From NCBI GenBank assembly GCA_964631205.1, contig CAZVWU010000005.1, positions 19,711-83,710 of the forward strand: a stretch of 64,000 bases of DNA, written 5' to 3'. Of this stretch, positions 1 through 64,000 are shown in pieces. How positions within the stretch are numbered: position 1 is the stretch's first letter; the number at the start of each line of letters is the position of its first letter. The notes under the pieces are model-generated. The model saw nothing but the letters and a program-made list of their open reading frames with translations. It was not told the DNA's origin and did not search any database. Made by a program: the position numbers and the translations under genes. Source of the stretch: an uncultured archaeon (GTDB lineage: Archaea; Aenigmatarchaeota; Aenigmatarchaeia; QMZP01; JACQNV01).

Positions 1-1
1 T

Positions 2-256
2 CTGACTGACAGAAGGATAATAAAAAAGAGTGGGATACTAAAAAGCGAAGTGAATGCATGGGAATTAAGGCAGGTTATCAACCTGAAAATTTACCAGTCC
101 CTCATGGGAAGGCTCACTGGGTTTGGCACAGTTGATGTTGTGTTAACAGGCAACAATAATCTGTTTTTGGAGTCTGTGAGGCACCCGGAGAAATTGATGG
201 CGATTCTTGAAGAGCTGGTGGAGGAAAAGACAAGCGAAGTCAAGTTAACAAAATAG
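2..256 (+). CDS. C-terminal fragment of a hypothetical protein. The ORF is open to the window start and may be a bPH_2/YdbT-like domain.
   Basis: The reading frame is open from position 2 with no upstream stop and stops at 256. Weak resemblance to membrane-flanked PH-like domains. Confidence 0.3.
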   Translation: MTDRRIIKKSGILKSEVNAWELRQVINLKIYQSLMGRLTGFGTVDVVLTGNNNLFLESVRHPEKLMAILEELVEEKTSEVKLTK

Positions 257-319
257 CCACTTATTTTCTGCAAGAACAATAATGGAGCTGTTGGAAGAAT
301 TGATCAAGAAAAGAGATAG

Positions 320-1543
320 CTACACCCATGTTTGTTCCCTTGCAGGCCCATAAGAAACAACAGTTATAGGGGCTCCAACAACTTCTTCCATCTCTCTTTT
401 GAAGCGGGAAAATTCCTCGTCAAGGTAGATCCTCCCTTCATTTTCTTTTACAACAGTTTGCCATAGGAAGTTTCTTGTGTATGAAGGGCCTGACTCGCCA
501 ATCCTAGCTTTTACAGGCATGCCATTAAACACATCTGCCTTTGTTATAGCCATTTTTGTGACACCGTTGATTTCTACAGCTCTTTTTGTAAGAACCCAAT
601 CAGGCCATCCAAGACGCCTAGGTCTGCCTGTTGTTGTTCCCCACTCAAATCCTCGACGCCTCAGCAGCCTACCTTTTTGGTAGTTATCTATTTCTGCAAG
701 AGACAATTCCCCCTGTGTCATTTCAGTATATGTCAGGTCTCCACTCAGGATTTCTTCCTTATCGTTTTTTAGGGTTTGATAATCGCCTAACTCTGTTGGA
801 AAAGGCCCTTCGCCAACACGTGACATGCAGATTTTTGCAACCCCCATCACTTCCTCTATTTCAGTTGGTGGTATACCGAGACCTGTACAGGCACCTCCTG
901 CTGTAGTATGCGAAGATGTGACAAAGGGATAATCGCCTAAATCTATGTCGAGGAATGTTCCTTGTGCACCTTCAGCTAATATATATTCCCCTCTTTTCAG
1001 GGCAGCCAGGATAAACTCCTCAGTATCCTTAACAAACTGTTTTAAGGAGAGTTCAGCCTCAGTCCTTACAGCATTCTTTTCGTTTAGATATTCCCCTATC
1101 CTTACACCTGTCCGCGCATATTTCTTTGAATAAGTCGGACCGATCCCTTGACCAGTAGTACCTAGACGCCGACCCTCCTCTCTATCTTGTTTTATACAGT
1201 CTGGCAAAATTACATGAGCTCTGCTGGAAATAAGTAAGTTGTCTGGGGTTATTTTTATCCCATTGTTTTCCAAGTCCACAATTTCCTCAAAAAGTTCATC
1301 GGTGTTGATTACTACCCCACAGCCTAAAACAAAAATAGTCCCTTCATGCAAAATTCCGGAAGGTATCTGATGCAATTTGTATGTTTCCCCGCCATGCATA
1401 ACTGTGTGACCTGCATTTGGTCCGCCATTATATCTTCCAACAACTGTATATTGATCGTGCCTAGGAGAGCTTAGTAAGTAATCTACTACTTTTCCTTTGC
1501 CCTCATCCCCAAAATGTAGACCTACAATCACATCTGCTGGCAT
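320..1543 (-). CDS. purA: Adenylosuccinate synthetase
   Basis: 407 aa. N-terminal GDEGKGK P-loop, GGPNAGHTV and a TTGRxRR-like motif (TTGRPRRLGW), typical of PurA. Confidence 0.93.
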   Translation of the reverse strand: MPADVIVGLHFGDEGKGKVVDYLLSSPRHDQYTVVGRYNGGPNAGHTVMHGGETYKLHQIPSGILHEGTIFVLGCGVVINTDELFEEIVDLENNGIKITPDNLLISSRAHVILPDCIKQDREEGRRLGTTGQGIGPTYSKKYARTGVRIGEYLNEKNAVRTEAELSLKQFVKDTEEFILAALKRGEYILAEGAQGTFLDIDLGDYPFVTSSHTTAGGACTGLGIPPTEIEEVMGVAKICMSRVGEGPFPTELGDYQTLKNDKEEILSGDLTYTEMTQGELSLAEIDNYQKGRLLRRRGFEWGTTTGRPRRLGWPDWVLTKRAVEINGVTKMAITKADVFNGMPVKARIGESGPSYTRNFLWQTVVKENEGRIYLDEEFSRFKREMEEVVGAPITVVSYGPAREQTWV

Positions 1544-1596
1544 AGAGAACCTGAACGATTTACAAATATTATATTTTATAATTAGTTGAAAGCTTT

Positions 1597-2343
1597 TTAT
1601 ATCTGCTCTTTTTTATCTTCCCTTCTATATTCTGCATTCAACAATTCCCAAATCCTTTTAGCTTTTTCCTCGCCTATTCCTTCCACATTCATGAGCTTTT
1701 TCTGCTTTGCATTGAAGATTTTTTTGACAGAACCGAAATGTTCGAGTAGCCTTCTGCTTAAAACATTTGAGACTGCGGGCAGGCCGGCGACTATAAATTC
1801 CTGGTGATCTTCTGTTGTTTCTGTCCGGGTTTTTGCGCGGATTTGGATCCCCCTTTTTTCATGGTCCTGCTCCCTCTTTGCAATCCAATAAATCATTTCA
1901 GCTGTTTCTTTTGAATTTGCAGTCCATATAACCGGGATTTTATAATCAATTGCTATAGACGACATGACCCCTCTTACTGTGTTTGGGTGGATCTGCCTTT
2001 CAACAAACAGCATATCTGGATTTCCCTCCAATAGGAGCAAAGGCCTTTCAAAAGAATCTGATATTTCAGCCATCTGCCTGAAAATTCTTTGGTCTGTTAT
2101 AGACTGTAAAAAATCAGAGCAGGTCTTTTTTTCTATCCCTACCCTGTCAGAGCAGATAAAATCTGCAACCCTTAACTGCTTCAATACAACATCTGCGCCC
2201 AGCTCCCTGATGTAGGCAGGCACCATGTTGTTTTCCCGATGGTCTACAAAAACAGTTATCTTTCCGGAAGGGAAGGTTTTCTGCGCAAAAAGGTTTTTTA
2301 TCTCTTCTTCAGAGTTCTCAGCTTGCTGGTTTTGATTTTCCAT
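1597..2343 (-). CDS. ERCC4-type (XPF/Hef/Mus81-like) structure-specific nuclease with a C-terminal HhH2
   Basis: VFVDHRE...ERCC4 catalytic motif followed by tandem helix-hairpin-helix (GLPAVSNVLSRRLLEHFGSV...VEGIGEEKAKRI). No helicase domain in this gene. Confidence 0.8.
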   Translation of the reverse strand: MENQNQQAENSEEEIKNLFAQKTFPSGKITVFVDHRENNMVPAYIRELGADVVLKQLRVADFICSDRVGIEKKTCSDFLQSITDQRIFRQMAEISDSFERPLLLLEGNPDMLFVERQIHPNTVRGVMSSIAIDYKIPVIWTANSKETAEMIYWIAKREQDHEKRGIQIRAKTRTETTEDHQEFIVAGLPAVSNVLSRRLLEHFGSVKKIFNAKQKKLMNVEGIGEEKAKRIWELLNAEYRREDKKEQI

Positions 2344-2677
2344 AATCTAAATAATTTGTTAATTTCTTCTTTAAAATAGCAATAAGTTCAGGGTCTTCTC
2401 TCCAATAATTATCAGGAATATTTAGATCTATAATAGGCTTCTTTAAATTAGGAAATTTATCCTCTATAAAAGTTCTGTGACCTTCCAGTCTTTCACAAAA
2501 AACAAAAATAATGTCAGCCCACTCCACCAGCTCTTTTGAAATTGGGGTTGGGGAAAGCGGATGGATTCCGCAGGACCTTACTTCAAACCTTTTGTCTTTG
2601 CTAAACAAATCTTGCGCAGTTGGGCTTCTATGGGTATTTGCTGTGCAGACAAAAAGGATTTTTTGCTTTTTCTCCAT
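2318..2677 (-). CDS. Low-molecular-weight protein-tyrosine phosphatase / ArsC-like phosphatase
   Basis: P-loop FVCTANTHRSP matches the C-x2-N-x2-R-S signature of the LMW-PTP/ArsC family. 119 aa. Confidence 0.65.
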   Translation of the reverse strand: MEKKQKILFVCTANTHRSPTAQDLFSKDKRFEVRSCGIHPLSPTPISKELVEWADIIFVFCERLEGHRTFIEDKFPNLKKPIIDLNIPDNYWREDPELIAILKKKLTNYLDYGKSKPAS

Positions 2678-2689
2678 AAAATAAAAAAT

Positions 2690-3013
2690 TTAGGAAATTT
2701 TAGAACCAACCTTGACTTCCCTGTCCGGCGTCAATAAAGAGACAGTCCCGTCCTCTTCAGTAACAGCCAGCAGCATGCCTTGCGATTCGACTCCACGGAA
2801 TTTGGCTGGCTCAAGGTTTGCGATAATTATTATTAGTTTTCCTATTAATTCTTCTTCAGAATAATCTTTTTTAATTCCAGAAACAAGCTGGATTTTTTTG
2901 TCCCCTAAATCTACAATTAATTTATATAATTTGTCTGATTTTTCTATCGGTTCTGCAGACAATATTTTACCTGTTTTTAATTCGAGCCTTTTAAAATCCT
3001 CTAACGTGGCCAT
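2690..3013 (-). CDS. tRNA-binding domain protein (Trbp111/CsaA/EMAP-like)
   Basis: 107 aa OB-fold tRNA-binding domain pattern (KVGKILSAEP...LYKLxVDLG...SGI...). Confidence 0.8.
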   Translation of the reverse strand: MATLEDFKRLELKTGKILSAEPIEKSDKLYKLIVDLGDKKIQLVSGIKKDYSEEELIGKLIIIIANLEPAKFRGVESQGMLLAVTEEDGTVSLLTPDREVKVGSKIS

Positions 3014-3056
3014 AGCCCAAGTATATATTAGGGGTTGGAATTATATAATATACTAT

Positions 3057-4841
3057 ATGAGAAAATTAGCCTTTTTTGTAGTGGTTTTATCTGTATTTTT
3101 ATTTGCTGATTACGCGGCTGCACAGTCGCCTACACCTAATCCGGTTGCGCAGACCACGTTCATGCCGTCGCCCCCCGCTTTTGATAAACCCTTTATCTGG
3201 CTCGTCACAACACCTGCGCTTGTAGAGCCTGCTAGGGTCAGCTGGCAGGTTACTGGAGGCGGGAGTGGAAATTTTAACAAGATAGCGGATACAAAATGGT
3301 TCTGCTTTTTTTCAAGCGACCAGACATCTACATGCGGCCCCACCCCATTCACAAGCGCGGGGGGCGGGACATCGAGAAACTATTTGGTCACCATAAAATC
3401 CGGGCAGCTAAACAACAACGGCGAAGCTGGCGTTGTCCAAATTAGCCAGTTGCCAGCGCTTGCAGCAGCTGTTTATAAAGCAGATCTTAACCTTGGTTAC
3501 ATGGAAGGGAGCGGTTTTACTGATACCTCAGCTACAGTAAAATACAAAGTTTTATCTGCTATCGACCCATCAGTTGAAATTAGAGCTGGGCCGGCAAACT
3601 ACAGCGCGGGCCCTGGAAGATTTGAGGCCGATTTTAAAACCAATCCCCTTGCTGCCGGAAAATATTTTCTATTATTTGAATTGACGAAGAATGATGGCAA
3701 AAAGGGGGGCTCTGTTGGTTATTTTGAGGTTGCAGCTGCACCTACACAAACGCCAACACCAACAGCTAAAAGCTCGCCTATAGAAGCAGATCCTGTTTCT
3801 ATCAGCGCCAAAGCAAACCAGACTGAAAATTTAGAATTCCCGTCCAGAATTAGAAACCCGACAAATGATTCTGTAACCAATTTAACAGCTGCTTTGCCGA
3901 GTTCTCTAACCTCTTTTATGCAAGTCTTGATTGTTAATGACTCAATAGCGGCTGGCGATTTTGTCGACTATAAGATCAAGATCCCGGATGTGCAGTCATC
4001 CCTAACATTGTCAGGGAAATTCAATATAACCGGTATTTCCAATGGGACGACAGTGGTTGCTGAAGTCCCTTTCAATATAAAAGTGGATGTTATAATACCG
4101 CAGGTGGGAAATGTGGAATCTGAAAGGCCAATTCTGGATGCCTCACCTGCATTTTTCTCTGAAACATTGCTGGCAAACAAAAAATTCATTGACAGGATCA
4201 CAGTGAAAAACAAGGGCAAAGGGGGGCTTGGGTCATTTAGCATTGAATTCAAAGGGATAAGCAGGGATTTGATAAAAGCTGAACTGCCTTCTGAGGACAT
4301 ACCAGAAGGCGGCCAGGGATTCATAGAAATAGAAGTGACACCGCCGGCAGAACAGAAATATACCGGCTCTATACTCATTAAAAGCAACGGAGGCGAGAGA
4401 GAGATAGGCGTAAGTTTTGAAGCTTTTGAAGACATATCATCTGACATCGACTCGCTGGGCCTGAAAGTCAGTTCAATAATAGCAAACATAACAGGGAAAG
4501 GGTATACGGAAACAGAAGCAAAGGATATATTCATCGATGTGACAGCAGACCTTGCGACAGCCAAAGCAGAATGGGATTCAAAAAGATACAAGGAAGCTAA
4601 AGCAGCTTACAGGTTGGCTGAAGGCAAACTTCAGAGCATCGAAAACCTATTGGCCAGCAGGAAACCGAGTGAAGGTTTAGGCATATTATTGCCGGTAATA
4701 ATAATCGTTGCGGTGCTGGCTGTTGCTTTTGTGGCATTCAGGAAATTCAAAGGCAAGAAGCCTGAAGAAGGGTATGCAGAAGATGAGTATGAGGAGGAAG
4801 AAGAGTATACAGAACCTGAAGAAGGTGAAGAGCAACAATAA
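3057..4841 (+). CDS. Secreted surface protein with a C-terminal TM anchor and acidic tail
   Basis: Start moved to the internal ATG (MRKLAFFVVVLSVFLFADYAAAQS, a signal peptide), because the track start overlaps the convergent gene. C-terminal LLPVIIIVAVLAVAFVAF TM segment followed by a Glu-rich tail. Confidence 0.7.
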   Translation: MRKLAFFVVVLSVFLFADYAAAQSPTPNPVAQTTFMPSPPAFDKPFIWLVTTPALVEPARVSWQVTGGGSGNFNKIADTKWFCFFSSDQTSTCGPTPFTSAGGGTSRNYLVTIKSGQLNNNGEAGVVQISQLPALAAAVYKADLNLGYMEGSGFTDTSATVKYKVLSAIDPSVEIRAGPANYSAGPGRFEADFKTNPLAAGKYFLLFELTKNDGKKGGSVGYFEVAAAPTQTPTPTAKSSPIEADPVSISAKANQTENLEFPSRIRNPTNDSVTNLTAALPSSLTSFMQVLIVNDSIAAGDFVDYKIKIPDVQSSLTLSGKFNITGISNGTTVVAEVPFNIKVDVIIPQVGNVESERPILDASPAFFSETLLANKKFIDRITVKNKGKGGLGSFSIEFKGISRDLIKAELPSEDIPEGGQGFIEIEVTPPAEQKYTGSILIKSNGGEREIGVSFEAFEDISSDIDSLGLKVSSIIANITGKGYTETEAKDIFIDVTADLATAKAEWDSKRYKEAKAAYRLAEGKLQSIENLLASRKPSEGLGILLPVIIIVAVLAVAFVAFRKFKGKKPEEGYAEDEYEEEEEYTEPEEGEEQQ

Positions 4842-4844
4842 GTA

Positions 4845-6251
4845 TTATTCTGCTTCTTCCTTATTTCCTCTGCTCCTTAAATAAAAGAATATTGATATTA
4901 TGATAACTACAAAAACTAAAATGGCTACTATAGTATAAGCGTCTGCTGGTTTTCTAATAGCAGGCCTTTCTTCTTTGGTTGAGACCTCCTTAATGTCCTC
5001 TGTAAATATCTTGCCTTTTGCTTTTTCAAGCAGGCTAAGCAGGCTTTGATATTCCTCGACATCTATCCCTTTTTCCCTGTATTTGGCCACAAAATCCCTC
5101 ACCTGCAAATCAATCTCAACCCTTTCTTCCGAGTTCAGCTTATCCCTTATTTCAGACCAGTATGCATTTACATTGGCTTCTGTATCCCTGAAGGACAAGT
5201 AAGATTTCAGCCTTTTCTCTGAATCGCTGCTGATTATAAACTCCAGTTCAAAATTTTCAGGGCTTATAACCTGAGGCGCTATCTCGATAATCAGCTCCCT
5301 TTTTTCCCCGCTAGCTATTCTAAGTGTAGATTTTGCAAAAGCTGATGACAACCCTTTCGGCAAATTCAGGTCAACTGTGAATTCTTTTTCTTCCTCATAA
5401 TTTTCAATTGTTAAGGTGTAAGGTATTCGCTTTGTGTCATATGCAGAGTAGCTGTTTGGGGTTACATAGGCATACCAGCCCTGCAGCCCTATAGTATCCA
5501 CAAAAATAGTTGAAGTTATTTCTTTTTTGCAGAACGGCATTATTTTTGAATCGCAGAGTTTTCCGTTGACCACTGCTTCTGCAATAATTGTTGCTTCATG
5601 GGAGCCGCTTTTTGCCGGGCCGACTTGAAACTCCACTGTTTCCCATTTCCTAGGCTCAAGCCTTATATACTCTGTTTTTGGTTTTATATCAATCCTGCTT
5701 CTGGCTGTCAGCTGGATATCTATTTTGTTTTGCGAGTAAAGCCGGACTGGCAGGATCCCGGGCTCATCTTTCTTCAGCGGCATCTTGTCCCCATAAACAA
5801 AATAGGCGTCAAACATCTTCTCGTCCCTGATAGTAAAATCGCAGGGGTTTGTTTCAGGCCTTCCTATCGCTACACTGGTTCTGTTGGAAGAAATGCAGAA
5901 CCCGCCTTTAACAAACTCGTTTGCTGTTTTGTCTGAATTGATGGTGATTGTGTAGTCTGAGAAGTCGCCGTCTTTTCTGCCCTTAGAGAGGAAACATAGC
6001 GGGATGCTGACTATATTTTTTGGCGAGGCCAGGACATCTATGAATTTTATGTTTGTTTCAGCGTCTGTTGTCACATTTATTTTTATCCTATCCTCCTCGT
6101 AGACTCCAATATCGGGTGTCAGCTTCACATTTATGCATTTTTCTGAATCTGGCTGGATTGTGAAATAGAAGTTGTTTTTAAGTTCCCTTGCTTGCGTTAG
6201 GTTTACTGCCAATAACCCTAAAACCACCAGCAATATAATTTTTCTTGTCAT
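4845..6251 (-). CDS. Secreted surface protein (signal peptide + C-terminal TM anchor). Paralog of 11611..12969.
   Basis: N-terminal signal peptide MTRKIILLVVLGLLAVNLTQA. C-terminal TM VAILVFVVIIISIFFYL followed by RSRGNKEE. Shared blocks with 11611..12969 (YTLTIENYEEEKEFTVDLNLPKGL vs YYLEIRNYGEEKDYAVELSLPRGL). The start overlaps the upstream gene end by 4 nt (operon). Confidence 0.75.
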   Translation of the reverse strand: MTRKIILLVVLGLLAVNLTQARELKNNFYFTIQPDSEKCINVKLTPDIGVYEEDRIKINVTTDAETNIKFIDVLASPKNIVSIPLCFLSKGRKDGDFSDYTITINSDKTANEFVKGGFCISSNRTSVAIGRPETNPCDFTIRDEKMFDAYFVYGDKMPLKKDEPGILPVRLYSQNKIDIQLTARSRIDIKPKTEYIRLEPRKWETVEFQVGPAKSGSHEATIIAEAVVNGKLCDSKIMPFCKKEITSTIFVDTIGLQGWYAYVTPNSYSAYDTKRIPYTLTIENYEEEKEFTVDLNLPKGLSSAFAKSTLRIASGEKRELIIEIAPQVISPENFELEFIISSDSEKRLKSYLSFRDTEANVNAYWSEIRDKLNSEERVEIDLQVRDFVAKYREKGIDVEEYQSLLSLLEKAKGKIFTEDIKEVSTKEERPAIRKPADAYTIVAILVFVVIIISIFFYLRSRGNKEEAE

Positions 6252-8773
6252 GGGCAGGCCTCCGTATAATTCAGGAACTTGAACTCGTCTTCTATTTTTC
6301 CTGCTAACTTTCCGCTATCGCAGTTTACAAAAACCTTTCTTTCAGCCCCTTCTTGGGGGGGATTAAGCAAGGAGTTTGCATTTGCTTCGAAAAATTGATG
6401 GGTGCCTGTGACGTTATAAACACGGAATCCCTTATCTGCCTGCCTTATCCAATAATAGTCTGTTGTGTTTACTTCAGAACACTTATCGCCAAATATGCTG
6501 TCTTTTTCATTTATCCATTTGCCTTTAGTGAAATCGCATGCAGGCCTCTGGTTGCCATTCAGGCTAAACCACAAACCATCTGAGCAGGTGTAAGCCTCAA
6601 GATTGTAGAACCCTTTCACATTTTCATCGCCGCACACAGTTGCAGTTTTACCGCTCACGCTGCCTTTTGCCCATATAAGGCTTGAGACAAACTCCTTGAT
6701 TGTCTTGGGCTCGCCTGAGGAACGCCCTATGGACTGCCTTGCCCTGTCTTCAGCCAGCTTCACTTTGCCGCACATCTCAACAACTCCATGGAGCTTGCCT
6801 GAAAACTTTTTGGATGCGCCTTCACCTATAACATCCACATCAGGTATAGCTTGGGCTCCTTTGAATGTTCCTGCATAACTGGGCGCTGCGGGGATGCTGG
6901 CGAGGCCAGCAAGGCTGCCTATGCCCCCAAATATTAACGTTGCAGTATCCAGGTTTCTTCCTGTCTGGATAAGTTCAACTGCCTCCTTCCATGGGACTCC
7001 GCCACCAAAAAATAAATCATAAACAGCCTTGTCTGCATGAGATACCTCTCCTAGAGGCAGGGCTACCTCTTGGTTAGGGCTAAGTGTTAATGGCCCGCTG
7101 ACATCTGTTGTTCCTATCAATGACACCCTAACCGCGCCTAAAACCACTCCGATAGCTGATAAGACTATCCCTGTAATTTGCATTGCGCTTACCGGAGTTC
7201 CGTAGCATAGCCTAAGGGCCAGGACAGCTATCTGCAGTATTAGGGATACAGCATTCAAAACTAATGATAAAAATGTTATTACAGAACCGCAAGCCCCGCT
7301 AAGAGTCCCATATGTCGCTATACTTGCAGCAACGCAGACAGCGCTTGTTACAGCGAGATAAATGCCTATAGCAAGCATTATCCAGTTGATTGTCAAAGTG
7401 ATATCGCTCATGGTTTTGATTCTTCTTTCAGCTCGTTTTACTGTATTCTGGACGCTTTCCAGTTCTGCCAGATCTTCCCCCAGTATATCAAGGTCTAGTG
7501 TGGTTTTGTTTGCTATTTCTATTGTTTCTGTCCCCTTCTGTGTCAGGACATTCATGTACATCCCTATCAGCAGCGACCTGGAAGGGGAGTTTTTGTCCAG
7601 CTTTGTCATTTTTGGTATTTCCAGGATACAATCGTATTCAGAAACATCATATACCTGCGGCTTCTGTATGTCGCCTAAATTCAAACCATATTGCGCAATG
7701 TTTTTTGGGGTGCATATTGGCTTATAAGTTTTGGCTGTGGAGTTTGGCTTTGTGTCTGCATTTATTTGGTGGTAGAAAGAGGTTGGGGATATCGAATAAT
7801 TCAGGGGCGCATTTTCTATGTGGAATTTTAAATTTAAGGGAAGGGGCTGGCAGCTTGCGTTTGGCGCGCCCTTGCCTATAAGAAGCTCAGGGACAACGCA
7901 ATTTAATTTCGGGGGCTCTATCTCATCGATTATTAAACTGATGCCTGTCTTTGGCTTGCACCCTGTCCTTGCCGGGAACTGGCCTTCAGGGCACCTGCAA
8001 TCCTGCCAGCATGTCTGGTAGTTTTCGCCTATGTCGCACCTTGCATCACCGCAGACCTGCGGGACATTATAGAAAGTTATTGGCGAATAGATTTTTTCAT
8101 CTGCCGGGAAAGCAAATATGTAGCCTGAATCTTTTTCCAATTCAGAAACCTCCCTTGGGTTTTCCAGGTTTATGTTTTGGGGGGAATTTTTTGCAGCCAC
8201 CCCAGCAGTTATCTGGTATATTTTCTTGCCTTTGAAATCAACCCTGTCTACAAAACTTGCAGGGATCATCCCATAGCTTTGTATGAATTTTTTCACGTCA
8301 GTTATGTTTACAGAGGAGTAGAGGTCGATTTCGCCGGGGTCTGTATTTTGGACTCCGCCATCCAATATATAACTCCAGTCAGCCAGCCAGCTCTGGTTTG
8401 TTTTTATTAAACTGATGATGCCAGCTTTTCCGTTATTTTCCAGCTCTGAAAGTTTTAAGATGGCGTCAGCCTTGTTTGCAAATTCTATCGGGCTTGATTT
8501 TATGCAGTCTATGGGGTTTTTGTCTTTGCATAAATACAATAAAGCAGCCTCTACAGAGGAACCAGAACTTCCTATGTCAATCCTTACATCGCCCGAATCC
8601 CCTACTCCAATCAGCTTTCTCTCCAAGTAATCATTGATGTCGAGCTTTATCTGTTCTGTGGCTTTCTGTGTTATGATATTTATGTTTACTGCGACAGCAG
8701 TGTTTGCATTTACAAGCAAAAATATTGATGCAAAGACAGCTATGCAGAGCAGGTTATAGTTGAGAGTTTTCAT
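6248..8773 (-). CDS. Large polytopic membrane protein with Cys-rich extracellular regions
   Basis: 841 aa. Signal peptide, a central cluster of about six hydrophobic helices (IMLAIGIYLAVTSAVCVAASIA...), and a CGDARCDIGENYQTCWQDCRC Cys-rich motif. Confidence 0.75.
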   Translation of the reverse strand: MKTLNYNLLCIAVFASIFLLVNANTAVAVNINIITQKATEQIKLDINDYLERKLIGVGDSGDVRIDIGSSGSSVEAALLYLCKDKNPIDCIKSSPIEFANKADAILKLSELENNGKAGIISLIKTNQSWLADWSYILDGGVQNTDPGEIDLYSSVNITDVKKFIQSYGMIPASFVDRVDFKGKKIYQITAGVAAKNSPQNINLENPREVSELEKDSGYIFAFPADEKIYSPITFYNVPQVCGDARCDIGENYQTCWQDCRCPEGQFPARTGCKPKTGISLIIDEIEPPKLNCVVPELLIGKGAPNASCQPLPLNLKFHIENAPLNYSISPTSFYHQINADTKPNSTAKTYKPICTPKNIAQYGLNLGDIQKPQVYDVSEYDCILEIPKMTKLDKNSPSRSLLIGMYMNVLTQKGTETIEIANKTTLDLDILGEDLAELESVQNTVKRAERRIKTMSDITLTINWIMLAIGIYLAVTSAVCVAASIATYGTLSGACGSVITFLSLVLNAVSLILQIAVLALRLCYGTPVSAMQITGIVLSAIGVVLGAVRVSLIGTTDVSGPLTLSPNQEVALPLGEVSHADKAVYDLFFGGGVPWKEAVELIQTGRNLDTATLIFGGIGSLAGLASIPAAPSYAGTFKGAQAIPDVDVIGEGASKKFSGKLHGVVEMCGKVKLAEDRARQSIGRSSGEPKTIKEFVSSLIWAKGSVSGKTATVCGDENVKGFYNLEAYTCSDGLWFSLNGNQRPACDFTKGKWINEKDSIFGDKCSEVNTTDYYWIRQADKGFRVYNVTGTHQFFEANANSLLNPPQEGAERKVFVNCDSGKLAGKIEDEFKFLNYTEACP

Positions 8774-8804
8774 ATTTTCATCACTTCTATTTATTTTGGG
8801 ATCT

Positions 8805-8827
8805 CAGCCCTTTTTCTAAAAGGGCTG
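8805..8827. terminator. Perfect 10-bp stem hairpin (CAGCCCTTTT-tct-AAAAGGGCTG) just after the stop of the 902-aa class III gene. Candidate intrinsic terminator or RNA stability element.
   Basis: Palindrome read directly. Followed on the plus strand by ATTTTTC. Related stem GCCCTTT/AAAGGGC occurs at 36268..36284. Confidence 0.4.
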
Positions 8828-8839
8828 ATTTTTCATATT

Positions 8840-11548
8840 TTATTCCAAACGTCCATAATCTCCGTAGAGCCAAGGCGAATATTTTTTGTGTGCTTTATCC
8901 AGTCCAGAGTCAACAGCTATAGAGCCGGCATAAGTAATCGGCACAGAATCGGTGAACTTGCAGGAAGTTGGTTTCTCCCTGTTAACCGGTTCTATTTTGC
9001 AATGTTGTTTGAATATTGGGACAGCGGTGCTGAAATCAAATTCGTCCTTCTCGAATAAGCCGGTCACTTTGAATGAAGGCACAAATGCATTGACATAGTA
9101 TTCGCTGTCTTCTTCCTTCACCTCAAAATCAAATCTCGTTATGCCCTTTATTAAAAAGTCGTGGGATAGTGTTTGGTACCTTCTGCATCCTTGGAAAGCA
9201 GAAAATTTCTTGCAGATTTTTTTCCTGTAAGTGACCTTTTTTGTTGTTGTGACTTCAGCAGTATATTCTTGGGGAGAGAGGTAGTCGATGACACTAGATG
9301 CTTGCGCTGTATGCTGTTTTTGAGGGGTTGTTACGGCTTCTTCGCCAGCCACATCCGCTGTTGCATTGGAAATAATAGCGGCTGTGAATATCGCTGATTC
9401 TCCTGGTTTTATAAATCCGTCCTGTGTTGCATTGGACCATAGAAGCCCGAGGATTTCGGTGTCAGCAGTTGCAGAAAAAATTGTGGATGTTATGGATGCT
9501 GTATTTGATTTGTCTACAAACTTGTGGTCTGACGCGTCTAACTGGAGTTCCACTCTTATTATATTTTGTTTTTCTGGATTGGCAACACGCAAGCTGATTA
9601 TATTCTTTGCTTCGCTTTCGCTCGCATTGATTGTTAACGGGAACTCAACAATATTGGAGGTTGCTGTGCCGTTTTTATAGGTTGTTATTAAATTGCCTTC
9701 AATTGTAGACTCCTGGTTCTGCCATAATGATAGGTCAATAGGCTCTATATCATCCAATAAAGTCTGCCCACCATTGGCCACCACAATTTCTATTTGGTTC
9801 CATGGCCTTTGGGTTTTGGGCTCGAAAGTAACTGATATCGAATCTGCTGTTTCCGGGGTTAGGTCTATTGCAAAAGGGAATTCCAATGTTTTCCTATCAT
9901 CGCTTGTCCTTGGTTGAAAACCGGGATTATATTCTTTATGCGCCGCCTCTGTGAATGGATATGGCGCGTTGACTACAGCTTTGTTGAAATTGAATATTAC
10001 AATGGGGTTTTTCTTTAATACAACATTCTTATTAAGGTCTGACATGCTTACAACATCAAAAAACTGGCCATACTGCGGATTGTAAACATTTAATTCGGAT
10101 ATCCCGCATGCAGAATGGGCTTCAACAATGCCTTCCTGGTCTGTCAACCCGAGAAGGCAGGGGCCTGCTGAGACTTTTGTGTCTGGTATTGGAGTTCCAC
10201 CAGAATCAGAGACGGAAATTTTAACCGGGCACTTCCTATCCCCGCAAGGGTCCTCTATCTCAGTAAAATTCCCTATGACATCGCAATTCCCTATTTCATT
10301 ATTATCTATATATGCCAGTGTCCCAAAATTTAACTCGAAATCGCCTGATTTCACAGTGGCCACTATCGGCATGTTTAAGCTGTATTCTATATCAAACCCG
10401 ACTAGGCAAAATGGTATCCATTGGTGGAGCGGTTTTGCGTTTGTTATCGAAACAGCATTTTGCGAAGGCTGGAAGTTTTTCTGGCTGACCTCAGAGCCCC
10501 TGTGGAATTTTATTTCCAGATCAGGATAAGTTTTGTTATTCAAGTCCGGGATATAATATTCAAGAAATTTCCTATCCTTGGGCGGCGGGTTAACAAGCCT
10601 TTCTGTATATTGTATGAGGTCTTCTCTCTGCTCCTCTGTTATATTTGCAAAGACTGCGTCTATCTCTTTCCTTTTCTCCTCTGGCACTGTTTCCAGCATC
10701 TCAGCAAACGTAAGCCTTTTTCCATCCCCAATAGGCGGCTGCTGCCAGAGCAAGATTTTGGATGCCGCAAAATCCACAATTTTTTCAGCTGCCTTCTCAA
10801 GGTCGTCCCTTGTCCTGAATATGGAATCTCCGCATTTCGACAGCATACCAAGCGTAGGGAAGAACCTTGGGTTTGTGTGGTACATCAAAGATGAAATAAA
10901 AATGTCGAGGTGCCTCTTTTTGGAATTGTCCTGGACAAAATCAGATGCAAAATCGTAGGCCCGTCGAAAAGACACGGGCACATTTATTTTATATGGCTGC
11001 ATGAGGTCAAAGCCTTCCAAGCTGGTTTTCATGTAGACATCTATCGCAATATCCTGGTCCCTGATCAGGACTTCGATATTTTCCCTTCTCGCTGGCTCTA
11101 TTTTTATTTCCTTGCCATAAGACTTTTTGATGGGGGAAAAATCAAAATCTTTTAGCCTATTCTCCAGGCCGAGCTTTATCTCCTCATTTATCCTGTCAAG
11201 GCTTGGTATAAACCTTTTCTGGCAGAGGCCCCAGTATGCGACTTTGCTCCCTGCAAAATTTATATTGTTGGGGGGGGCATTATAATATCCGCCCTGCCTG
11301 CCAATCCTGATGACCGTTTCTTCTGCCGCATTCTGGACAGCCCTTTCAATATCGCTCTTTACCAGCTTTTTCAGGTTTGCTATATTGGCGGGCTCAGGCT
11401 TGACGAGAGTCTGGCTTACAATTAAAGCGATTGTTATCGAGACGATTGCTATCGCGAGGATTATTATGATCTCTGTCTGCCCCTTCAGCCCTTTTCTTTC
11501 CCGAAATAAAAGGCCCGAACGCCCAAAAGAAAGGGGTTTAGTATACAT
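8840..11548 (-). CDS. Giant protein with an archaeal class III (type IV pilin-like) signal peptide
   Basis: N-terminus ...RKGLKGQTEIIIILAIAIVSITIALIV is a prepilin-type K/R-G cleavage site plus hydrophobic helix. 902 aa. Paralog of 21360..23444. Confidence 0.8.
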   Translation of the reverse strand: MYTKPLSFGRSGLLFRERKGLKGQTEIIIILAIAIVSITIALIVSQTLVKPEPANIANLKKLVKSDIERAVQNAAEETVIRIGRQGGYYNAPPNNINFAGSKVAYWGLCQKRFIPSLDRINEEIKLGLENRLKDFDFSPIKKSYGKEIKIEPARRENIEVLIRDQDIAIDVYMKTSLEGFDLMQPYKINVPVSFRRAYDFASDFVQDNSKKRHLDIFISSLMYHTNPRFFPTLGMLSKCGDSIFRTRDDLEKAAEKIVDFAASKILLWQQPPIGDGKRLTFAEMLETVPEEKRKEIDAVFANITEEQREDLIQYTERLVNPPPKDRKFLEYYIPDLNNKTYPDLEIKFHRGSEVSQKNFQPSQNAVSITNAKPLHQWIPFCLVGFDIEYSLNMPIVATVKSGDFELNFGTLAYIDNNEIGNCDVIGNFTEIEDPCGDRKCPVKISVSDSGGTPIPDTKVSAGPCLLGLTDQEGIVEAHSACGISELNVYNPQYGQFFDVVSMSDLNKNVVLKKNPIVIFNFNKAVVNAPYPFTEAAHKEYNPGFQPRTSDDRKTLEFPFAIDLTPETADSISVTFEPKTQRPWNQIEIVVANGGQTLLDDIEPIDLSLWQNQESTIEGNLITTYKNGTATSNIVEFPLTINASESEAKNIISLRVANPEKQNIIRVELQLDASDHKFVDKSNTASITSTIFSATADTEILGLLWSNATQDGFIKPGESAIFTAAIISNATADVAGEEAVTTPQKQHTAQASSVIDYLSPQEYTAEVTTTKKVTYRKKICKKFSAFQGCRRYQTLSHDFLIKGITRFDFEVKEEDSEYYVNAFVPSFKVTGLFEKDEFDFSTAVPIFKQHCKIEPVNREKPTSCKFTDSVPITYAGSIAVDSGLDKAHKKYSPWLYGDYGRLE

Positions 11549-11610
11549 ATATACTATAATTGAGCTAACCTGAATAAAAATAAAATATCAGAATTAAAGG
11601 GGCATCAAAA

Positions 11611-12969
11611 TCAGTATCTGCCTGCTCTTTCCCAATAATTATCATCAGCTTCTTCTTGGCTGCCCCTTCTTTTAAGCAGCATAAACAAAACAAGGGCCAC
11701 CAGGACTATCACAACTATTATAAGGACTGTCAGGTCGATCCCGCCTTCTGCTTTCTTGGATGTTTTTTGGGCAGGCTGGATTGTCTCCACACTCTCGGTT
11801 TTGTTGGCTGCCTTGTTTGCAAGGTCGCTGAAAGACCTGAGGTCTTCTGCCAAAGTTGAGTCTTTTGACCTTATTATTGCCTGGTTTATATCAGAAAGCG
11901 CTTTGGAGTCCAGTGCTTCTGTTGTTTTTAGCCTGTTTAAGTCGCAGGAAGCTTCGTTTACAGACAACGAACCCTGCAATGTTTTTGTTGCCTGGCCTTT
12001 TACTGATATTGTGAAGGTATACGAACATTCCGACCCTTCGGCCTCTAATTCTATAATTATATTTTCCCTGTTGGATATGGTTTTTGTTGTGGTGTTAAAG
12101 CCGGACTTTAAACCTCTTGGCAAGCTCAGTTCAACTGCATAATCTTTTTCTTCCCCATAGTTCCTTATCTCAAGGTAATATTTTACTGGCTGGCCTTTTT
12201 TTGTAGAGGCTGATTCAGGCATCAGGGTGGCTGAAAAATTGGCGGATGCGAGGGATTCCGGAGGATCCCGGACTGTTAAAAGTGTGGATGCTGTTTTTGT
12301 GCAGCCTGGGAGAGCGCAGCCCCTCACGACGGCTCTCACATTCAGGATGTTGTCTGTCTGGGTTCTTATCTTCTGGCTGACCACAATTTTTTCCTGGGGC
12401 CTTGTTGTGACAGATAAGGTTTTCCCTGTTTCCAGGATTTCAATGTCCATGTCTAGCCTTATGGTTGAATATATTTCTATCTGGTATTCGCCTTCTATGT
12501 TGGGCTCCAGATATGTCACGGGATCCATCCTTATATCGAAGTATTTCTGGTTCAGGCTCACCACAGCGCAGGGGTTCCCGCTTCCTGTGTCCTGGTCTTC
12601 CTGTTCAGCAACACAGATCCCATAATTGAATTCCTTCTGCTTTCCCCTTGCATCTGCTGTAAACTTAATGATTTTTGTCTGGTTTACAGCCTTTCCAAAG
12701 GTATTGAAGCAGATAGGTATGCTGACAGGGTTTCCAGGGTCAGTGAAGACCTCTGCGCTTGTAAAGTCGCACCATTCGCCGCAATCAGAGCTCAGGCTAA
12801 AAGTTGCAGGGACCCCAAACACGCCAACATCGTCAGGGATTTCAGCATTGATGCATTTCAGCGCCTCCGGCGCCATGGCAAAGTTCGTGCCGTCTTTCAG
12901 CGAGGCTTGAGCGGTTCCGGCAATAACAAGGAAACCTAAAATAAGCATTGCTCCTGTAAGGGATTTCAT
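11611..12969 (-). CDS. Secreted surface protein (signal peptide + C-terminal TM anchor). Paralog of 4845..6251.
   Basis: Start chosen at MKSLTGAMLILGFLVIAGTAQA (signal peptide), 30 nt downstream of the palindromic TATA at 13021. C-terminal TM LTVLIIVVIVLVALVLFMLL followed by KRRG. Confidence 0.7.
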   Translation of the reverse strand: MKSLTGAMLILGFLVIAGTAQASLKDGTNFAMAPEALKCINAEIPDDVGVFGVPATFSLSSDCGEWCDFTSAEVFTDPGNPVSIPICFNTFGKAVNQTKIIKFTADARGKQKEFNYGICVAEQEDQDTGSGNPCAVVSLNQKYFDIRMDPVTYLEPNIEGEYQIEIYSTIRLDMDIEILETGKTLSVTTRPQEKIVVSQKIRTQTDNILNVRAVVRGCALPGCTKTASTLLTVRDPPESLASANFSATLMPESASTKKGQPVKYYLEIRNYGEEKDYAVELSLPRGLKSGFNTTTKTISNRENIIIELEAEGSECSYTFTISVKGQATKTLQGSLSVNEASCDLNRLKTTEALDSKALSDINQAIIRSKDSTLAEDLRSFSDLANKAANKTESVETIQPAQKTSKKAEGGIDLTVLIIVVIVLVALVLFMLLKRRGSQEEADDNYWERAGRY

Positions 12970-13019
12970 AATATTATATTGTTCGACCCGCTTAAAAGAC
13001 AGAAATAGGGCCGCAAAAT

Positions 13020-13031
13020 GCTTTATAAAGC
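13020..13031. promoter_or_regulatory. Palindromic TATA box GCTTTATAAAGC. A likely bidirectional promoter, giving a leaderless transcript of 13054..14043 and a transcript of 11611..12969.
   Basis: Perfect 12-bp palindrome about 28 nt upstream of the GTG start. Identical boxes at 15087..15098 and 60379..60391. CTTATAAAG at 24766..24774. Confidence 0.55.
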
Positions 13032-13053
13032 CTGTTGCCATTCTTAAAATAAG

Positions 13054-14043
13054 GTGAATTTTATTAGCGGCTACCTAAGAGGTTTCATAGACGGGATTTA
13101 TAGTAGGGGCAGAAAAAATTTCAGGGACCTGCTAGCTTTTTCATTGGTTGGGGCTGTTTCTTTCGGATCAATGAAGGGGTATAAATCGTATACAGTGTAT
13201 ATTGAAAGGCGTGAAAAGGAGAGAGCGGCAATAGTAGAAGGGTTCGAGAGCCTTATTGAAGTTGACAGAGACTTAAAGGCAGATTATTCAGAAAAAATAG
13301 GCGCGGAAGCTGCAGAAAGGAAAAGGCTGGAGGCTCAACTCGTAGAGTTGAGAAAAAGATTGGAAAAAGGGATGGGGGATTATTCAACAGAATTAGAAAA
13401 AGACAGGAAAGAGAGGAAAGATTTTATGGCTGAGCTTAAAAAAATCCAGTTTCCCCCTTCCCAGATTCGTGTCGAGTCAACCATTTATCCCGGGCTGACT
13501 GGAAAGCCGTCAACAAAAGAAGAGCGTGCAAAAAAAGCGAGGATTTTGGTTGAGAGAATGAAAGATTCAGGATGCATGGTTAAAAAGAAAGAAATTATGG
13601 CAGAGAGACAAAGCATTGTGCTAGTTAAAAGCCTTGAGACTTCAAGGGGGCGAGCTGTTATTTACTCTATTGAGTGGATAGAAAAAGGAGGAAGAGGTTA
13701 TCAAGAATCTATGCTTGCTCTGGGACTTGATCCGAAAAAACCAATAGATAGTAATGAGATAGAAACCATGGCAAAGAAGTTTTTTGGTTTTTTGGATCAT
13801 TGGGGTGACTCCAGAAAGAGTCTTAGTTATAATGAATCGGCAATGAGGGATGCAGTTTATGAAACTTGCAGAGAAATCGTGATTGATTTTGAGCGCGATG
13901 GCGAACCAGATGGTTTCTTCAGAGACGGGATGAAAAGAGAGCTTGAAAAAGAAGTCGTGGGGATTTTCTACAACGGATTGCTTGATTCTTGCTTACAAGC
14001 CATCCCTGAAACACCCGATCAACCCGCGAACCCTAAAAGGTAG
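13054..14043 (+). CDS. Hypothetical protein, cassette family copy A (conserved N-terminus, variable C-terminal half)
   Basis: GTG start 28 nt after the TATA GCTTTATAAAGC. N-terminal ~90 aa and the last residues (PDQPANPKR) are shared with 15119..16087. The middle is unrelated. Coiled-coil-like region. Confidence 0.7.
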   Translation: MNFISGYLRGFIDGIYSRGRKNFRDLLAFSLVGAVSFGSMKGYKSYTVYIERREKERAAIVEGFESLIEVDRDLKADYSEKIGAEAAERKRLEAQLVELRKRLEKGMGDYSTELEKDRKERKDFMAELKKIQFPPSQIRVESTIYPGLTGKPSTKEERAKKARILVERMKDSGCMVKKKEIMAERQSIVLVKSLETSRGRAVIYSIEWIEKGGRGYQESMLALGLDPKKPIDSNEIETMAKKFFGFLDHWGDSRKSLSYNESAMRDAVYETCREIVIDFERDGEPDGFFRDGMKRELEKEVVGIFYNGLLDSCLQAIPETPDQPANPKR

Positions 14044-14165
14044 TTTTATTTAGGGCTTGCTTTTTGGAACAGCTATAACTGTGACACCATCTGATTCAAC
14101 CGGATCTTTATCATCAATATCTTTTATAGAAGACAGTTTTACTTTTATTTTATAGGGCTGGCCGC
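14044..14165 (-). pseudogene. Remnant of the C-terminal end of a giant-protein gene (paralog of the 3' end of 16090..21345)
   Basis: DNA at 14044-14165 is near-identical to 16088-16210. The minus-strand translation ends ...VTVIAVPKSKP*, like the 1760-aa protein. No upstream ORF continues it. Confidence 0.5.
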
Positions 14166-14274
14166 CCCTGCAATCTGGCCTATATCGCTATCGAAGGGTT
14201 GCATGGCGTCACCTAAGATTGGGGAGGCCTGTTGTTGAGTCTGGTTTATTAATTCCTGTTCCAATTATTGTGAT

Positions 14275-14766
14275 ATGATTCTCATCGACACTTCAGTATA
14301 TATAGCCGCTGAAGAAGATGGCTCTATTGAAAAATTGTTAGAGCAGATTTCAGAAAAGATGTTTATACATTCATGTGATGTTATAGAAAAGGAGATTAAT
14401 CTCGCCGCTGATTTTTTAAGAAGGACCGATAGAAAAATTGAATCAGAAAAATTAAAAGCCATCTATGAAAAAATAAAAGAAGGCAACATTAGAACAAGTG
14501 AAAGGATACTAAGGCTGTCTGAAGACTATCATTCTGAAGCTTCACAGCTCTCTAAAAAGGATCATAAAAAGATAAAAGCCGATTTTTTGATAGTGGCCTC
14601 TGCATCTGTAGCTGGGGTAAAAAAAATCCTGTCTTTTAACAGGAAAACAATGGCATCTGAACAGACCATAAAAGTATACAATATAGTAAATACCAGAAAT
14701 AATTGCAAAACACCTGCATTTTTGACAACAAAAGAAGAATTAAGAAAGCTCTTGGAGTCTCTTTAG
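14275..14766 (+). CDS. PIN-domain-like protein (VapC-like). No cognate antitoxin found.
   Basis: N-terminal MILIDTSVYIA and C-terminal DFLIVASASVAGVKKILSFNRKTM match the PIN acidic-residue layout. Longer (163 aa) than classic VapC. Confidence 0.5.
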   Translation: MILIDTSVYIAAEEDGSIEKLLEQISEKMFIHSCDVIEKEINLAADFLRRTDRKIESEKLKAIYEKIKEGNIRTSERILRLSEDYHSEASQLSKKDHKKIKADFLIVASASVAGVKKILSFNRKTMASEQTIKVYNIVNTRNNCKTPAFLTTKEELRKLLESL

Positions 14767-15086
14767 TTTAAGCCGATTTCTGCGCTCCTTTTCGATATTC
14801 TCATTTACCATTTCATCTATTTCGTCAGCAGCCTGCTCTCTGATAAACCTGGTAAACTCTACAGCATCCATCATTTTTCCATTCACTTCAATCCCTTTTT
14901 TCATGATTTATATATAGGCCGGGTACTTAAATAGCTTGCAGGCTTCAATGGTGTGTCTAATCGGTGTTCATATATTCCGGGAAAAGAGGCCTGTGAAACA
15001 CATGAATCACCGGATATATATTATTGGTTAACCGTTAACTGACTGAAAAGTGTAACCTTAAGAAGTTTACTTTACGCCACCGAATG

Positions 15087-15098
15087 CTTTATAAAGCC
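15087..15098 (+). promoter_or_regulatory. Palindromic TATA box GCTTTATAAAGC for 15119..16087 (leaderless)
   Basis: Same box and the same spacing to the start as the copy at 13020. The surrounding ~45 nt are duplicated. Confidence 0.55.
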
Positions 15099-15118
15099 CC
15101 TTTTCATTTTTTAATAAG

Positions 15119-16087
15119 GTGGATTTTATCAGATACCTAAGCGGTTTGGTGGACGGGATTTATAACAGCAGGAAAACCAGGGACCTGCTCGCTTTTTCAT
15201 TAGTGGCGGCTTTGCCTTTCGCATCAATAAAGGGGTATAAAGCATACACAGGGTATATTGAAAGGCGTGAAAAGGAGAAAGCGGCAATAGTAAAGGGGTT
15301 CGAGGACTTTAGTGAAGCTGAGAAGGCCTTGCGCGCAGATTATTCAGGAAAAATAGGCGCGCTGGAGGCTGAACTCGGGGAGCTGAGAACAAAATTGGAA
15401 AAAATAGGGGACCTTGAAAAAGTCCAGTGGCCAAAGGCAGAGGCAGGACCCTTGCCTATTCCTAAAAAGAAAAAACTTTCACCAGAAGAGAAAAAAGAGG
15501 CCGCTGAGAGGAGGCAGGTTAAAGCCATCAGGCTTGCCAATTACATCAAAAGCACTGCCACTATAGTAAACCATAAAGGGCTTATTGAAATATATTTTGA
15601 AGGCTATGGAGACGAGAGGCGTAGCTTTAACATGATAGAATTCAATTTGCCACTTAAAACTCATCTCGGAAACTGCAATGCGTATTATCTGGAATTTAAT
15701 ACCGGAAATATTTTTGCTGATGACATAAGAAAGATGCTTGTTCTTGGGGTAAATTCAAGAGACCCCAACAAACAATGCTCTTTAGCTGATAGTCTTGCTT
15801 CCGATACTATCAGAGTTAACAATAGAGATGCATCAGATCCCAGAAACGGCAATATACGTGTATTTCTTGCCGCAAAGAGAAATTTTGAATATGTGATCGG
15901 TGAGCCGGCTAAGTACAGGATATTTGGTGATGCACAGGTAGCGTTTCATAGAGAGGCGGAATGGCTTTTCCCAAACGAAGATGAGATGAACCAAAAATAC
16001 GAAGAATTATTAGACATATTTACAATTGTGGCTTCTACCGCTGAACCTAGCTCTGAAACTCCCAATCAACCCGCGAACCCTAAGTAG
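15119..16087 (+). CDS. Hypothetical protein, cassette family copy B
   Basis: Shares the promoter, N-terminal ~90 aa and terminal ...NQPANPK with 13054..14043. The C-terminal half is different. Confidence 0.7.
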   Translation: MDFIRYLSGLVDGIYNSRKTRDLLAFSLVAALPFASIKGYKAYTGYIERREKEKAAIVKGFEDFSEAEKALRADYSGKIGALEAELGELRTKLEKIGDLEKVQWPKAEAGPLPIPKKKKLSPEEKKEAAERRQVKAIRLANYIKSTATIVNHKGLIEIYFEGYGDERRSFNMIEFNLPLKTHLGNCNAYYLEFNTGNIFADDIRKMLVLGVNSRDPNKQCSLADSLASDTIRVNNRDASDPRNGNIRVFLAAKRNFEYVIGEPAKYRIFGDAQVAFHREAEWLFPNEDEMNQKYEELLDIFTIVASTAEPSSETPNQPANPK

Positions 16088-16089
16088 TA

Positions 16090-19000
16090 TTATTTGGGCT
16101 TGCTTTTTGGAACAGCTATAACCGTGACCTCATTTGATTCAACATCTCCCTGAATGCCACCCATTTCGAGCTTTACTTTTATTTTGTAAGAGGTGCCGGC
16201 TGTTACTGATTCCCTTTCTACCAAAAGTTCAGCCCTGCCATTATTAATTATTGCTTTCTGTTTGGCGTCAGTATTATCAATTGCCAGCAATGCTTCAGCA
16301 TGTTCCTCACCATTTTCCACTTTTACTTTAAAAGAAAGTTTTGTACCATCAAAATTTTCATCAAACACTGTGATATGAGGCACCTTAATCTCCCTCTTTA
16401 CTTCTTTTATCTTTTCGTCCTCGAGGGTTGCCTCATTTTTAAAGTCCTCAAATGATTGGTCTGTGAAATGAAGGCGGAGCATATCTTTTATAGGTGTTGC
16501 TTGTTTTATAGTCAGATCACTGTTTTGCCTTAATTTTTCGTTTCCAGCTGCCTTTACATGGCCAGGGAAAAAGGTTATTATCATGTTATTCTGCAACTCA
16601 GCGAAGGTGTTAGAACTGGATTTTGAATTCAGATCATTTATGTTATCCTTTATTAGTTGTGCAGTTTTCTCCCTAATTAACTCAAATTCGTAATTAGTGG
16701 CATCATTTTTAAATTTTATTATCAGATTATCTGTGGGTTTGCCATCAGGCCCTTTTTCTTTTTGTATACTCACCACCCTAAACGGCAGGGAAGAGTAGAC
16801 CCCACTGTCAAACTTGCCTCTGGAAAGGCTGTCTTGCTTGAATTTTACGGTACCTGTTTTTTTGCCAATAAATTCGCCTACCGTTTTGGTATTTGGGTGG
16901 ACTGCTTCCTCAATGATTATGGAATCAATTATGTCTGAAATACTGGGGTCTGACAGCTTCAGATTTTTATTCTCAATTGCCAGCGGCCTTGCTCCAGTCT
17001 CTGAAAATGCTATCAAAACTCCTTCTTTGAGTTGTTCACGGTTTTTGATTGTTGCAGCATTTGGATGTTTTGTTGTGTCTGCGAAATACATCACATCGCC
17101 CGGACTCAGGTCAGCTATTTTAGTAGCGGATTTCAGGTTCCTGAAAACTGATTTTCCTATTTTTGTGGTATCAGATCTGGAGACATCAGCTTTACTGTAG
17201 CCGAAATCTACATCAAGCTCGATTTTTCTCTTCTCGGGATCCCCAGACTTTGGTATGCAGGTATATTTAACCACATACGTCCCCTGATCTAAATCAGGTA
17301 TCTTTGCTTCGGCGTCATCCGGCTTTAGCACGATTCTCTTTGACTTGCCTGTTGAGAAGGCTCCTCCAACATAGTCGGCTTTTTTCCCGTATTCCACCAA
17401 ACAGTTTTCAAGTTCAACAGCTTCACCCTGGATTTTTTTATTTGAGAGCATGACAATCGCCTCTTTCTGGTTAACCCTGTATTCGCATGTCCTTGTGAGC
17501 TCTGATTTTGTGCTGTCTACCCTTATTCCATGTATAGCCACGCCAAGTTCTTTTGACGGGACCAGCCATAGCTTCCCTTCCTCTGGGCATCCTTCAAGCG
17601 GCTGACCTATGTTGGCGGCAATATTCCTTCCGGGCAGCTGTGAGCAGTCCTGCCTGTAGGTGACCGTGAGGCTTTCACGCTGCGTCAGCTTGGGGCAGTC
17701 ATATTCAAACACATATTCGCCGTCTGCAGGGTCGCCTATGTTGAAGATCGCAGGCGCATTCTGGGGACTGCTTGGGCCTGCCGTGAGGCCTAACAGCTGC
17801 TTGAGGCTTCTCGGCTCTGCAGTTGCGTCCTTTATGCCTGTGAGGATAAGGGATGTCTTGGATTTTATTATATTTGTGTGCTGGGTAAGCTTGATGTCAG
17901 TTAGCGTGTCTTTACCTATTTCATCTTTTATTGATTTGGCCTCTACTTCTATCTGGGCTGCTGCATTTTTGACAGCTGCGCTTGCAGTTATTGTTTTGTC
18001 ATTCGGGTCTGCAAGCCTGCTGGCCTGGCTTTGGATTTCAAACGCCAGCGACTCTATCCCCTCAAGAGTCTTTTTCTTTTGATTTTGCAGGGCGTTTTTA
18101 TCGCCCAGGTAATCTGGTTTCTCCAGCTCCCTGTCTATCCTTCTCAATTCAACTGCGTAAGACGTCTCAAGGTTAGTGGCACGGACATCTATATTGTTGA
18201 CAGCTGTCCTCAGCGCGTCTGTGACCCCCGAAGCCTGCTTCCTGTATTTGATGTCCCAATTCCCGCCGCAGACGAAATTGTTGCCGTTCTCAAGCTCAAA
18301 TATCACCTGGTCCTGCCCGCATGCCTCATTTGTCCTCTCGAAGTTCTGGCCTGTCTGTGTGTTCTTTGCAGTCATTGAAAACCCGATCTTCCTGTACTGG
18401 TTTGCATAGTTTTGGAAGTCAGTTGTCCTCTGGTCAACATAATTATTCAGACCTTGGAGTGTATTTGATGCAGCCCCAAGATACTGGTTGTTGCAGGATG
18501 TAAATTGCGCAACGCAGTTCAGCGCGGCCTGCCCTGCCTGCTGGGGGTTCTCAGGGTCTGCCCCATTGCAGAGGCCGTCGCCGATATTGTGGATGTTAAT
18601 GTCCATGCACAGCATGAAAGACTGTATTTCCGTGAGCGCTTTCGCCATCTGCGTGTGGATGCTCATCATGGTCTCAGCAACTTTGCAGACAGCAAGGCCT
18701 GCAGTTGTCAGCTGCCCAATCCCCTGCAGGAAAGCCCCTATCGCAGTAAAAGCAGTATTCTGCCCCTTGTCATTGGCCTGGTTGGCGGCATTGTTGATTA
18801 TTGTGATCGGATTCCCCCTTGCTTCCGGGTTTTTCGGGTCGCCTATCCCAGTCACAGTTCCAGGGGTAAGGCCAGAAATTACTTGTGGATGAAATGCTGA
18901 TTGTGGCAGTTTCGTGGCCCTTAAGTTTGCTTTATTTGGATCTATCCTAACAAGATCGTCTGCGTATTGGTTTTGTTCACCGTCAACAGATAATATGTGA

Positions 19001-21345
19001 CCCTCAAGCAGGCCATCGTAGGTAGTTCCTGTTTTTACAAAACTAATAGATTTACCATCAATGCTCCCAGCATAACCAGTTGCACTAAAAATAGTTCCGC
19101 CTGGATATAATGCTGGAGGTGGAATAGCTTGAATGCCTTCTATATCACTTCCTTTTACTGTTTTTATCTGCCCATTCCTTAAAACTCTAAAAGTGTTCTC
19201 ACCTGCTTTACTATTAGTGCCAACTTTGTCTATAAGCGTGGCCGGACCGCCAGACTCAAAAATCCCTTCATCAACTGTAACCTTTGTTCCAGGCGGCGGC
19301 GGATTATTTTCATCGAAGTTCCCAGCCGAACCAGGAAGATTCTCGTCATTTTGAGTCCATTCATACCAGCTCTTTACCCCGCCTGCAACGCTGCTGACAA
19401 TATCCGGGACGAAATCCTTTACCAGACCTACAATTGCCAGCCCTCCCACAATCAGAGACATCGTCGCCATTATCTTGGCATAGGTGACTGAGGTTTTGAC
19501 TATCTCGACGCATTCCTTGAGGATGTCTTTGGCATCGCCGACGCCAGCTTTGAGGTCGCTGAAGATGTCTCGGATTTCTTTTTCAGAAGTTTTTATTATT
19601 TCGTTCAGGCTTTTGACTGTCTGGGAGACTGAGATGTCCTGCAGGGTTGATTTTAGCTCGACTGATTTTTGGTTAGAGAGCCTGGCTTTTGCAAAAAGGA
19701 CGTTGTTCCTGATTGTGAAGTCGCCTTGCCTGCAGTCCTTAAACTTTTCCAGCTTGAACTCGCACTCTGTCCTTCCACCCGGAGCAGGCTTGCAGCCTGT
19801 GAGCGGTATGATTTTGTGGCCGAATGGTTTTCTCTCTTTTGGCCTTTTGAGCTTGGCGTCTTCAACAGCTTTCCTGCAGGCTTCCCTTGATTTTTCGTCT
19901 GACCTTATTTTGCTGCAGGTTTTTGTTTCCTGGGTCAGCAAAGCAACCTGCTGGAAACAGCTGTCCTTTATTTTGGCGTCGCTTATCCTATCGCATAAGG
20001 TGTGGTCCTGCAGGGACAGGGCTCCATTCGCAAAGCAGGCGTCCCTGTCTGGCTTGGCGCCTTTATCGCAGGTTGTTATGACATCGCTCCTTGTTGCCAA
20101 CGATTCAGTGTCCCTGTCCAGCTCAACCCAAACTTCATCAACCTGAGTCCCTGTTGGCACGCTTATAAGTTCATAAGTAAGCTTTGTCGGGTGCCTCCTT
20201 TCGCATGAAGTAAATTCAGTCTCTTCAAACCTCCCTACTATCCCTGTTTTTGTTTTGTCTATGCACAGGCCCGGGTCATTTTTGTTGTTCGCGTCAAAAC
20301 TGCATACCAGGTTAGGCTCACCACAACCGTCTGAAAAATCACGGCAGCAGTTCTCCCTTGTCTCGCCTGCATCCAGGTCAGGGACCCCATTCCCGCAATC
20401 AAGCTTTGGCTTTGGCGCAATTGTAAAAGGGTTCCCTATAAGATTGACTGTTGACGGGAAAACCAGCCCATACTCCTTTAAAATCTTTTCTGTGTCGACG
20501 AATCCTTCCCTATCTGTTTTCCTGACATCAAATTTTTCAGGCGTGTCTGCCTGGTCAATCCCGGATATATGGAGGCTTGCAATCTGCGAATTCGGGTCCT
20601 GGTTGATTTTGTTTGGTATTACCCTTGAAACCCAGCCTTTTGGGATGACATTTTTATTTTTTATAAAGTCTGCAGTCAGGTTGAGGAGCTTTGAATCAGA
20701 CAAGACCACATCCACACTGTCCAATTCATTATCCTGCAATATTTCCCAGTCGCTCTGGGAATTCCCTATACCATGCCTTTTTATGACGTCCCAATATCCA
20801 AACCACTGCCTTTTGCCTGCTATTTCCAATGTGGCGAATGTCAGCAGCCTTGCTTCCTGCTGGCCGAAATTAAGGGTGCCAACATCTTTTGCATTCGATA
20901 TGTCAAGCCAGTTTGCCTGGTAGTCAACAAAGGTCGAGAATTTAATTGCAGACTTCTTGTTTGCCTGGACTGACCGGATGCAGTCTGTTGGGTCCTGCAG
21001 CTTGAATTTTTCATCTATGCAGGGGATTATGTAAACATCATTTATCAGGACGCTTGGCTGGGAATTTATTTTAATCCCGATTGAAGTGAACTCCGGCTCC
21101 CATTGCCCTTGGACAGGGCTTTTGTCTTCAACTTTTATCTGCTTATTGACCAAGCTCGAAGGCGCTCCCAAGGAAACTGGAGTCGGCGGCTGCAACCTTG
21201 TTGATCCATCTGGCGCAAAGAAATTCACCTGGATTACTGTTGCAAAAGACTGGGCAGTTGAGAGCGGCAAGGTCAGCATCAAATAGATAGAGAAGACTAC
21301 AGCTGACAAAAATGCATTTTGCTTGCTAAAGATTTTTGCTTTCAT
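16090..21345 (-). CDS. Giant secreted/membrane protein (about 1750 aa) with internal hydrophobic segments and Cys-rich modules
   Basis: Start chosen at MKAKIFSKQNAFLSAVVFSIYLMLTLPLSTAQS (signal peptide). The track start at 21372 is also possible. CGNGVPDLDAGETRENCC Cys-rich motif and an internal TM-like stretch IMATMSLIVGGLAIVGLV. Convergent with 15119..16087 (3-nt gap). Confidence 0.8.
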   Translation of the reverse strand: MKAKIFSKQNAFLSAVVFSIYLMLTLPLSTAQSFATVIQVNFFAPDGSTRLQPPTPVSLGAPSSLVNKQIKVEDKSPVQGQWEPEFTSIGIKINSQPSVLINDVYIIPCIDEKFKLQDPTDCIRSVQANKKSAIKFSTFVDYQANWLDISNAKDVGTLNFGQQEARLLTFATLEIAGKRQWFGYWDVIKRHGIGNSQSDWEILQDNELDSVDVVLSDSKLLNLTADFIKNKNVIPKGWVSRVIPNKINQDPNSQIASLHISGIDQADTPEKFDVRKTDREGFVDTEKILKEYGLVFPSTVNLIGNPFTIAPKPKLDCGNGVPDLDAGETRENCCRDFSDGCGEPNLVCSFDANNKNDPGLCIDKTKTGIVGRFEETEFTSCERRHPTKLTYELISVPTGTQVDEVWVELDRDTESLATRSDVITTCDKGAKPDRDACFANGALSLQDHTLCDRISDAKIKDSCFQQVALLTQETKTCSKIRSDEKSREACRKAVEDAKLKRPKERKPFGHKIIPLTGCKPAPGGRTECEFKLEKFKDCRQGDFTIRNNVLFAKARLSNQKSVELKSTLQDISVSQTVKSLNEIIKTSEKEIRDIFSDLKAGVGDAKDILKECVEIVKTSVTYAKIMATMSLIVGGLAIVGLVKDFVPDIVSSVAGGVKSWYEWTQNDENLPGSAGNFDENNPPPPGTKVTVDEGIFESGGPATLIDKVGTNSKAGENTFRVLRNGQIKTVKGSDIEGIQAIPPPALYPGGTIFSATGYAGSIDGKSISFVKTGTTYDGLLEGHILSVDGEQNQYADDLVRIDPNKANLRATKLPQSAFHPQVISGLTPGTVTGIGDPKNPEARGNPITIINNAANQANDKGQNTAFTAIGAFLQGIGQLTTAGLAVCKVAETMMSIHTQMAKALTEIQSFMLCMDINIHNIGDGLCNGADPENPQQAGQAALNCVAQFTSCNNQYLGAASNTLQGLNNYVDQRTTDFQNYANQYRKIGFSMTAKNTQTGQNFERTNEACGQDQVIFELENGNNFVCGGNWDIKYRKQASGVTDALRTAVNNIDVRATNLETSYAVELRRIDRELEKPDYLGDKNALQNQKKKTLEGIESLAFEIQSQASRLADPNDKTITASAAVKNAAAQIEVEAKSIKDEIGKDTLTDIKLTQHTNIIKSKTSLILTGIKDATAEPRSLKQLLGLTAGPSSPQNAPAIFNIGDPADGEYVFEYDCPKLTQRESLTVTYRQDCSQLPGRNIAANIGQPLEGCPEEGKLWLVPSKELGVAIHGIRVDSTKSELTRTCEYRVNQKEAIVMLSNKKIQGEAVELENCLVEYGKKADYVGGAFSTGKSKRIVLKPDDAEAKIPDLDQGTYVVKYTCIPKSGDPEKRKIELDVDFGYSKADVSRSDTTKIGKSVFRNLKSATKIADLSPGDVMYFADTTKHPNAATIKNREQLKEGVLIAFSETGARPLAIENKNLKLSDPSISDIIDSIIIEEAVHPNTKTVGEFIGKKTGTVKFKQDSLSRGKFDSGVYSSLPFRVVSIQKEKGPDGKPTDNLIIKFKNDATNYEFELIREKTAQLIKDNINDLNSKSSSNTFAELQNNMIITFFPGHVKAAGNEKLRQNSDLTIKQATPIKDMLRLHFTDQSFEDFKNEATLEDEKIKEVKREIKVPHITVFDENFDGTKLSFKVKVENGEEHAEALLAIDNTDAKQKAIINNGRAELLVERESVTAGTSYKIKVKLEMGGIQGDVESNEVTVIAVPKSKPK

Positions 21346-21359
21346 ATGTTGGTTTATTC

Positions 21360-23444
21360 CTAAACAACACAACTTTTTATGGTAGTTGAATTGACTGGCA
21401 CGAAACTAAGCGGCAGCGAGACCCCCACCTGGTTGCCGCACTCGACAGTGACATTGATCAATTTAAGCCTTATTTGGGCTGAGGCAACCACGTTTTCTTC
21501 GATGACCCGCTGGTTTTCTGTGTCAGCTGCTTTTTGGTTTTTGACCTCAACAGGATCGTCTGGATCTACAGGGTTTGGCAGGGGCTTGTAAGGATAGCCT
21601 TCTGTCAAAACAGGGTTGTAGAACCACAGGTCTGTTGTCCCCTCTGGTATTTTCCCGGCAGCATCAAAGCCGCCGAGTATAGAATCTCCTTTTTGGACGA
21701 CTGTTGTTAAAGCGACATCCTCGAGGGTTGGGATTAAATTTGTAGTAAGCTCTTGGTCGCTTGTCTTCACAAAGAACGGCGCTGTTTCTCCGCCATATCC
21801 TATTGACAGTGTAAAGCTCTCTGAATTTGGCCTGACATCAGCAACAGTATAAACCCCTGCCCTTTCCACCATTTCCATGTTGAAGATATGGATTTTAACC
21901 AGGCTTAATCTTGCGAGCCTTATTGTTTTATCCTTGACTGAATCTGAGCTGGAAACCTCCTTGAACAGCTTGTGGTCTTTCTCAGTTATCTCCAGCTGGC
22001 TGATCCCGCAAGGGACAAGCGCTTCCAGGACGCCTTCGCTGTCTGTTTTCCCAAGCGGGCAATAAGAGTAGAAAACGTCCGCATCTGCCACAGCCCCTGC
22101 AGCATCCACGGCAGTTATTTTTGCAGGGCACCTTCCGACTGTGCACCTTTTGACTTCTTCATCAAAGAACCCTAACGTCAGGCCCAAGTCCTTCCAGTCA
22201 CCTGGCTTATACCCGTTCACAAATGTATGGAATGCAAATTTGAGTTTTAGATCTTCATCCCCAACTTCTGCCACAACAGGGAACAGCAAGAAGTATGAAA
22301 TCCTATAAGGTGGCGAGACGCAAAGGGTTGTATACCCAAAGTTTTCTGTCCTTATAATGACACGCCCTGGATCTTCGCCATTGTTCTGGAAAACCTGGAA
22401 GGACTTTTCGTCCAGCTCGTTTCCCAAAGAAAATTTCACATCAAGGTTTGTAAATACCGGCAATACTCCAGGCAGATAAGATGTCCTGTTAGTTATGCCC
22501 TTTGGGACCTTGCCAGCAGTATAGATGTTGTCGAGAGTGCCGGCTATCAGATCCTCGACATCAGGCTTTAGGCTGAACCAAGTCTTTACAATAGGAGGTG
22601 TCCCGCAACCTGTAAGGATCCCCTCGCTGGGTATTTTTGGCCTGCCAAATTCATCTGATTCTCGGTAGGCGCGTATTGAGTTTATTATAAACCTCTCAAA
22701 CAACCTGTTCTCTTCAACCCCGCTAACCCTATTCACAGGCTCGCCATCTTCATCGTAACCTGTGATCTGCAGCTCTTTTTTCTGGCTCTTCTCTATAAGC
22801 TCATTCCCAAAATTTATTGCCTTTCCAAGGCTCGAAGGGATTTTTACTTCTATAGGCTTGCCAAAGTCATAGCCCTCCACAGACACTGGCAGATCGATTT
22901 TTAACTGGACATCATTATCATTGATTTTAACTTCTACGCTCCGCGGGCTCCCTATCGAAACATCTTTTCCCTTTACACTTTGGTAGGACTTTGGGTCTAT
23001 TCCCTTTAAAGATTCTTTTAACCCGGCTGAAAGGGTTGCCTCAAAATCCGCCCTTGTCCTAGTTATGGTAGTGTTCCCGTACTGCCAGAATACAACTTTA
23101 TTTCCCAGATAATCAAGCGCGGGGGGCTTTGGATCAGAGTCGAGATCGAGATAGCCGCCGTTTTGGGCGATTTTCCTTATCAGCTGTGTTGCATCAGAAG
23201 AGATTCTTCGCTGGATGTCAGAGTTTAAGGAATTTTTCAGCGCAGAAACAGACTCAGGCTCTGGAGGCAGCAAGCTTATTGTTTTGGTTGCAAAGAGAAC
23301 CCCCACAACAGCAACAACCACTATACCTAATACAATTATAATTTCTGCCTGGCCTTTCAGCCCTTTTCTTCCCGAAGAAAAGTGTTGAGATCCCAAAAGA
23401 AGGGGGTTACCTATGCTGTTTTGTTTATTATTCCGGCCTTTCAT
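21360..23444 (-). CDS. Giant protein with a class III (pilin-like) signal peptide. Paralog of 8840..11548.
   Basis: ...GRKGLKGQAEIIIVLGIVVVAVVGVLF. N-terminal ~80 aa align with the 902-aa protein. Start chosen at MKGRNNKQ. The track start at 23480 is 36 nt further upstream and also possible. Confidence 0.75.
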   Translation of the reverse strand: MKGRNNKQNSIGNPLLLGSQHFSSGRKGLKGQAEIIIVLGIVVVAVVGVLFATKTISLLPPEPESVSALKNSLNSDIQRRISSDATQLIRKIAQNGGYLDLDSDPKPPALDYLGNKVVFWQYGNTTITRTRADFEATLSAGLKESLKGIDPKSYQSVKGKDVSIGSPRSVEVKINDNDVQLKIDLPVSVEGYDFGKPIEVKIPSSLGKAINFGNELIEKSQKKELQITGYDEDGEPVNRVSGVEENRLFERFIINSIRAYRESDEFGRPKIPSEGILTGCGTPPIVKTWFSLKPDVEDLIAGTLDNIYTAGKVPKGITNRTSYLPGVLPVFTNLDVKFSLGNELDEKSFQVFQNNGEDPGRVIIRTENFGYTTLCVSPPYRISYFLLFPVVAEVGDEDLKLKFAFHTFVNGYKPGDWKDLGLTLGFFDEEVKRCTVGRCPAKITAVDAAGAVADADVFYSYCPLGKTDSEGVLEALVPCGISQLEITEKDHKLFKEVSSSDSVKDKTIRLARLSLVKIHIFNMEMVERAGVYTVADVRPNSESFTLSIGYGGETAPFFVKTSDQELTTNLIPTLEDVALTTVVQKGDSILGGFDAAGKIPEGTTDLWFYNPVLTEGYPYKPLPNPVDPDDPVEVKNQKAADTENQRVIEENVVASAQIRLKLINVTVECGNQVGVSLPLSFVPVNSTTIKSCVV

Positions 23445-23484
23445 ATTCCTTGAGCTAGAAAAGAAAGAATTATTTTGCATATTT

Positions 23485-23576
23485 TTCTAGTGCAGGTCTT
23501 TTGGCTTCAGCTGGAAATAGGTTTTTGACCGATTTGATTAGAAGACCTATTTCGTCCATTTAGCCAAAGAAGTGCA
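23485..23576. repeat. Intergenic element copy A (TTCTAGTGCAGGTC ... long central region ... AAAGAAGTGCA)
   Basis: Conserved termini shared with copies B-F. Inner pairing GTCTTTTGGC / GCCAAAGAAG. Lies between the stop of 23632..24117 and the start of the 706-aa gene. Confidence 0.7.
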
Positions 23577-23631
23577 CACTATATAATTATCAGTTTTCTC
23601 TTATAAGCATGGATCTATAACAGTGTTATAT

Positions 23632-24117
23632 CTATTTCTCATAGACAATAAAAACAATATCAATGTCTTGCCCTCTTTTGGAGATTTTCTGGTTCACTTT
23701 ATATATGCCAGTCTTGTTTTCCAGGGCCTTGCTGAGTGGCGTGACAGTGTCTCCATATTTAAAGTAGTAGTCCAACTTCGGATCAAGTGTTTTTTGTATA
23801 TAGACATCAGTCAGCGCATCCGCTATCTCCTCGCACCTTGCATCACCGCATCTCCAGCTCGGGGTTGTCTGCGAGCAATAAAGGACATCGGCCACAGTCT
23901 TGCATTTTTCTATATCCCCTGAATAACCGCTGTCTGTCTTTAGAAGCGCTGTCACCAAGCTGTTTGCATGCAGTTTTATGTAGTCTTCCCCCCTAAAAAT
24001 GTCAGCAGTAGAGATAAGCAAAGCAATAGTGCCTATGCTTACCACAATAACCAGAACCAGAGTTATCAGCATTGTCTGCCCGTTCAGGCCTTTTCTGTTT
24101 GAAATTTCCGTTTTCAT
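23632..24117 (-). CDS. Small pilin-like protein with a class III signal peptide
   Basis: MKTEISNRKGLNGQTMLITLVLVIVVSIGTIALLI. 161 aa. Confidence 0.7.
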   Translation of the reverse strand: MKTEISNRKGLNGQTMLITLVLVIVVSIGTIALLISTADIFRGEDYIKLHANSLVTALLKTDSGYSGDIEKCKTVADVLYCSQTTPSWRCGDARCEEIADALTDVYIQKTLDPKLDYYFKYGDTVTPLSKALENKTGIYKVNQKISKRGQDIDIVFIVYEK

Positions 24118-24135
24118 ATACTTCGTCTATTCACC

Positions 24136-24714
24136 TTAGGTTGGCACCCTGACTGTCATGAGGCCGAGATCGACCCTGTTTTCTATCGATCGGAATATAT
24201 TAACAGGTATTGATAAACCCCTGTTTTTTTTAGACTGTATGCTAAAGCAGATTTCTCTGCAGAATGTCCAGCTATTGCATCCTTTTTCCTGGCCAAAATT
24301 CAGCGGATCGCAATCGTTCTTTTCTTCGCCTAAAATAATTTTGTCAATTGTTACACATGCATCGCCGACAAGTTTTTTTATTTGCTCGCAGCCCTCCTTG
24401 TCATAAGGGCCTGTAAATGTGACTAGCTTTGAATCATCGAATATAAATTCCTCCTTTGTGAGAAAGCTTGCTTTGGCTACAAGGCTCGATGCTAACAGGA
24501 TTTTATGAATGTCCTCCTTGAAACTGGCTCCCTTGGATTTTGTTGACTCAAAACCAATAAAAAAGAAAAGCGCTGCTACAACAACCATCAGTATAAGGAC
24601 GGCCATCAGGAGATGCTCCATTATGCCGAACTGGCCCTTCAATTTTGAGGGAGGGGTGGGAACCGCAGGTTTCCACATGCCGAATTGTCCGCTTATTTTT
24701 TTTAAAAAAACCAT
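24136..24714 (-). CDS. Pilin-like protein with a class III-type signal
   Basis: ...PSKLKGQFGIMEHLLMAVLILMVVVAALFFFIGF. Internal N-terminal duplication KISGQFGMWKP / KLKGQFGIMEH. The start is uncertain. Confidence 0.6.
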   Translation of the reverse strand: MVFLKKISGQFGMWKPAVPTPPSKLKGQFGIMEHLLMAVLILMVVVAALFFFIGFESTKSKGASFKEDIHKILLASSLVAKASFLTKEEFIFDDSKLVTFTGPYDKEGCEQIKKLVGDACVTIDKIILGEEKNDCDPLNFGQEKGCNSWTFCREICFSIQSKKNRGLSIPVNIFRSIENRVDLGLMTVRVPT

Positions 24715-24786
24715 ACTTATATTTGGCTTTCCGTAAATATATTGTCCAATATTTGCAAAAGGCTTATAAAGCTTGGTGGCAATTTA

Positions 24787-25356
24787 ATGGATATGCTGAA
24801 AATAGGAGAAAAAGTTCCGGACTTTGAAACAGATGTATACCACAATGAACAGATTAGAAAAGTCAAGTCAGCAGACTTCAAAGGCAAATGGCTTGTCGTT
24901 ATGTTTTATCCAGCTGATTTCACTTTTGTATGTCCGACAGAGCTGGAGGAAGCTGCTTTGCTTTATGAGGAATTCAAGAAAGTCGGCGCAGAAATAATGA
25001 GCGTGAGCACAGATACAGGATATGTCCACAAGGCATGGCATGATGTCTCGCCTGCAATTAAAAAAATAAAATATCCCATGGCCGCAGACCCCACCGGAAA
25101 ATTGAGCAGGATGTTTGGGACCTACATGGAAGACACTGGCCTTGCGCTCAGGGGAACATTCATAATTGATCCGAATGGAGTTCTGAAAGCATATGAAATG
25201 CATGACCTGAGCATTGGAAGAAGCGCAGAAGAGACGCTGAGAAAATTGCAGGCTGCAAAATTTGTTGCTGAGAATGCAGGGCAGGTTTGCCCAGCTAACT
25301 GGAAGCCCGGGAAAAGCACATTGAAACCGGGATTGGATTTGGTGGGGAAGATATAG
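24787..25356 (+). CDS. Peroxiredoxin (typical 2-Cys Prx/AhpC family)
   Basis: Peroxidatic Cys in FTFVCPTE and resolving Cys in GQVCPANWKPG. Start moved to MDMLKIGEK, because the track's TTG start would include the TATA box. Confidence 0.9.
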   Translation: MDMLKIGEKVPDFETDVYHNEQIRKVKSADFKGKWLVVMFYPADFTFVCPTELEEAALLYEEFKKVGAEIMSVSTDTGYVHKAWHDVSPAIKKIKYPMAADPTGKLSRMFGTYMEDTGLALRGTFIIDPNGVLKAYEMHDLSIGRSAEETLRKLQAAKFVAENAGQVCPANWKPGKSTLKPGLDLVGKI

Positions 25357-25385
25357 AAAATTCTTTTTAGGGCAAAGAAGGAAAA

Positions 25386-25979
25386 GTGATTTATATGCAA
25401 TTCGAACCGAAAAATTTTGAGAGTTTGTTGGGTACTGCGGGATTTTCAGACATTCTTCTAAAAAACCATTTCACACTTTACCAAGGATATGTGACGAATA
25501 CGAACAAGCTGGCTGATGACTTAGCTGCTTCATTGAAAGCTGGCTGGGCAGGAACCCCCGGATATTCTGAACTGAAAAGGAGGTTTGGCTGGGAGTTTAA
25601 TGGGATGAGGTTGCATGAGCTGTATTTTGGGAATATGGTTAAGGGAGGCTCGCCTGTTGATAAAAATTCCCATCTGTTCAAAAAAATCGTGGAAGATTTC
25701 GGCTCATGGGAAAACTGGGAAAAAGATTTCAAGTCAACAGGTTCGATGCGCGGGATTGGGTGGACAATACTTTATTTTGACAAAAATTCCAACAGATTAT
25801 TCAATGTATGGGTGAATGAGCATGACTTTGGGCATCTTGCAGGATGCGTTCCGTTGCTGGTTCTTGATGTTTTCGAGCACGCATATATGATTGATTATGG
25901 ATTGAAAAAAGCGGATTATATTGAGGCTTTCTTTAAGGCGATTGATTGGAAGGCTGTGTCTGAAAGATTTAATTTGTAA
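25386..25979 (+). CDS. sod: Fe/Mn superoxide dismutase family protein
   Basis: C-terminal D-x-F-E-H-A-Y (LDVFEHAYMIDYG) and an N-terminal H...YVTNTNKL block match the Fe/Mn SOD fold. Some canonical His positions look diverged. Confidence 0.75.
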   Translation: MIYMQFEPKNFESLLGTAGFSDILLKNHFTLYQGYVTNTNKLADDLAASLKAGWAGTPGYSELKRRFGWEFNGMRLHELYFGNMVKGGSPVDKNSHLFKKIVEDFGSWENWEKDFKSTGSMRGIGWTILYFDKNSNRLFNVWVNEHDFGHLAGCVPLLVLDVFEHAYMIDYGLKKADYIEAFFKAIDWKAVSERFNL

Positions 25980-25980
25980 A

Positions 25981-27459
25981 TTATTTTATATCGAGATTTT
26001 CGAGTTTATTTTTCTCAAAATCGAAAATCCTCACAAGGTGGTTGTTTGTGTCTGTAATATATAATTTTCCGTCCAGATATTTGACATCAGAAGGTTCCCA
26101 CAATCCAAGCACCTTGCACTCTTCATCACCAATCATGCAAACATTTGCCTCGATTTTTTTGATTACTGTGGAAACTTCCATTTTTTCCAAATCTATTTTC
26201 CTAATTGCATTATTGTAAGTGTCAGCAACATACAAAACGTTTTTGCCGCCTGCGCAAATCCCCAAAGGATGCTGGAAGAGAGCTTGTTTTGCAGGCCCGT
26301 CTTTGAATCCAAACTCAAACAGGCCCTTTCCGCTGACTGTTGAAACAAAATTATTTTTAATGTCTATTTTCCTTATCCCAGAAACTTCGCTGTCCGCCAT
26401 AAAAATATTTCCATCTAAAACAGCCAGGCCGGAAGGCTGCGCGAAAGAGGAATCTGATAACGTCCCGTCAATAATATCTTCCCTGCCGTCCCCTGCAAAA
26501 GGCCTGATAAAATCCGATTTTGGGTCAAAGACCCAGAGCTGGTGGGCTCCGGCCATTGCAATATAAATCATCCCATTCCTTCCAGCCAAATCCCATGGAG
26601 AGGATAAATCTGTCTCCTCCCCTTTTCCGCCAGCAGATCCCCAATAAGCTTGTTTGCCTGTCCCAGCAACAGTTTTTACTTTTTTATTTTTTAAATCTAT
26701 TAACCGGATGCAGTGGTTTTCTGTGTCTGCGACAAATATTTTATTTTCAAGGAATAATACTCCCTGCGGCCTGTTAAATTCCGCGTCTGAAAAATTTCCG
26801 TCTTTCATTCCCTTTTTTCCTGAGCCTGCTTCTTCAACAACTTTGCCTTTCAGGTCAACAACCAGAATTTTATTCCTGTTTGAATTGCTTAAGGCAAAAT
26901 ATTTTTTGCCAGGGGAAAACGAAAGTTTGCCTGGATAAGAAAGGGTTGGCTTATTTTTATTTTCCGGGATTTTTATTTCGATCTTCTTTTTTGCCAAAAT
27001 ATTTTTTTGGTCCTCCAGAATTGTGTCCACAAGCTCTATAATTTCATCCCTGTGGCCTTCGCCTGATGTTTTGAATATAATGTTTCCTTTTGTGTCAATT
27101 ACTGCTAAAGTCGGCCAGCCAGTAGCTTGATATTCATTCCACATTCTCATTTCTTTGTCCACAATTACCGGGTGTTTTATCTCATAACGAAGAATTGCCT
27201 GCCATATATTTTTTGGGTCAGCTTCCTGCTCAAATTTTGCAGAATGGACACCTATCACAACCACAGGCTGTTTTTTGTATTTTTCCTCGATATGCTCGAG
27301 ATCAGGCAGAATGTGCATGCAGTTTATGCAGCAATATGTCCAGAAATCAAGAATTATAACATGGCCTTTTAATTTCTCTAAAGACAGAGGTCTGTCTGTG
27401 TTTAGCCATCTGAAATTTTTTGGGAATTCCGGAGCTTTGGATATTTTATTCAGAAACAT
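25981..27459 (-). CDS. Thioredoxin-like (CxxC) domain fused to an NHL-repeat beta-propeller (NHLRC2-like)
   Basis: FWTYCCINCMH thioredoxin/TlpA-like motif. C-terminal repeated NHL blocks (LYVADTYNNAIRKIDL, IFMADSEVSGIRKIDI, LYITDTNNHLVRIFDF). Confidence 0.85.
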   Translation of the reverse strand: MFLNKISKAPEFPKNFRWLNTDRPLSLEKLKGHVIILDFWTYCCINCMHILPDLEHIEEKYKKQPVVVIGVHSAKFEQEADPKNIWQAILRYEIKHPVIVDKEMRMWNEYQATGWPTLAVIDTKGNIIFKTSGEGHRDEIIELVDTILEDQKNILAKKKIEIKIPENKNKPTLSYPGKLSFSPGKKYFALSNSNRNKILVVDLKGKVVEEAGSGKKGMKDGNFSDAEFNRPQGVLFLENKIFVADTENHCIRLIDLKNKKVKTVAGTGKQAYWGSAGGKGEETDLSSPWDLAGRNGMIYIAMAGAHQLWVFDPKSDFIRPFAGDGREDIIDGTLSDSSFAQPSGLAVLDGNIFMADSEVSGIRKIDIKNNFVSTVSGKGLFEFGFKDGPAKQALFQHPLGICAGGKNVLYVADTYNNAIRKIDLEKMEVSTVIKKIEANVCMIGDEECKVLGLWEPSDVKYLDGKLYITDTNNHLVRIFDFEKNKLENLDIK

Positions 27460-27477
27460 ATGTATATGTTTTCTTTT

Positions 27478-27520
27478 GGGTTATAAGGCTTTTCTTTTAC
27501 AAAAGAAAAGGGTATAAATT
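27478..27520 (-). promoter_or_regulatory. Promoter module of the thioredoxin-NHL gene: TATA-like boxes flanking a 10-bp inverted repeat (CTTTTCTTTT-ac-AAAAGAAAAG)
   Basis: Minus-strand reading TTTATACCC-hairpin-CCTTATAACCCAAAAGAAAAC, then about 8 nt, then ATG. The same architecture recurs at 29995..30030 upstream of the pilin-like gene 29404..29970. Confidence 0.5.
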
Positions 27521-27587
27521 CAGCCATTCAAAATCCTCCGGGAACTCTGGAGCTTTTTTTAATTTTTCAAAAAATCCAGACATAGAA

Positions 27588-28688
27588 TTATTCACAACCT
27601 TTGGTTTTCAATTCAGAATAAATGCCGCTGACTTCATCCATCAGACCCAAAAATTTTTCCATTTCAGCTGGATTGTTATAGTTCTGCAAATCTATGACTG
27701 AAGAGATGAAAGTCTTGAACTCCCCGCCCATTTTTTGCTTGAGTTTATTATAAAGCGGCGTGCAGTCTTGTTTTTTGAGCTCTGGATCTGAAAAAGCGTC
27801 TGCTAGAACCTGCGCTCTCCTAGCTTCTTGTTTTGCAAAAGAAAGAAGGTTTTCAAACATCATTTTATTTTTAAATTTATAATGGTCTACACCACCGACA
27901 AGGACAGCTAACACATCCAATGGGTCCTTGTAAACTAGCCTGTACTCTGCAGATCTGCCTTCCCTGTCTGACGATTTAAACAATATCGCCCCGATTCTTC
28001 CTTGGGCAGGCGTCCTCAGCACAATCCCATTCTCCGGTATTGGGAGGTCTGCAGGCGAGATTATGATTTTAGTTTTTGGCGGCTGGAATTCGGCAGTGCA
28101 AAAGCTTAGCTTTAAATCTTGGGGGGATTTTGTCCTTACGATTCCTTTGATTGGCCTTATAAAATCGTCCCTGCTTTTGCTCACAAGCTCTGAATCCCCA
28201 TTGCAAAAGCCAAAGGAGACAACAGGGTCAATTGATTGCGGGAATAATTCTGTTATATTGTTGATTATTGAGTAATGTTCTAGTGAGTAGTCTGTGATCC
28301 CATAAAATATCTTTGTTTCAGGAAGGGCTCCCACGAAATCCTGCTTCCAGAAGCCATAGCTTAAAGACCCTTTGTAAACAGAAAGTTTTTCTCCCGGCTT
28401 GAAGAAAAACAGTATGGAAGGGTTCACTGAAACGCCGGCACCTTCTGAAATAAAGGGCGGCGGAGCCAGAAGAGGCGGCTTTTTTAGCCTGATTTCTGCA
28501 GGAACATTATAGATGTATGTATCCTCTATTAGATTTTTCAAGTTTTTATATTCTTGAACCTCAGCTGATTTTGTTTCAGTGACAGAGTATACCCCTGCAA
28601 ATTGCAGCATGAAATAAAGGAAAAATGAGGCGATTATCAAACCCAAGATTATTTTGAATGCCTCAAAAACGCTCAACGCCATAAGCAT
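27588..28688 (-). CDS. Membrane-anchored hypothetical protein (pilus-locus accessory?)
   Basis: N-terminal TM MLMALSVFEAFKIILGLIIASFFLYFML. No recognisable domain. Confidence 0.55.
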   Translation of the reverse strand: MLMALSVFEAFKIILGLIIASFFLYFMLQFAGVYSVTETKSAEVQEYKNLKNLIEDTYIYNVPAEIRLKKPPLLAPPPFISEGAGVSVNPSILFFFKPGEKLSVYKGSLSYGFWKQDFVGALPETKIFYGITDYSLEHYSIINNITELFPQSIDPVVSFGFCNGDSELVSKSRDDFIRPIKGIVRTKSPQDLKLSFCTAEFQPPKTKIIISPADLPIPENGIVLRTPAQGRIGAILFKSSDREGRSAEYRLVYKDPLDVLAVLVGGVDHYKFKNKMMFENLLSFAKQEARRAQVLADAFSDPELKKQDCTPLYNKLKQKMGGEFKTFISSVIDLQNYNNPAEMEKFLGLMDEVSGIYSELKTKGCE

Positions 28689-28736
28689 CACTGGTCTCCT
28701 ATAGGGGCTTTACTTCCACATAGCCGCCTTTGTTTG

Positions 28737-28770
28737 CACTTCTTTTCTGAAGAAAAGACCTGCACTAGAA
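28737..28770. repeat. Intergenic element copy B (inverted orientation), flanked by 31-bp direct repeats at 28704..28736 and 28772..28802
   Basis: GCACTTCTTTTCTGAAGAAAAGACCTGCACTAGAA. Central palindrome CTTTTC-TGAA-GAAAAG. Contains the stop (CTA) of 28765..29244. Flanking repeat GGCTTTACTTCCACATAGCCGCCTTTGTTTG occurs twice. Confidence 0.7.
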
Positions 28771-29244
28771 AGGCTTTACTTCCACATAGCCGCCTTTGTT
28801 TGTCAGTAAAAGATTGTATGTTGAGGTTATGCAGAAATTGGCTTCTGGTTTCATCTTTTCTATAGCGACCCCCTTTATTCCTTTATCCCGTCTGAGGTAA
28901 ATGAGAGAATATTTGTTTGCCTTTATCAAATCCTGGTAATCATACTCGTCTATCCAGCCTTTTGCCGGGTTATCCCTAGGATCTTCTGGATCTAAAAAGC
29001 AGGCCCTTTCCACATTATAGCCTAAAAAGAAATTGAATGTCTCCTTAGAGCCTGTTGTTGACCAGAAGATGCCTGTCTTCTTTTCCTTGCTGTAAACAGC
29101 CAATTCAAATTCCTTTGCTTGCCTGTCCAGCTGCACTTCTTCCCCAAGGCCGAAAAATCTCATTATGAGTGTAATTCCCCCTGTCAGGAGAAACCCAACT
29201 ACTATTATGACAAAAATAAATACAAACACCAAAGATATGTCCAT
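28765..29244 (-). CDS. Membrane-anchored hypothetical protein
   Basis: N-terminal TM MDISLVFVFIFVIIVVGFLL. 159 aa. The stop codon lies inside intergenic element copy B. Confidence 0.55.
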   Translation of the reverse strand: MDISLVFVFIFVIIVVGFLLTGGITLIMRFFGLGEEVQLDRQAKEFELAVYSKEKKTGIFWSTTGSKETFNFFLGYNVERACFLDPEDPRDNPAKGWIDEYDYQDLIKANKYSLIYLRRDKGIKGVAIEKMKPEANFCITSTYNLLLTNKGGYVEVKPF

Positions 29245-29359
29245 CTTTATAATTGTTTATTCAAGTTAAAATATACTGTCAAGACTAGAAAAGAAGAATT
29301 GCTTTGCATCTTGGAAGATTGACAGAAAGAAAAAGTGCAAAGAAGTGCAATCATCGGTT

Positions 29360-29406
29360 TTCTAGTGCAGGTCTTTTTGACCAATTGAACAGGGAAAGAA
29401 GTGCTA
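29360..29406. repeat. Intergenic element copy C
   Basis: TTCTAGTGCAGGTCTTTTTGACC...GGGAAAGAAGTGCTA. The stop codon of 29404..29970 lies in the terminal GTGCTA. Extra AAGTGCAA half-sites lie just upstream (29325-29350). Confidence 0.65.
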
Positions 29407-29970
29407 CTCTATGTTTAAAACAAAGATTTTGCTGCAGTCTTCTGGGAAGGATGTTGCTGTTGCGTTCACACGCTCGCATGTCGCGGAATCCTTGACCAGA
29501 CTGCTTTTGCCTGACTTGAACTCAAACTGGAACTTCCCTATGTCTGTATCTGGGGGAACTTTCATAACTATTGGTATATCTCTGATGTCCCCAGCCCTTA
29601 TCCAAATTGTCTGCACATAATCAAACCATGCTATAGCTTGTGTTAGAGGCCTTTGCCCGACTGCCCTAAAACTAAGTTTATAACAAGCGTCACCGGGCCC
29701 TTTATTGTTTATCAATATTTTAAACTGGTTTTCAGCGTCCCTTTTAGCTGAGGCTTCATCCCCTGTTGTCAGGACACAGCTTTTAGTCGGGTCTTTTTTA
29801 AGTGTGTCTGAGAGGTCTTGTATAGCTTGCTCAGTGACCTGGATCCCTATTGTATTGATATTTTTGAACAGGTTTCGTATAAATCCTGTTCCTAAAGTTA
29901 AAATTAGCACAGCTATCACAATGATTATCACAAATTCAATTCCGATGTTTATGCCTTTTTTTTGAGCCAT
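29404..29970 (-). CDS. Pilin-like protein (class III-type signal)
   Basis: MAQKKGINIGIEFVIIIVIAVLILTLG. The stop codon lies inside intergenic element copy C. Confidence 0.6.
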   Translation of the reverse strand: MAQKKGINIGIEFVIIIVIAVLILTLGTGFIRNLFKNINTIGIQVTEQAIQDLSDTLKKDPTKSCVLTTGDEASAKRDAENQFKILINNKGPGDACYKLSFRAVGQRPLTQAIAWFDYVQTIWIRAGDIRDIPIVMKVPPDTDIGKFQFEFKSGKSSLVKDSATCERVNATATSFPEDCSKIFVLNIE

Positions 29971-30092
29971 ATTATTGGTAACTGTTTTCTTTTGGTTATA
30001 CCTTTTCTTTTGGGAAAAAGAAAGGGTATATGTTTATGCCTTTTTTTTGAGCCATATTATTGGTAACTGTTTTCTTTTGGTTATACCTTTTC
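29945..30092. repeat. Tandem duplication (two ~62-nt copies, 85-nt period) of the 5' end, promoter and first 9 codons of pilin-like gene 29404..29970
   Basis: ATGTTTATGCCTTTTTTTTGAGCCATATTATTGGTAACTGTTTTCTTTTGGTTATACCTTTTC occurs at 29945..30006 and 30030..30092. The second copy would encode a truncated MAQKKGINIYPFFFPKEKV*. Confidence 0.7.
29991..30030 (-). promoter_or_regulatory. Promoter module of pilin-like gene 29404..29970, with the same architecture as 27478..27520
   Basis: Minus strand: TATACCC-(CCTTTTCTTTT...AAAAAGAAAGGG imperfect IR)-GGTATAACCAAAAGAAAAC, about 17 nt before the ATG. Confidence 0.45.
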
Positions 30093-30240
30093 GACTCAGG
30101 CGGACATAGGTCTTTATACAATTACCTAGACCTTTTTCGTCCCTCTAATGGGTAATAATTAGCTCAGGTTGTTTATATATAATTTATTATACGAGATGCC
30201 GAATTATCAAAACTGTGATAAAACACAATGCAGTATAAAA

Positions 30241-33200
30241 TCAACGCCCTTTACCCCTGCCTTTGGCTTTTATTTTTTTCGCTGGTTCTTTTGGTTCCTT
30301 TTTATCTAGTGGAGCTTTTACAGTAATATAATCTTTTAGGTCTGCCAGTTCTGTGCTTACAGGCGCCTCTTTTTCTGCCTTAACATCCACTTTCGGCCTT
30401 CTCGAATAGAAGAAGATTATTATAATGATTATTATTATCCCGAGCATGATGCCTATCTGGGAAGAGTATGCTGTAATTAGGCCTGTCGCTGGAGTTGTTG
30501 GTTGGGTTGTCTGGTTTGCAGTAGGCGCTGGTGTTGGAGGTTGAGGTGACGCCGTTGGGGGTGTTGCCTCTTCAGCAGGCTTTGGTTTTGTTGTTGCGAC
30601 AAATACAGAAAATCCCGGAGTTGTGACGACAAATTCCGCTGAGCCGCCTGTTTTCAAAGCCCATTTTGGATCAGGCAGCTGATTCCATGTTTTATTTGAA
30701 AATCTAAGGAATATTATCTCTGATGGTGGCGAATTTAACATCTCATCTTTTCTCATTGTTATTGTGAAATTTGCTTGTGATATCTTGCCTCTCAGGTTTT
30801 CTGAAGCTATTAGCTGAAACACCTTTAAAGCTTTCTGGCCTGCTCCAGGAAGAGGCTTTAATCCTTGGCCATAATCGTCTGCTATCGGCATCCCTTTCAG
30901 CGCTCTCATCTCTACATAGGCTGCTACTGAACTGACCACTTCATCTGTTTCTAAAATGATTTTGCTTATTCCTGCTTTTTCTGATATTTCCTGGGAGATT
31001 ATCAGCTCTATCGGTGTATATGGCAAGAAATCCCTGGGGTAGGTTAGTAATTGTGAAGCTATGACATTTAATTCAGATGCCGAAATTACATAAGATACGC
31101 CACCGACTCCACCACCGTCTCCACTTCCACCGCCTCCTCCACTAGAGGATCCACCACCAGCTGCAGAGGCTACTGTTATTGTTATTGTAGCTGTTGTGCT
31201 GTTGCTCAAGCCGAAAATATCAATTGCAGTGTAAGTTACAACAAATGTTCCGGTGGAGGTGTAGGTTTTTACTGGGTTTGCGGCTGTGGATGTTGTTCCA
31301 TCGCCAAAGTTCCATAAGTGTGAAATCCTGTCTCCAAGGACGCCAGGTATATTCGGGTCTGTTGCGGCGCTTGTAAATGTTATTTCTTGCCCAATGGTTG
31401 CTGAGTTTGTTGAAACAGTAAATCTTGCAACTGGCGGGAAATTCACCAAAGAAGCCAAGTTGCCTTGCCCGCTTGCAGAGGCATTGTATATAGTCCCATT
31501 TGACAATGCCAGCGTGCCATTAAATATTATATTGTTTGTAATATTTGCGCTATTTACAACTGTGTTCACCAGCGTCGAATTTATAACTGTGCTTCTTGTT
31601 ATTGTAACGTTTGTTAAGATATTTGCCAGGTTAAGGCTGCTATTTGTTATTGTGCAATTTGTCAGCGTGCTGCCGATTGCATTGCTGTCTGCTAAGGAGC
31701 AGAGATTAAGCGTGCTTGCAGCGACTGTCCCATTAATCAGGATCCCGGCTATCAGGAAGGAATTGTTGAGGGATGAATTTGTTAAGGTAGAGTTTGTGAT
31801 TGTTGAACTTGTCACGCTTGAGCTTGCGAGTGTTGAGTTAGTTACTGAGCTGGCTGTGACATTTGAAGACGTGCTCGTGCTGAATGTGACATTTGAGTTT
31901 ATAACTGAGCCGCCGCTGATTGAGCTTCCTGTTATATTGCTTGGGTCAACAACAGTATTAACAAAGGAGCAGGGAGAGGTTGCTGTTGTATCAGATATAT
32001 TGCTGTTCACAATATTGCATCCGTTAAGGACGCTGTTCCTGATAGAACTTAACCTCCCTGTGACGCTATTAAGGGTGCTTGAATTCACAGTTGAGTTTGT
32101 CATCACACTTGAGGCTATGCTGTTTGTGCCAATCAAGGTTGTGAAGTCGAGTATGTTCACGAGATTGTAAACAAGGTCTGTATTGGCCGTTGAGTTTTCG
32201 CCTGTGCATGCAAGGCTAACATTTTTAAAACCAAAAGGAGTTGTTAGCAGACCTATCTGTGCGCTGTGGACTGTTGTGCCTGCTCCCTGAAAACTGTTTG
32301 CCATGGAGTTGAAATCTGTATCTGAGAAAGACCATCTGCATGTATCGGTTACTGATGTGTTAAAGGTTAGAGTGAAGAAGCTTGTTTGTACAGTTGACCT
32401 GTTTGCCGGGTTAAAGCTGCTTTTTACTGAAGGCCCACCGCCCCCTCCCCCTCCACTAGCTGTAACTGCTATCCCTATCGCTGCTGAAGTGGTTGAAGCC
32501 CCCAAATTGTCTGTTGCAACTGTTGTAAGCGAGTATGTGCCTGCTGCCAGATTATTGACTGCCTGTGAGAATGGGGCTGTTGTGTCCTCGCCGAGTTTTG
32601 TTGCGCCCTGGAAGAATTCAACTTTGGCAACTGTCCCATCAGGATCAGTTGCTGTGGCCTCTATTGTGAATGTTGCAGGGGCTGTGAATGTTGCTCCTGC
32701 TGCTGGGTTGGTTATGCTGGCTGTTGGAGGCTGGTTCCTGTTATCAACAGCAAAGCTGTTTGTCGCCACAGCTGTCCCTGCTGTTGTATCAGATGGGGTT
32801 ATCCTTATCCTGACCTGATTATTAACTGCTGATGCCGCAACGCCGTCTGCCACTGAGTTCCAGACAAATGTGTGCGCTATACCTGTAGGCGAAGTTGTCA
32901 GGCCTGTTACGCCATCCCCGCCTGTTCCTCTAGTTGCTGCACTAAAGGTTGCCCCATTGTCTGCTGAGAGCTGGACATTAACTGAAGCTGTGTTGCTTTC
33001 TGGGTCTATTAGGTTATAGCTGATTGTTATGTTGCCTCTCTGGGTTCCTGCAGGCGTGGTTATTGTTGCTGAAGGCGGTGTGTTGGCTTGCGCGCCGCCT
33101 GTTGGTGTTGCTGACACTTCAATTGAGTTGAAGATCGACCCTTCTCCTGCTAGATTAACTGCAGTGACTTTATAGAATACCTTCTGGCCGTTTGCAAGGC

Positions 33201-34362
33201 CTGTGTCCTGGAATGTCAGGACATTTCCAACTGTTGTTACCAGAGCCTTGTTAGTTGAAGTTGTGCCCCTGTATATTTTATAGTTTGTTACCGTGGCTCC
33301 GCCGTTGTTTGCAGGAGCCTGCCATGTGAGTGTTACCTGACCATTACCAGCCTGGACTGCCAGGTTCTGGGGTGCAGATGGGAGCCGGATCAGGACAGGA
33401 ACTGGGAGTGTTGGCAATGTGGCTATTTCGAATGTTACGGTTGAGAAAAATGATTTAGCTGTGATTGTATATCCGCGGCTTAAAAGGTCTATTGTCTGGC
33501 CTTGGTTTATAAATTGGTTTGCAAGCTGGTTGCTATTTGAATCGGTAACAAGCACTTGCACGCCCCCCACTATTCCTGAGGTTAGCTGAAGCTTGTCATT
33601 CCCTGGCAATATAACTAAAGACCCTGGGGGTACTGTAAGCTCGGTTTTTGTTGTTGCGGGTGCAGGTGTTGCCGCTATTTCATTGCTTCTTGCACTTTCA
33701 CCCACAGAGTTTACAGCAGTGATTTCATAGAACACCTGCTGATTATTTGTGACGCCAATGTCTGCGAAAGTAAGGATGTTTCCTATTGTTGCTATCAAAA
33801 GCTTGTTTGCTGAAGCTGTGCCCCTATACACATTATAGTTAATTATTGCTGCTCCGCCATTGTCTGCAGGAGCCTGCCATGTGAGTGTTACCTGACCATT
33901 ACCAGCCTGGACTGCCAGGTTCTGGGGTGCAGATGGGGCTGAGACTTGGCCTGGGACAGAAACTTCAAGGGTTGCTTCTGACACCATGCTTAATCCAGGA
34001 AAGAGCTTAATTGCTGCTACTTTTATTGTCAAGGAGGTGCCGTCTATCAGGTTCACGGTTTTTGTTTCCCCCAAAAATATTATAGCAGGACTAGCTATGA
34101 CACCAGCTGGGCTGGAGACATAATGCAGGTATTGACCATTAAGGTTTCTTATGTCAAGCCATATTTGATTGGTAATTCCATCAATTGTTTGGAGCGATAG
34201 AAGATAATTCCCAAAAGTTGTGGATGTTGACCCGCCGACTGTCACTGTTGTTGGTGCTGACTGGGCAATAGCCATGCCCAAAAGCAAAATCAAAGCTGCA
34301 GAGAAATAGGCGGTCGCTCGCTTGGTATTCTTAAAATCTCTGCGCATTCTCCTTTCTTCCAT
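30241..34362 (-). CDS. Giant surface protein with tandem FN3, Ig-like, Asn/Ser/Thr-rich beta-helix-like and PKD domains, plus a C-terminal 'PGF'-containing anchor module
   Basis: Signal peptide. Two near-identical FN3 units (PSAPQNLAVQAGNGQVTLTWQAPA...). PKD motif WNFGDGT. Many N-x-S/T sequons. C-terminal TTPGFSVFVATT, a Thr/Pro linker, TM IMLGIIIIIIIIFFY and RRPK. Confidence 0.85.
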   Translation of the reverse strand: MEERRMRRDFKNTKRATAYFSAALILLLGMAIAQSAPTTVTVGGSTSTTFGNYLLSLQTIDGITNQIWLDIRNLNGQYLHYVSSPAGVIASPAIIFLGETKTVNLIDGTSLTIKVAAIKLFPGLSMVSEATLEVSVPGQVSAPSAPQNLAVQAGNGQVTLTWQAPADNGGAAIINYNVYRGTASANKLLIATIGNILTFADIGVTNNQQVFYEITAVNSVGESARSNEIAATPAPATTKTELTVPPGSLVILPGNDKLQLTSGIVGGVQVLVTDSNSNQLANQFINQGQTIDLLSRGYTITAKSFFSTVTFEIATLPTLPVPVLIRLPSAPQNLAVQAGNGQVTLTWQAPANNGGATVTNYKIYRGTTSTNKALVTTVGNVLTFQDTGLANGQKVFYKVTAVNLAGEGSIFNSIEVSATPTGGAQANTPPSATITTPAGTQRGNITISYNLIDPESNTASVNVQLSADNGATFSAATRGTGGDGVTGLTTSPTGIAHTFVWNSVADGVAASAVNNQVRIRITPSDTTAGTAVATNSFAVDNRNQPPTASITNPAAGATFTAPATFTIEATATDPDGTVAKVEFFQGATKLGEDTTAPFSQAVNNLAAGTYSLTTVATDNLGASTTSAAIGIAVTASGGGGGGGPSVKSSFNPANRSTVQTSFFTLTFNTSVTDTCRWSFSDTDFNSMANSFQGAGTTVHSAQIGLLTTPFGFKNVSLACTGENSTANTDLVYNLVNILDFTTLIGTNSIASSVMTNSTVNSSTLNSVTGRLSSIRNSVLNGCNIVNSNISDTTATSPCSFVNTVVDPSNITGSSISGGSVINSNVTFSTSTSSNVTASSVTNSTLASSSVTSSTITNSTLTNSSLNNSFLIAGILINGTVAASTLNLCSLADSNAIGSTLTNCTITNSSLNLANILTNVTITRSTVINSTLVNTVVNSANITNNIIFNGTLALSNGTIYNASASGQGNLASLVNFPPVARFTVSTNSATIGQEITFTSAATDPNIPGVLGDRISHLWNFGDGTTSTAANPVKTYTSTGTFVVTYTAIDIFGLSNSTTATITITVASAAGGGSSSGGGGGSGDGGGVGGVSYVISASELNVIASQLLTYPRDFLPYTPIELIISQEISEKAGISKIILETDEVVSSVAAYVEMRALKGMPIADDYGQGLKPLPGAGQKALKVFQLIASENLRGKISQANFTITMRKDEMLNSPPSEIIFLRFSNKTWNQLPDPKWALKTGGSAEFVVTTPGFSVFVATTKPKPAEEATPPTASPQPPTPAPTANQTTQPTTPATGLITAYSSQIGIMLGIIIIIIIIFFYSRRPKVDVKAEKEAPVSTELADLKDYITVKAPLDKKEPKEPAKKIKAKGRGKGR
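33090..33936 (-). repeat. Two near-identical FN3-domain coding repeats inside the 1373-aa gene (about 33090..33381 and 33650..33936)
   Basis: At least 72 nt identical (coding PSAPQNLAVQAGNGQVTLTWQAPA). The flanks are diverged. Confidence 0.75.
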
Positions 34363-34477
34363 AAAAAGTCTATTGGCTCTCCCACTCCGAATTTAATAAT
34401 AGTTATAAGTTTTATAAACTGATTGGTAAGCAGGGCAAGTTTTATAAAGCTATCCTGCTTTTCGGTATTTTGGTTTT

Positions 34478-34535
34478 TTCTAGTGCAGGGCACCTTTTTA
34501 CGAAAAAGTTGCACCAAAAATGGAAAGAAGTGCTA
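34478..34535. repeat. Intergenic element copy D
   Basis: TTCTAGTGCAGGGCACCTTTTTACGAAAAAG...GGAAAGAAGTGCTA. Central CTTTTT-ACG-AAAAAG hairpin. The stop of the hef helicase gene lies in the terminal GTGCTA. Confidence 0.7.
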
Positions 34536-36197
34536 TTTCGAAGGAATTTGTGGATTTAGGCTTTTCTGCTGCATCCCATAAAGGATCCATTTCATCTTTT
34601 TCTCTTTGTTTAGAGATGACCAGTGGTAAGCCTCGTCCCTTGTGCCTTTTGTTATCAGGACAATGATTTTGCCGATTTTGGACCTGCCAACACGGCCTCT
34701 CCTCTGTATGCTTCTTATTTCGGATGGCGCAGGTTCGTAAAAGATCGCGATGTCGGCATCAGCCACATGCAGGCCTTCCTCCCCGATTGAAGTGCAGACT
34801 AATACATTGTAAACCCCTGACTTAAAATCCTCGAGCCGCTGGATCTGCTCTTTTTGGGTGAGGCCTTTTTTTACTTCTTGGATTGGTTTATCCTGAGGTT
34901 GCATATCTACTGCTTTTTGAAAATCAGTATTTAGTTTTTTATTTTCTTCTTTTTGATTAACGTTTTTCTTGAAACGGTTATTTACTTGCTTATTTTCAGA
35001 TCCCCTTTTCCCTTGGCCGATAAATTCGACAGGCCTTGAGCCCTCTATTTTTCCCAATGCCGATGCTATGTGGCTTACAGTGTCCCTGTATGTGGCGAAG
35101 ACTATTATTTTTGAGCCCTTTCTCTGGTTTACCTCTGCAGATACTATACTGCAGAGCTTGCTCATTTTTGGGTGCTTGTAGCCTTCCTCGAAAAGGCTGT
35201 TTGTCAGCCACATTGCATTTGAAATTGTTTTGTCTTTTACAAGGGCTATCGAATACCTTGATTTGTCTTCCCTTACTTTTTTCCAATAGTTTTCTAAAAT
35301 GGGGATTCCCTGGGTCTCTAGAAGGCCGATCGCATGCTCTATTTTTATTGCAGGCAGGGCAAGTGAGAGCCCTATGAAGGCGTCCCTGTTCCCTGCTTTT
35401 ATTTTTGCCATCAGGTTGCTTTGCAGAAGAAGCAGGTCTTTTTTTGTTGGATTTTTTCTTTTTAAAAGCCACATTTTCCTGAGGGTTTCTATCCTTTGGT
35501 AATAGGCAGACTTTAGAAGAGTCCTTATTCTGTCAAAATTTTCTGGAAGCTCAACACTGACCCATCCTATTTCCTTTTCGTTTATGTAGGGCTTGACATC
35601 CTCATCTTCTTCTGTCCGTATCTCGATTGCATCAAGGCCTGTATTTTTGCAGATTTCTTCTATCTTCCCTTTATCTGCGCCGGGGGAAGCTGTTAACCCC
35701 AGTATTTTTGGGTTTTTTGCTTGCGCCAGATAGGTTTTTGCAATAAATGGATAGGCATAATCGCCAATTGCATGGTGGACTTCATCCAAAACCAGCAGGC
35801 TGAATTCCTTCAAGTTGAGCCTGTTTTCCTCAAGATCATTTTTAATTGTTTGCGGGGTTGCGAAGACCAGTTTTTTGTTTTTGTAGATTTCTTCCCTTTT
35901 CTCTGGGCTTATTACTCCTGTTATAACTACAAAAAGGGTCTCGTCAATATTTAGGAAATTTAAAAAAGATTTATAATGCTGGTTTACAAGGGGCCTTGTA
36001 GGCGCCATTATTAATATTTTGGAGCTCTGGTTTTCATTCAGCCTGTGGGCTGCTAATAAGGCCGCTATGGGCGTTTTACCTAAACCAGTTGGAAGCACGC
36101 ACAGAATATTTTTATTCAAGGCAGAAGCTAAAACCGATTGCTGATAGGCTCTTGATTCGATTGAGTCTGGCTTGATTAAGGGATGCGAGACGTACAT
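34533..36197 (-). CDS. hef: Hef/FANCM-type DEAH-box helicase (helicase part only)
   Basis: Q-motif/Walker A (LPTGLGKT), DEVHH, and C-terminal LVCTSIGEEGLHV...FYEPAPSEIRSIQRRGRVGR, typical of archaeal Hef helicase. A K/N/Q-rich low-complexity insert lies between motifs IV and V. No nuclease domain is present. Confidence 0.85.
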   Translation of the reverse strand: MYVSHPLIKPDSIESRAYQQSVLASALNKNILCVLPTGLGKTPIAALLAAHRLNENQSSKILIMAPTRPLVNQHYKSFLNFLNIDETLFVVITGVISPEKREEIYKNKKLVFATPQTIKNDLEENRLNLKEFSLLVLDEVHHAIGDYAYPFIAKTYLAQAKNPKILGLTASPGADKGKIEEICKNTGLDAIEIRTEEDEDVKPYINEKEIGWVSVELPENFDRIRTLLKSAYYQRIETLRKMWLLKRKNPTKKDLLLLQSNLMAKIKAGNRDAFIGLSLALPAIKIEHAIGLLETQGIPILENYWKKVREDKSRYSIALVKDKTISNAMWLTNSLFEEGYKHPKMSKLCSIVSAEVNQRKGSKIIVFATYRDTVSHIASALGKIEGSRPVEFIGQGKRGSENKQVNNRFKKNVNQKEENKKLNTDFQKAVDMQPQDKPIQEVKKGLTQKEQIQRLEDFKSGVYNVLVCTSIGEEGLHVADADIAIFYEPAPSEIRSIQRRGRVGRSKIGKIIVLITKGTRDEAYHWSSLNKEKKMKWILYGMQQKSLNPQIPSK

Positions 36198-36287
36198 ATC
36201 GCTTAAGAATTAGCATATAGGAGTTTAAATTAAAAGTAGGAAATTAAAAACAAATTTTGGGGGTTCGGCCCTTTCCTAAAGGGCTGA

Positions 36288-36324
36288 TTCTAGTGCAGGT
36301 TTTTGCCGTGGCAAAAAAGTGCTA
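36288..36324. repeat. Intergenic element copy E
   Basis: TTCTAGTGCAGGTTTTTGCC-GTG-GCAAAAAAGTGCTA. The stop of 36322..38313 lies in the terminal GTGCTA. Preceded by hairpin GCCCTTT-CCT-AAAGGGC at 36268..36284. Confidence 0.7.
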
Positions 36325-38313
36325 GTGTTTCCTTTTGATCAAAACAAATACAACTATTACCACAATAACTATCACTGCGATTATTCCAAGCAATAGTGTG
36401 TTTGAACCTGCTGCTGGAGTTGTTGGGGCTGTTGTTGCTGCTGGAGTTGTTGTGCCTGCCGGGGCTCCTGTGGTTGGTGGAGTTGTTGTTGTCTGTGGTT
36501 GTTCGGCTGCTGCTACTGCCTCTTTCTTTGTCACAACAAATATTGAGAATCCTGGGGTTGTAGCCTTGAATTTGCCTCCGCCAAGGGATTGTGTTGAGAG
36601 TTCATTCCATTTCCCGTCTGCAAACCTTGCTAGCACAACATCTGCGGCTTTCAAGTTGTTTGTTGAGAGCTCTGCATCTGTGAGGCTAAATTCTATTGTT
36701 GCCTGCTTTACTGCAGCAGAAAGGACTGTTGAAGGCGTGACCTGGATGACTTTCACTATAGGCTGTGCTGCTGATGGCAAGGCTGTCAATGCTTGGCCTT
36801 TGTCGTCTGAAATTGGTATTTTATCAAGAGCTCTGATCTCCACTGTCGCATCGGCTACTGAGACATCTTTTGTGACTTCAACCTGTATCTTTTCGACAGA
36901 AGATTTTGATGCTACATCTGCTGGGACAGCCAGTTCAACAGGGGCTGCTGTAGTCAAAGGTGCTGTGACTGTGAGGGTTGTTGAGGCCAGGACTGTGGAG
37001 GTTGATGAAGGCGTTGACTGTGAAGTGGATGAAGTGCCTCCAGTGCTGCTAGTCAATTCGGCATATTTGATTTTGAATGTGGCTGTTTTTGTTACAGAAT
37101 TGCCTGCCCTGTCTGTTTTTGTGAATGTCGCTTTGTATTCGCCTACATCTGATGTGTCTGTGAAGTCATTCCCGCAGTTGTGGGTTACTTTGGTTCCTGT
37201 TGGCTTCTCTATTGAGATTGACTGGTCAGCTGAATCAAGGCCTGATGTGACGTCTGATGATGAGCATGTAAGGTCATCTTTGGATATGGTATTGCCTTTA
37301 TTGGTATCGGTGCTTGGCACTGTTAGGGTTGCTGAAGGGGATGTTGCGTCGTTTGTGATTGTGTATGTTGAGGCGTTCGCCACCTGGTTATTCGAGACAT
37401 CTGTGGCAAATACTGTGAAGTTGTGGATACCATCAGGCATACCTCCAAGAGAGAGTGTTGCAGTGGAGCTTGAGCCTCCGCTCGCTATTGTCATGCTTGC
37501 GTTGGATATTGTCTTGTTGTTGCCGAACCCTATGGAGAGGTTTACAGAGACTGGGTTTGTCTCGTTGAAATCGACTTTAAAGTCATTTGTTGTGTTGGTT
37601 GTGTTGGTGTTGTTGGCCCTTGTGCCGCCTGTATACCTTACAGCATTAGGCGCGATTGTGTCGTTTACATAGAAAGTGACATTTGTCTGGTTTATAACGC
37701 CGCTCCCGCCGCCATCATCTATCAATGTGACTGTCATGTTCAATGAGTTGTTTGTAGGTATTGTCCTGCCGCCTGGAACCTTTAACCTCACAGCTATGTA
37801 TATTGTGCCTGAAGTGTTAACAAGTGGAGGTACGCCCCATGCGCCTGCTGAAGAATTGACTCTTGTTGTATTGAACCATGTAAGGTTGACTAGCTGGCCG
37901 ACTGTTACATTAGTGAAGCCTATTCCGTTAAATGAACCTGCTGTGCCTTGTGCTGATGCGCTTGCATTTTTCAGAGTCTCTGATGAGAAATTACCTAGGA
38001 ATTCAAAACCCGGAGGCAGTGTTATGTTTATCTGTGTGATATTCCTGACATTGCTTGCCACATCAGTGCCTAAAACTTTTATAGAGAGGTTTAAAGTTAC
38101 GTTGTCGCCGCCGGATTCGAGGAATGTGACGTTTCTCCCTGAATCAGCAATGGTAAAAGTCTGGAACCCCGTTGTGTTTATGCCTGAAACAACGAACTGG
38201 TTGCCTTCTTTGGCAGCGCTGATATAATTGACAAAAAGAGATAGGCTTACTAATAGTACTAATGCAGAGAGTAAAATCAAAACAGGTTTTGTGGCTCCTT
38301 TTAAATTATTCAT
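36322..38313 (-). CDS. Heavily N-glycosylation-sequon-rich surface protein (S-layer/glycocalyx candidate) with the 'PGF' anchor module
   Basis: Signal peptide and dozens of N-x-T/S sites. The C-terminal domain is homologous to the C-terminus of 30241..34362 (ARFADGKWNEL...TTPGFSIFVVT), followed by a T/P linker, TM LLLGIIAVIVIVVIVVFVLI and KRKH. Confidence 0.8.
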   Translation of the reverse strand: MNNLKGATKPVLILLSALVLLVSLSLFVNYISAAKEGNQFVVSGINTTGFQTFTIADSGRNVTFLESGGDNVTLNLSIKVLGTDVASNVRNITQINITLPPGFEFLGNFSSETLKNASASAQGTAGSFNGIGFTNVTVGQLVNLTWFNTTRVNSSAGAWGVPPLVNTSGTIYIAVRLKVPGGRTIPTNNSLNMTVTLIDDGGGSGVINQTNVTFYVNDTIAPNAVRYTGGTRANNTNTTNTTNDFKVDFNETNPVSVNLSIGFGNNKTISNASMTIASGGSSSTATLSLGGMPDGIHNFTVFATDVSNNQVANASTYTITNDATSPSATLTVPSTDTNKGNTISKDDLTCSSSDVTSGLDSADQSISIEKPTGTKVTHNCGNDFTDTSDVGEYKATFTKTDRAGNSVTKTATFKIKYAELTSSTGGTSSTSQSTPSSTSTVLASTTLTVTAPLTTAAPVELAVPADVASKSSVEKIQVEVTKDVSVADATVEIRALDKIPISDDKGQALTALPSAAQPIVKVIQVTPSTVLSAAVKQATIEFSLTDAELSTNNLKAADVVLARFADGKWNELSTQSLGGGKFKATTPGFSIFVVTKKEAVAAAEQPQTTTTPPTTGAPAGTTTPAATTAPTTPAAGSNTLLLGIIAVIVIVVIVVFVLIKRKH

Positions 38314-38532
38314 GGAAACCTCTATAGCACATTATATGTTTTGTTTCGAAGATATATAAACATTATTTTGGATGGACACCTATATAAGTATTTTTATTTC
38401 TTTGCCCAGGTTTGTCCCTTTTCTTGCATTAATTAAGATTATAGTTTGCTTGCTTATAAATTTAACCTGGGAGCTTATATGGCCTTAGTCATTTTTATAT
38501 TTTATTCATTCTTACGTTAATTACTTATTATT

Positions 38533-38571
38533 TTCTAGTGCAGGTCTTTTGCAAGAGCAAAAGAAGTGCTA
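38533..38571. repeat. Intergenic element copy F
   Basis: TTCTAGTGCAGGTCTTTTGC-AAGA-GCAAAAGAAGTGCTA. The stop of 38535..40841 lies in the left-end TTCTAG. Confidence 0.75.
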
Positions 38572-40841
38572 TTATTTAGTAATATATAAGGTTCTAAGAA
38601 ATTGTAGGCTAATTCCCCTTCTTTCTGGCGGACACTGATAATGATCCTATCGCCCACTTCCAGGCTTCTATATAGCTGGTTGCCGTTAAAGAATTTTATT
38701 TGAATTTCGCTTTCTGCTGTTTCAGCGTCATCTGCCAGTGTTATAAGCTTGTTTTGGCATTCACACTCATCCACATTGCCTGCACACTCCAAGCAGGCAT
38801 CCTTTGATTTTATTGTGCCTTGCAAGGAAACAGATTTGCAGGAATATTCTTCTGTTGATCCTAAATACTCGCCCACTGTTAAGGTTTTGCTGGTTTTTTC
38901 AGGCATTCTTTTCGACAGCCTTTCAATTTCAGCCAGGCCAAGCGGCCTGTCATATACGCTTACTTCATCCACAAGCCCGCCAAAGTAATCCTTGTTTAGG
39001 CTGCTCCAGGAGCTTCCGCCTATGACGATGTAAGAGCCGTTCAGGTCTGGCTGGAGCTCTGAGTCAAGCTCCGCCTTCAACTGAGCGTTTAAATAAATGC
39101 TCGTTTTCTGGAATTCCAGAACTGCTGCAAGATGAGACCATCCTCCAGAAATATTTTCATATTCCCCAGCCGCAAACTGGTAAAACGCTTCCAGAGTCGT
39201 ATTCTGGCCTGTGTAATTTGAACTCTGGTAGGATCTTATGCCAATCCCGGTTCTATTGGCAAAAATAAGGGATTGTGGTGGTCCTGAACCTCCCTTTGGA
39301 CCGAGCAGCTGCAGGATAGTCTGTTGGCTTATATTTTTAGGCAGATTAAACCATAGGTCAACAGAAAACTGGTTCTGGTCAGGCAGCAAAAGGGGGACAT
39401 CTATATAACTGGAATTAAAGCCGGCTGCCATCCCGAACTGGCCAAGGATTTTTTTAATTTGCGGCGCCTCCTGGGTGTCATTGGTTATGGAATCTGTGAG
39501 TATTCCGTCTTCTTCGCTGAAAGAAAAAAGGTGTATCCTTTCCTTTATGTCATATACCTTTGTAAGGTCATCAGCCTTTTCATGCTGCTTAAATATTGCC
39601 ATCAGGTCTTCCTTGGACAGCCTGCCTTTGTAGATTTGGATGTCGTCTATAAGGCCGTTGAATGTGGTGGATGGGGGCATCCCGCCTATAAAAAGACCGT
39701 TCTCCCCTGAAATCTTTATCGGGCCTTTAAACTCTTTTTCGTCCTCCAGGCTTCCGTTAATATAAAGCCTGGCCTTTTCGCCGTCCCAGACAGCCGCAAC
39801 AAATAACCAGCTATTGAGGGGGGTCTCATTTTTTGAAAAAATTTCAACTCTGGCTCCATCCCCTTCAGCAGCAAATTGCAGCCTTGGAATTTTTTCATCT
39901 TTTACTAAAAGCAAGCTGTAGGCTGCCTTAAATGGTTGAAGCTGATCCTGCTCGTGGGGTTTTGCGATTATTGTTTGGGGTCCGCTCCCTTCTGCGGAAA
40001 CAAGATATATCCATCCTAGCAGCGCAAGGCCGTCGTTTATGTCTGCAGCGAAATTTTGGTTGTCATCAACTTTTACAAAATCCCCAACACCATCAAAAAA
40101 AAGTGCCTGATTCTCCACTCCTTTCATGAGCCTTTTTTCTGCTTCACAGCTGGGATAGGGATCGCTCTCGAGGTTCCCAAGGACTCCATTATTTTGATTT
40201 CCAGAAACGTCATTTATTTGGATGCCATCCAAATCCTCTTCATCGAATGCAAGCCTTAATGTCAGCATGGGTTTGGTTTCCTTTTCTACCTCAGGCCTCG
40301 AAAAGGTTGAAACATCTATAGAAAGCTTCAAAACAGCTTCACTATCGTAGATCTCTATAAGCTTCCCGTTGGGAAAATAAGGCAGCTGCAGAGTCAGGTA
40401 TGTCTCTTCCAGCTCGCCGGCGCCAAAATCAAATGCAAAAAGCCCGAGCTCAAACCTAGAGATATCCAGGACTTCCCCGTCTTCAGAAATAGTTTTTGCT
40501 GTGTAAGCGACTTCTGGGTCTAGGAATTTTTCCAGGCCCTTATTGGGCGCAGAGCCCTCGATGATCCTTGTTCCCTGCTCAACCAGTTCCCCGCTGTTGT
40601 AATAAAGCCCAATAGAATATAATAAAATTTCGTCCTCATATGATTTGGATGGCTCGGACAGCTCGGCTGGCTCAGCAGAAAACCCGCCTTCCGGGATTAT
40701 TTGGTGGCCTGTAATTTGAAGGTTATAAAGGATTAAGGCTAGCAATATTGAAACAATTGACAAGCCCGCTATCATTGCTAGTTTTTTGGATTCCATACAT
40801 ATGGCACTCTTTGCTAAACTTGGATGAAACAGATTTTCCAA
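38535..40841 (-). CDS. Membrane-anchored protein with LamG-like (concanavalin A-like lectin) domains
   Basis: N-terminal TM. LamG_3-type motifs GLIDDIQIYKGRLSKEDL and GLVDEVSVYDRPLGLAEIERL. An alternative start at MESKK (40796) is possible. Confidence 0.75.
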   Translation of the reverse strand: MENLFHPSLAKSAICMESKKLAMIAGLSIVSILLALILYNLQITGHQIIPEGGFSAEPAELSEPSKSYEDEILLYSIGLYYNSGELVEQGTRIIEGSAPNKGLEKFLDPEVAYTAKTISEDGEVLDISRFELGLFAFDFGAGELEETYLTLQLPYFPNGKLIEIYDSEAVLKLSIDVSTFSRPEVEKETKPMLTLRLAFDEEDLDGIQINDVSGNQNNGVLGNLESDPYPSCEAEKRLMKGVENQALFFDGVGDFVKVDDNQNFAADINDGLALLGWIYLVSAEGSGPQTIIAKPHEQDQLQPFKAAYSLLLVKDEKIPRLQFAAEGDGARVEIFSKNETPLNSWLFVAAVWDGEKARLYINGSLEDEKEFKGPIKISGENGLFIGGMPPSTTFNGLIDDIQIYKGRLSKEDLMAIFKQHEKADDLTKVYDIKERIHLFSFSEEDGILTDSITNDTQEAPQIKKILGQFGMAAGFNSSYIDVPLLLPDQNQFSVDLWFNLPKNISQQTILQLLGPKGGSGPPQSLIFANRTGIGIRSYQSSNYTGQNTTLEAFYQFAAGEYENISGGWSHLAAVLEFQKTSIYLNAQLKAELDSELQPDLNGSYIVIGGSSWSSLNKDYFGGLVDEVSVYDRPLGLAEIERLSKRMPEKTSKTLTVGEYLGSTEEYSCKSVSLQGTIKSKDACLECAGNVDECECQNKLITLADDAETAESEIQIKFFNGNQLYRSLEVGDRIIISVRQKEGELAYNFLEPYILLNNSTSFALAKDLH

Positions 40842-40867
40842 TCAATCTGTGTAAAATCTGTTTCGGC

Positions 40868-43852
40868 TTATTTGTACCTGGATAATAAACTTAGCATATA
40901 TTTCATGCTTACTGGGCCAAAGGTTATTGGCTCAGCTTCTACAGACCGCATCACTGAAATTTCTGTAGGCCTGATATTATCGTCTGTAAAGCTGCATCCC
41001 CTGTAAAACCCCACAACCCCTTTATCGAACTGGACTTTGATATTCCCGCTTGGATCCTTTGATATGAGGCTGCTTTCTATATAATTCTCGCTGCCCCAGA
41101 GGGCGACTGCCTCTTCTGCGTTCTTGGCGCAGTTTGGCCTTGCTGGTTTTTTCCCGCCTCCCTGTTCAGTATACTCGTCTGCCAACCTAAAGATTACATG
41201 GCCAAGCTCATGCAAAAGCCTTGAGACAATCCTGTCCTTCGAATAGGTCTCTGATATAAAAACGAGGTTTCCCACGCTAAATGACCTAAAAGGGATTTGG
41301 GAAACAACTATTGCATAGTCTGCATTAGGGCACTGTTGGGAAATGGCTTTGTTTGCAGACTGTATATTATTTACTATATTGCCTATATCTGCAGGGTTTA
41401 CCAGCATATTCCCTTGGGAAGGGACGATCCATAAATTGAATTTCTCTTTGTTGGATTTGAAAGGCTCTACGCCGAATATGCCTTGCTTTTCAGTGTCATC
41501 ATAAGATGCCCAGCCCATTATTTTCTCTTTAAACCCTGCACCATCTATGTTTCCATCATAAAGGAATGCTATATCCAGTTTGCTGCCTAGTGAGCCGCTG
41601 TCTATTATCTTTTTGCAGGAGGGTATCTTTATGCACAGGGCTGCATCGGGCTTGCACTTCTCCCCTTGCTGGCAGTCATTGTCTGCACGGCACCTTCTCG
41701 CAGCAATATTGGAACCGGAATATATTTTAAGCTCATCAAAGAATATTTTTCCCCCATCAAAGCCCTGCAGGACTGGATACAATGCAGTTGGAGGGATGGC
41801 TGTTTCTTTGCCTTTCAGCTCCCCATTAATAAAGAAAGAGGCTTCCAGCTCTTCGCCTGCTGTTTTGGCAAGGATAATTTGGATCTGCATCCACTCGTCA
41901 ACAGGCATATTGGAGGAATAAATTTCATGATCCCTGTCCCGTCCTTTCACTACAATCCCTATGCCTTTTTTCCCGAGAATTAGCGCGATAAACTGGTTTC
42001 CATTATCTGGACTATCAGACATATTAAAAATATAATTTTCCCCTTTCTCGAATTTAGGGTTCTCAGATATTTTCAGGGAAAATGTTGCTGCAAATTCTGG
42101 CCCTGTTATGTCTAGCTCTTTGCCTCGTACATAACTTCCTGTGCTGTCGAGCAGGATGGCATGTTTGCTTACACCTGCTGCCCACTTGGCCTGATTCATC
42201 TGGCCTGAGTTCCCAAAATCTGAAAGGTCAGAGATCACATCTCCGCGCCCCTCATCCATCCTCCAATCCAATACAACCTCTGCTGGATTTTTTGCAGAAG
42301 AATAAAGCGATTTTATTTCAGCTTCAGCCAAAGCTGTGTTGTAGATTTGGATGTCATCTATAAGGCCGTTGAAAAATCCATAGGAACCGCCGCCAACCAC
42401 AATGTCAAGCTTTTCGGATAAAAAGATTGGCTGCTCTTCTGAAATTTTGGCTTCACCATTGAGATAAAGTGACGAAAGGGATTCTTCATCTGTCCTTTTT
42501 GAGACAAAAACTATGTGCGCCCATCCTTTATTGGGGTTGACATAGAAAGGCTTGTTTTTGTACACAAAACCTATGCCTGAACGGTCAATAATCATCCTTA
42601 AATCGTCGGCTGAGCGCAGAGACATGATTTCTTGGGTCGCCGAAGGGAGATCCTTCGGTATCCTTATCCAAAACGCCAGGCTGATATCGTCCCCAGCCAC
42701 ATCTAACGGTTTGTCCAACACTATAAGGTCGTCTATGCCGTCAAAGGCTAGGCCTCCCCTTCCATCCCTTCCAGCAACCTTGAAAACCTGCGAGCTGTTG
42801 ATCCCTTTTAGAGTCCCTTCATTTTTCTCTATGTCTGCAGATGAGTCTTTTATTGCAGAATCCTGGAGGCTGTCAAATCTCCATTCAAGGACCGTCCTTG
42901 GGCCTACAGATATGCAGCCCACTTTCTCGTAAATCTTTTTGTTTTCTTCCTGCGGTTCTTTCAAAACATTTTCAATATCCAGCTCAATGTCTATGCAGTA
43001 TTCGCCTGAAGAGGAAAAGAACAGGCCTTCGCCTGATATTTTTTCAGCAATTACTTCTCCCGGCTTAAGGTTAGAAGGATTTAAATAGAACTGCTTTTCT
43101 GTCACTTGGATGCCATCTTTTTTTATAACAAGATTGTTTGCTATCTGGCCGGAAAATGGATTGCCAGAATTTTTCACAAAGATTTTTATTTGGAACTGCT
43201 GGCCAGTATAAGCAGAAAAAAGTTTTGCACCATCTTGGCTGGCAAAATATGCATCCTCCAGGACGATATTGGATCCCTGTTGCGGTGTTGGGGGTTCTTC
43301 CTGATATTCGCAGCCATCCCCTCTCCAAACGCCCCCGGCAATTTCACATTCTTCTTTTGCATTGCAGGCCTTAAGGTTTGAAAAGCTGCAGCTTTCCTTT
43401 ACTGCCTTCACAAGGCATGGGGCTATATCTTGATGGAAGCATGCAGTGACGCTGGCGTCATTGGAAACAGTGTCGGTGAGACCTTGGGTGCAGAAAAGGC
43501 CGCCTGAGTTTTTACAGGATTCTTTTGTCCAGCAACCTTCCAAATGGTCTGCGGAACACTTTACCAGCTCCTCATCAAAAGGCATGCAGACCTGCGTTTT
43601 TGTGAGATACCCTGCCCTTTCGTCAGCAATTTCGACCGATTTTCCTTTGAATTTTATTTCGCATGTTGTCCTGTTGATTGTGGAAAATTGCTTTTTTGTT
43701 GAGGCGTAAAGTTTCTTTGTTTCTGATGCAGGGGCGGATGACAGGAAGTAGACAGAAAGAACACCTATGATTATAACCAAGACTAGGATAGGGACCAATA
43801 TTTTTATTGCAGCCATTAAAACACCTGCTATGAATAGTTTGTTTTCCGACAA
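40868..43852 (-). CDS. Giant membrane-anchored protein with a Cys-rich region, LamG-like domain(s) and a C-terminal zincin metallopeptidase domain (M64/IgA-peptidase-like)
   Basis: N-terminal TM ILVPILVLVIIIGVLSVYFL. LamG motif FNGLIDDIQIYNTALAEAEIKSL. HELGHVIFRLADEYTE has an HExxH motif followed by an (L)ADEY motif. Confidence 0.75.
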   Translation of the reverse strand: MSENKLFIAGVLMAAIKILVPILVLVIIIGVLSVYFLSSAPASETKKLYASTKKQFSTINRTTCEIKFKGKSVEIADERAGYLTKTQVCMPFDEELVKCSADHLEGCWTKESCKNSGGLFCTQGLTDTVSNDASVTACFHQDIAPCLVKAVKESCSFSNLKACNAKEECEIAGGVWRGDGCEYQEEPPTPQQGSNIVLEDAYFASQDGAKLFSAYTGQQFQIKIFVKNSGNPFSGQIANNLVIKKDGIQVTEKQFYLNPSNLKPGEVIAEKISGEGLFFSSSGEYCIDIELDIENVLKEPQEENKKIYEKVGCISVGPRTVLEWRFDSLQDSAIKDSSADIEKNEGTLKGINSSQVFKVAGRDGRGGLAFDGIDDLIVLDKPLDVAGDDISLAFWIRIPKDLPSATQEIMSLRSADDLRMIIDRSGIGFVYKNKPFYVNPNKGWAHIVFVSKRTDEESLSSLYLNGEAKISEEQPIFLSEKLDIVVGGGSYGFFNGLIDDIQIYNTALAEAEIKSLYSSAKNPAEVVLDWRMDEGRGDVISDLSDFGNSGQMNQAKWAAGVSKHAILLDSTGSYVRGKELDITGPEFAATFSLKISENPKFEKGENYIFNMSDSPDNGNQFIALILGKKGIGIVVKGRDRDHEIYSSNMPVDEWMQIQIILAKTAGEELEASFFINGELKGKETAIPPTALYPVLQGFDGGKIFFDELKIYSGSNIAARRCRADNDCQQGEKCKPDAALCIKIPSCKKIIDSGSLGSKLDIAFLYDGNIDGAGFKEKIMGWASYDDTEKQGIFGVEPFKSNKEKFNLWIVPSQGNMLVNPADIGNIVNNIQSANKAISQQCPNADYAIVVSQIPFRSFSVGNLVFISETYSKDRIVSRLLHELGHVIFRLADEYTEQGGGKKPARPNCAKNAEEAVALWGSENYIESSLISKDPSGNIKVQFDKGVVGFYRGCSFTDDNIRPTEISVMRSVEAEPITFGPVSMKYMLSLLSRYK

Positions 43853-43970
43853 TTAAAATATAGAGTTGGACATAACTCTTTGGATTTTAAGAACGATTGT
43901 ATAGCTTATTCCAAAAAGTTATGTCATCCACTATAAGCATAGATTTATCCCTTCTATACAATATTTTATC

Positions 43971-44651
43971 ATGAGACTGGAAATCCCAGAACCCCTTGAT
44001 GCACTTTTTTCTGTGGAAGCAGGCTCTGTGGCTAATTTTTTCGGGGCTGCTGGGACAGGGAAGACAAATCTCTGCATCCTGCTTTCGCTTGACTGCGTGA
44101 GAAAAGGCGGGAAGGTAATTTACATTGATACAGAAGGCGGGTTTTCTGCTGAGAGAGTTAAACAGCTTGCTGGAAAGAATGATATTATTAATATACTAAA
44201 TAGTGTTGTTCTAATGGAGCCAAAAACTTTTGAGGAGCAAGGAAAGGCTATAAGAGGACTACAGAAAGATAAGTTTGATCTTATTATACTTGATTCTGCT
44301 GTGGCTTTGTACAGGCTGGAGCACTCAGACAGCAGCAAAACAGAGCTTTCTGAGCACAACAGGGAGCTGTCAAGGCAACTTTCGGTGCTTTCAGCGATTT
44401 CACGGGACAAAAAAATACCGGTGGTCTTGACTGCACACACATATAAAAATTGGGATACTGCTGAAGATGAAATTGTCGGGGGAGGCCCGTTAAAATATTG
44501 GTCAAAATCAATTATATTCCTTGAAAAAACCGGCAAAACTTCTGAAAGGAAGGCTACTATAATAAAACATAGGAGCGAGCCGGAGGGGAAATCTGTGAAA
44601 TTTATGATTGTTGAAGAGGGGATAAAGCCCAGCGGGTTTAAGATTTTCTAG
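43971..44651 (+). CDS. radB: RadB (short archaeal RecA/RadA paralog)
   Basis: 226 aa. Walker A GAAGTGKT. No N-terminal HhH domain. KaiC/RecA-like core. Confidence 0.8.
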   Translation: MRLEIPEPLDALFSVEAGSVANFFGAAGTGKTNLCILLSLDCVRKGGKVIYIDTEGGFSAERVKQLAGKNDIINILNSVVLMEPKTFEEQGKAIRGLQKDKFDLIILDSAVALYRLEHSDSSKTELSEHNRELSRQLSVLSAISRDKKIPVVLTAHTYKNWDTAEDEIVGGGPLKYWSKSIIFLEKTGKTSERKATIIKHRSEPEGKSVKFMIVEEGIKPSGFKIF

Positions 44652-44703
44652 GGTCTTAAAGTTTATCAATATATATAATAGATAAAAGAAAATAAAAAAT
44701 AAT

Positions 44704-45756
44704 ATGATCACTCAAGAGCGAATTAAGGAAATGGAGAAGCAGGGATACAGGTTTGTGGGAAACCATTCTGCGATAAAGACATGCCTCTGGTGCAAAAAAG
44801 CTGTCAGGGGGGAGGACACCTGCTACAAGAATACTTTTTACAACATCAAGTCATGGAGATGCATAGAGGCGTCGGTTTCTGTTGACATCTGCAACCTGAG
44901 GTGCCAGTGGTGCTGGCGTGACATAGCTTATTCGAAGACAGTTTATGACAAGCTTGACGACCCAAGGCAGATTGTTGACGGGTTTATCAGGGAGCACAAA
45001 GAACTTTTGATGGGGTTTTGGGGGAATTCCAGTGTTGACAAAAAAAGGCTGTATGAGGCAATGGAGCCAAAGCATGTCGCATTAAGTCTCACAGGGGATG
45101 CGTGCCTTTATCCCAAGCTGCCGGAATTAATTTGGGAAATCCATAAAAGAGGGATGACTTCTTTTTTGGTTACAAATGGGACTCTGCCGAATATGGTGAG
45201 AAAATTAATTGACACTCCAATTACCCAGCTTTATATCACGCTGCCGGCCCCTGACAAAGAAACATATGAAAAAATGTGCGACCCGCTTCTTGAAAACGGC
45301 TGGGAGAAAATAATGGAGAGCTTGCAGCTCCTGAAATATTTCAAAAGGTCTGTGATAAGGCTGACGGTTGGGAAGGGAATGAACCTGTTTTCGCCGGAAA
45401 AATATGCTGAGATTATAAAAAATGTGGAGTTTGACTGGCTGGAAGTAAAGGCTGCGATGCCTATTGGTTTTGCGCAGTACAGGATGACAGCGGATAATTT
45501 TGCGACACATCAGGAGATTGTGGAATTTTCAAAAAAAATTGCAGGGCTTGCGGGGTTGGAAATTATTGATGAGAAAGAAAACAGCAGGGTTACTTTGTTG
45601 TCCAGAAAAGAAAGGGTTGACAGGAAATTAACATATGACTGGGACAAGCCTGAGTATGAGGAGTTCATAAAAAACCTGCCGGAATCAGGATGCGGAACAG
45701 GCGGGATCCATCAAGAAAAAGAAAGCCAGATTATACCGGTTTCTATGTTGGGATGA
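44704..45756 (+). CDS. taw1: tRNA 4-demethylwyosine synthase (radical SAM, TYW1/Taw1)
   Basis: N-terminal GNHSAIKTCLWCKK auxiliary cluster and radical SAM CNLRCQWC (CxxxCxxC). Length 350 aa. Confidence 0.8.
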   Translation: MITQERIKEMEKQGYRFVGNHSAIKTCLWCKKAVRGEDTCYKNTFYNIKSWRCIEASVSVDICNLRCQWCWRDIAYSKTVYDKLDDPRQIVDGFIREHKELLMGFWGNSSVDKKRLYEAMEPKHVALSLTGDACLYPKLPELIWEIHKRGMTSFLVTNGTLPNMVRKLIDTPITQLYITLPAPDKETYEKMCDPLLENGWEKIMESLQLLKYFKRSVIRLTVGKGMNLFSPEKYAEIIKNVEFDWLEVKAAMPIGFAQYRMTADNFATHQEIVEFSKKIAGLAGLEIIDEKENSRVTLLSRKERVDRKLTYDWDKPEYEEFIKNLPESGCGTGGIHQEKESQIIPVSMLG

Positions 45757-45876
45757 TAGATTTTATTAATAAATTCCTCTTTTTTTTCCTGTAGAATTTC
45801 ACAAGATGTATTTTGTGATGAATTTAAATCCTGATATAATTCTGCTTTTTCCCTGCAGAGGTGAATTTAAATCCGG

Positions 45877-46707
45877 ATGATAATTATTGGTATGGGACGG
45901 GCTATTCTGTGCATTGTTTTGGTTTTTGCTGTGATTTTTATTTCAGGCTGCGCGCAGAAAGAGCAGAACGTTTCAACACCGCAACCAAGCCCTGTGTTGC
46001 AGGCATCTCCGGCTCAGGCTGCAAAAACTGTAACAGACCTGCAGACAACGCCTGCGCAGCCTGCTGTTTCGCCTGTCGCCTCGCCTTTAACTTTCAGCAC
46101 TCCCAAAAAATCTGCGCATTGGGAAGGGAACATGCCAGAGCACGGCTCCACTATTCCGGCGCCTCCTGTGAATGTTGTGATTGACGCAAATTTCGACTTT
46201 GCTCCCCCATCTTCAATTTCAATAACCAAGGATGGGAAGGAATATGGAACAGGCGATACTGTAATAGACAAAAACAAGCTTGCCATGAGGCGGCCTATGG
46301 ATGCGGCCGCCGCTGACGGGATTTACACAGTAAATTATAATGCTTGCTGGCCTGACGGAAGCTGCCATCAGGGCTATTTCCAGTTTGCAATTGACAGGTC
46401 AAAAGCCTCTGAATACCAGGATTTAAGGGGCAAGCCTGAGGTGACAATAAGCCTTTCTGAGATACAATTCAAGCCTGCAAAAATCCGTGTCAGCAAAGGG
46501 ACAAAAGTTATATGGAAGAATGATGACTCTGTTGTCCATTATGTGAACACAGACCTGCATCCAAGCCACACTTATTTGGCTGAACAAAATTCAAAGGCAT
46601 TGAACAAAGGAGATGCGTATGAATTTACATTCACCACACCGGGATTTTATCCTTATCATTGCAGCGCGCATGCGGATAGCATGAAGGCTGAGATTATTGT
46701 GGAGTGA
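45877..46707 (+). CDS. Lipoprotein with a CopC-like domain fused to a type-1 copper cupredoxin domain
   Basis: Signal plus lipobox-like FISGC. YTVNYNACWPDGSCHQGYFQF is CopC-like. C-terminal H...YHCSAHADSM matches a Cys-x2-His-x3-Met blue-copper site. Confidence 0.7.
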   Translation: MIIIGMGRAILCIVLVFAVIFISGCAQKEQNVSTPQPSPVLQASPAQAAKTVTDLQTTPAQPAVSPVASPLTFSTPKKSAHWEGNMPEHGSTIPAPPVNVVIDANFDFAPPSSISITKDGKEYGTGDTVIDKNKLAMRRPMDAAAADGIYTVNYNACWPDGSCHQGYFQFAIDRSKASEYQDLRGKPEVTISLSEIQFKPAKIRVSKGTKVIWKNDDSVVHYVNTDLHPSHTYLAEQNSKALNKGDAYEFTFTTPGFYPYHCSAHADSMKAEIIVE

Positions 46708-46750
46708 TGTTCGTGAGCACCAGATTAATTTAAATTGCTTTTCTTCCAAA

Positions 46751-47659
46751 ATGATGTCTATGCAGGATATTGGTTCAATAAGATACGTGACTGACACGCT
46801 TATTGGCGCCAGCCCTTACAGGGATGAGCCTTTTCTTTTGCGCGGAGGCAGGCCTGTTGTTTTTGAAGATTCGCCCCATGCAGACGGCATAGACCGTGCC
46901 TTTCAAAAAATTGCAGATTATTCTGAAAGCAACACGGATCAGCTTGTTTTTTCAGGATTCATTCCAATAGAAAAGGCGGATTCTGAGCAGGCTCTCAGGG
47001 GGGTTGAGGCTTTCTGCACCAAAGGCATCAGGATTGGCAGCCACGTGAAGGGCGGGTCGCGCCTTTTCAGGCTGTGGGCCGATTATTTGCTGAGGACCTA
47101 CGATGCGCACTGCAAGGCAAAAAGCACCGATTACTGCAATATTTTCGGCTTTGATATAAAGGAGCCGCTGCACCTCTCAAATGTTGAGCTGTCTATAGCA
47201 AGGGTTTATTTGTTCCACGGCGACCATGAAAGCCTTGAGGCAGCAAAAAAGGTTTTGGATATTGCAGTAAAAGGCAAGGATGCGCTTAAAAAAGGGAACA
47301 GGGCCAGTTCTCCAAGATGCCTGTCTGTGCTTACTGAGCTTTTTTCAGAGGATTCGTATGTTTCTTTCAGGCTTGGCGATGTTGAAAGGTCAAAAGCAAG
47401 CTGCAGCGAGGCCCTGGCTTCTGCATCCGGGCTTGAAAAATTGATGGGCTCGAAGGACAAGGACATGAGGGATTATATGGCTCTGGCCGATGCTTATACG
47501 CAGCACGGAATACTCATGCTTGAAGGGGTTATCCCTGTAGACGAAAAGGCGTTTGACATGCTTAAGGAAGTGATACTGGATGCGAAGAAATTGCCGGGCT
47601 CCAGCCACGGGACTTTTGCGGAGAGGCTTGAAAGGGGATCCAGGCTGGCGCTAAGGTAA
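46751..47659 (+). CDS. Hypothetical protein
   Basis: Long ORF with no recognisable motif. The start is uncertain (46697 is also possible). Confidence 0.5.
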   Translation: MMSMQDIGSIRYVTDTLIGASPYRDEPFLLRGGRPVVFEDSPHADGIDRAFQKIADYSESNTDQLVFSGFIPIEKADSEQALRGVEAFCTKGIRIGSHVKGGSRLFRLWADYLLRTYDAHCKAKSTDYCNIFGFDIKEPLHLSNVELSIARVYLFHGDHESLEAAKKVLDIAVKGKDALKKGNRASSPRCLSVLTELFSEDSYVSFRLGDVERSKASCSEALASASGLEKLMGSKDKDMRDYMALADAYTQHGILMLEGVIPVDEKAFDMLKEVILDAKKLPGSSHGTFAERLERGSRLALR

Positions 47660-47660
47660 A

Positions 47661-47993
47661 TTATCCCTTCACTCCTTTAATTGTGCCGCTTACCCTGATT
47701 GTCTGGAAAATTACCTGATCATCTCCAATATTATGGATCAAAGAAAAAGCCAGCTTAATGTGGTCAACATACAGGTGCGAGCATTTTATCACGCCTGTGT
47801 TGTTTTTTTGGTCCCATAAATTTTTTATCACGTGTATGTTGGCTTTTGCAAGCCCAAGCTCGCCGATAAGGTCAAGGACAGAATCCAGTATGGAATTTTT
47901 AATGTCAAAAAATTTTATAGGATTTGCAGAATGCACTTTAAAATAAATATACCTCTTTTTTTCCCTCAATGAAGGCTTTTTAGTAAGTTTCAT
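47661..47993 (-). CDS. pop5: RNase P protein component 2 (Pop5/Rnp2)
   Basis: LREKKRYIYFKV...GVIKCSHLYVDHIKLAFSLI...IRVSGTIKGVK aligns well with Pyrococcus Pop5. Confidence 0.8.
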   Translation of the reverse strand: MKLTKKPSLREKKRYIYFKVHSANPIKFFDIKNSILDSVLDLIGELGLAKANIHVIKNLWDQKNNTGVIKCSHLYVDHIKLAFSLIHNIGDDQVIFQTIRVSGTIKGVKG

Positions 47994-48304
47994 ATTTCCC
48001 TGACCTCATCCAAAATTATCCTTTTCCCAAATCCGCCTCTTTTTTCTAATTTATTTTTTCTAAGCTTTTCCAATTCCTTTGATTGCAATTTTTTGAATTC
48101 GCATATGGAATTTATGACCTCTAAAATATCTACCAGCTCTTCAGAGCTTCCGTTTTCTAAAAACTCTTCAGCCTCCTCTTTTAGTTTTTCTTTCAGTTTT
48201 TTCCAGTATTCATCTTCCCCGGCTTCGTGGAAAACTGGGGCTTTTCTGTCTTTTCTGATTATCTCTGGGATTTTATCCCTTACTAGTTTGTTGTATTTCA
48301 TCAT
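47990..48304 (-). CDS. MazG-like / PRA-PH-like all-alpha NTP pyrophosphohydrolase
   Basis: MKYNKLVRDKIPEII... is characteristic of the house-cleaning NTP-PPase family. Start taken at MMKYNK. Lies between rpp30 and pop5. Confidence 0.6.
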   Translation of the reverse strand: MMKYNKLVRDKIPEIIRKDRKAPVFHEAGEDEYWKKLKEKLKEEAEEFLENGSSEELVDILEVINSICEFKKLQSKELEKLRKNKLEKRGGFGKRIILDEVREI

Positions 48305-48370
48305 ATAACAATATTCAGGATTTTTCAGAGTTTCGAGGCAAGACTCAGGACGCAAAACCCAAGACCGCAT

Positions 48371-49060
48371 TTATTCTGTCAATTCCACTCCTGGCATCAC
48401 CCATTTTCCCGAGAGCCTTTTCCTGTTTTCTTTTATTATAAAATCGGACAGGGATAGCTTAATTTCCTTGTCCTGAAACCCCAGAACCTTTCCAAAAGAA
48501 AATAGTTCGGATGGTGACCTTAAGCCAAAAGCGCCAAAGGCTCCGGATGTCAGGACAAAAGGCGCCTTGTATTTTTTAATTAACTTTGCGTTTTCCACCA
48601 AACCGCGGATTATTTTTGCCCTTGTTTCTTTTGAAGACTGGATCAGGTCATTCAGGGAAAATTCTATTGCGACATTGCTTTTCTTTGCGAGCCTTGCCAT
48701 GACATGATCGATCCCGGAATCCTCCCTTCCCATTTCCGGATGAAGCAGGATATCCACTCCGGGAGTCTCCACTGCAACCCTGTTTGCCTCAAGTTCGCCG
48801 CCGTGGACTAGGATTATTTCAGCTTTCTGCCTGATGGATTCAACAATATGCGGGATTTTGTTTGGCTTGTCTTTTATTTCGATTCCGATTGAAATATCAA
48901 TTTGTTTTTTGTATGGGAGGATGGCGGCTTTGAATTTTTCAATATCTTGTATGTTTGCCCAGTTGCTGACAAGGCAGATACCGGAAAACCCGAGCTGTTT
49001 GGCTGTGCTTATGGTCTCGCCGATATTTTCTGAATGGAGATGGTAATCAAAGGCTGGCAT
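48371..49060 (-). CDS. rpp30: RNase P protein component 3 (Rpp30/Rnp3), TIM-barrel
   Basis: GIDHVMARLAKKSNVAIEFSLNDLI and FVLTSGA blocks align with archaeal Rpp30. Confidence 0.8.
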   Translation of the reverse strand: MPAFDYHLHSENIGETISTAKQLGFSGICLVSNWANIQDIEKFKAAILPYKKQIDISIGIEIKDKPNKIPHIVESIRQKAEIILVHGGELEANRVAVETPGVDILLHPEMGREDSGIDHVMARLAKKSNVAIEFSLNDLIQSSKETRAKIIRGLVENAKLIKKYKAPFVLTSGAFGAFGLRSPSELFSFGKVLGFQDKEIKLSLSDFIIKENRKRLSGKWVMPGVELTE

Positions 49061-49118
49061 AAGAGAAGTTGGTATGTTCTGGATAAAAAGCTAATGTGGT
49101 TGGTGGGGAAAGAAGAAA

Positions 49119-50165
49119 TTATTGGCCGAATAACTCACCGGCAGGCGTTGCTGCAGCTGACAGCTCTTCTATGCTGACCATTTTTGCACCTGGCGGGACG
49201 GTGAAATCGATGTCCTCAGCAGGGGTTTTAAAGGCTGTTGCAGTTGAATCGAATTTTATGAAGAAGCCCGCGCCTTCGGGTATTTTCTGCGTCTGCGCAT
49301 CTGCAAAGGCGCCTGCAATCGCTTTTATGAACTGGGAGATGTCTATTTCAATCGAATATGCTGAAGACAGCGGGAGGCCATGCTCCTTATCCAGACAGAA
49401 TTCCTGCTTTATTTCCTTTATCATTTTCTGGAACAGGAAAGACAGCTGTTCAAGGTCCTGGGGATTTATCTGCTGTGAGCCTTCTAATTGGGAACCCAGC
49501 GGGCCTAATGCTGCAAGAAGCTCTTTGGAGCTGAGCTTGCTTAGGTCGCCTACTGTGTAGGATATTTTGTCGCATCCCCTTCCAATCACGCTGCCTGTTC
49601 CCTGAGGGCCTAACTTAAGCGCGCCTTTGTCATATAAAACTTTGAATTGCTGGAGGAGCTTTGCAGGGTCCTGCTGGGAGAACTGGTTTGCTGAGTTTAG
49701 CGAGCCTGCAAGGTTTGGGTATTTCTTTGCAATTTCCTCTTTTGTTGCCTTTGTGCATTTTATTACAGAGGTCTCAAGGCATACTGTTGCATCTGCCTTG
49801 TCCTGGTAAAATGAAAGTGATTTGAACGGCAGGGGCCCTGCTGAAGGCAGAAGCGCGCTTAGGCCTGAAATGTCAAGGTAGGATTTCTCCTTGTCGCCTT
49901 TTTTGCCGCCTGAAAGTTTTACCCGGATGTCAGATAATTTGTCCAGCTGGCCCACGCTTGCGGCAGCTTCGGGATCAGAGGCCACTGCCTGCTTGAACTT
50001 GTCATTCAGAACAATCCCGAACTTGATTTCATAATCAGCAGTGTATCCCTGCCCTGATTCAAGGGCATTGAATTTTTTAAAAGAATCTGTCACTATCGCC
50101 GCCTGCGCGCACCCACTGACAACAACCACAACAGCGAGGGCAAGAACTAAAAGTGATTTGTTCAT
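49119..50165 (-). CDS. Putative lipoprotein, hypothetical
   Basis: Signal peptide ending VVSGCAQ (lipobox-like). No known domain. Confidence 0.6.
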   Translation of the reverse strand: MNKSLLVLALAVVVVVSGCAQAAIVTDSFKKFNALESGQGYTADYEIKFGIVLNDKFKQAVASDPEAAASVGQLDKLSDIRVKLSGGKKGDKEKSYLDISGLSALLPSAGPLPFKSLSFYQDKADATVCLETSVIKCTKATKEEIAKKYPNLAGSLNSANQFSQQDPAKLLQQFKVLYDKGALKLGPQGTGSVIGRGCDKISYTVGDLSKLSSKELLAALGPLGSQLEGSQQINPQDLEQLSFLFQKMIKEIKQEFCLDKEHGLPLSSAYSIEIDISQFIKAIAGAFADAQTQKIPEGAGFFIKFDSTATAFKTPAEDIDFTVPPGAKMVSIEELSAAATPAGELFGQ

Positions 50166-50262
50166 AAAAGATAGTAATAATTGGAATGCGGGTATTTAAA
50201 GTTGGTGAAGCTTTGTTTCTCGCAGAAATTAAGTTTTTATGATTTTAAAAGTTTTTGGTTTT

Positions 50263-50517
50263 TCAGTTTTTCTCTTTTTTGGATTCCCTCACAGTCTGGA
50301 GCTGTTTTTCAAGCCTTTGGCCTGCTGTGTCTGTTTCAAGCTGTATAATAAGCAAATCGACTATGTACGGGTCGTATTTTCCGCCTCCAAGGTCAAGCTT
50401 TTCCTGCTCGATTTCTTCTCTCAGCGGCCCTTCTATATACTTCCTGACCAGAGTTTCTTCTAATCCTATTTCTTGGGAAATCTCTTCAATAGTCAGGCCC
50501 TTTGTTTGGTTTTCCAT
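50263..50517 (-). CDS. Small hypothetical protein (possible HTH)
   Basis: 84 aa acidic protein. LTIEEISQEIGLEETLVRKYI is a possible helix-turn-helix. Confidence 0.4.
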   Translation of the reverse strand: MENQTKGLTIEEISQEIGLEETLVRKYIEGPLREEIEQEKLDLGGGKYDPYIVDLLIIQLETDTAGQRLEKQLQTVRESKKEKN

Positions 50518-50838
50518 AAACAGGATGGGATAGGGGATTTATAAAGGTTTGCCTTGTTGTTACTTTATATAGACTAACATAACACTGTTATATAGTTAGG
50601 AATCAATTTATAAATCTTGCTGTATTTGACTTTAGCATGGAACGACCAAAGAAGCAGGCAGAAGACATCATTGGCTCTCTGAAAGAAGAAGAGACAGAGC
50701 TGCTTTTGAGGAGAAAAAAGCCTTTCAAAGAAGAAGCGGAAGACGAATTTGAGCAGGCATAGTTGTTTTTTATTTTTAAGCGCGGAAGTTTTATTATAAA
50801 CTACTCAGCATCTAATAAGATGACTGATATTTAAATTC

Positions 50839-51399
50839 GTGGCTCAATCAAATGATATGGTTGAATGGGCACAGAGCCTTATAGCAGTAGACGACAATGA
50901 CAATTTTATACGGTACGCCCCAAGAAAAGAATGCCATACAGGCAAAGGTGTCAGGCACCGCGGAATAACGCTTCTCATATTTAATAAAGACAAAAAAATC
51001 CTATTGCAGAAAAGAAAACATGATGTCTTCGACAATATATGGGACCTTGCGGGGGCCACCCATCCTGTGCACAACAAAGATTCCGATGAGACTTACGAAC
51101 AGAGTGGTGTTAGGTGCATGGAAGCCGAGTGGGGGGTTAAAACAGAATTAAAAAATATATTGGCGTACACTTATTTCGAGAAGTATGGAAGCTTATGTGA
51201 AAATGAGCTCTGCGCGTTGCTGGCAGGCCAATTTGACGGCCAATTAAAACCTAATGGCGAGCATATGTATGACCACAGGTGGGTTACGTGGAAGCAGATT
51301 CTGGATGAGTTGTCCAAAGAGCCTGAAAACTTCACACCTTGGCTTAAAGTTGCCATAGAGAAGCTAAAAGGCCATGAGTTTCTTGACAAAATCAGCTAA
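50839..51399 (+). CDS. Nudix-fold protein of the type 1 isopentenyl-diphosphate isomerase (IDI) family, possibly with an altered active site
   Basis: HRGITLLIFNKDKKILLQKRKHDVFDNIWDLAGATHPV aligns with IDI1 (H..AFS.FlFN..G.LL.QRR...K..WPG.WTNS.CGHP), but the catalytic Cys position reads Ala (AGATHP). Confidence 0.65.
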   Translation: MAQSNDMVEWAQSLIAVDDNDNFIRYAPRKECHTGKGVRHRGITLLIFNKDKKILLQKRKHDVFDNIWDLAGATHPVHNKDSDETYEQSGVRCMEAEWGVKTELKNILAYTYFEKYGSLCENELCALLAGQFDGQLKPNGEHMYDHRWVTWKQILDELSKEPENFTPWLKVAIEKLKGHEFLDKIS

Positions 51400-51586
51400 G
51401 CTATTTTTTTATTGTGGGAGGCCACACTTGTGGGAATATGGAACACCTTAATAGCTGGCCTTCGTGGATTCCATACCCTCTAAAGAGTTCGAAATCATCT
51501 GGCCTGCCCTTTATAAATCTTGGTTCGACCACTGGTCATTGGTTCTGTTGGTTCAATAGACCAGTGGTATTGAAGTTATAAAATCC

Positions 51587-52543
51587 CTATTTTTCGTAAA
51601 GGGCTTTTGCAACCTTTTCAAGCATTGGAAATCCCCGGACTTCCGAGCTGAACTGGGAGAGCAGCTTGATTTCAACCCCTTTGAAGGTGCGTTCTATTTC
51701 ATCAAGCCTTTTTAGTTGCTGGTTTCTCCTTTCAGAGCAGAATTTGCATTCTGTATTTCTGGGCACCACCTGGTTCACGATAATTGTCTCAACTGGTATT
51801 TTGTATTCCTGCAATGTTTTCAGCGACCTCTCGGATTCCAGTATTGACATCGCCTCTGGTATCAGGACTAAATTGAAATGCGTCTTTTTGGGATCAGAGA
51901 GGAGTTTCTTTGCCTCTGCAATCCTTGCCTTCATCTCTTCCAGTTCCTTCGACCCAAAACCGTCCTCATCCTTTCCCCCAAATGGCAGGATTTTTTTTAT
52001 CATGCTTGTGACAGCTGTTATTTTCATCCTCATCCTGATCAGTTTGCCTACCCATGACTCCAGGACTTCAGGAAGCGACAGGAAACGCAGCGCATGCCCG
52101 GTGGGGGCTGTGTCAAAAATAATAATGTCATACTCCTTGTTCTGCATGTATTTCAGGAATTTGTCAAAGGCCGCAACCTCATCTATCCCTGGAGTCATCC
52201 CTGCAATGTCAAAAGTCTCTTCCAGCCCAAACCCCTTCAAGTAATCCGCCTTTTCAAGCTGCAGGGAGAATTTCTCCTTGTACTCCTGCATCGCTTTTAC
52301 AGGGTCTATTTCAACTGCATAAAGGTTTTTCCCCAATTCCTTTATCTCCCCGCCGATCTTTACAGAAAAAGAGTCGCCCAAAGAATGCGCAGGGTCAATA
52401 GAAATCACAAGGGTCTTTTTCCCTGATTTTGAGAAGGATAGAGCAGCAGCTGCGGCGCAGCTTGTTTTCCCAACCCCCCCTTTTCCTGAAAAGAAATAAT
52501 ATTGCGGATCCCTTTTTTTCCTGACCATGTCCTTCAAAGGCAT
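51587..52543 (-). CDS. ArsA/Get3-family ATPase
   Basis: P-loop GKGGVGKTS and signature DTAPTGHALRFL. Confidence 0.85.
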   Translation of the reverse strand: MPLKDMVRKKRDPQYYFFSGKGGVGKTSCAAAAALSFSKSGKKTLVISIDPAHSLGDSFSVKIGGEIKELGKNLYAVEIDPVKAMQEYKEKFSLQLEKADYLKGFGLEETFDIAGMTPGIDEVAAFDKFLKYMQNKEYDIIIFDTAPTGHALRFLSLPEVLESWVGKLIRMRMKITAVTSMIKKILPFGGKDEDGFGSKELEEMKARIAEAKKLLSDPKKTHFNLVLIPEAMSILESERSLKTLQEYKIPVETIIVNQVVPRNTECKFCSERRNQQLKRLDEIERTFKGVEIKLLSQFSSEVRGFPMLEKVAKALYEK

Positions 52544-52616
52544 ACAGAATAATTTGACTGGGGGATTAATATACAGCTCTCTGCTAGTTATTTAAATCTG
52601 TAGTGCAGACTATTTT

Positions 52617-53474
52617 ATGGAAAACGAATTGAGATTGAAAATTCCAAAATTCAGGAGATATTCATCCCCATCAACAGACTTTTACTTATCGAAAGGGGTG
52701 GTCGAAATAGGCGACAACGAACTCGTCGATGTGTGTATGTGGTCTGCTGATAAGTTCTTAAGGGCTCTTGAAAAGCAGTATAAAGCAGCGGATAATACCT
52801 TTCGGCGTCCAAACTTGTACCAAACTTTCCTAGCAGCTAGAGTCGATGATGAGATGAAAGAGGTTGTTTTCGACTTCCCAGCAAAGCTGCAATCAACTCT
52901 AATACTTCCTGGAAATGCGCAAGTAGAAACAGATGAATATATCTTGGTGGGTGCAGATGGAAACGCTATTCCAAAATCTAAAAGAGCAAGATCCTTTGAA
53001 CCAGCAAAAAGATATAAGGAGAGCGGCAAGCAAATAATTGCAGTTAAAGGCCTTTTTGATATACCATTCAAACTTGTAGAGGACTCGCAATATAATCCAG
53101 AGGATCTTAATCCAGAAACAGGGTTTTTAACACAACTAACTCCTGGAGGCCAGTATCCTATCTCGTTTGGGATCCGCCTCAAAAAGCAGCTATATTGTAT
53201 ATTTTTAATGTGGGGCGGCACGGTCAGGTGTGGCTGGGGACCCTGGGATTCCCACGATACTGTTGGCTTCCAAGTGGCTGTTGATTCACAGACTGGATCA
53301 CCATTAGAATTACCAAAGGATTCATTTGACACTGAAACCGCTAGTTCTGCAACTAAAGGAAATAGAGATAAAATTATAGAAATATTGTACAGAATAGAAG
53401 CTGGTTATGAATCTGACATTGAACGGCTACAGGCTGATCTAGAGACTCTGAGGGAACTAAGGAGAAATCTCTAG
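52617..53474 (+). CDS. Hypothetical protein
   Basis: 285-aa ORF with no recognisable motif. Confidence 0.5.
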   Translation: MENELRLKIPKFRRYSSPSTDFYLSKGVVEIGDNELVDVCMWSADKFLRALEKQYKAADNTFRRPNLYQTFLAARVDDEMKEVVFDFPAKLQSTLILPGNAQVETDEYILVGADGNAIPKSKRARSFEPAKRYKESGKQIIAVKGLFDIPFKLVEDSQYNPEDLNPETGFLTQLTPGGQYPISFGIRLKKQLYCIFLMWGGTVRCGWGPWDSHDTVGFQVAVDSQTGSPLELPKDSFDTETASSATKGNRDKIIEILYRIEAGYESDIERLQADLETLRELRRNL

Positions 53475-53494
53475 GAAGAATAAAATTTTGCTTT

Positions 53495-54271
53495 ATGCCT
53501 GAAACCCCTTTAACTTTCAAGTCCCAAGGCCAGCAGATTTCAGGAGTGCTGCATCTGCCGGAAAAAATTTGGAAAGCCCCTGCAATAATAATGGTGCACG
53601 GATTTATGGGCGACAAGCAAGGCACTCCATCCGGCTTATTTGTCAAGGCTGCAAGAAAGCTTGTGAATTCTGGTTATGCTGTTTTCCGGTTTGATTTTAG
53701 GGGATCTGGAGATTCTGAAGGCGATTTTGAAAACCAGAACCTAGACACGGAATTTCAGGATTTGGATGTTGCAATAAATTTTGTTTCAGGGTTAAAAGAG
53801 GTTGACAAAAACAGGATAGGGCTTGTCGGCCACAGCAGGGGCGGATTTTTATCAATAACCCAGGCTTCAAAAGACAGCCGCATAAAAGCTGCTGTCTGTT
53901 GGGCTCCTGCAGTTTTTTTCAAACCTTTATGGGAAAAAACTGCATACGAAAGGAAGCTGGCAAAAAGCATATTGGAAAAAGGGCATGCAATAAACTACTG
54001 GGGCTTCAAGTTCACAAAACAGCTTCTGGACACTGATTTCAGGTACGACAATAATATTGAAGGCGCAAAGAAAATAAAAATACCAGTAAGAATAATCCAC
54101 GGGAAAAAGGATACAGCCGTCCCTTTATCCCAATCAAGAAAACTTTACAGGGCCCTGAAATGCGAAAAGGATTTGTCTGTTATGGAAAAAGCCAACCACA
54201 TATTCACAGATGAAAAAGATTTTGAAAACCTTCTAAGGCTCACAGAAACCTGGTTTGGTAAACGGCTTTAA
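53495..54271 (+). CDS. Alpha/beta hydrolase (dienelactone hydrolase / BAAT-like)
   Basis: Nucleophile elbow GHSRGG and a C-terminal His in KANHIF. Confidence 0.75.
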   Translation: MPETPLTFKSQGQQISGVLHLPEKIWKAPAIIMVHGFMGDKQGTPSGLFVKAARKLVNSGYAVFRFDFRGSGDSEGDFENQNLDTEFQDLDVAINFVSGLKEVDKNRIGLVGHSRGGFLSITQASKDSRIKAAVCWAPAVFFKPLWEKTAYERKLAKSILEKGHAINYWGFKFTKQLLDTDFRYDNNIEGAKKIKIPVRIIHGKKDTAVPLSQSRKLYRALKCEKDLSVMEKANHIFTDEKDFENLLRLTETWFGKRL

Positions 54272-54394
54272 TAAGTGTCAAGCTTGAGCTCTTTTATTTT
54301 TTTCGCTATTTTAGCCGCTTCCTCTTCTGTGAGTATGCCGGCGAAATCTGCTAGCTTTATCTTTTCTGCCATACTTTTATTCAATTTTCACTAA

Positions 54395-54685
54395 TTAAAT
54401 TATCCTCTGAGGCAAAGGGACCAGATTAAAAAATATAATCCAAGAGGCAAGCCAAACAAGAATATATATTGCAGCCCCGTTTCCCAGCCACCATTTCCTG
54501 TCTTTTCCTTTTCCGAAGGTTTTCTGTGTAATAAATCCGATTATTAACAGTAAAATTATTGACGCCCCCAAGGCAAACCAGAACCTGCTGAAATAAAGGG
54601 AAATGTAGCCTGCTGCTGCTCCAAAAATTGTATGTAAAAGAACAGAGATTCTCTGGGGCTTTAAACTTGGATCCATACCAGACAT
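54395..54685 (-). CDS. Small integral membrane protein
   Basis: 96 aa with three hydrophobic helices. Confidence 0.45.
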   Translation of the reverse strand: MSGMDPSLKPQRISVLLHTIFGAAAGYISLYFSRFWFALGASIILLLIIGFITQKTFGKGKDRKWWLGNGAAIYILVWLASWIIFFNLVPLPQRII

Positions 54686-54710
54686 TGTTTCTGTTATTTA
54701 AAAATGTGGT

Positions 54711-54929
54711 TTATTTTCTTATAAGGCCCCCGCTTACAGGTATAGAAGGCGGAGCTAATCCTTCGCACTTGCAGATGTCTGTGCAGACTTTGCCCCCAGA
54801 GCAGGATGATTTGTCGCACTCTTCGCCTGAGTCTATTGCTCCATTGCCGCATGTTCGAAGGGCTGAAGAGGATTGCTGGGAGGTGCACCCGCTTATAACC
54901 AGAAGAGAAACAAGACTAATTGCTAACAA
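54711..54929 (-). CDS. Small Cys-rich secreted/lipoprotein with a CGNGxxDxGEECD repeat
   Basis: Signal plus VISGC lipobox. CGNGAIDSGEECDKSSC resembles the 'Myxococcus cysteine-rich repeat' pattern. Confidence 0.5.
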   Translation of the reverse strand: MLAISLVSLLVISGCTSQQSSSALRTCGNGAIDSGEECDKSSCSGGKVCTDICKCEGLAPPSIPVSGGLIRK

Positions 54930-54998
54930 TTTTCCTTGCGCGCATATTTTATTTAATTGTGTTTTCCCCTTTTATAAACATACTTTGCATATAAACTC

Positions 54999-55682
54999 AT
55001 GAAACTGGCAATCCTGTACTCCGGCGGCAAAGATTCGACTTTTACAATTTACAAAGCCTTAAAAGAAGGGAATCAGGTCAGGTATTTGGTCTCCCTTATT
55101 TCTAAAAACCCTGCCTCCTATATGTTCCATTACCCGAATATTAATCTTACAAAAGTCCAGGCTGGTTGCATGGAGATCCCTATTATTACAAAAAAGACCA
55201 AAGGTGAAAAAGAAAAAGAACTGGAGGACATAAAAAATGTTTTGAAAAAAATAAGGGATGAGATTGATGGGGTTGGCGCAGGCGCTTTAGCCAGCAAGTA
55301 CCAGTATGACAGGGTGTCTAATATCTGCAAAGAGATGGGCTTGCGGGCCTACACGCCATGCTGGATGCAGGACCAGGAAGAGCATATAAAAGAGATTCTA
55401 AATGCAGGTTTTGAGGTTATATTTACTGGTGTTGCAGCCGGCGGGTTAGGGAAAGAATGGCTTGGCAGAAAATTGGACTGGCAGGCATTTGAAGATTTGA
55501 AAAAAATAAAGGAAAAATACAATATACATATCGGAGGGGAAGGCGGGGAGTACGAGAGTTTGGTTTTGGATTGTCCGCTTTACAAAAAGAAAATAGAGGT
55601 AAAAAAATCACATGAAGTCTGGGACGATAAAACCCAGAGCGGGCATTTGGTAATAGAAGATATAAAGCTTTCTGAGAAATAG
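54999..55682 (+). CDS. dph6: Diphthine--ammonia ligase (Dph6, MJ0570-family PP-loop ATPase)
   Basis: N-terminal LYSGGKDS PP-loop (SGGxDS). About 227 aa, the right size for MJ0570-like. Confidence 0.75.
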   Translation: MKLAILYSGGKDSTFTIYKALKEGNQVRYLVSLISKNPASYMFHYPNINLTKVQAGCMEIPIITKKTKGEKEKELEDIKNVLKKIRDEIDGVGAGALASKYQYDRVSNICKEMGLRAYTPCWMQDQEEHIKEILNAGFEVIFTGVAAGGLGKEWLGRKLDWQAFEDLKKIKEKYNIHIGGEGGEYESLVLDCPLYKKKIEVKKSHEVWDDKTQSGHLVIEDIKLSEK

Positions 55683-55686
55683 TTTT

Positions 55687-56274
55687 ATGGCGACTTATTT
55701 TCGCGTATTCATTCGAAAAACAGCATGTCCCGAAAATATATACAAAACTCTTGGAGATATTTATTTAGTTGAACCTTCTGTTAGTGTTCAGGGAGGTCCT
55801 GCTAGAAATAATAATGAAGTCGCAGCTATTGTTGTTGCGGTGACTAGGCGTTCAGACAGAAAAGATCTTGTTTATTTTGATCATGAAGTGACACCTAGAG
55901 TTTTTGGAGAAGAACTTTCTATACCTGTGATAGATCAATTTGAGATGGGAGGGGAGGCAAAGAGATATGTTACTGTTTTTAATGAAAAATTAATGGCAAG
56001 AAAATTGGGAGGCAAAGAGTATGGGATGCTGCCTCACATTAGGGAGAGGGTGCATACGTTCGGCTCTGGAAAAATATTCAGAGCTAGGTACCCAGCATCG
56101 GAGGATTGTTTTGATGATAGTCTGATGCTTGTTGTCGGGACAAGATCGGATGCTACTAATATGGAAATAGAATTGATAAAAAGGCTAAGAGAGCATGTAG
56201 GTAGATTTGCAATATCAAAAGAAACACTGTTGGAAGAATTTGAAGTAGCTGAAGATAGCAAGATCCGCAGCTAG
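55687..56274 (+). CDS. Hypothetical protein
   Basis: 195-aa ORF, no motif. Four nt after the dph6 stop (possible operon). Confidence 0.5.
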   Translation: MATYFRVFIRKTACPENIYKTLGDIYLVEPSVSVQGGPARNNNEVAAIVVAVTRRSDRKDLVYFDHEVTPRVFGEELSIPVIDQFEMGGEAKRYVTVFNEKLMARKLGGKEYGMLPHIRERVHTFGSGKIFRARYPASEDCFDDSLMLVVGTRSDATNMEIELIKRLREHVGRFAISKETLLEEFEVAEDSKIRS

Positions 56275-56472
56275 AAGGTTATAAATAATTTATTACCTGT
56301 GCCTCATCTTTCTGCTAAGCTTCTTGTGCTTGTGGTGCTTCATTTTTTTGTGTCTTTTTTTTCTTAAATTTGGCATAAAATCTGATGGAAATTGACCATG
56401 TCAATTTCAGCCTGCTTATATCAACCTCCCCTGTTTTTTATTATATATTGGTTAAGGTTGTATAAAAATAGT

Positions 56473-57399
56473 ATGGATAACAAAATAGTGATCCCGAAAA
56501 AATTCAGGGAGCGGTATAATAATCTTGTTGATGACAAAAAGGAGTTTTTTGCCTGCCTCGAAACCCCTTTGCCAAAAAGTTTCAGAGTCAATGTAATAAA
56601 AGGTGATAGAAAAAATATTATTGAAAAATTCCAGCAATATGGAATAAAAATTCAGCAAGTCAGCTGGCATAAAGATGCGTTTGTCACAGATTTTTTTCAA
56701 ATCGGCAGCACAATTGAGCATTTCATGGGGCACATCTACGTGCAGGAGCTGACTTCGATGATGCCGGTGGCAATTCTTTCAGAGAGCATAAAAGAAGGGA
56801 TTGCGCTGGATGCCTGCGCTGCGCCTGGTTCAAAAACAACCCAATTGGCCGCTTGTATGGAAAACAGGGGCGCAATAATCGCCAATGACATAAATTATAT
56901 CAGGATAAAGGCCCTGAAGTTTAATATTGAAAAGCTCGGGGTGTTAAACACAATAATCACAAACCGCGATTTCAGGTCCTTTTCTTTTCCGGAAAAATTT
57001 GATATTGTTTTATTGGATGCGCCCTGCACTTCAGAAGGGACGATAAGAAAGGATTGGAATGTGCTTTCACACTGGTCTGAGGCCAAAATTTTCGGGATCT
57101 CAAGGCTGCAGAAACAGCTTATTCTCAAGGGATTTGACTTTTTGAAAGAAGGCGGGACAATGGTTTATTCAACATGCACTTTTGCGCCCGAGGAAAATGA
57201 GGAAGTTGTGCAGCATTTGCTGGAGAACAGGGAAGATGTGATAATTGAAAAAATAAAATTAAATGGGTTTGAATTGTCTGAAGGTATATTAAATTGGAAT
57301 AAAAAAGGATTTGATGGCCAAATAAAAAATACTGCAAGGGTCTGGCCGCACCACAACAACACCGGCGGGTTTTTTATGGCGAAGATAAGGAAAAGTTAG
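56473..57399 (+). CDS. NOL1/NOP2/Sun-family RNA (cytosine-C5)-methyltransferase
   Basis: SAM motif DACAAPGSKT, catalytic LDAPCTSEG and MVYSTCTF (motif IV/VI cysteines). Start taken at MDNKIV. Confidence 0.85.
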   Translation: MDNKIVIPKKFRERYNNLVDDKKEFFACLETPLPKSFRVNVIKGDRKNIIEKFQQYGIKIQQVSWHKDAFVTDFFQIGSTIEHFMGHIYVQELTSMMPVAILSESIKEGIALDACAAPGSKTTQLAACMENRGAIIANDINYIRIKALKFNIEKLGVLNTIITNRDFRSFSFPEKFDIVLLDAPCTSEGTIRKDWNVLSHWSEAKIFGISRLQKQLILKGFDFLKEGGTMVYSTCTFAPEENEEVVQHLLENREDVIIEKIKLNGFELSEGILNWNKKGFDGQIKNTARVWPHHNNTGGFFMAKIRKS

Positions 57400-57928
57400 A
57401 TTCATTTTGCTTTATCTATCAGAACCTTCTGTTCAGCTGACCATTTCTGGTCAGGATGTTTTTTTATATAGTCAACCCACATGTCAATAAATTTTAGTCT
57501 CTCTTCAAAATTCCGTTTCTTGTCTTCTTCAAGCTCTTTCAGATTAATTTCAATGTTTTTCATAAAAGGTATTTTTTAAATTGCTCCCCAACTTTTAGTT
57601 TTTCAACTGCCGAGTGCGATCATAATAAATTCTTGATTAGTATATTTGGTTATAGGCGATTAATAAATGGGGTAATCTAAGCGGTTATAACACTATATAT
57701 TACGACATGCGAACCAACAAACCACTGGCTTTAGCCGGTGGTTGCGTATGGAATGCTGATATTAATTAAGATGAATGCCTTTTGCTTCTAATTTCTGTGT
57801 TATTTATACTATAGAACTTCATTGAAATGCTTTGTCCAATAATCAATCATTTTTAAGCATGCCCAGCAGAAAGCTTTAAATAGTAAGTCCACTATTATTT
57901 TACTATAATAAACTTTAGCAGGTGTAAA

Positions 57929-59137
57929 ATGCATATAGAAAGACTTTTAGAAAGGGAGATAAGGAATTATCTCCACAAAAAGGAGATAATTGCAGTTGTA
58001 GGTCCGCGACAAAGCGGTAAGACCACACTCATCAAGAAACTTTTTACCGAGATAAAAAACGGGGTTTTCCTGGATTTTGAGGATAGGGAGACATTAGAGC
58101 TGTTCAATCGGGATATAAAATCTTTTGTAGAGCTCTATGTCAAAAAATATGACTATTTATTTATAGATGAATTCCAGTATGCAAGGGAAGGGGGCAAGCA
58201 ACTGAAGTATATTTATGATAATTATAAAACAAAAATCATCATCTCAGGATCTTCTGTTAGCGAAATGTCAATTAACAGCATTAAATATCTAGTTGGGCGC
58301 ATATTTGTGTTTAATCTTTATCCTGTTTCCTTTGAAGAGTTTCTCAATTTCAAAGAGCCTGTTCTATACAAAAATATTTACACTAAAAGGCCCCTTTCTA
58401 AGCCTATTATAGATAAAATTCTCCGATATTTTTATGAGTTTTGCTTGTTTGGCGGTTATCCAAGGGTAATAATGACCGAAGACAAAAAAGAAAAAGAAAC
58501 TGTTTTAAAAAATATATACAACACATATTTTCTTAAAGAGATAAAAGAAATTTTAAATCTTCCGGATGATTATAAGCTAAGTAGGCTTCTAAATGCACTC
58601 GCCTTGCAAATCGGAAACATTATAAATTATAATGAGGTTTCAGGAATAACAGGATTCAGATATACTGAGCTGCTAAAACACATAAATATACTCGAAAAAA
58701 CCTTTATCTGTTTAACTGGCAAACCATTTTATACAAACAAAAGGACAGAACTCGTGAAGGCCCCAAAAATATTTTTCTTAGATAACGGTTTCAGAAACAT
58801 CGTAGTAAAAAACTTTCAGCCACTGGAAAATAGGCAGGATAAAGGGCCCCTTTATGAAAATTTTGTTGCTTCTGAATTTGTAAAAGAAGGTATTGATGTC
58901 AAATACTGGCGCTCGAAATCAAAGGCAGAGATTGATTTTGTAATTGAGAAGAATGGGGAAATAATACCCTTGGAAATTAAATCTGGTTTGTCTGAACCAA
59001 AGCTAACAAAATCATTCCACAGTTTTATTGACCATTATAAACCAAAAACTAGCTATGTGCTTTCTGAAAAATTGTGGAAAGATGCTGGGGGTGTAAGATT
59101 TAGACCAATATTTTTTGTAGAAAAATCAGTCAAATGA
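57929..59137 (+). CDS. AAA+ ATPase (AAA_14 + DUF4143 archaeal ATPase family)
   Basis: Walker A VVGPRQSGKTTL. Walker B-like YLFIDEFQY. Typical 400-aa architecture. Confidence 0.75.
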   Translation: MHIERLLEREIRNYLHKKEIIAVVGPRQSGKTTLIKKLFTEIKNGVFLDFEDRETLELFNRDIKSFVELYVKKYDYLFIDEFQYAREGGKQLKYIYDNYKTKIIISGSSVSEMSINSIKYLVGRIFVFNLYPVSFEEFLNFKEPVLYKNIYTKRPLSKPIIDKILRYFYEFCLFGGYPRVIMTEDKKEKETVLKNIYNTYFLKEIKEILNLPDDYKLSRLLNALALQIGNIINYNEVSGITGFRYTELLKHINILEKTFICLTGKPFYTNKRTELVKAPKIFFLDNGFRNIVVKNFQPLENRQDKGPLYENFVASEFVKEGIDVKYWRSKSKAEIDFVIEKNGEIIPLEIKSGLSEPKLTKSFHSFIDHYKPKTSYVLSEKLWKDAGGVRFRPIFFVEKSVK

Positions 59138-59366
59138 TGCAAGTTTCTGTCTCCTAAATGGCTTCTCCAATAAGTACAGATTATTTTTAGGCAACCTTTG
59201 ATCTTATTCTTTTGGATGTATTAACACCCCGTTAATAGCACAGCAAGATTGCAGCAGTACTGGTTAATATAAGCTGGCTGGGTTCCGCACTTGCATGTGC
59301 CTGCTCCTGTCATTAGATATATTTTGTGCGGGGCCTATTTAAATAATCTTTAGAGCAAACAAATGT

Positions 59367-59732
59367 ATGGAAGTCCTTAAAGGCAAAATATTTTCAGGCA
59401 TGGGGGTTGGCGGAAAAATAATTTTGGATTATCTGCCTGTTTTCAAGGAAAAATTCAGGATGGATTTCTTTCCAGGGACCCTGAACCTGAAGCTTGAAAA
59501 TGAATGGGATCTGCCAGCAGAAGCCGGATATATACAGCCTTTCACAAAAGCTGATGGGACCAGAAGAGGCGGCATCTGGTTTGTGAAAGGTAAGGTAAAA
59601 AATTTCCCTGTTTTTGTAATAAGACCTGAGCTTACAAAGCACCCGAAAGATGTTATTGAACTGATTTCCCCTGTAAACATAAGGAAGCAGTACGCGCTTG
59701 TGGATGGGGATATTCTAGAAGTTTATTTTTAG
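59367..59732 (+). CDS. ribK: CTP-dependent riboflavin kinase (archaeal RibK, MJ0056 family)
   Basis: GTLNLKL, PELTKHPKDVIELISPVNIRKQYALVDGDILEV match the archaeal riboflavin kinase beta-barrel. Confidence 0.8.
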   Translation: MEVLKGKIFSGMGVGGKIILDYLPVFKEKFRMDFFPGTLNLKLENEWDLPAEAGYIQPFTKADGTRRGGIWFVKGKVKNFPVFVIRPELTKHPKDVIELISPVNIRKQYALVDGDILEVYF

Positions 59733-59833
59733 ATCCCTTATTGATCCATAAATATAACAGTGTTATTTGAAGGAGACAGATTTCTTTAGGTGCCTATAAT
59801 TCTTATATATAACTATAGTTAACTATATGACAT

Positions 59834-60028
59834 ATGGCAGACCAAACAACAATTCAGATTGGCAGGGATACGCAAACAGAGCTAAAGGCAGTTGGCAGCA
59901 TGGAAGACACTTACGATACTGTTATAAAAAGGCTTATCGAAGAGCATAAATTATTTAAACGGAGAGAGTTTTTTGTGGAGGCACAGCATCAGATAGCAAA
60001 AAGAGGCAAGTTTGTGGAGCTTGATTAA
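59834..60028 (+). CDS. Putative antitoxin (small DNA-binding protein) paired with the downstream RelE-like toxin
   Basis: 64 aa. TTIQIGRDTQTELKAV...YDTVIKRLIEEH resembles archaeal antitoxin-like proteins. The stop is 1 nt before the toxin ATG. Confidence 0.5.
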   Translation: MADQTTIQIGRDTQTELKAVGSMEDTYDTVIKRLIEEHKLFKRREFFVEAQHQIAKRGKFVELD

Positions 60029-60029
60029 A

Positions 60030-60311
60030 ATGTTCAAAGTGCTTCTTGAGGTAGGGGTTCTCCAGAAAATCAACGGTTTTCCAGGAAAAGAGGCCAGAAG
60101 GTTCAAAGAACAGTTAAAGACACTCAGCGAAAATCCTTTTCCTGGTTTTGATCCGGATAAGAAAGAGATAAAAGGAGCTTCTAAAACAGCGTATAGGCTC
60201 AGGGTAGGAGATTACAGATTTTTTTATATTATAGAGGTTGAGAACAAAATTGTTAAAGTCACAGAATTTTTAACTGCTGAACAAGCCCACAGGAAATATG
60301 GGAGATTGTGA
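60030..60311 (+). CDS. RelE/ParE-family toxin
   Basis: AYRLRVGDYRFFYIIEVENKIVKV is a RelE-like signature. Start taken at MFKVLLE. Confidence 0.7.
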   Translation: MFKVLLEVGVLQKINGFPGKEARRFKEQLKTLSENPFPGFDPDKKEIKGASKTAYRLRVGDYRFFYIIEVENKIVKVTEFLTAEQAHRKYGRL

Positions 60312-60409
60312 GGCTTTTTCTAGTGGTCAGCTAGACTGCTGGATACTTTAAACCATCACTAAGTAATAAAAACAAAAGCTTTATAAAGCCCAGATCTTAT
60401 TATTTGGGT

Positions 60410-61255
60410 ATGGGATTAACCAGACGGGATGTTTTAAAGGCAGGTTTGGCAGGGGCTGTTGGAGCTCTCGCAGGCTGCAATGTCAGCGATATAGCTAAAA
60501 GGGTCCAAAGAGATTTTCTTGAGGCTGCAGGCTTATCTGATTCTGATAAAAAGCCTAGTTATGCGCCCATTTCCCAAGCAAACAATGCGGCTGTTTTAGA
60601 AAAAGTTTATAACCACTTCGACCCTTCTTTGCAACCTTACCTGAAAACTGTGCCTATCCTAAAAACTTTTGTCGGAGCACCAAAAGGTGTTATAGCTTAT
60701 GCCAACCGTGGCGCATTCCCTTACATAGGGGTCAGGTCAGATTGGGATAACCCGGATTTCCATGAAGGCAAAAAAGACCCGGTTTTGACTCATGAGCTTT
60801 TGCACATAATTCAAGACCACAATAAAATCGATGCTGCCAAATTCTTCGAAGCATTCAAGAGGTGGTATCTCGACGAAACTTACGGGCCTGCGAAATCTGC
60901 AGGCGGTGTGGATAAAGGCAGGTTTTATGGCAGAGGAAATGATATGAAATCGGCCATGTTTTCGGACTTATATGAAGATACAGAATGGGATGGCATAGGA
61001 GTTGACGATGAGGATCGGAGAGATATGGCCTATATGGAAAAGTATAGGGTCCTAAATCCTACACCGGGTGTGGAAGAGTTTGCTTACCTTGGACAAAGTA
61101 TAGTGCCCTATGATTTTGATCCAAATTCGCGATGGGCATTTGTTGCGACAGACAGGATGCTCGAATTATCTGACGAACTTTTCGGGTATTACAACGGGGT
61201 ATTGAATCCGGAGATACTTGCTTTGCGCGGGGATAGCATCTGGAAAAGTAAATAG
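60410..61255 (+). CDS. Predicted Tat-secreted lipoprotein with an HExxH motif (putative zinc metallopeptidase)
   Basis: Twin-arginine LTRRDVLKAGLAGAVGALAGC with lipobox Cys. THELLHII HExxH motif. Leaderless relative to the TATA GCTTTATAAAGCC at about 60380. Confidence 0.6.
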   Translation: MGLTRRDVLKAGLAGAVGALAGCNVSDIAKRVQRDFLEAAGLSDSDKKPSYAPISQANNAAVLEKVYNHFDPSLQPYLKTVPILKTFVGAPKGVIAYANRGAFPYIGVRSDWDNPDFHEGKKDPVLTHELLHIIQDHNKIDAAKFFEAFKRWYLDETYGPAKSAGGVDKGRFYGRGNDMKSAMFSDLYEDTEWDGIGVDDEDRRDMAYMEKYRVLNPTPGVEEFAYLGQSIVPYDFDPNSRWAFVATDRMLELSDELFGYYNGVLNPEILALRGDSIWKSK

Positions 61256-61257
61256 GT

Positions 61258-61500
61258 TTACCCCGGCAGAACATCCTGAAGCCCTTTTAAGTCTTTCTGC
61301 GCTTCTGCAAGATCAGAGCCTATTTTAGAAGAAGCTGTTTGGGCAGATTCCGGCGTTGTGACTTTTATTTCCTGTGTTGTATCGGGTGCAGGCTGCAGAT
61401 AGAAAATATAATAGAGTAAAGAGGCTATCACAACAACCAAGACTATTATAACGAGCGCAATAATTCCGTTATGCATAAATGCTGTCCAAAATGCCGCCAA
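61258..61500 (-). CDS. Small single-pass membrane protein
   Basis: 80 aa with one TM IIALVIIVLVVVIASLLYYIFYL. Overlaps the 3' end of the upstream gene. Doubtful. Confidence 0.35.
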   Translation of the reverse strand: MAAFWTAFMHNGIIALVIIVLVVVIASLLYYIFYLQPAPDTTQEIKVTTPESAQTASSKIGSDLAEAQKDLKGLQDVLPG

Positions 61501-63289
61501 GGTCAGCTGACAGTTGTTTGATGTCTGCCTTTAGTTTTGCAAAATCTTCTGTTGTTGGGTTATTTTTGATGGTTTTCACAAAAGAGTTTATGTTGCCTAT
61601 TTTATCTATAAGCTGGCCTAAACCCGCTTTCACCCTCCCCCACCTGTCTGCGTCTGCAGTTTGGCCTGTTGATCTCCAATATCCTGATATTTCAGCTGAA
61701 AGACTGCCGAGGCTGGCAAACCTTGTTTTTAACAGCTCCAGCCTGACTGCCGCATCCAGCAGGAAAGCTTTGTCTATTTCTTTTGCCTCTGTCGGGCATG
61801 ATTCTGGTATTGCGGTTGCAACAGGGGAAGGTGCAATTCCTGGTGTTGTTTGGGCCACTCTTATGTCAACACCCGATACTACATTGTCCTGTGTCGCTCT
61901 GACTGCATCAAGCCATACTGTTATTCCAAGGCTGCCAAAGTCTTTTGACTGGCCTTTATTTATTGTTGCTAAACCCACTTCAGTGCCTGTTGAGTCCTTT
62001 ACTGAGATTTTTGCCCAGCTGTTGTCAGAGCCCTGGATTGCATAAATTTTGTAATTCCCGAAGAGAGCTGTTTGCCCTCCAGTTAACATCGCAGCCCCCC
62101 CAGAAGACGGTATTGTTAGTGGCCCGGGAGTTGGATAGGGTGTTGAAGGTGGTGCTGGCGCGCCCTTTTTGGCTACTCTGATATTTACACCTATTATTTT
62201 GTTGTCCTGTGTTGCTTTCACAGCATCGAGCCATACTGTTATTCCAAGGCTGTCAAAGTCTTTTGAAGACCCTTTGTTTATTGTTTCTTGGGCGACTTCA
62301 GCTCCTGCTGAATTTCTTACTGAAATTTTTGCCCAGCTGTTTTCGGATCCCTGGACAGCATAGATCCTATAATTCCCAAAGGTTGTATATTCTGTTTCTG
62401 TGATTGCAGTGCTTCCTCCGGAAGAAGGCAATGGTGTTGGGACTAGAATGGCAGAGGATATGGCCAGAACAACCTTGTCAGAGAGCCCATTGGTTGCCGG
62501 GGACACTAAAAATAAATTATTGGGCACTTTCACGTTTTGGCTGCTTGCTCCGACATCAGTTGAGCCCACTTGTATTTCAGCAGGCTCGATGGCGGCAGTT
62601 ATTTCCCCAAGCCTGAATTCTGCATTGGTTATTTCTCCCCAAATAGTCCTATTCCTGAAATCTGCCTTGACAACAAAACTGGAATCCTTATCCCTTATTT
62701 TTAAAGACAAAATATTTTGCTTCGTAGAACCAAAGTTCTCTGTGTGCCCTGCAGACACATCAATATAATAAGGCAGCCCTACAGAGCTGTCACTAATCCT
62801 GAATGTGTAAGAAACCTGGGATGCCGCATCCAATAGAGCAGAGAATGCGTCCTTCTTTACAGCTGCGGCATTGAAGATGGTTGATGGGACAGGATAAAAG
62901 GATGTTGACGATACCGGATAAAATGAACCGTCCACTTTCCAATTTGTGCCATCATAATAAGCTATCATTACAGGTAAATTCTGCTTTCCGGGAGTATTTT
63001 CATAAGGCCCCCTTGTTTTGTTAAACAAAATAGCCATCCTTGAATAGCAGTTTCCGCCTGCCCCACATACAGTACCTGTAACATCGCTAGATATTTGTAT
63101 TCCGTTTAAGTTTCCGATAGTTTGGGTGTTATCTGAAAGGTTCATGGCAGATAACCCTACTACAGGCTCAATTTTTATTGTTGCATATTGTGTCTGCGCC
63201 CACCCAAGAGGGCTTACAGCCAAAAGCAAAAATGTTCCGATTACTAGAGGCAAGGCAAATTTTTCTTTGTTTTGAATTGAAAATCCCAT
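61469..63289 (-). CDS. Secreted protein with two tandem ~100-aa repeat domains
   Basis: Signal peptide. Repeats TxFGNYRIYAVQGSENSWAKISV...LGITVWLDAVKATQDN and FGNYKIYAIQGSDNSWAKISV...LGITVWLDAVRATQDN. Confidence 0.7.
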   Translation of the reverse strand: MGFSIQNKEKFALPLVIGTFLLLAVSPLGWAQTQYATIKIEPVVGLSAMNLSDNTQTIGNLNGIQISSDVTGTVCGAGGNCYSRMAILFNKTRGPYENTPGKQNLPVMIAYYDGTNWKVDGSFYPVSSTSFYPVPSTIFNAAAVKKDAFSALLDAASQVSYTFRISDSSVGLPYYIDVSAGHTENFGSTKQNILSLKIRDKDSSFVVKADFRNRTIWGEITNAEFRLGEITAAIEPAEIQVGSTDVGASSQNVKVPNNLFLVSPATNGLSDKVVLAISSAILVPTPLPSSGGSTAITETEYTTFGNYRIYAVQGSENSWAKISVRNSAGAEVAQETINKGSSKDFDSLGITVWLDAVKATQDNKIIGVNIRVAKKGAPAPPSTPYPTPGPLTIPSSGGAAMLTGGQTALFGNYKIYAIQGSDNSWAKISVKDSTGTEVGLATINKGQSKDFGSLGITVWLDAVRATQDNVVSGVDIRVAQTTPGIAPSPVATAIPESCPTEAKEIDKAFLLDAAVRLELLKTRFASLGSLSAEISGYWRSTGQTADADRWGRVKAGLGQLIDKIGNINSFVKTIKNNPTTEDFAKLKADIKQLSADLGGILDSIYA

Positions 63290-63446
63290 ATCAGTTCTTT
63301 CTGCGCTTCAGACACAAAACCCGAAACCAATCACCCACTACATATTATTCGGGGGGGGGACTTAAATAATCATCACATGCTTAGTTCTATTGGACCGCAG
63401 TGTCTGGCGAAATAAGCCTATTAAATATCTGGGTTTAATATCCTCT

Positions 63447-64000
63447 ATGGAATCTTGTTTTGAAAACGAATCTGTAAAAAAAGTTCTGGAGATTTCCGGC
63501 TATCCTGAGCTGAACCCTGCACAGAAAAAAGCTGTTGAAGCAGGCCTGCTGGAAAGTGGGAATTTTGTTGTTGCAGCGCCTACAGCAAGCGGGAAAACTT
63601 TGCTTTCTGAAATAAAGATTTTGGATATTGTCAGGAAAAACAAGAAAGCTTTGTATATTGTTCCTCTCAGGGCTTTGGCAAACGAGAAGTATGAAGAGTT
63701 TAAAGAAAAATATGAAAAGCTTGGCCTGAAAATTGCGATTTCTGTCGGCGACATGGACTCGTCTGACCTCTGGCTTTCGAGGTATGACATAATAATCTGC
63801 ACTTCTGAAAAGCTTGACAGCCTGATGAGGCACGAATCCCCGTGGATACAGGACGTCGGGCTGGTTGTTGTGGATGAGATCCATCTTCTGGATTCCCCGA
63901 ACAGGGGGCCCACTCTTGAAATTGTGCTGACAAAGCTTAGGCAGGTTGCAAATCCGCAGATACTCGGCCTGTCTGCGACAATAAGCAATTATCAGGAGCT
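63447..64000 (+). CDS. Hel308/Hjm (Ski2-like) DNA helicase, N-terminal fragment (continues beyond the window)
   Basis: Q-motif/Walker A APTASGKT. DEIH box (VVDEIHLL). SAT (LSATISN). No stop before the window end. Confidence 0.8.
   Translation, partial: MESCFENESVKKVLEISGYPELNPAQKKAVEAGLLESGNFVVAAPTASGKTLLSEIKILDIVRKNKKALYIVPLRALANEKYEEFKEKYEKLGLKIAISVGDMDSSDLWLSRYDIIICTSEKLDSLMRHESPWIQDVGLVVVDEIHLLDSPNRGPTLEIVLTKLRQVANPQILGLSATISNYQE

Follow-up and report, generated by a model that had tools for sequence, protein, structure and literature searches.

Two copies of a small gene, A and B, lie on the plus strand of the window (the whole 64-kb stretch of archaeal DNA analysed here), the second of them running convergently into the 3′ end of a giant gene; all features are listed in Table 1. 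These are the only two copies of the small gene in the window. Each is preceded by a promoter block with the same 12-nt palindrome, which ends 22-23 nt 5′ of the GTG start, and for A this spacing suggests a leaderless transcript. The protein of the small gene is predicted to begin with a conserved hydrophobic segment and a coiled coil and to continue into a variable alpha/beta domain. In A the hydrophobic segment, a weak one, would lie at residues 23-37, a long helix would occupy ~40-130, and the alpha/beta domain would cover ~155-316.

Table 1. Features of the locus, with positions in the window.
Feature	Position	Strand	Description
S gene	11611..13041	-	476-aa ORF; Sec signal and C-terminal membrane anchor (hydrophobic segments 24-42, 437-455)
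Promoter block of A	13010..13053	+	palindromic, TATA-like GCTTTATAAAGC at 13020-13031, ending 23 nt before GTG
Small gene A	13054..14043	+	329 aa, alpha type
Giant-gene 3′ stub	14050..14181	-	43 codons, stop at 14050-14052, alpha type; no start or gene body
PIN-like gene	14275..14766	+	163 aa; between the two duplicated units
54-aa ORF	14740..14904	-	convergent with the PIN-like gene, overlapping its 3′ end; annotated as a gene by both ENA and Logan
Promoter block of B	15076..15118	+	same palindrome as A, at 15086-15097
Small gene B	15119..16087	+	322 aa; constant N-terminus and beta-type body
Constant 5′ part of B	15119..15387	+	codons 1-~90; left homology arm of the exchange
Exchanged module, beta allele	15388..17126	both	B codons ~91-322 (+, to 16087) and giant codons ~1415-1760 (-, 16090-17126)
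Giant surface protein gene	16090..21372	-	ORF of 1760 aa; signal peptide; one strong hydrophobic segment (633-651)

A and B have in common their promoter, about 100 N-terminal codons, the last 10 codons (both proteins end in ETPxQPANPK) and part of the 3′ flank. The N-terminal ~100 residues show 61% amino acid identity (BLASTP, E = 1e-38 for the full proteins), and the shared DNA falls into repeat blocks: 13010-13061 vs 15076-15127 (the promoter block, direct repeat D4, 71% identity, with 16 nt identical around the palindrome), 13064-13368 vs 15126-15403 (82-86% identity, with a 21-nt indel), 13997-14100 vs 16044-16143 (78-90% identity) and 14135-14154 vs 16169-16188 (90% identity). The common ends described in a first-pass annotation of this DNA are therefore real, although the shared N-terminus extends to ~97-107 codons rather than ~90, and the ~120 nt of common downstream DNA forms a patchwork rather than a continuous stretch. 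Across the common N-terminal part dS is 0.30 and dN 0.19, whereas nucleotide identity is near-random in the middle. That the two middles are altogether unrelated, as had been claimed, is ruled out by a pairwise match past the conserved WP motif (E = 2.6e-5; z = 9 over shuffles, in part owed to the shared tail) and by motifs common to all family members ([QP][FW]P, TKEER..K, a V.Y.IEW strand and LG..PK); they are distant, anciently diverged homologues.

The 1760-aa open reading frame of the giant gene begins at an upstream TTG, the NCBI annotation giving instead a 1751-aa protein from the ATG at 21345, and its stop codon is separated from that of B by 2 nt, not the 3 nt first counted. Its N-terminal ~1000 aa share 26-30% identity with P0008 and with the G protein of locus L016 and constitute a conserved body, unlike the C-terminal ~760 aa, for which no relatives were found. 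A minus-strand stretch downstream of A (14053..14181) corresponds to the final 40 residues of the giant protein, at 56% over 43 columns (tblastn E = 3.5e-5); its translation ends in GGQPYKIKVKLSSIKDIDDKDPVESDGVTVIAVPKSKP before the stop, and its closest match is the giant-gene tail of metagenome contig L006 (86.6% nt identity). This confirms the remnant of a giant-gene tail, but the further proposal of a second giant gene is not needed: the stub probably marks a duplication or displacement boundary, a duplicated unit having ended 43 codons into the giant gene, and such a boundary explains it better than does decay of an independent giant gene.

On the other side of A, the divergent S gene likely has its true start at the ATG at 12969 (MKSLTGAM...). 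Its orthologue in contig L004 (56% identity) is also followed by a small gene, P0006, and S thus marks the ancestral small-gene position. The PIN-like gene matches Pfam PIN at E = 6.8e-4 (20.7 bits, under the 23.6-bit cut-off), is identical in contigs L006 and L007, and is probably a later insertion. A search for a VapBC arrangement found no co-directional antitoxin gene before it; its sole small neighbour is the convergent, overlapping 54-aa ORF, which had no match in Pfam, PHROG or PADLOC. By eye, the neighbouring genes of 902, 706 and 161 aa have starts like class III signal peptides (basic residues, G, a small residue or Q, then a hydrophobic helix), namely RKGLKGQTEIIIILAIAIV, RKGLKGQAEIIIVLGIVVV and RKGLNGQTMLITLVLVIV respectively, as well as strong hydrophobic segments; none matched a pilin model in profile searches.

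Comparison with a second strain shows an exchange at this locus directly. Contig L006 matches window positions 3054..15293 without a mismatch over 12.2 kb, has three mismatches in the constant part of B (15294, 15376 and 15382), and differs densely from 15388 onwards: roughly half of the positions differ between 15388 and 17126, after which identity resumes (17127..17265). Within this block, column identity to L006 ranges from 0.28 to 0.57 in the B part and from 0.35 to 0.88 in the giant part, and it is 100% on either side. A single swapped block of ~1.74 kb thus takes in the final ~346 codons of the giant gene along with the C-terminal two thirds of the small gene. Its breakpoints, both mapped to ~10 bases, fall on one side within the conserved 5′ portion of the small gene and on the other within the giant-gene body. 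The two giant C-terminal alleles (last 346 aa) have 56% amino acid identity, with dS 0.63 and dN 0.36, and the bodies of the small proteins only ~20-25%. Exchange by homologous recombination between conserved flanks is accordingly shown by comparison of strains, beyond what could be inferred from paralogues; the cassette exchange proposed earlier gains direct support, except that its unit also takes in the 3′ kilobase of the giant gene. The genomes concerned are near-clonal and come from groundwater-type metagenomes (SRR8863434 is one source run; the project is described in PMC11549363).

To the right of the block, contig L011, from the same assembly as L006, starts exactly at the breakpoint and is 100% identical to the window from 17127 to 34202; its overlap with L006 is 139, the assembler's k. 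The left junction of the beta allele is found also in L009, from a different assembly, as far as 15420; the last 26 nt of L009 had no match among the sequences compared. The beta allele is otherwise known from one NCBI contig, so that its independent support amounts to 33 nt of the left junction (L009) and none of the right, and exact searches with B and with the 706-aa neighbour returned no further contigs. Two live-slot alleles were recovered in all. Contigs L006, L007 and L008 each encode the exact A protein (DNA 99.95-100% identical to the window across A), and the unit of promoter, A and 43-codon stub is identical in every recovered contig.

All sequences were assembled from short metagenomic reads, contig ends and k-mer overlaps fall at the breakpoints, and B and the 1751-aa giant protein each occur on one contig only in the protein collection; one of the two versions might therefore be a chimeric join across shared repeats. 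We regard this as very improbable: both reading frames are open and in frame over both junctions in both versions, the left beta junction recurs independently in L009, along its giant part the divergent block stays homologous and colinear, as alleles should, and the layout recurs in unrelated samples.

In the slot of B, L006 carries a gene (B′) with the B N-terminus followed by an A-like body (77.6% nt identity to window 13432..13995). A and B′ of L006 are 62% identical in amino acids, with dS 0.36 for the N-terminal part and 0.50 beyond it. Divergence is thus even along the two adjacent units of L006, as expected of tandem duplicates, but not within the window, where the middle of B has been replaced; a tandem duplication very probably took place at some point. 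It is nevertheless highly unlikely that ordinary duplication and divergence, with the ends conserved by stronger purifying selection alone, account for the whole locus, and the L006 comparison contradicts them as a complete explanation. They leave unexplained the 1.74-kb difference between B and B′ beside a mismatch-free left flank of 12.2 kb, the unsaturated dS (0.30) beside a saturated middle, and the discordant groupings of N- and C-terminal parts described below; the non-coding promoter and the functionless stub are conserved too.

Programmed or frequent switching within a genome, in which gene conversion would copy stored alpha and beta blocks into an expression site in the manner of silent-cassette antigenic variation, would yield a mixed population with identical flanks. 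It is in keeping with the absence of SNPs in 12.2 kb to the left of the first mismatch and 17 kb to the right of the block, with the breaking of assemblies at or near the cassette (L007 at 15250, L009 near 15420, L011 at 17127), with mosaic patches between the copies, and with an orphan cassette with a 97% handle in contig L002. We think it unlikely, however, as neither block has a further copy in the 64-kb window, A is too diverged from B′ (38% amino acid difference) to have been the donor, and window scans revealed no recombinase and no inverted or flanking site-specific repeats. The direct orientation of the repeats and the absence of a recombinase also rule out inversion of the shufflon kind. 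The 0 SNPs across ~29 kb of flank would fit either within-genome switching from an unseen donor or an assembly-graph effect.

The small-gene family is rare and mosaic in its relationships. An exhaustive HMMER search yielded four matches among 1.84 billion representative proteins, where a word-indexed homology search with B retrieved B itself only and missed A. The two parts of the family members group discordantly: the N-terminal parts place A with B (109 bits) and P0005 with P0006 (104 bits), but by the C-terminal parts A goes with P0006 (82 bits), the best partner of B is P0005 (40 bits), and B vs P0006 is not significant. The nearest C-terminal relatives of A are B′ of L006 and P0006; that of the B body is P0005, yet it is distant. 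The small gene has 26% amino acid identity to its positional orthologue, against 42-57% for neighbouring genes, and is evolving fast.

The convergent, abutting layout noted at first pass has proved recurrent, the small gene being paired in this way with a giant-gene C-terminus in three lineages. It is absent from the more distant locus L016, and is therefore an accessory gene. In a distant relative, L002 holds an orphan giant C-terminus of ~268 codons, with a 200-nt handle 90-97% identical to the live gene, past which amino acid identity to that gene drops to 46-49%. Contig L014 shares an overlap of exactly 55 nt with L002 in the promoter region of the small gene, so that two copies of the small-gene 5′ region are implied; the layout of the window recurs there. 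A scan of genome representatives matched the L002 contig alone, and a scan of viral contigs found no relatives.

The variable halves gave no significant match to a toxin, immunity or enzymatic fold, or to any other domain or fold. Searches of A, B, B′, P0005, P0006 and the giant C-terminus against Pfam, NCBIfam, PHROGs and PADLOC returned coiled-coil noise only (DUF444, FapA and a tape-measure family), with no toxin domain in the giant C-terminal 400 aa, where a new type of toxin could escape such searches, and no immunity family in A, B or B′; the giant protein matched no Pfam family at E ≤ 0.01, CARDB included. A PDB sequence search with the small-family profile returned only the BAP31 coiled coil (E ~0.4). 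Modelled by AF2 on its own, B gave no usable structure (pLDDT 44), and the model of A, built from a 4-sequence alignment (pLDDT 61.7), gave a best, non-significant Foldseek match in the PDB to a T3SS-chaperone-like protein (E 0.66). For the small protein neither a domain or fold nor a signal peptide or firm membrane topology was found, its hydrophobic segment being just ~15 residues long. Neither an Rfam search of 12800..17400 nor a tRNA scan of the window gave a hit, and no secretion ATPase or other secretion component was seen among the window genes scanned.

We consider it likely that a giant archaeal surface protein here carries a polymorphic module exchanged by recombination, and that an older copy of its partner gene has been retained alongside. 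Homologous recombination with a diverged donor would have replaced the 1.74-kb block, giving exactly the observed pattern. The tandem unit would have arisen by duplication of a ~1.17-kb unit, or else as an older module displaced by an incoming one; the PIN-like gene would then have been inserted at the junction of the units, and short gene-conversion patches would have moved between the copies later. The variable domain of the small protein would bind, or be matched to, the variable giant C-terminus, so that joint exchange would be needed, and the pair might set cell-surface specificity in the recognition of kin, partner cells or viruses. Keeping A could then provide compatibility with, or protection against, neighbours still carrying an alpha-type tail. 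Any 1.7-kb tract, it should be said, co-transfers two adjacent genes, so joint exchange is no proof of interaction. The unequal divergence of giant tails (56% identity) and small-protein bodies (~20-25%) is, moreover, not predicted by simple pairwise co-evolution.

More tentatively, it is possible that the locus belongs to an archaeal system of allele-specific recognition, in which giant variable C-termini and convergent, membrane-associated partners would act as matched pairs in kin discrimination or contact-dependent antagonism. Alpha and beta types would in that case be older than the genus split, maintained by balancing selection and reshuffled by recombination, and orphan partners would widen compatibility or protection; the protein families making up such a system would be ones without known relatives. 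Recombination-swapped polymorphic surface and effector loci are central to bacterial competition and kin recognition, but in archaea few examples are on record, most of them predictions. Should the pairing be functional, this would be a new archaeal recognition or conflict module; two giant-tail alleles and three small-protein alleles could serve as constructs.

In phage tail fibres, the C-terminal specificity region at the fibre tip is swapped as a cassette together with a small cognate partner, the assembly chaperone (Mu S/U, T4 gp37/gp38). The window locus, unlike these cassettes, shows no similarity to phage proteins (PHROGs, viral contigs), has no invertase or inverted repeats, and lies in a chromosomal context among archaeal housekeeping genes.

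The combination of variable module, partner and orphan copy resembles bacterial polymorphic toxin/immunity loci, with no toxin detected. The CdiA-CT/CdiI and Rhs-CT/RhsI systems described by Zhang et al. (2012, PMC3482391) likewise pair a large exported protein, conserved in its N-terminal body and variable at its C-terminus, with a co-varying adjacent partner; C-termini are replaced by homologous recombination, and orphan modules with a large-gene fragment as handle stand beside the live gene (A with its stub in the window, the ~268 codons in L002). By this analogy the giant C-terminal ~350 aa could be a contact-delivered toxin, the small protein its immunity protein and A an orphan immunity gene, in line both with the logic set out for polymorphic toxins (PMC3482391) and with the orphan immunity arrays attributed to effector displacement in Vibrio cholerae (PMC5361080); L006, with A beside an alpha-type live module, has the look that a retained protection from kin would give. 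We find this reading doubtful. Beyond the lack of a detectable toxin or immunity domain, the two giant-tail alleles are homologous rather than distinct in fold, the partner gene has a promoter of its own and runs convergently, not co-directionally, and a protein of ~330 aa with a long coiled coil is atypical of immunity proteins. No linked secretion machinery was found among the window genes scanned, and the junctions of the window (ending FRNLKS) and of L002 (ending NPIAGT) have no demarcation motif in common. The archaeal host is a further departure, as is the fact that the partner gene itself contains one of the homology arms.

The T6SS orphan immunity arrays of V. cholerae, as reported by Kirchberger et al. 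(2017, PMC5361080), likewise keep an older partner gene intact beside a live pair, and form mosaics by homologous recombination without specific sites, with near-identical flanks around a differing module. The window differs in having one retained copy and a 43-codon stub of the large gene, and in gene orientation, protein families and domain of life, any immunity role here being only putative.

VARTIG of Thermococcales is also archaeal, and has a large secreted protein with a C-terminus made hypervariable by recombination and variable neighbour genes (Makarova et al. 2021, PMC8416519); in that account its function is unknown, it is likened to polymorphic toxin systems, and no close counterpart was found outside Thermococcales. 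Its hallmark is a large protein of the arCOG07710 type with CARDB/Ig domains, the C-terminal Ig domain being hypervariable. The giant protein of the window, in contrast, has no sequence relationship to it and no CARDB/Ig match in Pfam, and clade, neighbour genes and partner family differ, so that the locus is an analogue only. What is seen here, set beside these systems, is an exchange caught between near-clonal archaeal genomes, together with an older copy that has been kept and a parallel from a distant relative.

The protein encoded by A, the first of two small plus-strand genes in the window, was recovered by exact look-up on a second contig, L006 (ENA ERZ27284378, 26.9 kb). Base-by-base comparison limits the dense differences between the two versions to one interval (see table), so the replaced block comprises codons ~91–322 of the second small gene, B, together with codons ~1415–1760 of the convergent giant surface-protein gene. 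B′, the 345-aa small gene in B's slot on L006, has the N-terminus of B followed by an A-like body (77.6% nucleotide identity to A), and the bodies of B and B′ can hardly be aligned. The two giant tails share 56% amino acid identity (dS 0.63, dN 0.36), and that of L006 has 86.6% nucleotide identity to the stub, the giant-tail fragment beside A. Exchange of a two-gene module by homologous recombination at conserved arms, the older unit being retained, is well supported. Such cassette exchange had been proposed in the first-pass annotation; the L006 comparison upholds it with boundaries and history corrected, the core taking in not the small gene's variable part alone, as first supposed, but the giant tail as well.

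The right-hand boundary bears on whether the block could be an artefact of assembly. L011, from the same assembly as L006, has 100% identity to window 17127..34202, ending exactly at 17127; its 139-nt overlap with L006 equals the assembler's k, and the join has the look of an assembly-graph branch. Both reading frames are nevertheless open in both versions, and we give an artefact a low probability. Independent support for the window's allele (beta, that of L006 being alpha) is limited to L009, from a third assembly, which follows that allele for 33 diagnostic nucleotides beyond the left breakpoint. The next 26 nt have no match in the window or among the loci fetched, and bring in a stop after codon 102; a third variant, an insertion or an assembly tip could each account for this end.

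Coordinates of features and intervals (window positions unless another contig is named)
Feature	Contig	Position	Strand	Details
Small gene A	window	13054..14043	plus	
Stub	window	14053..14181	minus	43 residues matching giant protein tail; adjoins A
PIN-like gene and convergent 54-aa ORF	window	14275..14904		
Small gene B	window	15119..16087	plus	
Giant gene	window	16090..21372	minus	Convergent with B
Base-by-base comparison	window vs L006	3054..15293		Zero mismatches
Base-by-base comparison	window vs L006	15294, 15376, 15382		3 isolated mismatches
Base-by-base comparison	window vs L006	15388..17126		Dense differences
Base-by-base comparison	window vs L006	17127..17265		Identical up to L006 contig end
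Terminal 26 nt	L009	679..704		TTTGTGATTTTTTTTAAAAAACCAAG; continues from window 15420
P-G-S module, two copies	window	4845..11548; 11611..13041 with 16090..24714	minus	
P	window		minus	902 and 706 aa; pilin-like signal, by eye
G	window		minus	841 and 1760 aa; middle gene of module
S	window		minus	468 and 476 aa; signal peptide and C-terminal anchor
Candidate class III (prepilin-type) signals	window	8840..11548, 21360..23480, 23632..24117, 24136..24714	minus	By eye
X, C-terminal end	L002	3..296	plus	Convergent with orphan giant C-terminus
Nucleotidyltransferase (NTP_transf_2) and 53-aa ORF	L014	6869..7553		Between G and S
ParE	L016	1253..1713		Upstream of locus
1373-aa protein	window	30241..34362	minus	Big_7 and PKD domains
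Adjacent 768- and 994-aa proteins	window	38535..43852	minus	Laminin_G_3 (concanavalin-like) domains

Repeat finding and alignment confirmed the duplicated layout of A and B described on first pass (promoter, N-terminus, last codons, 3′ flank and giant-gene remnant). The units have promoter blocks in common, with an identical 12-nt palindrome (GCTTTATAAAGC), and share 82–86% identity over ~300 nt of 5′ coding sequence, 78–90% over the last 10 codons and ~55 nt of flank, and 90% over an additional 20-nt patch. Low divergence across the N-terminal 97 codons (dS 0.30, dN 0.19), near-random nucleotide identity in the aligned middles, and conservation of both the non-coding promoter and the functionless stub (which has a stop codon and lacks a start or gene body) indicate that the ends of the units have a much more recent ancestor than the middles. 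The central parts had been called unrelated, which proved not to be so: A and B match after a [QP][FW]P motif (E = 2.6e-5), a helix, strand and loop motif is common to all members of the small-gene family, and the middles are homologous.

The duplicated unit starts at the promoter (13010 / 15076) and reaches 43 codons into the giant gene (14181 / ~16222). The A and B′ genes of L006 (62% amino acid identity; dS 0.36 in the N-terminal part, 0.50 in the rest) look like evenly diverged tandem duplicates. The simplest history would start with duplication of the ~1.17-kb unit, or displacement of an older module by an incoming one, either of which requires one extra event; ~0.9 kb with the PIN-like gene (14275..14766) would then have been inserted, and the live module swapped for the beta allele in the window's lineage. 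Three-way alignment of the tails shows that a patch of A (~14005–14075) matches the window's B, not B′, and that the stub from ~14100 matches the L006 giant tail, not the window's, mosaicism implying that short conversion tracts moved between copies. The window holds only two copies of the small gene. Switching within one genome from unseen donor copies is an alternative that we consider unlikely.

Further members of the N-terminal family, a search for which had been proposed on first pass, were sought with HMMER, exhaustively, across 1.84 billion representative proteins; the four matches at E ≤ 0.001 were A itself, a fragment of B and only two others, P0005 (333 aa) and P0006 (352 aa). P0006 is encoded on L004, a contig in synteny with the window (42–57% identity for P, G, S and the upstream genes), where it takes A's position beside S and is followed by a convergent large-protein gene. 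For the N-terminal parts the grouping follows lineage (A pairs with B, 109 bits; P0005 with P0006, 104 bits). The C-terminal parts cut across lineages: one clear type comprises A, B′ and P0006 (82 bits; z 36–90), and the C-terminal part of B has its closest match in P0005 (40 bits; z 14) and is not related to P0006. These conflicting groupings show that the halves have been reassorted over long periods, and the alpha type is older than the split of these lineages.

P0005 is located on L002, in MAG GCA_964476045.1, with a minus-strand orphan of ~268 giant-like codons, of which a ~200-nt stretch has 90–97% identity to the live giant gene and the sequence past it 46–49% amino acid identity. The end of L014, a contig of the same MAG carrying S, P, G, S, overlaps the P0005 promoter region by exactly 55 nt. 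This implies that the 5′ region of the small gene is present twice, and suggests a gene order of S, small gene X, orphan, P0005, giant, in parallel with the window's S, A, stub, (PIN), B, giant. The C-terminal 97 residues of X show no likeness to any small-gene family member; should its unseen 5′ end turn out, as the 55-nt overlap would indicate, to be the repeated N-terminus of the small genes, X would add a third type of variable body. At L016, a more distant locus, the order is P-G-S-P-G-S without a small gene, which is therefore a clade-specific accessory.

All-against-all comparison found this three-gene module twice in the window, and it is present also in L004, L005, L014 and L016; A and B form a tandem pair in the space between G(1760), the giant gene, and S(476). 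The module resembles an undescribed archaeal cell-surface apparatus. Four proteins of this region begin with candidate class III signals, read by eye, of the forms ..KGLKGQ / ..LNGQ / ..LKGQ, each leading into a strongly hydrophobic helix; no gene for a pilus ATPase or platform protein turned up in the set of window genes scanned. Pfam and NCBIfam scans found no family in the gene block from 2898 to 24714. The region is part of an archaeal chromosome, the window also encoding a Hef-type ERCC4 nuclease, RadB, a wyosine radical-SAM enzyme and RNase P subunits. Toxin-antitoxin-like genes recur in or beside the locus across lineages: the PIN-like gene with its 54-aa ORF in the window, the nucleotidyltransferase with its 53-aa ORF in L014, and ParE in L016. 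The Laminin_G_3 pair constitutes a second surface-protein cluster, unrelated to the P-G-S module; the 1373-aa protein has an internal ~230-nt repeat (33152..33382 vs 33706..33937, 81% identity) and shares a C-terminal domain with a 663-aa protein (36322..38313; 34.5% identity over 171 aa).

The giant protein carries a signal peptide and a single strong hydrophobic segment (633–651). The N-terminal ~1000 aa, rich in cysteine, are conserved between it, P0008 and the L016 G protein; relatives of the C-terminal 760 aa were not found. At the 5′ end of its gene (21345..21372), the 1760-aa length is that of a mechanical ORF from TTG, whereas the NCBI product (1751 aa) starts from an ATG at 21345 (MKAKIFSK...), giving a normal signal peptide and removing what had seemed an overlap with the 706-aa gene upstream. 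Features of the small proteins are a weak hydrophobic segment of 15 residues, a helix of ~90 residues and an alpha/beta domain of ~170 residues; the model has an overall pLDDT of 61.7, with values of 70–86 in parts of that domain.

The locus is best read as a specificity module of the surface protein with its cognate partner, as suggested by the tail-to-tail pairing, which is constant across three lineages, by variation that is concentrated in exactly the small-gene and giant-tail parts, by the speed at which the small gene evolves (26% amino acid identity to its positional orthologue) and by the presence of A unchanged in every recovered contig. Toxin/immunity would be the obvious analogy, drawn from polymorphic toxin systems (PMC3482391) and from orphan immunity gene arrays (PMC5361080), but some of the features that define such systems were not found at this locus, and we think a toxin/immunity function unlikely. 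The nearest archaeal precedent is VARTIG, as outlined in PMC8416519, although it has no sequence relationship to the window locus, which is of a known kind, here in archaea and made of proteins without known relatives.

Follow-up and report, generated by a model that had tools for sequence, protein, structure and literature searches.

A giant exported protein at the end of a pilin-like gene cassette in an uncultured archaeon: a candidate adhesin-like partner of a type-IV-pilus-like apparatus

Non-pilin adhesins that are presented together with pilins are known from bacterial type IVa pili, where PilY1 and PilC have this role, and the same sources also catalogue DUF2341-type "PilY-like" proteins and Ig-rich arCOG05616 proteins in archaeal type-IV-filament loci (PMC4858521; 10.64898/2026.04.22.720090). 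As described there, these archaeal proteins carry Ig-like or Cys-rich domains, are expected to form disulfides and have been proposed to be adhesins or minor pilins. Term searches of both sources found no mention of a disulfide-bracketed central hydrophobic helix, of Aenigmatarchaeota or of the gene cassette described here. For DPANN archaea, cryo-tomography has revealed bridges, tubes and invasion, for which only a small number of gene products have been named (PMC11329633; PMC11291902). The molecular basis of DPANN-type attachment, recognition and exchange with other cells is largely unknown.

Here we describe gene G (positions 16090..21345, minus strand) in a 64-kb window, i.e., the whole stretch of 64,000 nucleotides of archaeal DNA that was analysed. 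It encodes a Sec-exported giant non-pilin protein of 1751 aa and is the final gene of a pilin-like cassette. Our best explanation, which we hold with about evenly balanced confidence, is that G is a non-pilin, adhesin-like partner of a type-IV-pilus-like apparatus, similar in this sense to PilY1 and held by a disulfide-stapled hydrophobic hairpin. As such, it is a good candidate for the protein by which these archaea hold on to surfaces or other cells.

The pilin-like cassette and its last gene

The open reading frame of G extends over 16090..21372 of the minus strand, and its first ATG lies at 21345. Translation from this codon gives 1751 aa rather than the 1750 aa of a preliminary description of this DNA, whose statement of a very large size is nevertheless correct and whose quoted motifs are all found in the translation. 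The same description had proposed a secreted protein, and indeed residues 1-33 (21247..21345, minus strand; MKAKIFSKQNAFLSAVVFSIYLMLTLPLSTAQS) constitute a Sec-type signal peptide with a K-rich n-region, a hydrophobic core and a site of the form ..STA↓QS (arrows mark putative cleavage sites). N-termini are conserved across the G family, with the consensus ..SYL.L.LP..SA↓T. Type IV pilins are recognized by a short charged leader that ends in [KR]-[GA], with cleavage just ahead of a hydrophobic helix some 20 residues long; G has a Sec-type site of the ..SA↓T kind and no [KR]G↓ site. By eye, its C-terminus (..VTVIAVPKSKPK) is not hydrophobic, and neither a C-terminal TM helix nor a lipobox was noticed as another anchor.

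All six genes preceding G in the cassette lie on the minus strand and encode proteins with N-terminal hydrophobic segments, of which four (A, D, E and F) present class-III-like sites. They are gene A (29404..29970; 188 aa, prepilin-like, MAQKKG↓INIGIEFVIII..), gene B (28765..29244; 159 aa, starting with a hydrophobic segment), gene C (27588..28691; 367 aa, with the conserved N-terminal hydrophobic segment FEAFKIILGLI..), gene D (24136..24714; 192 aa, prepilin-like, KLKG↓QFGIMEH...), gene E (23632..24117; 161 aa, prepilin-like, NG↓QTMLITLVLVIVV) and gene F (21360..23480; 706 aa, prepilin-like), directly upstream of G, in which RKGLKG↓QAE is followed by a hydrophobic helix (RKGLKG↓QAEIIIVLGIVVVAVVGVLFA). 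Across loci, A, D, E and F keep a [KR]-[GA]↓Q site and, after it, a hydrophobic stretch of 20-25 residues; none of the proteins A-F matches the pilin families of Pfam or NCBIfam.

The collinear order A-B-C-D-E-F-G(-H) is found in the window and in eight related loci (L001, L002, L003, L005, L006, L007, L008 and L009) of uncultivated archaea, with gene-by-gene BLAST homology seen for L003, L005 and L006, the loci where it was run. In all eight related loci fetched, G ends the cassette and an F orthologue stands directly upstream of it. The F stop codon is 14 nt before the G ATG in the window, where the earlier placement of G downstream of a large pilin-like gene thus holds, and the two genes are adjacent or overlapping elsewhere. 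This order accompanies G proteins that are just 28-30% identical to the target over the N-domain.

The window also contains a second, diverged copy of the distal module (4845..13041, minus strand), in the order H-F'-G'-H'. H (11611-13041) has a signal peptide and a C-terminal TM, F' (8840-11548) is a prepilin-like protein of 902 aa, G' (6248-8773; 841 aa) combines a G-like N-domain with 3-4 strong TM helices, and H' (4845-6251) closes the module; all are encoded on the minus strand. The same order after G recurs in L003, and F' and G' are adjacent in both places. The N-domain of G is weakly similar to that of its in-window paralogue G', whose TM helices occupy the position homologous to the hydrophobic helix of G, which favours a membrane-embedded role for the latter. 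Gene I (2898..4841, plus strand) encodes a 647-aa protein with a C-terminal TM helix and an acidic tail, and a homologue of it adjoins the cassette in L005. The gene adjoining the 3′ end of G is on the opposite strand. Many further large surface proteins are encoded by neighbouring genes.

Archaeal type-IV-filament loci are recognized by an ATPase, a FlaJ/TadC-type platform protein and pilins occurring together, a combination that is absent here: neither the 64-kb window nor, in six loci with called genes, the DNA up to 10 kb from G encodes a type IV pilus ATPase, a platform protein or a prepilin peptidase. Since no machinery genes lie nearby, it is the pilin-like N-termini that link the cassette to a pilus machine, and the filament machinery may be encoded elsewhere. 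The cassette context is the strongest evidence on the role of G. That G invariably closes this conserved set of pilin-like genes points to a structural, adhesin-type component of a pilus-like surface apparatus.

Domain layout, hydrophobic helix and Cys pattern

The initial homologue search, with the whole of G and with a 21-sequence profile, returned the query only, and the N-terminal 420 residues returned nothing. The family was recovered by an exhaustive HMMER search of representative proteins with G up to residue 1200 as query; among the best 150 matches, at least 67 related large proteins share its domain order. G therefore belongs to a large uncharacterised protein family without a Pfam model. 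We define this family by a Sec signal peptide, a beta-rich N-domain, one or more CGxGxC..GE..CC modules, beta-sandwich(es), a long helix and a hydrophobic helix of about 24 residues, followed, beyond a variable linker, by a Cys-containing helical module (C..YQH..D.G.C.G.E.SC) and a variable C-terminal region, arranged in this sequence and encoded immediately after a prepilin-like gene of the F type. The target has the signal peptide, the module order and the position. A search for homologues in DPANN genomes had been proposed earlier, and one relative comes from an Aenigmatarchaeota (DPANN) genome and is the only one with a taxon name beyond "archaeon". No relative was found in the viral contigs scanned.

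A first structure model, built from a 7-sequence alignment, was of poor quality; the AlphaFold2 description below refers to G up to residue 1200. The family-defining N-domain (residues 35-410; 20116..21243, minus strand, as are all segments below) is predicted to consist mostly of strands, with pLDDT 80-92, and G matches its relatives over residues 10-415. It includes the first Cys-rich module (residues 317-381; 20203..20397), of the form CG.G..(x)..GE...CC.D..C, whose residues 317-334 read CGNGVPDLDAGETRENCC. The family consensus is CGxGxCExxLGETxxxCCxDCGC, and C317, G318, G327, E328, C333, D336, C341, C361 and C381 are near-invariant. The module is present in 1-3 copies among relatives, the extra copies being those of a larger subfamily. 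A helical Cys repeat follows (residues 411-500; 19846..20115; C..I.d...kd.C), which has low pLDDT, is not in Pfam and is partly missing in the closest orthologues; about 80 unrelated small proteins match G solely at these residues. The beta-sandwich domain (residues 511-574; 19624..19815; strands in AlphaFold2, pLDDT ~80) occurs once in G and up to four times in relatives, as judged from repeated jackhmmer matches.

An amphipathic helix (residues 580-617; 19495..19608) containing the near-invariant C612 then leads into the hydrophobic helix, and AlphaFold2 predicts residues 580-638 as one continuous helix. The uncharged stretch covers the 25 residues 618-642 (19420..19494; TSVTYAKIMATMSLIVGGLAIVGLV), of which residues 625-642 are IMATMSLIVGGLAIVGLV, and its best 19-mer has a Kyte-Doolittle (KD) score of 2.02. 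G is not an orphan in this respect: the internal hydrophobic helix of the preliminary description is a family trait, with the same central helix and an equivalent uncharged stretch (median 24 residues) in 38 of the 39 relatives examined. The protein is consequently not one with an N-terminal signal and no internal transmembrane-like helix, the outcome that was said to speak against that description. No internal prepilin cleavage site was found by eye ahead of the helix.

Beyond it lies a hypervariable insert (residues 643-860; 18766..19419), free of Cys and of N-glycosylation sequons and predicted to be disordered (pLDDT <30). L001 and L002 carry unrelated sequence at this position, though the flanks are 87% identical, and in most relatives the insert measures 10-60 aa. 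The return helix (residues 865-887; 18685..18753; AFTAIGAFLQGIGQLTTAGLAVC) ends at the invariant C887. It is the second amphipathic or hydrophobic stretch of the preliminary description and contains zero charged residues, but with a KD of just 1.33 and a summed Hessa value of +5.4 it is not a stand-alone transmembrane helix, and its counterparts, with a median KD of 0.84, are too polar for a bilayer in most relatives. A classical two-TM hairpin was for this reason rejected as the family-wide solution. Next come two long helices (residues 888-982; 18400..18684), sequon-free and bearing C913-x12-C926 and C944-x6-C951, with the family motif C..YQH..D.G.C.G.E.SC......C; C913 and C951 are invariant, while G924, C926 and C944 are nearly so. 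AlphaFold2 draws them as helices 853-922 and 934-982, with pLDDT 50-86. A four-helix bundle (residues 1040-1174; 17824..18228) reaches pLDDT 85-95 in both models and gives generic four-helix-bundle matches only in Foldseek. The remainder (residues 1190-1751; 16093..17778) is lineage-specific, homology to relatives stopping near residue 1300. No internal repeats were found in it; relatives have Big_5, Big_7, PKD, CARDB, LNR and LRR domains at this position.

The distribution of Cys residues is informative about the hydrophobic helix. Of 34 members, 33 have an even number of them ahead of the pre-helix Cys, and 29 have an odd number after the helix; these figures come from related proteins and are, like the sequon counts below, not independent observations. 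This parity implies that one disulfide spans the helix, and from the sequence we infer that in G it is C612-C887; C612 is near-invariant and C887 invariant in the family, and in most relatives a conserved Cys sits 27-38 residues past the helix. AlphaFold2 is poor at the putative hairpin (pLDDT 25-56) and places long helices on either side. Dozens of relatives carry the helix and the Cys module at equivalent places in the protein, which puts these features of G beyond chance.

The sequons, in turn, change abruptly at the helix. Within the family, the 100 residues before it contain 1.73 times the expected number, the first 100 residues after it none (24.8 expected) and the following 300 residues 8 (~86 expected). 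Overall, 27 are observed after the helix versus 186 expected, a ratio of 0.15. The baselines for cytoplasmic proteins are higher (0.37 and 0.64), and control motifs keep normal ratios (0.77-1.10), so the depletion is motif-specific. Sequon-free zones comprise the first ~200 residues, which are clearly exported, and ~400 residues after the helix. These zones would be surfaces that have to remain free of glycans, and the simplest account of them is as interfaces buried on assembly, assuming that these organisms perform N-glycosylation, as their sequon-rich neighbouring genes suggest. Taken together, the Cys parity, a sequon depletion beyond cytoplasmic baselines and the Big, PKD, CARDB and LNR domains C-terminal to the helix in relatives indicate that both halves of G appear to be extracellular.

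Competing readings of the hairpin

According to the best explanation, Sec export would place both the N-terminal and the C-terminal arms of G outside the cell, where the hydrophobic helix and the return helix would form a hairpin closed by C612-C887. This hairpin, the sole candidate element for keeping G attached, could anchor it, as a re-entrant segment or a hairpin, in the membrane of the producing cell, or could lie packed between pilin helices at the filament base or tip. With its arms acting as an adhesin, G would resemble PilY1 and PilC, which work together with minor pilins in the type IV pili of bacteria. Points against this explanation are that a classical two-helix membrane hairpin is questionable, given the polar return helix of most relatives, and that the passage of a 24-residue hydrophobic helix through Sec lacks an explanation. 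As a special case that differs in the site of anchoring, G could be a pilin-mimicking tip or base subunit, its internal helix being first held in the membrane beside the prepilins and then extracted by the assembly machine into the hydrophobic filament core, so that G rides the fibre. This is rather unlikely. The strict co-linearity with four prepilin-like genes, the tight F-G coupling, sequon-free zones suited to surfaces buried in an assembly, and a 24-residue helix that is rich in small residues and has a Gly-rich end, like pilin alpha1-N, all fit it. Nevertheless, no class III cleavage motif precedes the internal helix, whose orientation relative to the exported N-arm would be opposite to that in a pilin, no machinery genes are linked to the cassette, and we know of no precedent for a pilin-like helix that is not N-terminal. 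There are two further readings. In a type I membrane protein, the N-terminal ~585 residues would be outside, 618-642 would be a single pass and ~1100 residues would be cytoplasmic, in line with the one clearly TM-grade helix followed by one that is not TM-like, with the sequon drop, and with a less acidic C-flank (net charge +0.08 vs -1.0 for the N-flank; Wilcoxon p=0.015). Such a simple N-out/C-in topology is improbable, given a disulfide across the helix implied by Cys parity, paired Cys throughout the C-part, a motif-specific depletion (0.15) that undercuts the cytoplasmic 0.37/0.64 and is shared by the exported first ~200 residues, and the Big, PKD, CARDB and LNR domains of relatives. Finally, G could be a beta-sandwich adhesin of the ordinary kind or an S-layer-like protein, without any relation to pili, with buried core helices as its hydrophobic stretches and an incidental gene order; the beta-rich N-domain, with generic tandem beta-sandwiches as top Foldseek matches (integrin legs, mastigoneme, RbmA), and the other large surface proteins encoded nearby are compatible with this. 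We consider it very improbable, as a 24-residue uncharged stretch in 38/39 members is atypical for a soluble core helix and the cassette order is kept where G N-domains are 28-30% identical, and even in the diverged paralogous pair.

Closest to the preliminary description, which had suggested a pore-forming or contact-dependent effector, is the idea that G is a device for insertion into a partner membrane. The disulfide-closed hairpin would be shielded at rest and insert on cell contact, much as fusion loops or alpha-helical pore formers do, with the pilin-like cassette presenting it and the hypervariable insert tuning its specificity. It is the least unlikely of the alternatives, a minority reading sustained by the apparent disulfide bracket around a hydrophobic helix on an otherwise extracellular protein and by the glycan-free helical module: a sequon-rich region followed by long sequon-free helices resembles glycan-poor refolding subunits. 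Moreover, most relatives have a return helix whose polarity would not allow a stable membrane hairpin, orthologues that are 87% identical up to the helix continue after it with a non-homologous cassette, the family is present in an Aenigmatarchaeota genome, and cytoplasmic bridges and invasion between DPANN archaea and hosts are reported (PMC11329633; PMC11291902). Against it, the helix has the hydrophobicity of an ordinary TM segment and is not fusion-peptide-like, the corresponding part of G' is a plain polytopic membrane domain, and large refolding would be restrained by the conserved disulfides. Furthermore, the searches matched G to no family or fold of toxins, pore formers or fusogens. 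Pfam gave no family, either for full-length G at E<=0.1 or for nine of its sub-regions at E<=1; NCBIfam, PHROGs and PADLOC gave no match for G, its sub-regions or gene F, and weak matches below cut-off for the other cassette partners; PDB sequence and profile searches gave nothing; Foldseek of the G models against PDB and BFVD gave no meaningful match, and Rfam none over the window. Within the reach of these searches, with models of G up to residue 1200, the earlier remark on the absence of a known fold holds. A polymorphic toxin would have a C-terminal toxin and an adjacent immunity gene, and no toxin or pore domain was detected in Pfam, NCBIfam, PADLOC, PDB sequences or Foldseek. Fusogens are recognized by a class II three-domain beta fold or, in class I, by a trimeric helical core together with a TM anchor at the C-terminus; G has no C-terminal TM, and Foldseek matched its model, in which confidence is low at the hairpin, to nothing of this kind in PDB or BFVD. 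The more specific proposal of a group-specific pilus-like apparatus, whose terminal G would insert its latched hairpin and glycan-free module into the membrane of another cell, with the swappable cassette setting the target, is a little less likely still.

Apart from the choice of reading, interest lies in a gene set (A-I) that recurs in every related locus inspected, the Aenigmatarchaeota genome included, and whose distal module is duplicated in the window, together with three unusual sequence signatures: an apparently disulfide-closed hydrophobic helix, an abrupt switch of sequon density at this helix and a non-homologous cassette beside it in near-identical orthologues. The conservative reading, that of an adhesin-like partner, would if true give the type-IV filaments of archaea a non-pilin partner of a new kind. 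The insertion reading, if true, would supply a molecular candidate for the way in which ultrasmall archaea breach or bridge host envelopes.

G and the known systems

In the internal fusion loops of class I viral proteins, such as Ebola GP2 and the TM subunit of avian sarcoma/leukosis virus, a disulfide-bracketed hydrophobic segment lies near long helices. G would be similar in its own bracketed hydrophobic segment next to long helices and a Cys-containing chain reversal, with a presumably glycosylated part before it and a glycan-poor helical part; it differs by a full 24-residue TM-grade helix, by the lack of detectable homology, fold match and C-terminal TM anchor, and by a cellular rather than viral context without evidence of trimerisation. 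Alpha-helical pore formers (the colicin pore domain, or the ClyA / YaxAB type) have a hydrophobic helical hairpin amid amphipathic helices. Like them, G is exported and has a hydrophobic helix flanked by long amphipathic helices, but no Foldseek match to such a toxin in PDB was obtained at E<1e-3, and its conserved disulfides and very large adhesin-type arms are foreign to those toxins.

The adhesin-like proteins of archaeal loci are closer to G, being large proteins with a signal peptide and multiple conserved Cys, encoded beside pilin genes. Their loci are defined, in the sources given at the outset, around an ATPase and a platform gene, neither of which is near the G cassette, and unlike the DUF2341-type proteins G has no DUF2341 or other Pfam domain detected.

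Lastly, PilY1/PilC are recognized by a C-terminal beta-propeller domain (Pfam Neisseria_PilC-type) and by a place in a minor-pilin operon on whose pilins their display depends. In G, no Pfam family and, in a model up to residue 1200, no Foldseek propeller was found, and Foldseek searches of PDB/BFVD showed no fold similarity to adhesins of known structure, PilY1 included. G is furthermore archaeal, is without adjacent machinery genes and has an internal hydrophobic helix, which PilY1 lacks. What the two share is a length above 1000 aa, a Sec signal peptide, a non-pilin nature and a PilY1-type operon context: minor-pilin-like genes precede G, and minor-pilin genes accompany PilY1 in the fimU-pilVWXY1Y2E operon.

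A giant secreted protein and its relatives

The gene under study, G, encodes a giant protein on the minus strand, where its open reading frame covers 16090..21372 and the first ATG, at 21345, gives a product of 1751 residues (16090-21345). Residues 1-33 form a Sec-type signal peptide, CGNGVPDLDAGETRENCC is found at residues 317-334, and hydrophobicity peaks in the 19-mer 624-642 (Kyte-Doolittle hydropathy, KD, 2.02), within an uncharged run at 618-642. The signal peptide, the Cys module and the strong helix quoted in the preliminary description are all present in this translation; the second segment that it had proposed does exist as a charge-free stretch (865-887), but is weaker (KD 1.33) and by itself below transmembrane grade.

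Neither the whole protein nor nine of its sub-regions matched Pfam, NCBIfam, PHROGs or PADLOC, the PDB gave no match by sequence or by profile, and a word-indexed protein search returned the query alone or nothing. When residues 1-1200 were scanned exhaustively with HMMER (E<=1e-3), 309 proteins were retrieved, and among the best 150 of these at least 67 are true relatives, mostly of 1100-2500 aa. They share the signal peptide of G, and their parts keep the order seen there: the N-domain is followed by CGxGxC..GE..CC modules (one to three) and beta-sandwich domains (one to four), after which a long helix continues into the hydrophobic helix; a linker and helices with a C..YQH..D.G.C.G.E.SC motif come next. 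Their Big_5, Big_7, PKD, CARDB, LNR and LRR domains are all C-terminal to the hydrophobic helix. Among the relatives, as sought by the homologue search in DPANN or episymbiont genomes suggested at the outset, one is from an Aenigmatarchaeota genome; annotated as 'Ig-like domain-containing protein [Candidatus Aenigmatarchaeota archaeon]', it is the sole member with a taxon finer than 'archaeon'. Homology to the relatives ends at about residue 1300, and residues 1200-1751 have no Pfam match, PDB match or internal repeats, in keeping with the C-terminal region without a known fold described initially.

In the other ~80 of the best 150 matches, similarity is confined to a Cys repeat at residues 411-500 (window 19846-20115), helical, of the form C..I.d...kd.C, about 26-28 aa long and absent from Pfam. 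These proteins are small (130-900 aa), otherwise unrelated, many of them N-terminally anchored and none with a Pfam domain; the repeat looks like an undescribed family.

An AlphaFold2 model of residues 1-1200, built on a 36-sequence alignment (mean pLDDT 64.9), predicts a confident, beta-rich N-domain (35-410, pLDDT 80-92), a beta-sandwich (511-574), a single unbroken helix (580-638) whose confidence falls off toward its hydrophobic part, a disordered region (631-865), long helices (853-922 and 934-982, pLDDT 50-86) and a confident four-helix bundle (1040-1174), the latter also obtained in a 7-sequence model. The model is weakest exactly at the region that decides the mechanism, and Foldseek against the PDB and BFVD retrieved solely generic tandem beta-sandwiches and four-helix bundles.

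Cysteine parity, sequons and the hydrophobic helix

At the same location, 38 of 39 members have an uncharged stretch whose median length is 24 residues; the helix that follows has a median KD of 0.84 and is not transmembrane-like in most of them. Two independent sequence statistics were applied to the topology, namely Cys parity and the density of sequons (the N-glycosylation motif N-x-S/T). Between the signal peptide and the Cys just before the helix, 33 of 34 members have an even number of Cys (counts 12-44), and after the helix the number is odd in 29 of 34 (counts 9-54); the binomial P values, about 2e-9 and 2e-5 respectively, are computed as if members were unrelated, the family being phylogenetically related and its parity and sequon counts non-independent. 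The simplest reading of these sequences would be that every Cys has a partner, and that the one just before the helix (C612 in G) is bonded to a Cys beyond the helix, whose most likely identity would be the invariant C887. Its conserved equivalent lies 27-38 residues past the helix in most members, a spacing compatible with a turn and a return helix of equal length.

Furthermore, G has a single sequon versus 13.9 in shuffles (Poisson P about 1e-5), the other secreted proteins of the window having 117 (102.6 expected) and the cytoplasmic ones 9 (24.4 expected). Across 35 members, 255 sequons versus 330 expected precede the helix (ratio 0.77) and 27 versus 186 follow it (0.15), with normal ratios (0.77-1.10) for six control motifs after the helix. 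In 100-residue bins, the sequon ratio is 1.73 directly before the helix, 0.00 directly after (0 versus 24.8), and 0.06-0.12 over the following 300 residues; four further bins, up to +800, give 0.3-0.6, and past these the few longer proteins have none. The exported N-domain is depleted too (0.08-0.19 in its first ~200 residues), and the region after the helix falls below even the cytoplasmic baselines (0.37 for the window, 0.64 for other loci). Assuming active N-glycosylation, the post-helix scarcity looks like selection against glycosylation, which would imply a region exposed on the outer face of the membrane that needs to stay glycan-free. Some secreted proteins of the window are instead rich in sequons, among them a 663-aa product (36322-38313; 27 versus 12.5), a 768-aa one (38535-40841; 12 versus 4.5) and that of gene I, a plus-strand gene at 2898-4841 beside the second cassette copy (10 versus 4.7).

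In the clade of G, 200-370 residues are inserted directly after the hydrophobic helix, at a position where most other members have just 10-60. The two close orthologues, L001 and L002, are 87% identical over ~594 residues ending at the helix, yet similarity between their inserts is undetectable (local-alignment z of about 1); the insert of G is unlike that of L001 (z about 0.4) and marginally similar, at best, to that of L002 (z about 2). The inserts are sequon-free and, in all but one, Cys-free.

A collinear cassette of pilin-like genes

Gene context is the strongest evidence on G. The pilin-like gene noticed upstream in the preliminary description is F (21360-23480, 706 aa), which ends 14 nt from the start codon of G and has a class-III-like N-terminus, RKGLKG|QAEIIIVLGIVVVAVVGVLFA. 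The loci of the close orthologues (L001, 51% identity; L002, 49%) have the same neighbours as the window, and six additional loci were taken from distant family members: L003, L005 (Aenigmatarchaeota), L006, L007, L008 and L009. In all loci fetched, the same collinear cassette lies upstream of G, made up of A (about 190 aa), B (about 160), C (about 360), D (about 170), E (about 160) and F (590-716), with G in seventh position and usually followed by H, which has a signal peptide and a C-terminal transmembrane helix. Where BLAST was run, in L003, L005 and L006, each position was homologous to the window gene; L007, L008 and L009 match in gene order and sizes. A, D, E and F share a conserved [KR]-[GA]|Q-type site with 20-25 hydrophobic residues after it, and the N-termini of B and C are conserved hydrophobic segments. 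From these N-terminal motifs and the gene order, the cassette may be tied to a pilus machine; genes for a type IV pilus ATPase, a platform protein or a prepilin peptidase are absent from the window and, in the loci with called genes, from the DNA up to 10 kb from G.

The cassette of the window is itself interrupted by insertions: thioredoxin-NHL, SOD and peroxiredoxin genes separate A-B-C (29970-27588) from D-E-F-G (24714-16090), and a PIN gene and two genes without family match separate G from H-F'-G'-H' (13041-4845). The latter two, at 13054-14043 and 15119-16087 on the plus strand, are paralogues of ~325 aa on either side of the PIN gene (14275-14766), with near-identical N-termini (..F[IS].YL.G.[IV]DGIY...RDLLAFSLV.A..F.S.KGYK.YT.YIERREKE.AAIV.GFE); in L003 an unrelated 476-aa gene takes their place. 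Elsewhere, toxin-antitoxin-like modules (AbrB/PIN-like, HEPN/nucleotidyltransferase-like and MazE-like, mostly assigned by eye from sequence) lie between cassette genes in L001 (5957-6649), L002 (3740-4156, 4636-5459, 7817-9996) and L006 (5090-5691), at points that differ between orthologous loci, the cassette order being otherwise intact. Between E and F, L003 alone carries a 447-aa P-loop-like protein (6621-7964; ..LVESLSGVGKSTV..), the sole NTPase-like gene seen inside any cassette copy, with no precomputed Pfam match.

The minus-strand block 4845-13041 comprises H (476 aa), the prepilin-like F' (902 aa), G' (841 aa) and H' (468 aa), and its order downstream of G recurs in L003. It is a second version of the cassette's distal half, strongly diverged and old: F' matches F at 26% identity (E=6e-39) and G' aligns to G in the N-domain only (E=1e-3), F' and G' still being neighbours in the window and in L003. 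After its G-like N-domain, G' has three to four strong transmembrane helices at the position homologous to the hydrophobic helix of G.

Archaeal marker genes in the window include a short XPF/ERCC4-HhH nuclease, a RadB-like protein, Taw1, RNase P p30, diphthamide synthase and ArsA/Get3; no Rfam family, tRNA and rRNA included, reached the gathering score in 1-64000. The short ERCC4-HhH gene lies a few kb off the cassette in the window (1597-2343), L005 (20113-20748) and L007 (13995-14678), which suggests a broader synteny among cassette lineages. The contig of L006, otherwise archaeal-looking (RadB-like protein, cassette A-G), encodes a 510-aa product with Sigma70 region 2 and 4 Pfam matches (16875-18407), which could reflect horizontal transfer, a viral gene or a chimeric assembly. 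Flanking the window's cassette, the minus-strand stretch 30241-43852 is unusually dense in large secreted or anchored proteins, of 1373 aa (Big_7 and PKD), 663 aa, 768 aa (LamG) and 994 aa (LamG and CARDB), a run broken by a DEAD-box helicase gene (34533-36197).

Possible roles of G

Because of the Cys parity, the sequons and the extracellular-type domains of the relatives, we infer that both arms of G would be extracellular, with the hydrophobic helix within a disulfide-closed hairpin. G could then belong to a pilin-like surface apparatus as an adhesin-type partner that is not itself a pilin, a reading to which we give about an even chance. The stapled hairpin would be the attachment element, either in the membrane of its own cell or among pilin helices, and the sequon-free zones would be assembly interfaces.

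There are four rival explanations. The membrane-inserting effector of the preliminary description, a device inserting into the membrane of a partner, keeps a real internal helix but not the features of toxin or fusogen families, and we regard it as unlikely, though still a rival. Slightly less probable would be a pilin-mimic subunit incorporated in the fibre, in the company of the pilin-like genes A, D, E and F but without the defining features of a pilin. A type I protein whose C-part is cytoplasmic would fit a single strong helix, and it is improbable beside a sequon depletion deeper than that of cytoplasmic proteins. An ordinary adhesin, with a gene order that is incidental, would suit the beta-rich N-domain and is very improbable.

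As far as the literature searched goes, the G family and its cassette appear undescribed. A genome study of Aenigmarchaeota (PMC8407114) mentions nothing beyond pili and archaellum homologues in thermal lineages. In surveys of archaeal type-IV-filament loci, large adhesin-like proteins adjoin pilins (PMC4858521; bioRxiv 10.64898/2026.04.22.720090), and term searches of these surveys gave no mention of Aenigmatarchaeota, the G cassette or a central hydrophobic helix. G does not appear to belong to the PilY1, pilin, toxin or fusogen families, whose defining features were looked for in it and not found. The likeness of the proposed adhesin-type partner to PilY1/PilC, which act with bacterial minor pilins, would be that of a functional analogue.

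Follow-up and report, generated by a model that had tools for sequence, protein, structure and literature searches.

A short REP/MITE-like hairpin at gene junctions and in tRNA introns of DPANN archaea as a candidate mobile element

The six hairpin repeats found in a 64,000-nucleotide stretch of DNA from an uncultured archaeon (hereafter, the window) are probably copies of a short, non-autonomous mobile element of the REP/MITE type that is widespread in the ultra-small DPANN archaea and tolerated at gene junctions. Among the three roles put forward in the original prediction (a mobile MITE/REP-like element, a shared 3′-UTR terminator and an attC-like shuffling site), the first fits best: one copy, B, carries the footprint of an insertion in its flanking direct repeat, a geometry shared by three copies at other loci.

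The six repeats are readily recovered at the places originally predicted. The 11-mer TCTAGTGCAGG occurs exactly six times in 64 kb; when up to one mismatch is allowed, seven matches are obtained against 0.77 expected, a number reached in none of 100 shuffles. The right terminus, AAGAAGTGC, is by itself at chance level in the window (23 matches, 22 expected) and carries meaning only in combination with the left end. The trailing TA, predicted for the right terminus of all six copies, is found in C to F only. A covariance model trained on 29 copies of the hairpin element recovers A to F, each over its full length, at 25.6–63.9 bits and yields no further full copy in the window. The copies are clustered, with six in 15 kb and none in the remaining 49 kb despite many gene ends there, and the majority of gene ends in the window lack the element in the covariance model search. 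Their neighbors, predicted to be surface proteins, are so only in part, since a DEAD/Hef-type helicase and small membrane proteins of unassigned function are also among them. No Rfam family matches the window at the gathering threshold, and a search around copy F returned a single chance miRNA match (E = 5.4).

In the sense of the window genes, the element reads GCAC-UUCUUU-[stem-loop]-AAAGA-CCUGCAC-UAGAAA; written in one orientation as a fold, it is GCA-CU-[UCUUUU(GC)-loop-(GC)AAAAGA]-CC-UGC-ACUAGAAA. This architecture comprises a 3-bp outer stem, an invariant 2×2 internal loop, an inner stem of 7–13 bp and an invariant single-stranded tail. The top of the inner stem varies freely provided that pairing is kept: 98.1% of stem cells are paired, changes on both sides occur at five pairs, and none of 500 shuffles reaches the observed value, whereas controls in which the stem was slid out of register are only 41–59% paired. 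The outer stem covaries as well in variant copies (ACA/UGU, CGA/UCG). The conserved ends and covarying stem described from the six window copies are borne out. Palindromic centers were discerned in F, B, E, and A, whereas the hairpin of D is off-register and the center of C is not self-paired. Since G-U and A-C pairs are both rare (five and six, respectively, among about 600), with no enrichment of G-U on either strand, the stem is Watson–Crick on both strands.

Across several DPANN lineages and dozens of MAGs, neither the ends of the element nor its internal loop vary, although conservation at 21 positions is partly imposed by the search, because the patterns used fixed these 21 nt. Invariance of loop and tail in so many MAGs would also be expected of a host-function RNA hairpin, that is, a signal for processing, stability or “punctuation,” or else a site for protein binding, which would be retained where functional RNAs begin or end and be read by a conserved archaeal factor. 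In one version of this explanation, the hairpin would mimic a tRNA minihelix of about 13 stacked layers with a 3′ A-CUA tail and be cut by RNase P or RNase Z; RNase P p30 is encoded by this organism. Such a role is unlikely, given the missing G-U enrichment, the confinement of all six copies to 15 kb, the lack of a corresponding Rfam family and further observations described below.

Copy F (38532..38569, minus strand) is the most consensus-like, scoring 63.9 bits with a fold z of −5.05. The ORF at 38535–40841 runs through this copy and terminates at the element's own UAG, so that its last 11 codons (TSFALAKDLH*) are element-encoded; from the sequence, taking out the unit would restore ..LNNNNK*. 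In copy B alone (28736..28771, plus strand; 59.3 bits), the strand that reads GCAC first is the plus strand, so that, as predicted, its orientation is opposite to that of the surrounding genes. Its CTAG contains the TAG stop codon of the gene at 28765–29244. Copy B is flanked by a 30-nt direct repeat, GGCTTTACTTCCACATAGCCGCCTTTGTTT, the upstream copy of which (28706..28735) ends 0 nt from the GCAC end, while the downstream copy (28772..28801) begins right after CTAGAAA. Predicted as a perfect 31-bp repeat, it is perfect over 30–31 nt and 92% identical over 38 nt. The downstream repeat codes for the current C-terminus of the gene at 28765–29244 (..NKGGYVEVKPF*); the upstream repeat is, on the minus strand, the former C-terminal coding sequence (..NKGGYVEVKPL*), now redundant.

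The remaining copies are all on the minus strand. Copy A (23484..23575; 41.6 bits) is a composite with normal ends and outer stem, reading GCAC...CCTGCACTAGAAA, whose loop holds an unrelated 55-nt hairpin (GAAATAGGT..ACCTATTTC); its end is separated by 4 nt from the ATG of a pilin-like gene (21360–23480). Copy C (29359..29404; 44 bits) has an unpaired center and resembles the S2 subfamily described below; two fragments with only the GCAC-end terminus, GCACTTCTTT and GCACTTTTT, lie just downstream of it in the gene sense (29330..29348, minus strand). Copy D (34477..34533; 25.6 bits) has an enlarged center, and copy E (36288..36322; 52.2 bits), with the stem GCACUUUUUUGCC..GGCAAAAACCUGCAC, belongs to a subfamily in which U-A replaces C-G at one stem pair. 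The stop codons of the genes at 29404–29970, 34533–36197 (the DEAD/Hef-type helicase) and 36322–38313 overlap the first G of C, D, and E, respectively (TAG followed by CAC). The claim that five copies hold the stop codon of the preceding gene in a terminal CTAG applies only to the left CTAG of F and B; in C, D, and E the stop codon is located in the right terminus, and A contains no stop codon of a neighbor.

With its T4-5/A4-5 arms and its place immediately behind stop codons in the window, the hairpin could be taken for an intrinsic, possibly bidirectional transcription terminator common to the neighboring genes, and the element does follow tRNA 3′ ends in other genomes. However, no T-run follows the stem, a terminator scan picks up none of the six window copies, and most gene ends in the window are devoid of the element. 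In other genomes, tRNA genes harbor it in the same orientation ahead of the 3′ exon, and it also lies within the tRNA-Ala of a 16S–23S spacer, in the rpoB–rpoA′ gap and between Shine–Dalgarno sequences and ATG codons (SD–ATG gaps), which makes a terminator extremely improbable. An attC-like recombination site marking mobile gene cassettes, and thereby allowing surface-protein genes to be shuffled, must be considered highly improbable too. Like integron attC sites, the element has conserved ends, a variable palindromic center and conserved unpaired bases, and sits at the 3′ ends of same-strand genes; copy C, moreover, marks the site of three genes that are missing here and present in a syntenic relative (L080). 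Against this stands the absence of the R″/R′ cores (RYYYAAC/GTTRRRY), all copies ending instead in TTCTAGTGCAGG and AARAAGTGC, and of IntI and attI; no integrase, transposase or reverse transcriptase was detected by Pfam among the window ORFs scanned. The flanked genes reach 1373 aa and include a housekeeping helicase, and across the family copies reside in tRNA introns, SD–ATG gaps and essential operons, mostly away from cassette boundaries.

A genome scan with the pattern TTCTAGTGCAGG N{8,38} AARAAGTGC returned 44 loci, 40 of which belong to DPANN MAGs (Micrarchaeota, Aenigmatarchaeota, Woesearchaeota, Iainarchaeum, and Norongarragalinales); the hairpin is absent from the four bacterial matches. 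A metagenome scan adds 66 loci, bringing the family to more than 100, whereas a viral scan gave chance matches only. Confinement to the surface-protein and pilin array, as originally predicted, holds for the window and breaks down family-wide: elsewhere, surface-protein genes precede only a minority of copies, and tRNA genes are the dominant context. Other sites abut tRNA 5′ or 3′ ends or lie in rRNA operons, in the rpoB–rpoA′ gap and in the SD–ATG gap of housekeeping genes.

At these sites the GCAC end, whose boundary is sharp, is placed almost to the nucleotide against functional units. In one orientation it borders stop codons, tRNA 3′ ends and 5′ exons, in the other ATG codons and tRNA 5′ ends. 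The S2 subfamily is specialized for the SD–ATG gap of essential genes, its fold keeping 8–9 nt single-stranded ahead of the AUG in genes for uL24, uL10, and fibrillarin. Both features speak for the host-function hairpin introduced above; taken together, they suggest some host-level function or strong filtering. On the other hand, the two orientations of the element are about equally frequent beside ORFs, a relative whose gene order is conserved over 12 kb (60–81% protein identity) has no copy at all, and target duplications and tandem arrays exist, all of which disfavor that explanation.

No tRNA or rRNA gene was found in the window, so that none of its six copies interrupts a stable-RNA gene and the link to tRNA introns was invisible to the original prediction. 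Copies in other genomes do lie inside stable-RNA genes, where their removal restores the canonical RNA. In at least nine tRNA species, the element makes up the 5′ body of introns, which sit at the canonical position, in the D-loop or in the T-loop, and splicing in silico followed by rescanning yields tRNAs for 26 of 95 copies. Rfam tRNA matches span it at two loci (L043, L065), and it was read by eye in the tRNA-Ala of the 16S–23S rRNA spacer (L058). Within the introns the element begins 0–2 nt from the 5′ splice site, or exactly there if junction ambiguity is allowed for. One intron (L037) forms a near-strict bulge-helix-bulge (BHB) motif with GCACUU as the h′ helix and a second (L070) a BHB-like fold; the remaining introns have relaxed BHBs. 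Applied to the window copies, a relaxed BHB scanner finds 0–4 matches in the gene sense, which is uninformative at its background rate of 75%.

These introns invite the explanation that the element is a mobile BHB intron spreading at the RNA level, either by re-insertion through reversed endonuclease and ligase chemistry or by reverse-transcriptase copy-back, the extragenic copies being retro-copies of the 5′ part of the intron. Its start at the 5′ splice site, the contrast between its sharp 5′ end and its A-rich, fuzzy 3′ end, and duplications of variable length, typical of target-primed reverse transcription, would agree with such a route. A precedent is provided by the intron “transposition” in Thermoproteales, reported by Fujishima et al. 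2010 as summarized in two later articles, its mechanism being unknown (PMC4090602, PMC3239211). The RNA-level route is nevertheless improbable: a reverse transcriptase was not seen in the window or near copies, extragenic copies lack the 3′ extension of the intron, some intron copies have the opposite orientation (L064, L079), and window copies show no BHB above the background rate.

Mobility itself, as assumed in the preferred REP/MITE-like reading, is indicated by several observations. Direct repeats abut the unit exactly in four copies, 0 nt before GCAC and 0–1 nt after CTAGAA, with lengths of 30 nt (window B), 53 nt (L079) and 10–11 nt (L109 and L146). Four loci (L038, L071, L105, L151) contain tandem arrays of the element plus 16–18 nt. 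Three MAGs share identical 37-mers, each in a different context (L043, L050, L055), and within MAG WALN01 several loci carry the same variants. In tRNA-Leu(UAA), the element is inside the intron at two loci (L037, L056), while at a third (L059) the gene is intron-less and the element follows its 3′ end.

In the preferred reading, the element enters DNA as an exact unit of about 36–38 nt (31–48 nt across the family) and duplicates its target to a varying extent, by 10, 10, 30, and 53 nt in the four clean cases; repeated insertion or duplication produces the tandem arrays. A trans-acting enzyme encoded elsewhere may recognize the folded single strand with its internal loop and tail, and insertion might proceed via staggered breaks or by copying of an RNA or single-stranded intermediate. 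Copies would survive only where a compact hairpin is harmless, presumably between stop codon and following sequence, ahead of an ATG, and in tRNA leaders and trailers; inside tRNA genes, the element would supply the intron-internal helix beside the 5′ splice site and be removed by the tRNA splicing endonuclease. In the window, the six copies would have inserted where minus-strand genes adjoin their neighbors. Two of them, F and B, probably entered ORF ends, the stop codon now coming from their CTAG, and the 30-nt target duplication at B would have preserved the C-terminus of the protein. Several facts count against mobility: no transposase, reverse transcriptase or integrase recurs beside copies in 40 loci or appears among the scanned window ORFs; target duplications are few, being undetectable at most copies; their range of 10–53 nt fits no characterized cut-and-paste transposase; invariant ends and loop are unusual for selfish DNA and would equally fit a conserved host factor; and exact-pattern copies are few per genome (at most about seven).

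Among the closest known systems are the bacterial REP/BIME (REPIN) elements mobilized by RAYT (Y1 HUH) transposases. Both are imperfect palindromes (20–40 nt in REP) with a conserved stem mismatch and a conserved tetranucleotide “head” just outside the palindrome. Both are extragenic, devoid of coding capacity, often found right after stop codons or inside operons, and occur singly, in inverted pairs or in clusters. The element is a short, extragenic, repeated palindrome (units of 31–48 nt, 98% stem pairing) as in REP; however, its invariant head, one nucleotide from the stem, is CTAG instead of the GT(A/G)G that precedes REP palindromes, GTAG being absent. It further differs in its archaeal hosts, its far lower copy number and its presence inside tRNA and rRNA genes, and in making clean insertions with variable target duplications, whereas REP/IS200-type transposition makes none; no RAYT/TnpA was seen among the scanned window ORFs or recurs near copies in 40 loci. 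With MITEs it shares the non-autonomous character, direct repeats on either side, copies that are scattered and in places clustered, and terminal inverted similarity (GCA[CT]TCTTT versus GCA[GG]TCTTT), but it is much shorter than typical MITEs, and its duplications (10, 10, 30, and 53 nt) lack a fixed, family-specific length. No transposase adjoins a copy in 40 loci, and no parent IS sharing its termini was encountered. Like the transposed introns of Thermoproteales, it resides in organisms with a broad-specificity splicing endonuclease, that of Micrarchaeota being of the ε2 type (PMC3239211). In contrast to those introns, the common module is only about 36 nt, extends over several DPANN lineages, occurs outside tRNA genes as well (mRNA junctions, tRNA flanks, rRNA operons) and leaves target duplications that offer a handle on a DNA-level mechanism. 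A likeness in logic only exists to eukaryotic “introners,” small mobile elements that bring along part of a splice signal and create introns (PMC11282704), although here the BHB and a protein endonuclease would take the place of the spliceosome and the creation of introns is deduced. Tentatively, the element may be an archaeal counterpart, a mobile hairpin spreading at the DNA level or by retro-copying that provides the intron-internal helix of a BHB and founds a new intron upon insertion into a tRNA gene.

Ever since different tRNAs of Thermoproteales proved to contain near-identical introns, it has been asked by what route the introns of archaeal tRNAs multiply and change position, and reviews still call the mechanism of their spread unknown (PMC4090602). 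The element family ties intron cores to ordinary intergenic insertions with clean, measurable footprints and is abundant enough in public DPANN metagenomes for a strain-level study of presence and absence. It accounts for odd C-terminal extensions and stops, such as those of the genes ending at 38535 and 28765, and for tRNA genes missed by tRNA finders in DPANN lineages. Even the most reduced archaeal genomes host a tiny, highly conserved, parasite-like sequence in essential operons, at the rpoB/rpoA′ junction, in ribosomal-protein leaders and in the rRNA spacer. If the introner-like proposal is true, it would explain how near-identical introns spread among archaeal tRNA species and positions, and extragenic copies with exact duplications, copy B among them, would represent the first direct traces of this spreading.

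All six copies of the hairpin element that the original prediction had named were found at their positions in the window (A, 23485–23576; B, 28737–28770; C, 29360–29406; D, 34478–34535; E, 36288–36324; F, 38533–38571). The left terminus TCTAGTGCAGG occurs there six times exactly and, with at most one mismatch, seven times against 0.77 expected, a number reached by no shuffle; the match count of the right terminus by itself is at chance level in the window. Read in the sense of the local genes, the copies share a fold composed of a 3-bp outer stem (GCA/UGC), a 2×2 internal loop, and an inner stem of the form (U)CUUUU../..AAAAG(A), except that copy C does not adopt it and that the centres of D and A are enlarged. 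The proposed covariance-model search was carried out with a model (R1) built from 29 copies, and on the 64 kb it recovered A–F and no further full copy. Across the 29 copies, 98.1% of stem cells are paired, and both sides have changed at five pairs, exemplified by one pair with U-A 19, G-C 7, C-G 2 and A-U 1 and another with G-C 13, C-G 10 and U-A 4. The observed values were reached by 0 of 500 shuffles, slid registers are only 41–59% paired, and the outer stem covaries in variant copies (ACA/UGU in L058, CGA/UCG in L047; L-numbers denote loci in other genomes and metagenomes). The variation is therefore compensatory, as had been claimed, although this does not single out an RNA strand. Wobble pairs are nearly missing on both strands (5 and 6 of ~600), and a comparison of G-U with A-C pairs gave no signal as to the strand of function.

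Scanning one genome per species with the pattern TTCTAGTGCAGG N{8,38} AARAAGTGC returned 44 loci. Forty of these are DPANN MAGs, mostly Micrarchaeota, the others being labelled Aenigmatarchaeota, Woesearchaeota, Iainarchaeum, and Norongarragalinales. A TCTTT...AAAGA hairpin, not forced by the pattern, is present in 40/40 DPANN loci and absent from 4/4 bacterial matches. JGI metagenomes contributed 66 more loci, and viral contigs gave 34 single matches, all of them chance matches in coding sequence with the hairpin missing. Conservation at the 21 positions fixed by the search patterns is partly pattern-imposed; the same architecture is seen at unforced positions and in lower-scoring model matches. 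Rfam yielded no match at gathering or permissive thresholds, literature text searches found neither a paper with the termini nor a description of such an element in DPANN, and the Logan contigs, consulted to extend the contig, are identical and add little. The window is archaeal, and among its gene products are a RadB-type Rad51 homologue, a Taw1 enzyme of wyosine synthesis, a Hef-type nuclease and helicase, RNase P p30, and diphthamide synthase. The window holds no tRNA or rRNA gene and no transposase, reverse transcriptase, or integrase.

Direct repeats bracket four copies: 30 nt at B in the window, 53 nt at L079, and 10–11 nt at L109 and L146. They abut the element at 0 nt before GCAC and 0–1 nt after CTAGAA, and the inserted unit is therefore GCAC...CTAGAAA; the chance of a 10-nt abutting match is ~1e-6 per copy. 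The repeats around copy B, taken at the outset for an insertion footprint, are indeed perfect over 30–31 nt. Tandem arrays of the element plus 16–18 nt occur at L038, L071, L105, and L151, and three MAGs carry identical 37-mers, each in a different context. A relative with 60–81% protein identity, in which gene order is kept over 12 kb, has no copy. In this comparison, which had also been proposed, absence is demonstrated at the level of synteny only, the nearest relatives of the gene flanking B being 70–75% identical in nucleotide sequence. Among tRNA-Leu(UAA) genes with an identical 38-nt 5′ exon, the element lies in the intron in L037 and L056 and just past the 3′ end in L059, which is intron-less.

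The locations of the family copies alter the reading of the element. Placement in introns is based on Rfam tRNA matches spanning the element, on sequence reading, and on a splice-and-rescan test. Copies in tRNA genes are GCAC-first (reading from GCAC to CTAGAAA), start 0–2 nt past the 5′ splice site, and are followed by 10–35 nt of intron. Such GCAC-first copies reside in introns of Leu(UAA) (L037, L056, L143), Thr(GGU) (L043), Arg(UCU) (L065), Gly(CCC) (L070), and the Ala(UGC) of a 16S–23S spacer (L058), and as two tandem copies in a Leu intron (L054). A D-loop intron family in Phe, Thr, Ile, and other tRNAs (L040, L045, L050, L097, L103, L114, L129, L141, L147) has the form ..UAGCUCA / element / AGAnnUGAGCA / UUGG.., and further copies occupy T-loop introns (L041, L052). 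Two intron copies (L064, L079) are in the opposite orientation. Copies abutting tRNA 3′ ends are GCAC-first (L038, L046, L059, L067, L074), and those abutting 5′ ends are in the opposite orientation (L042, L057, L048, L068, L071), the tRNA being contacted again by the GCAC end. In rRNA operons, one variant sits within a 16S rRNA gene, and a further copy is found upstream of such a gene. The former (L058 46–90) reads ACACUUUUUUGCC..GGCAAAAACCUGUACUAAAA with a flanking complementary stem AACACUUU/AAAGUGU, and that operon's spacer tRNA-Ala (L058 1030–1240) appears to contain several introns. In the tRNA-Leu(UAA) of L056, the acceptor 3′ strand plus trailer is CCCCUGCA/CUAGAAA, the same as the element's 3′ terminus, and in the tRNA-Leu of L054 the sequence past the first intron copy equals that past the tRNA 3′ end. 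This hints at an origin of the 3′ terminus from, or its recombination with, tRNA-Leu ends.

The genes adjoining the window copies lie on the minus strand in every case. Some of them encode surface proteins of LamG/Ig type, others small membrane proteins, and one a helicase of DEAD/Hef type. Copy F is embedded in the end of ORF 38535–40841, which now terminates at the element's UAG, and copy B in the end of gene 28765–29244, whose product ends ..YVEVKPF (homologues, ..YVDVKPA), the conserved C-terminus having been kept by the duplication. The syntenic relative (L080 1158–6000, compared with 29244–29404) has three extra surface-protein-like genes (613, 433, and 464 aa) between its 188-aa and 159-aa genes; these are missing from the window exactly at the site of copy C and two terminus-only fragments. 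Beside protein genes the two orientations are about equally frequent. One copy occupies the gap separating rpoB from rpoA′ (L131), and copies of the S2 subfamily are located between a Shine-Dalgarno sequence, GGAGG, and the start codon ATG of uL24, uL10, fibrillarin, KaiC/RadB-like, and HxlR genes; the S2 fold leaves AGAAGUGC(U) single-stranded as an 8–9-nt spacer ahead of AUG.

A terminator role, one of the candidates first put forward, is rejected: same-orientation copies are placed upstream of tRNA 3′ exons, in an rRNA spacer tRNA, and in the rpoB–rpoA′ and SD–ATG gaps, no T-run follows the stem, and a terminator scan flags no copy. The suggested attC-like recombination site fails likewise, as the ends are not R″/R′ cores and an integrase is absent from the window. 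Readings as a self-contained BHB or as a C/D-box, H/ACA, or K-turn RNA were rejected on inspection, the 2×2 internal loop being symmetric and boxes and G.A pairs absent. As to splicing of the window copies, a relaxed BHB scan returned nothing above its 75% background and is uninformative. Apparent ORF fusions on removal of the element represent adjacent genes, e.g., rpoB/rpoA′, rather than protein-gene introns, and a conserved C-terminal peptide or recoded stop is rejected, since most copies elsewhere are non-coding. When 607 ORFs drawn from 40 loci were clustered, the neighbours were only ribosomal, RNAP, and aaRS genes, with no co-located transposase.

Other repeats were also observed. A second element of 55 nt (TATATGTTTTCTTTTGGGTTATAAGGCTTTTCTTTTACAAAAGAAAAGGGTATAA; window 27463–27517, L150 2242–2296, L050 1–49) shows 100% identity in the window and at two unrelated loci; it places a hairpin between two TATA-like boxes directly upstream of a gene start and may be a mobile promoter module. 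At 29945–30092, a perfect 63-nt direct repeat (29945–30007, 30030–30092) covering the start of gene 29404–29970 lies on either side of a 22-nt insert, and with this insert the palindrome TATACCTTTTCTTTTGGGAAAAAGAAAGGGTATA is complete. The arrangement resembles a diverged version of the promoter/hairpin element, which here too would have a long duplication at its flanks. The 55-nt centre of copy A (23505–23560) is a different hairpin, GAAATAGGT..ACCTATTTC, related to intergenic 30105–30150 and to GACATAGGTC..GACCTATGTC at L080 6540–6590, and seems to represent a third family of small hairpins, in this case nested in the first. At L078 (1–200 and 7250–7562) and at L036, L039, and L066 (MAG WALN01), dense arrays of several hairpin types, e.g., GCAACTTCTTAAAAAGAAGTTGC, are punctuated by AAGTGC and GGTGCAGC, suggesting a wider superfamily with common GTGC punctuation. 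A ~2 kb tandem duplication (13000–16150; 71–90% identical) spans the paralogous genes 13054–14043 and 15119–16087 plus flanks (repeat families D3, D5, D11, D13, D14, D19).

The copies show the element to be a defined unit with sharp boundaries, a structure maintained by compensation, and a variable target duplication; they also show gain and loss between relatives and residence in spliced introns and tight junctions. A trans-acting enzyme would recognise the folded single strand through the invariant CU/CC loop and the ACUAGAAA tail, and insertion would proceed via staggered breaks or via a copied RNA or single-stranded intermediate. Retro-copying of excised introns would also fit a duplication of variable length, a sharp 5′ end, and an A-rich 3′ end; no reverse transcriptase has been seen. 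In the way it works, the element is closest to the REP elements of bacteria and to the “transposed” tRNA introns of Thermoproteales, for which no mechanism is known (PMC4090602). It differs from REP/RAYT systems in lacking GTAG and in having duplications, from classical MITEs in a duplication of no fixed length, and from attC sites in their defining feature. Micrarchaeota have an epsilon2 endonuclease of broad specificity, and many of their tRNA genes are disrupted (PMC3239211). In tRNA genes, the GCA/UGC or GCACUU helix of the element would act as helix h′ next to the bulge on the 5′ side; L037 reads GCAGGA-CUUA-AG-GCACUU ... AAGUGU-UGAG-AUA-UCCUGU, and L070 folds similarly. Copies would survive solely where a compact hairpin is harmless.
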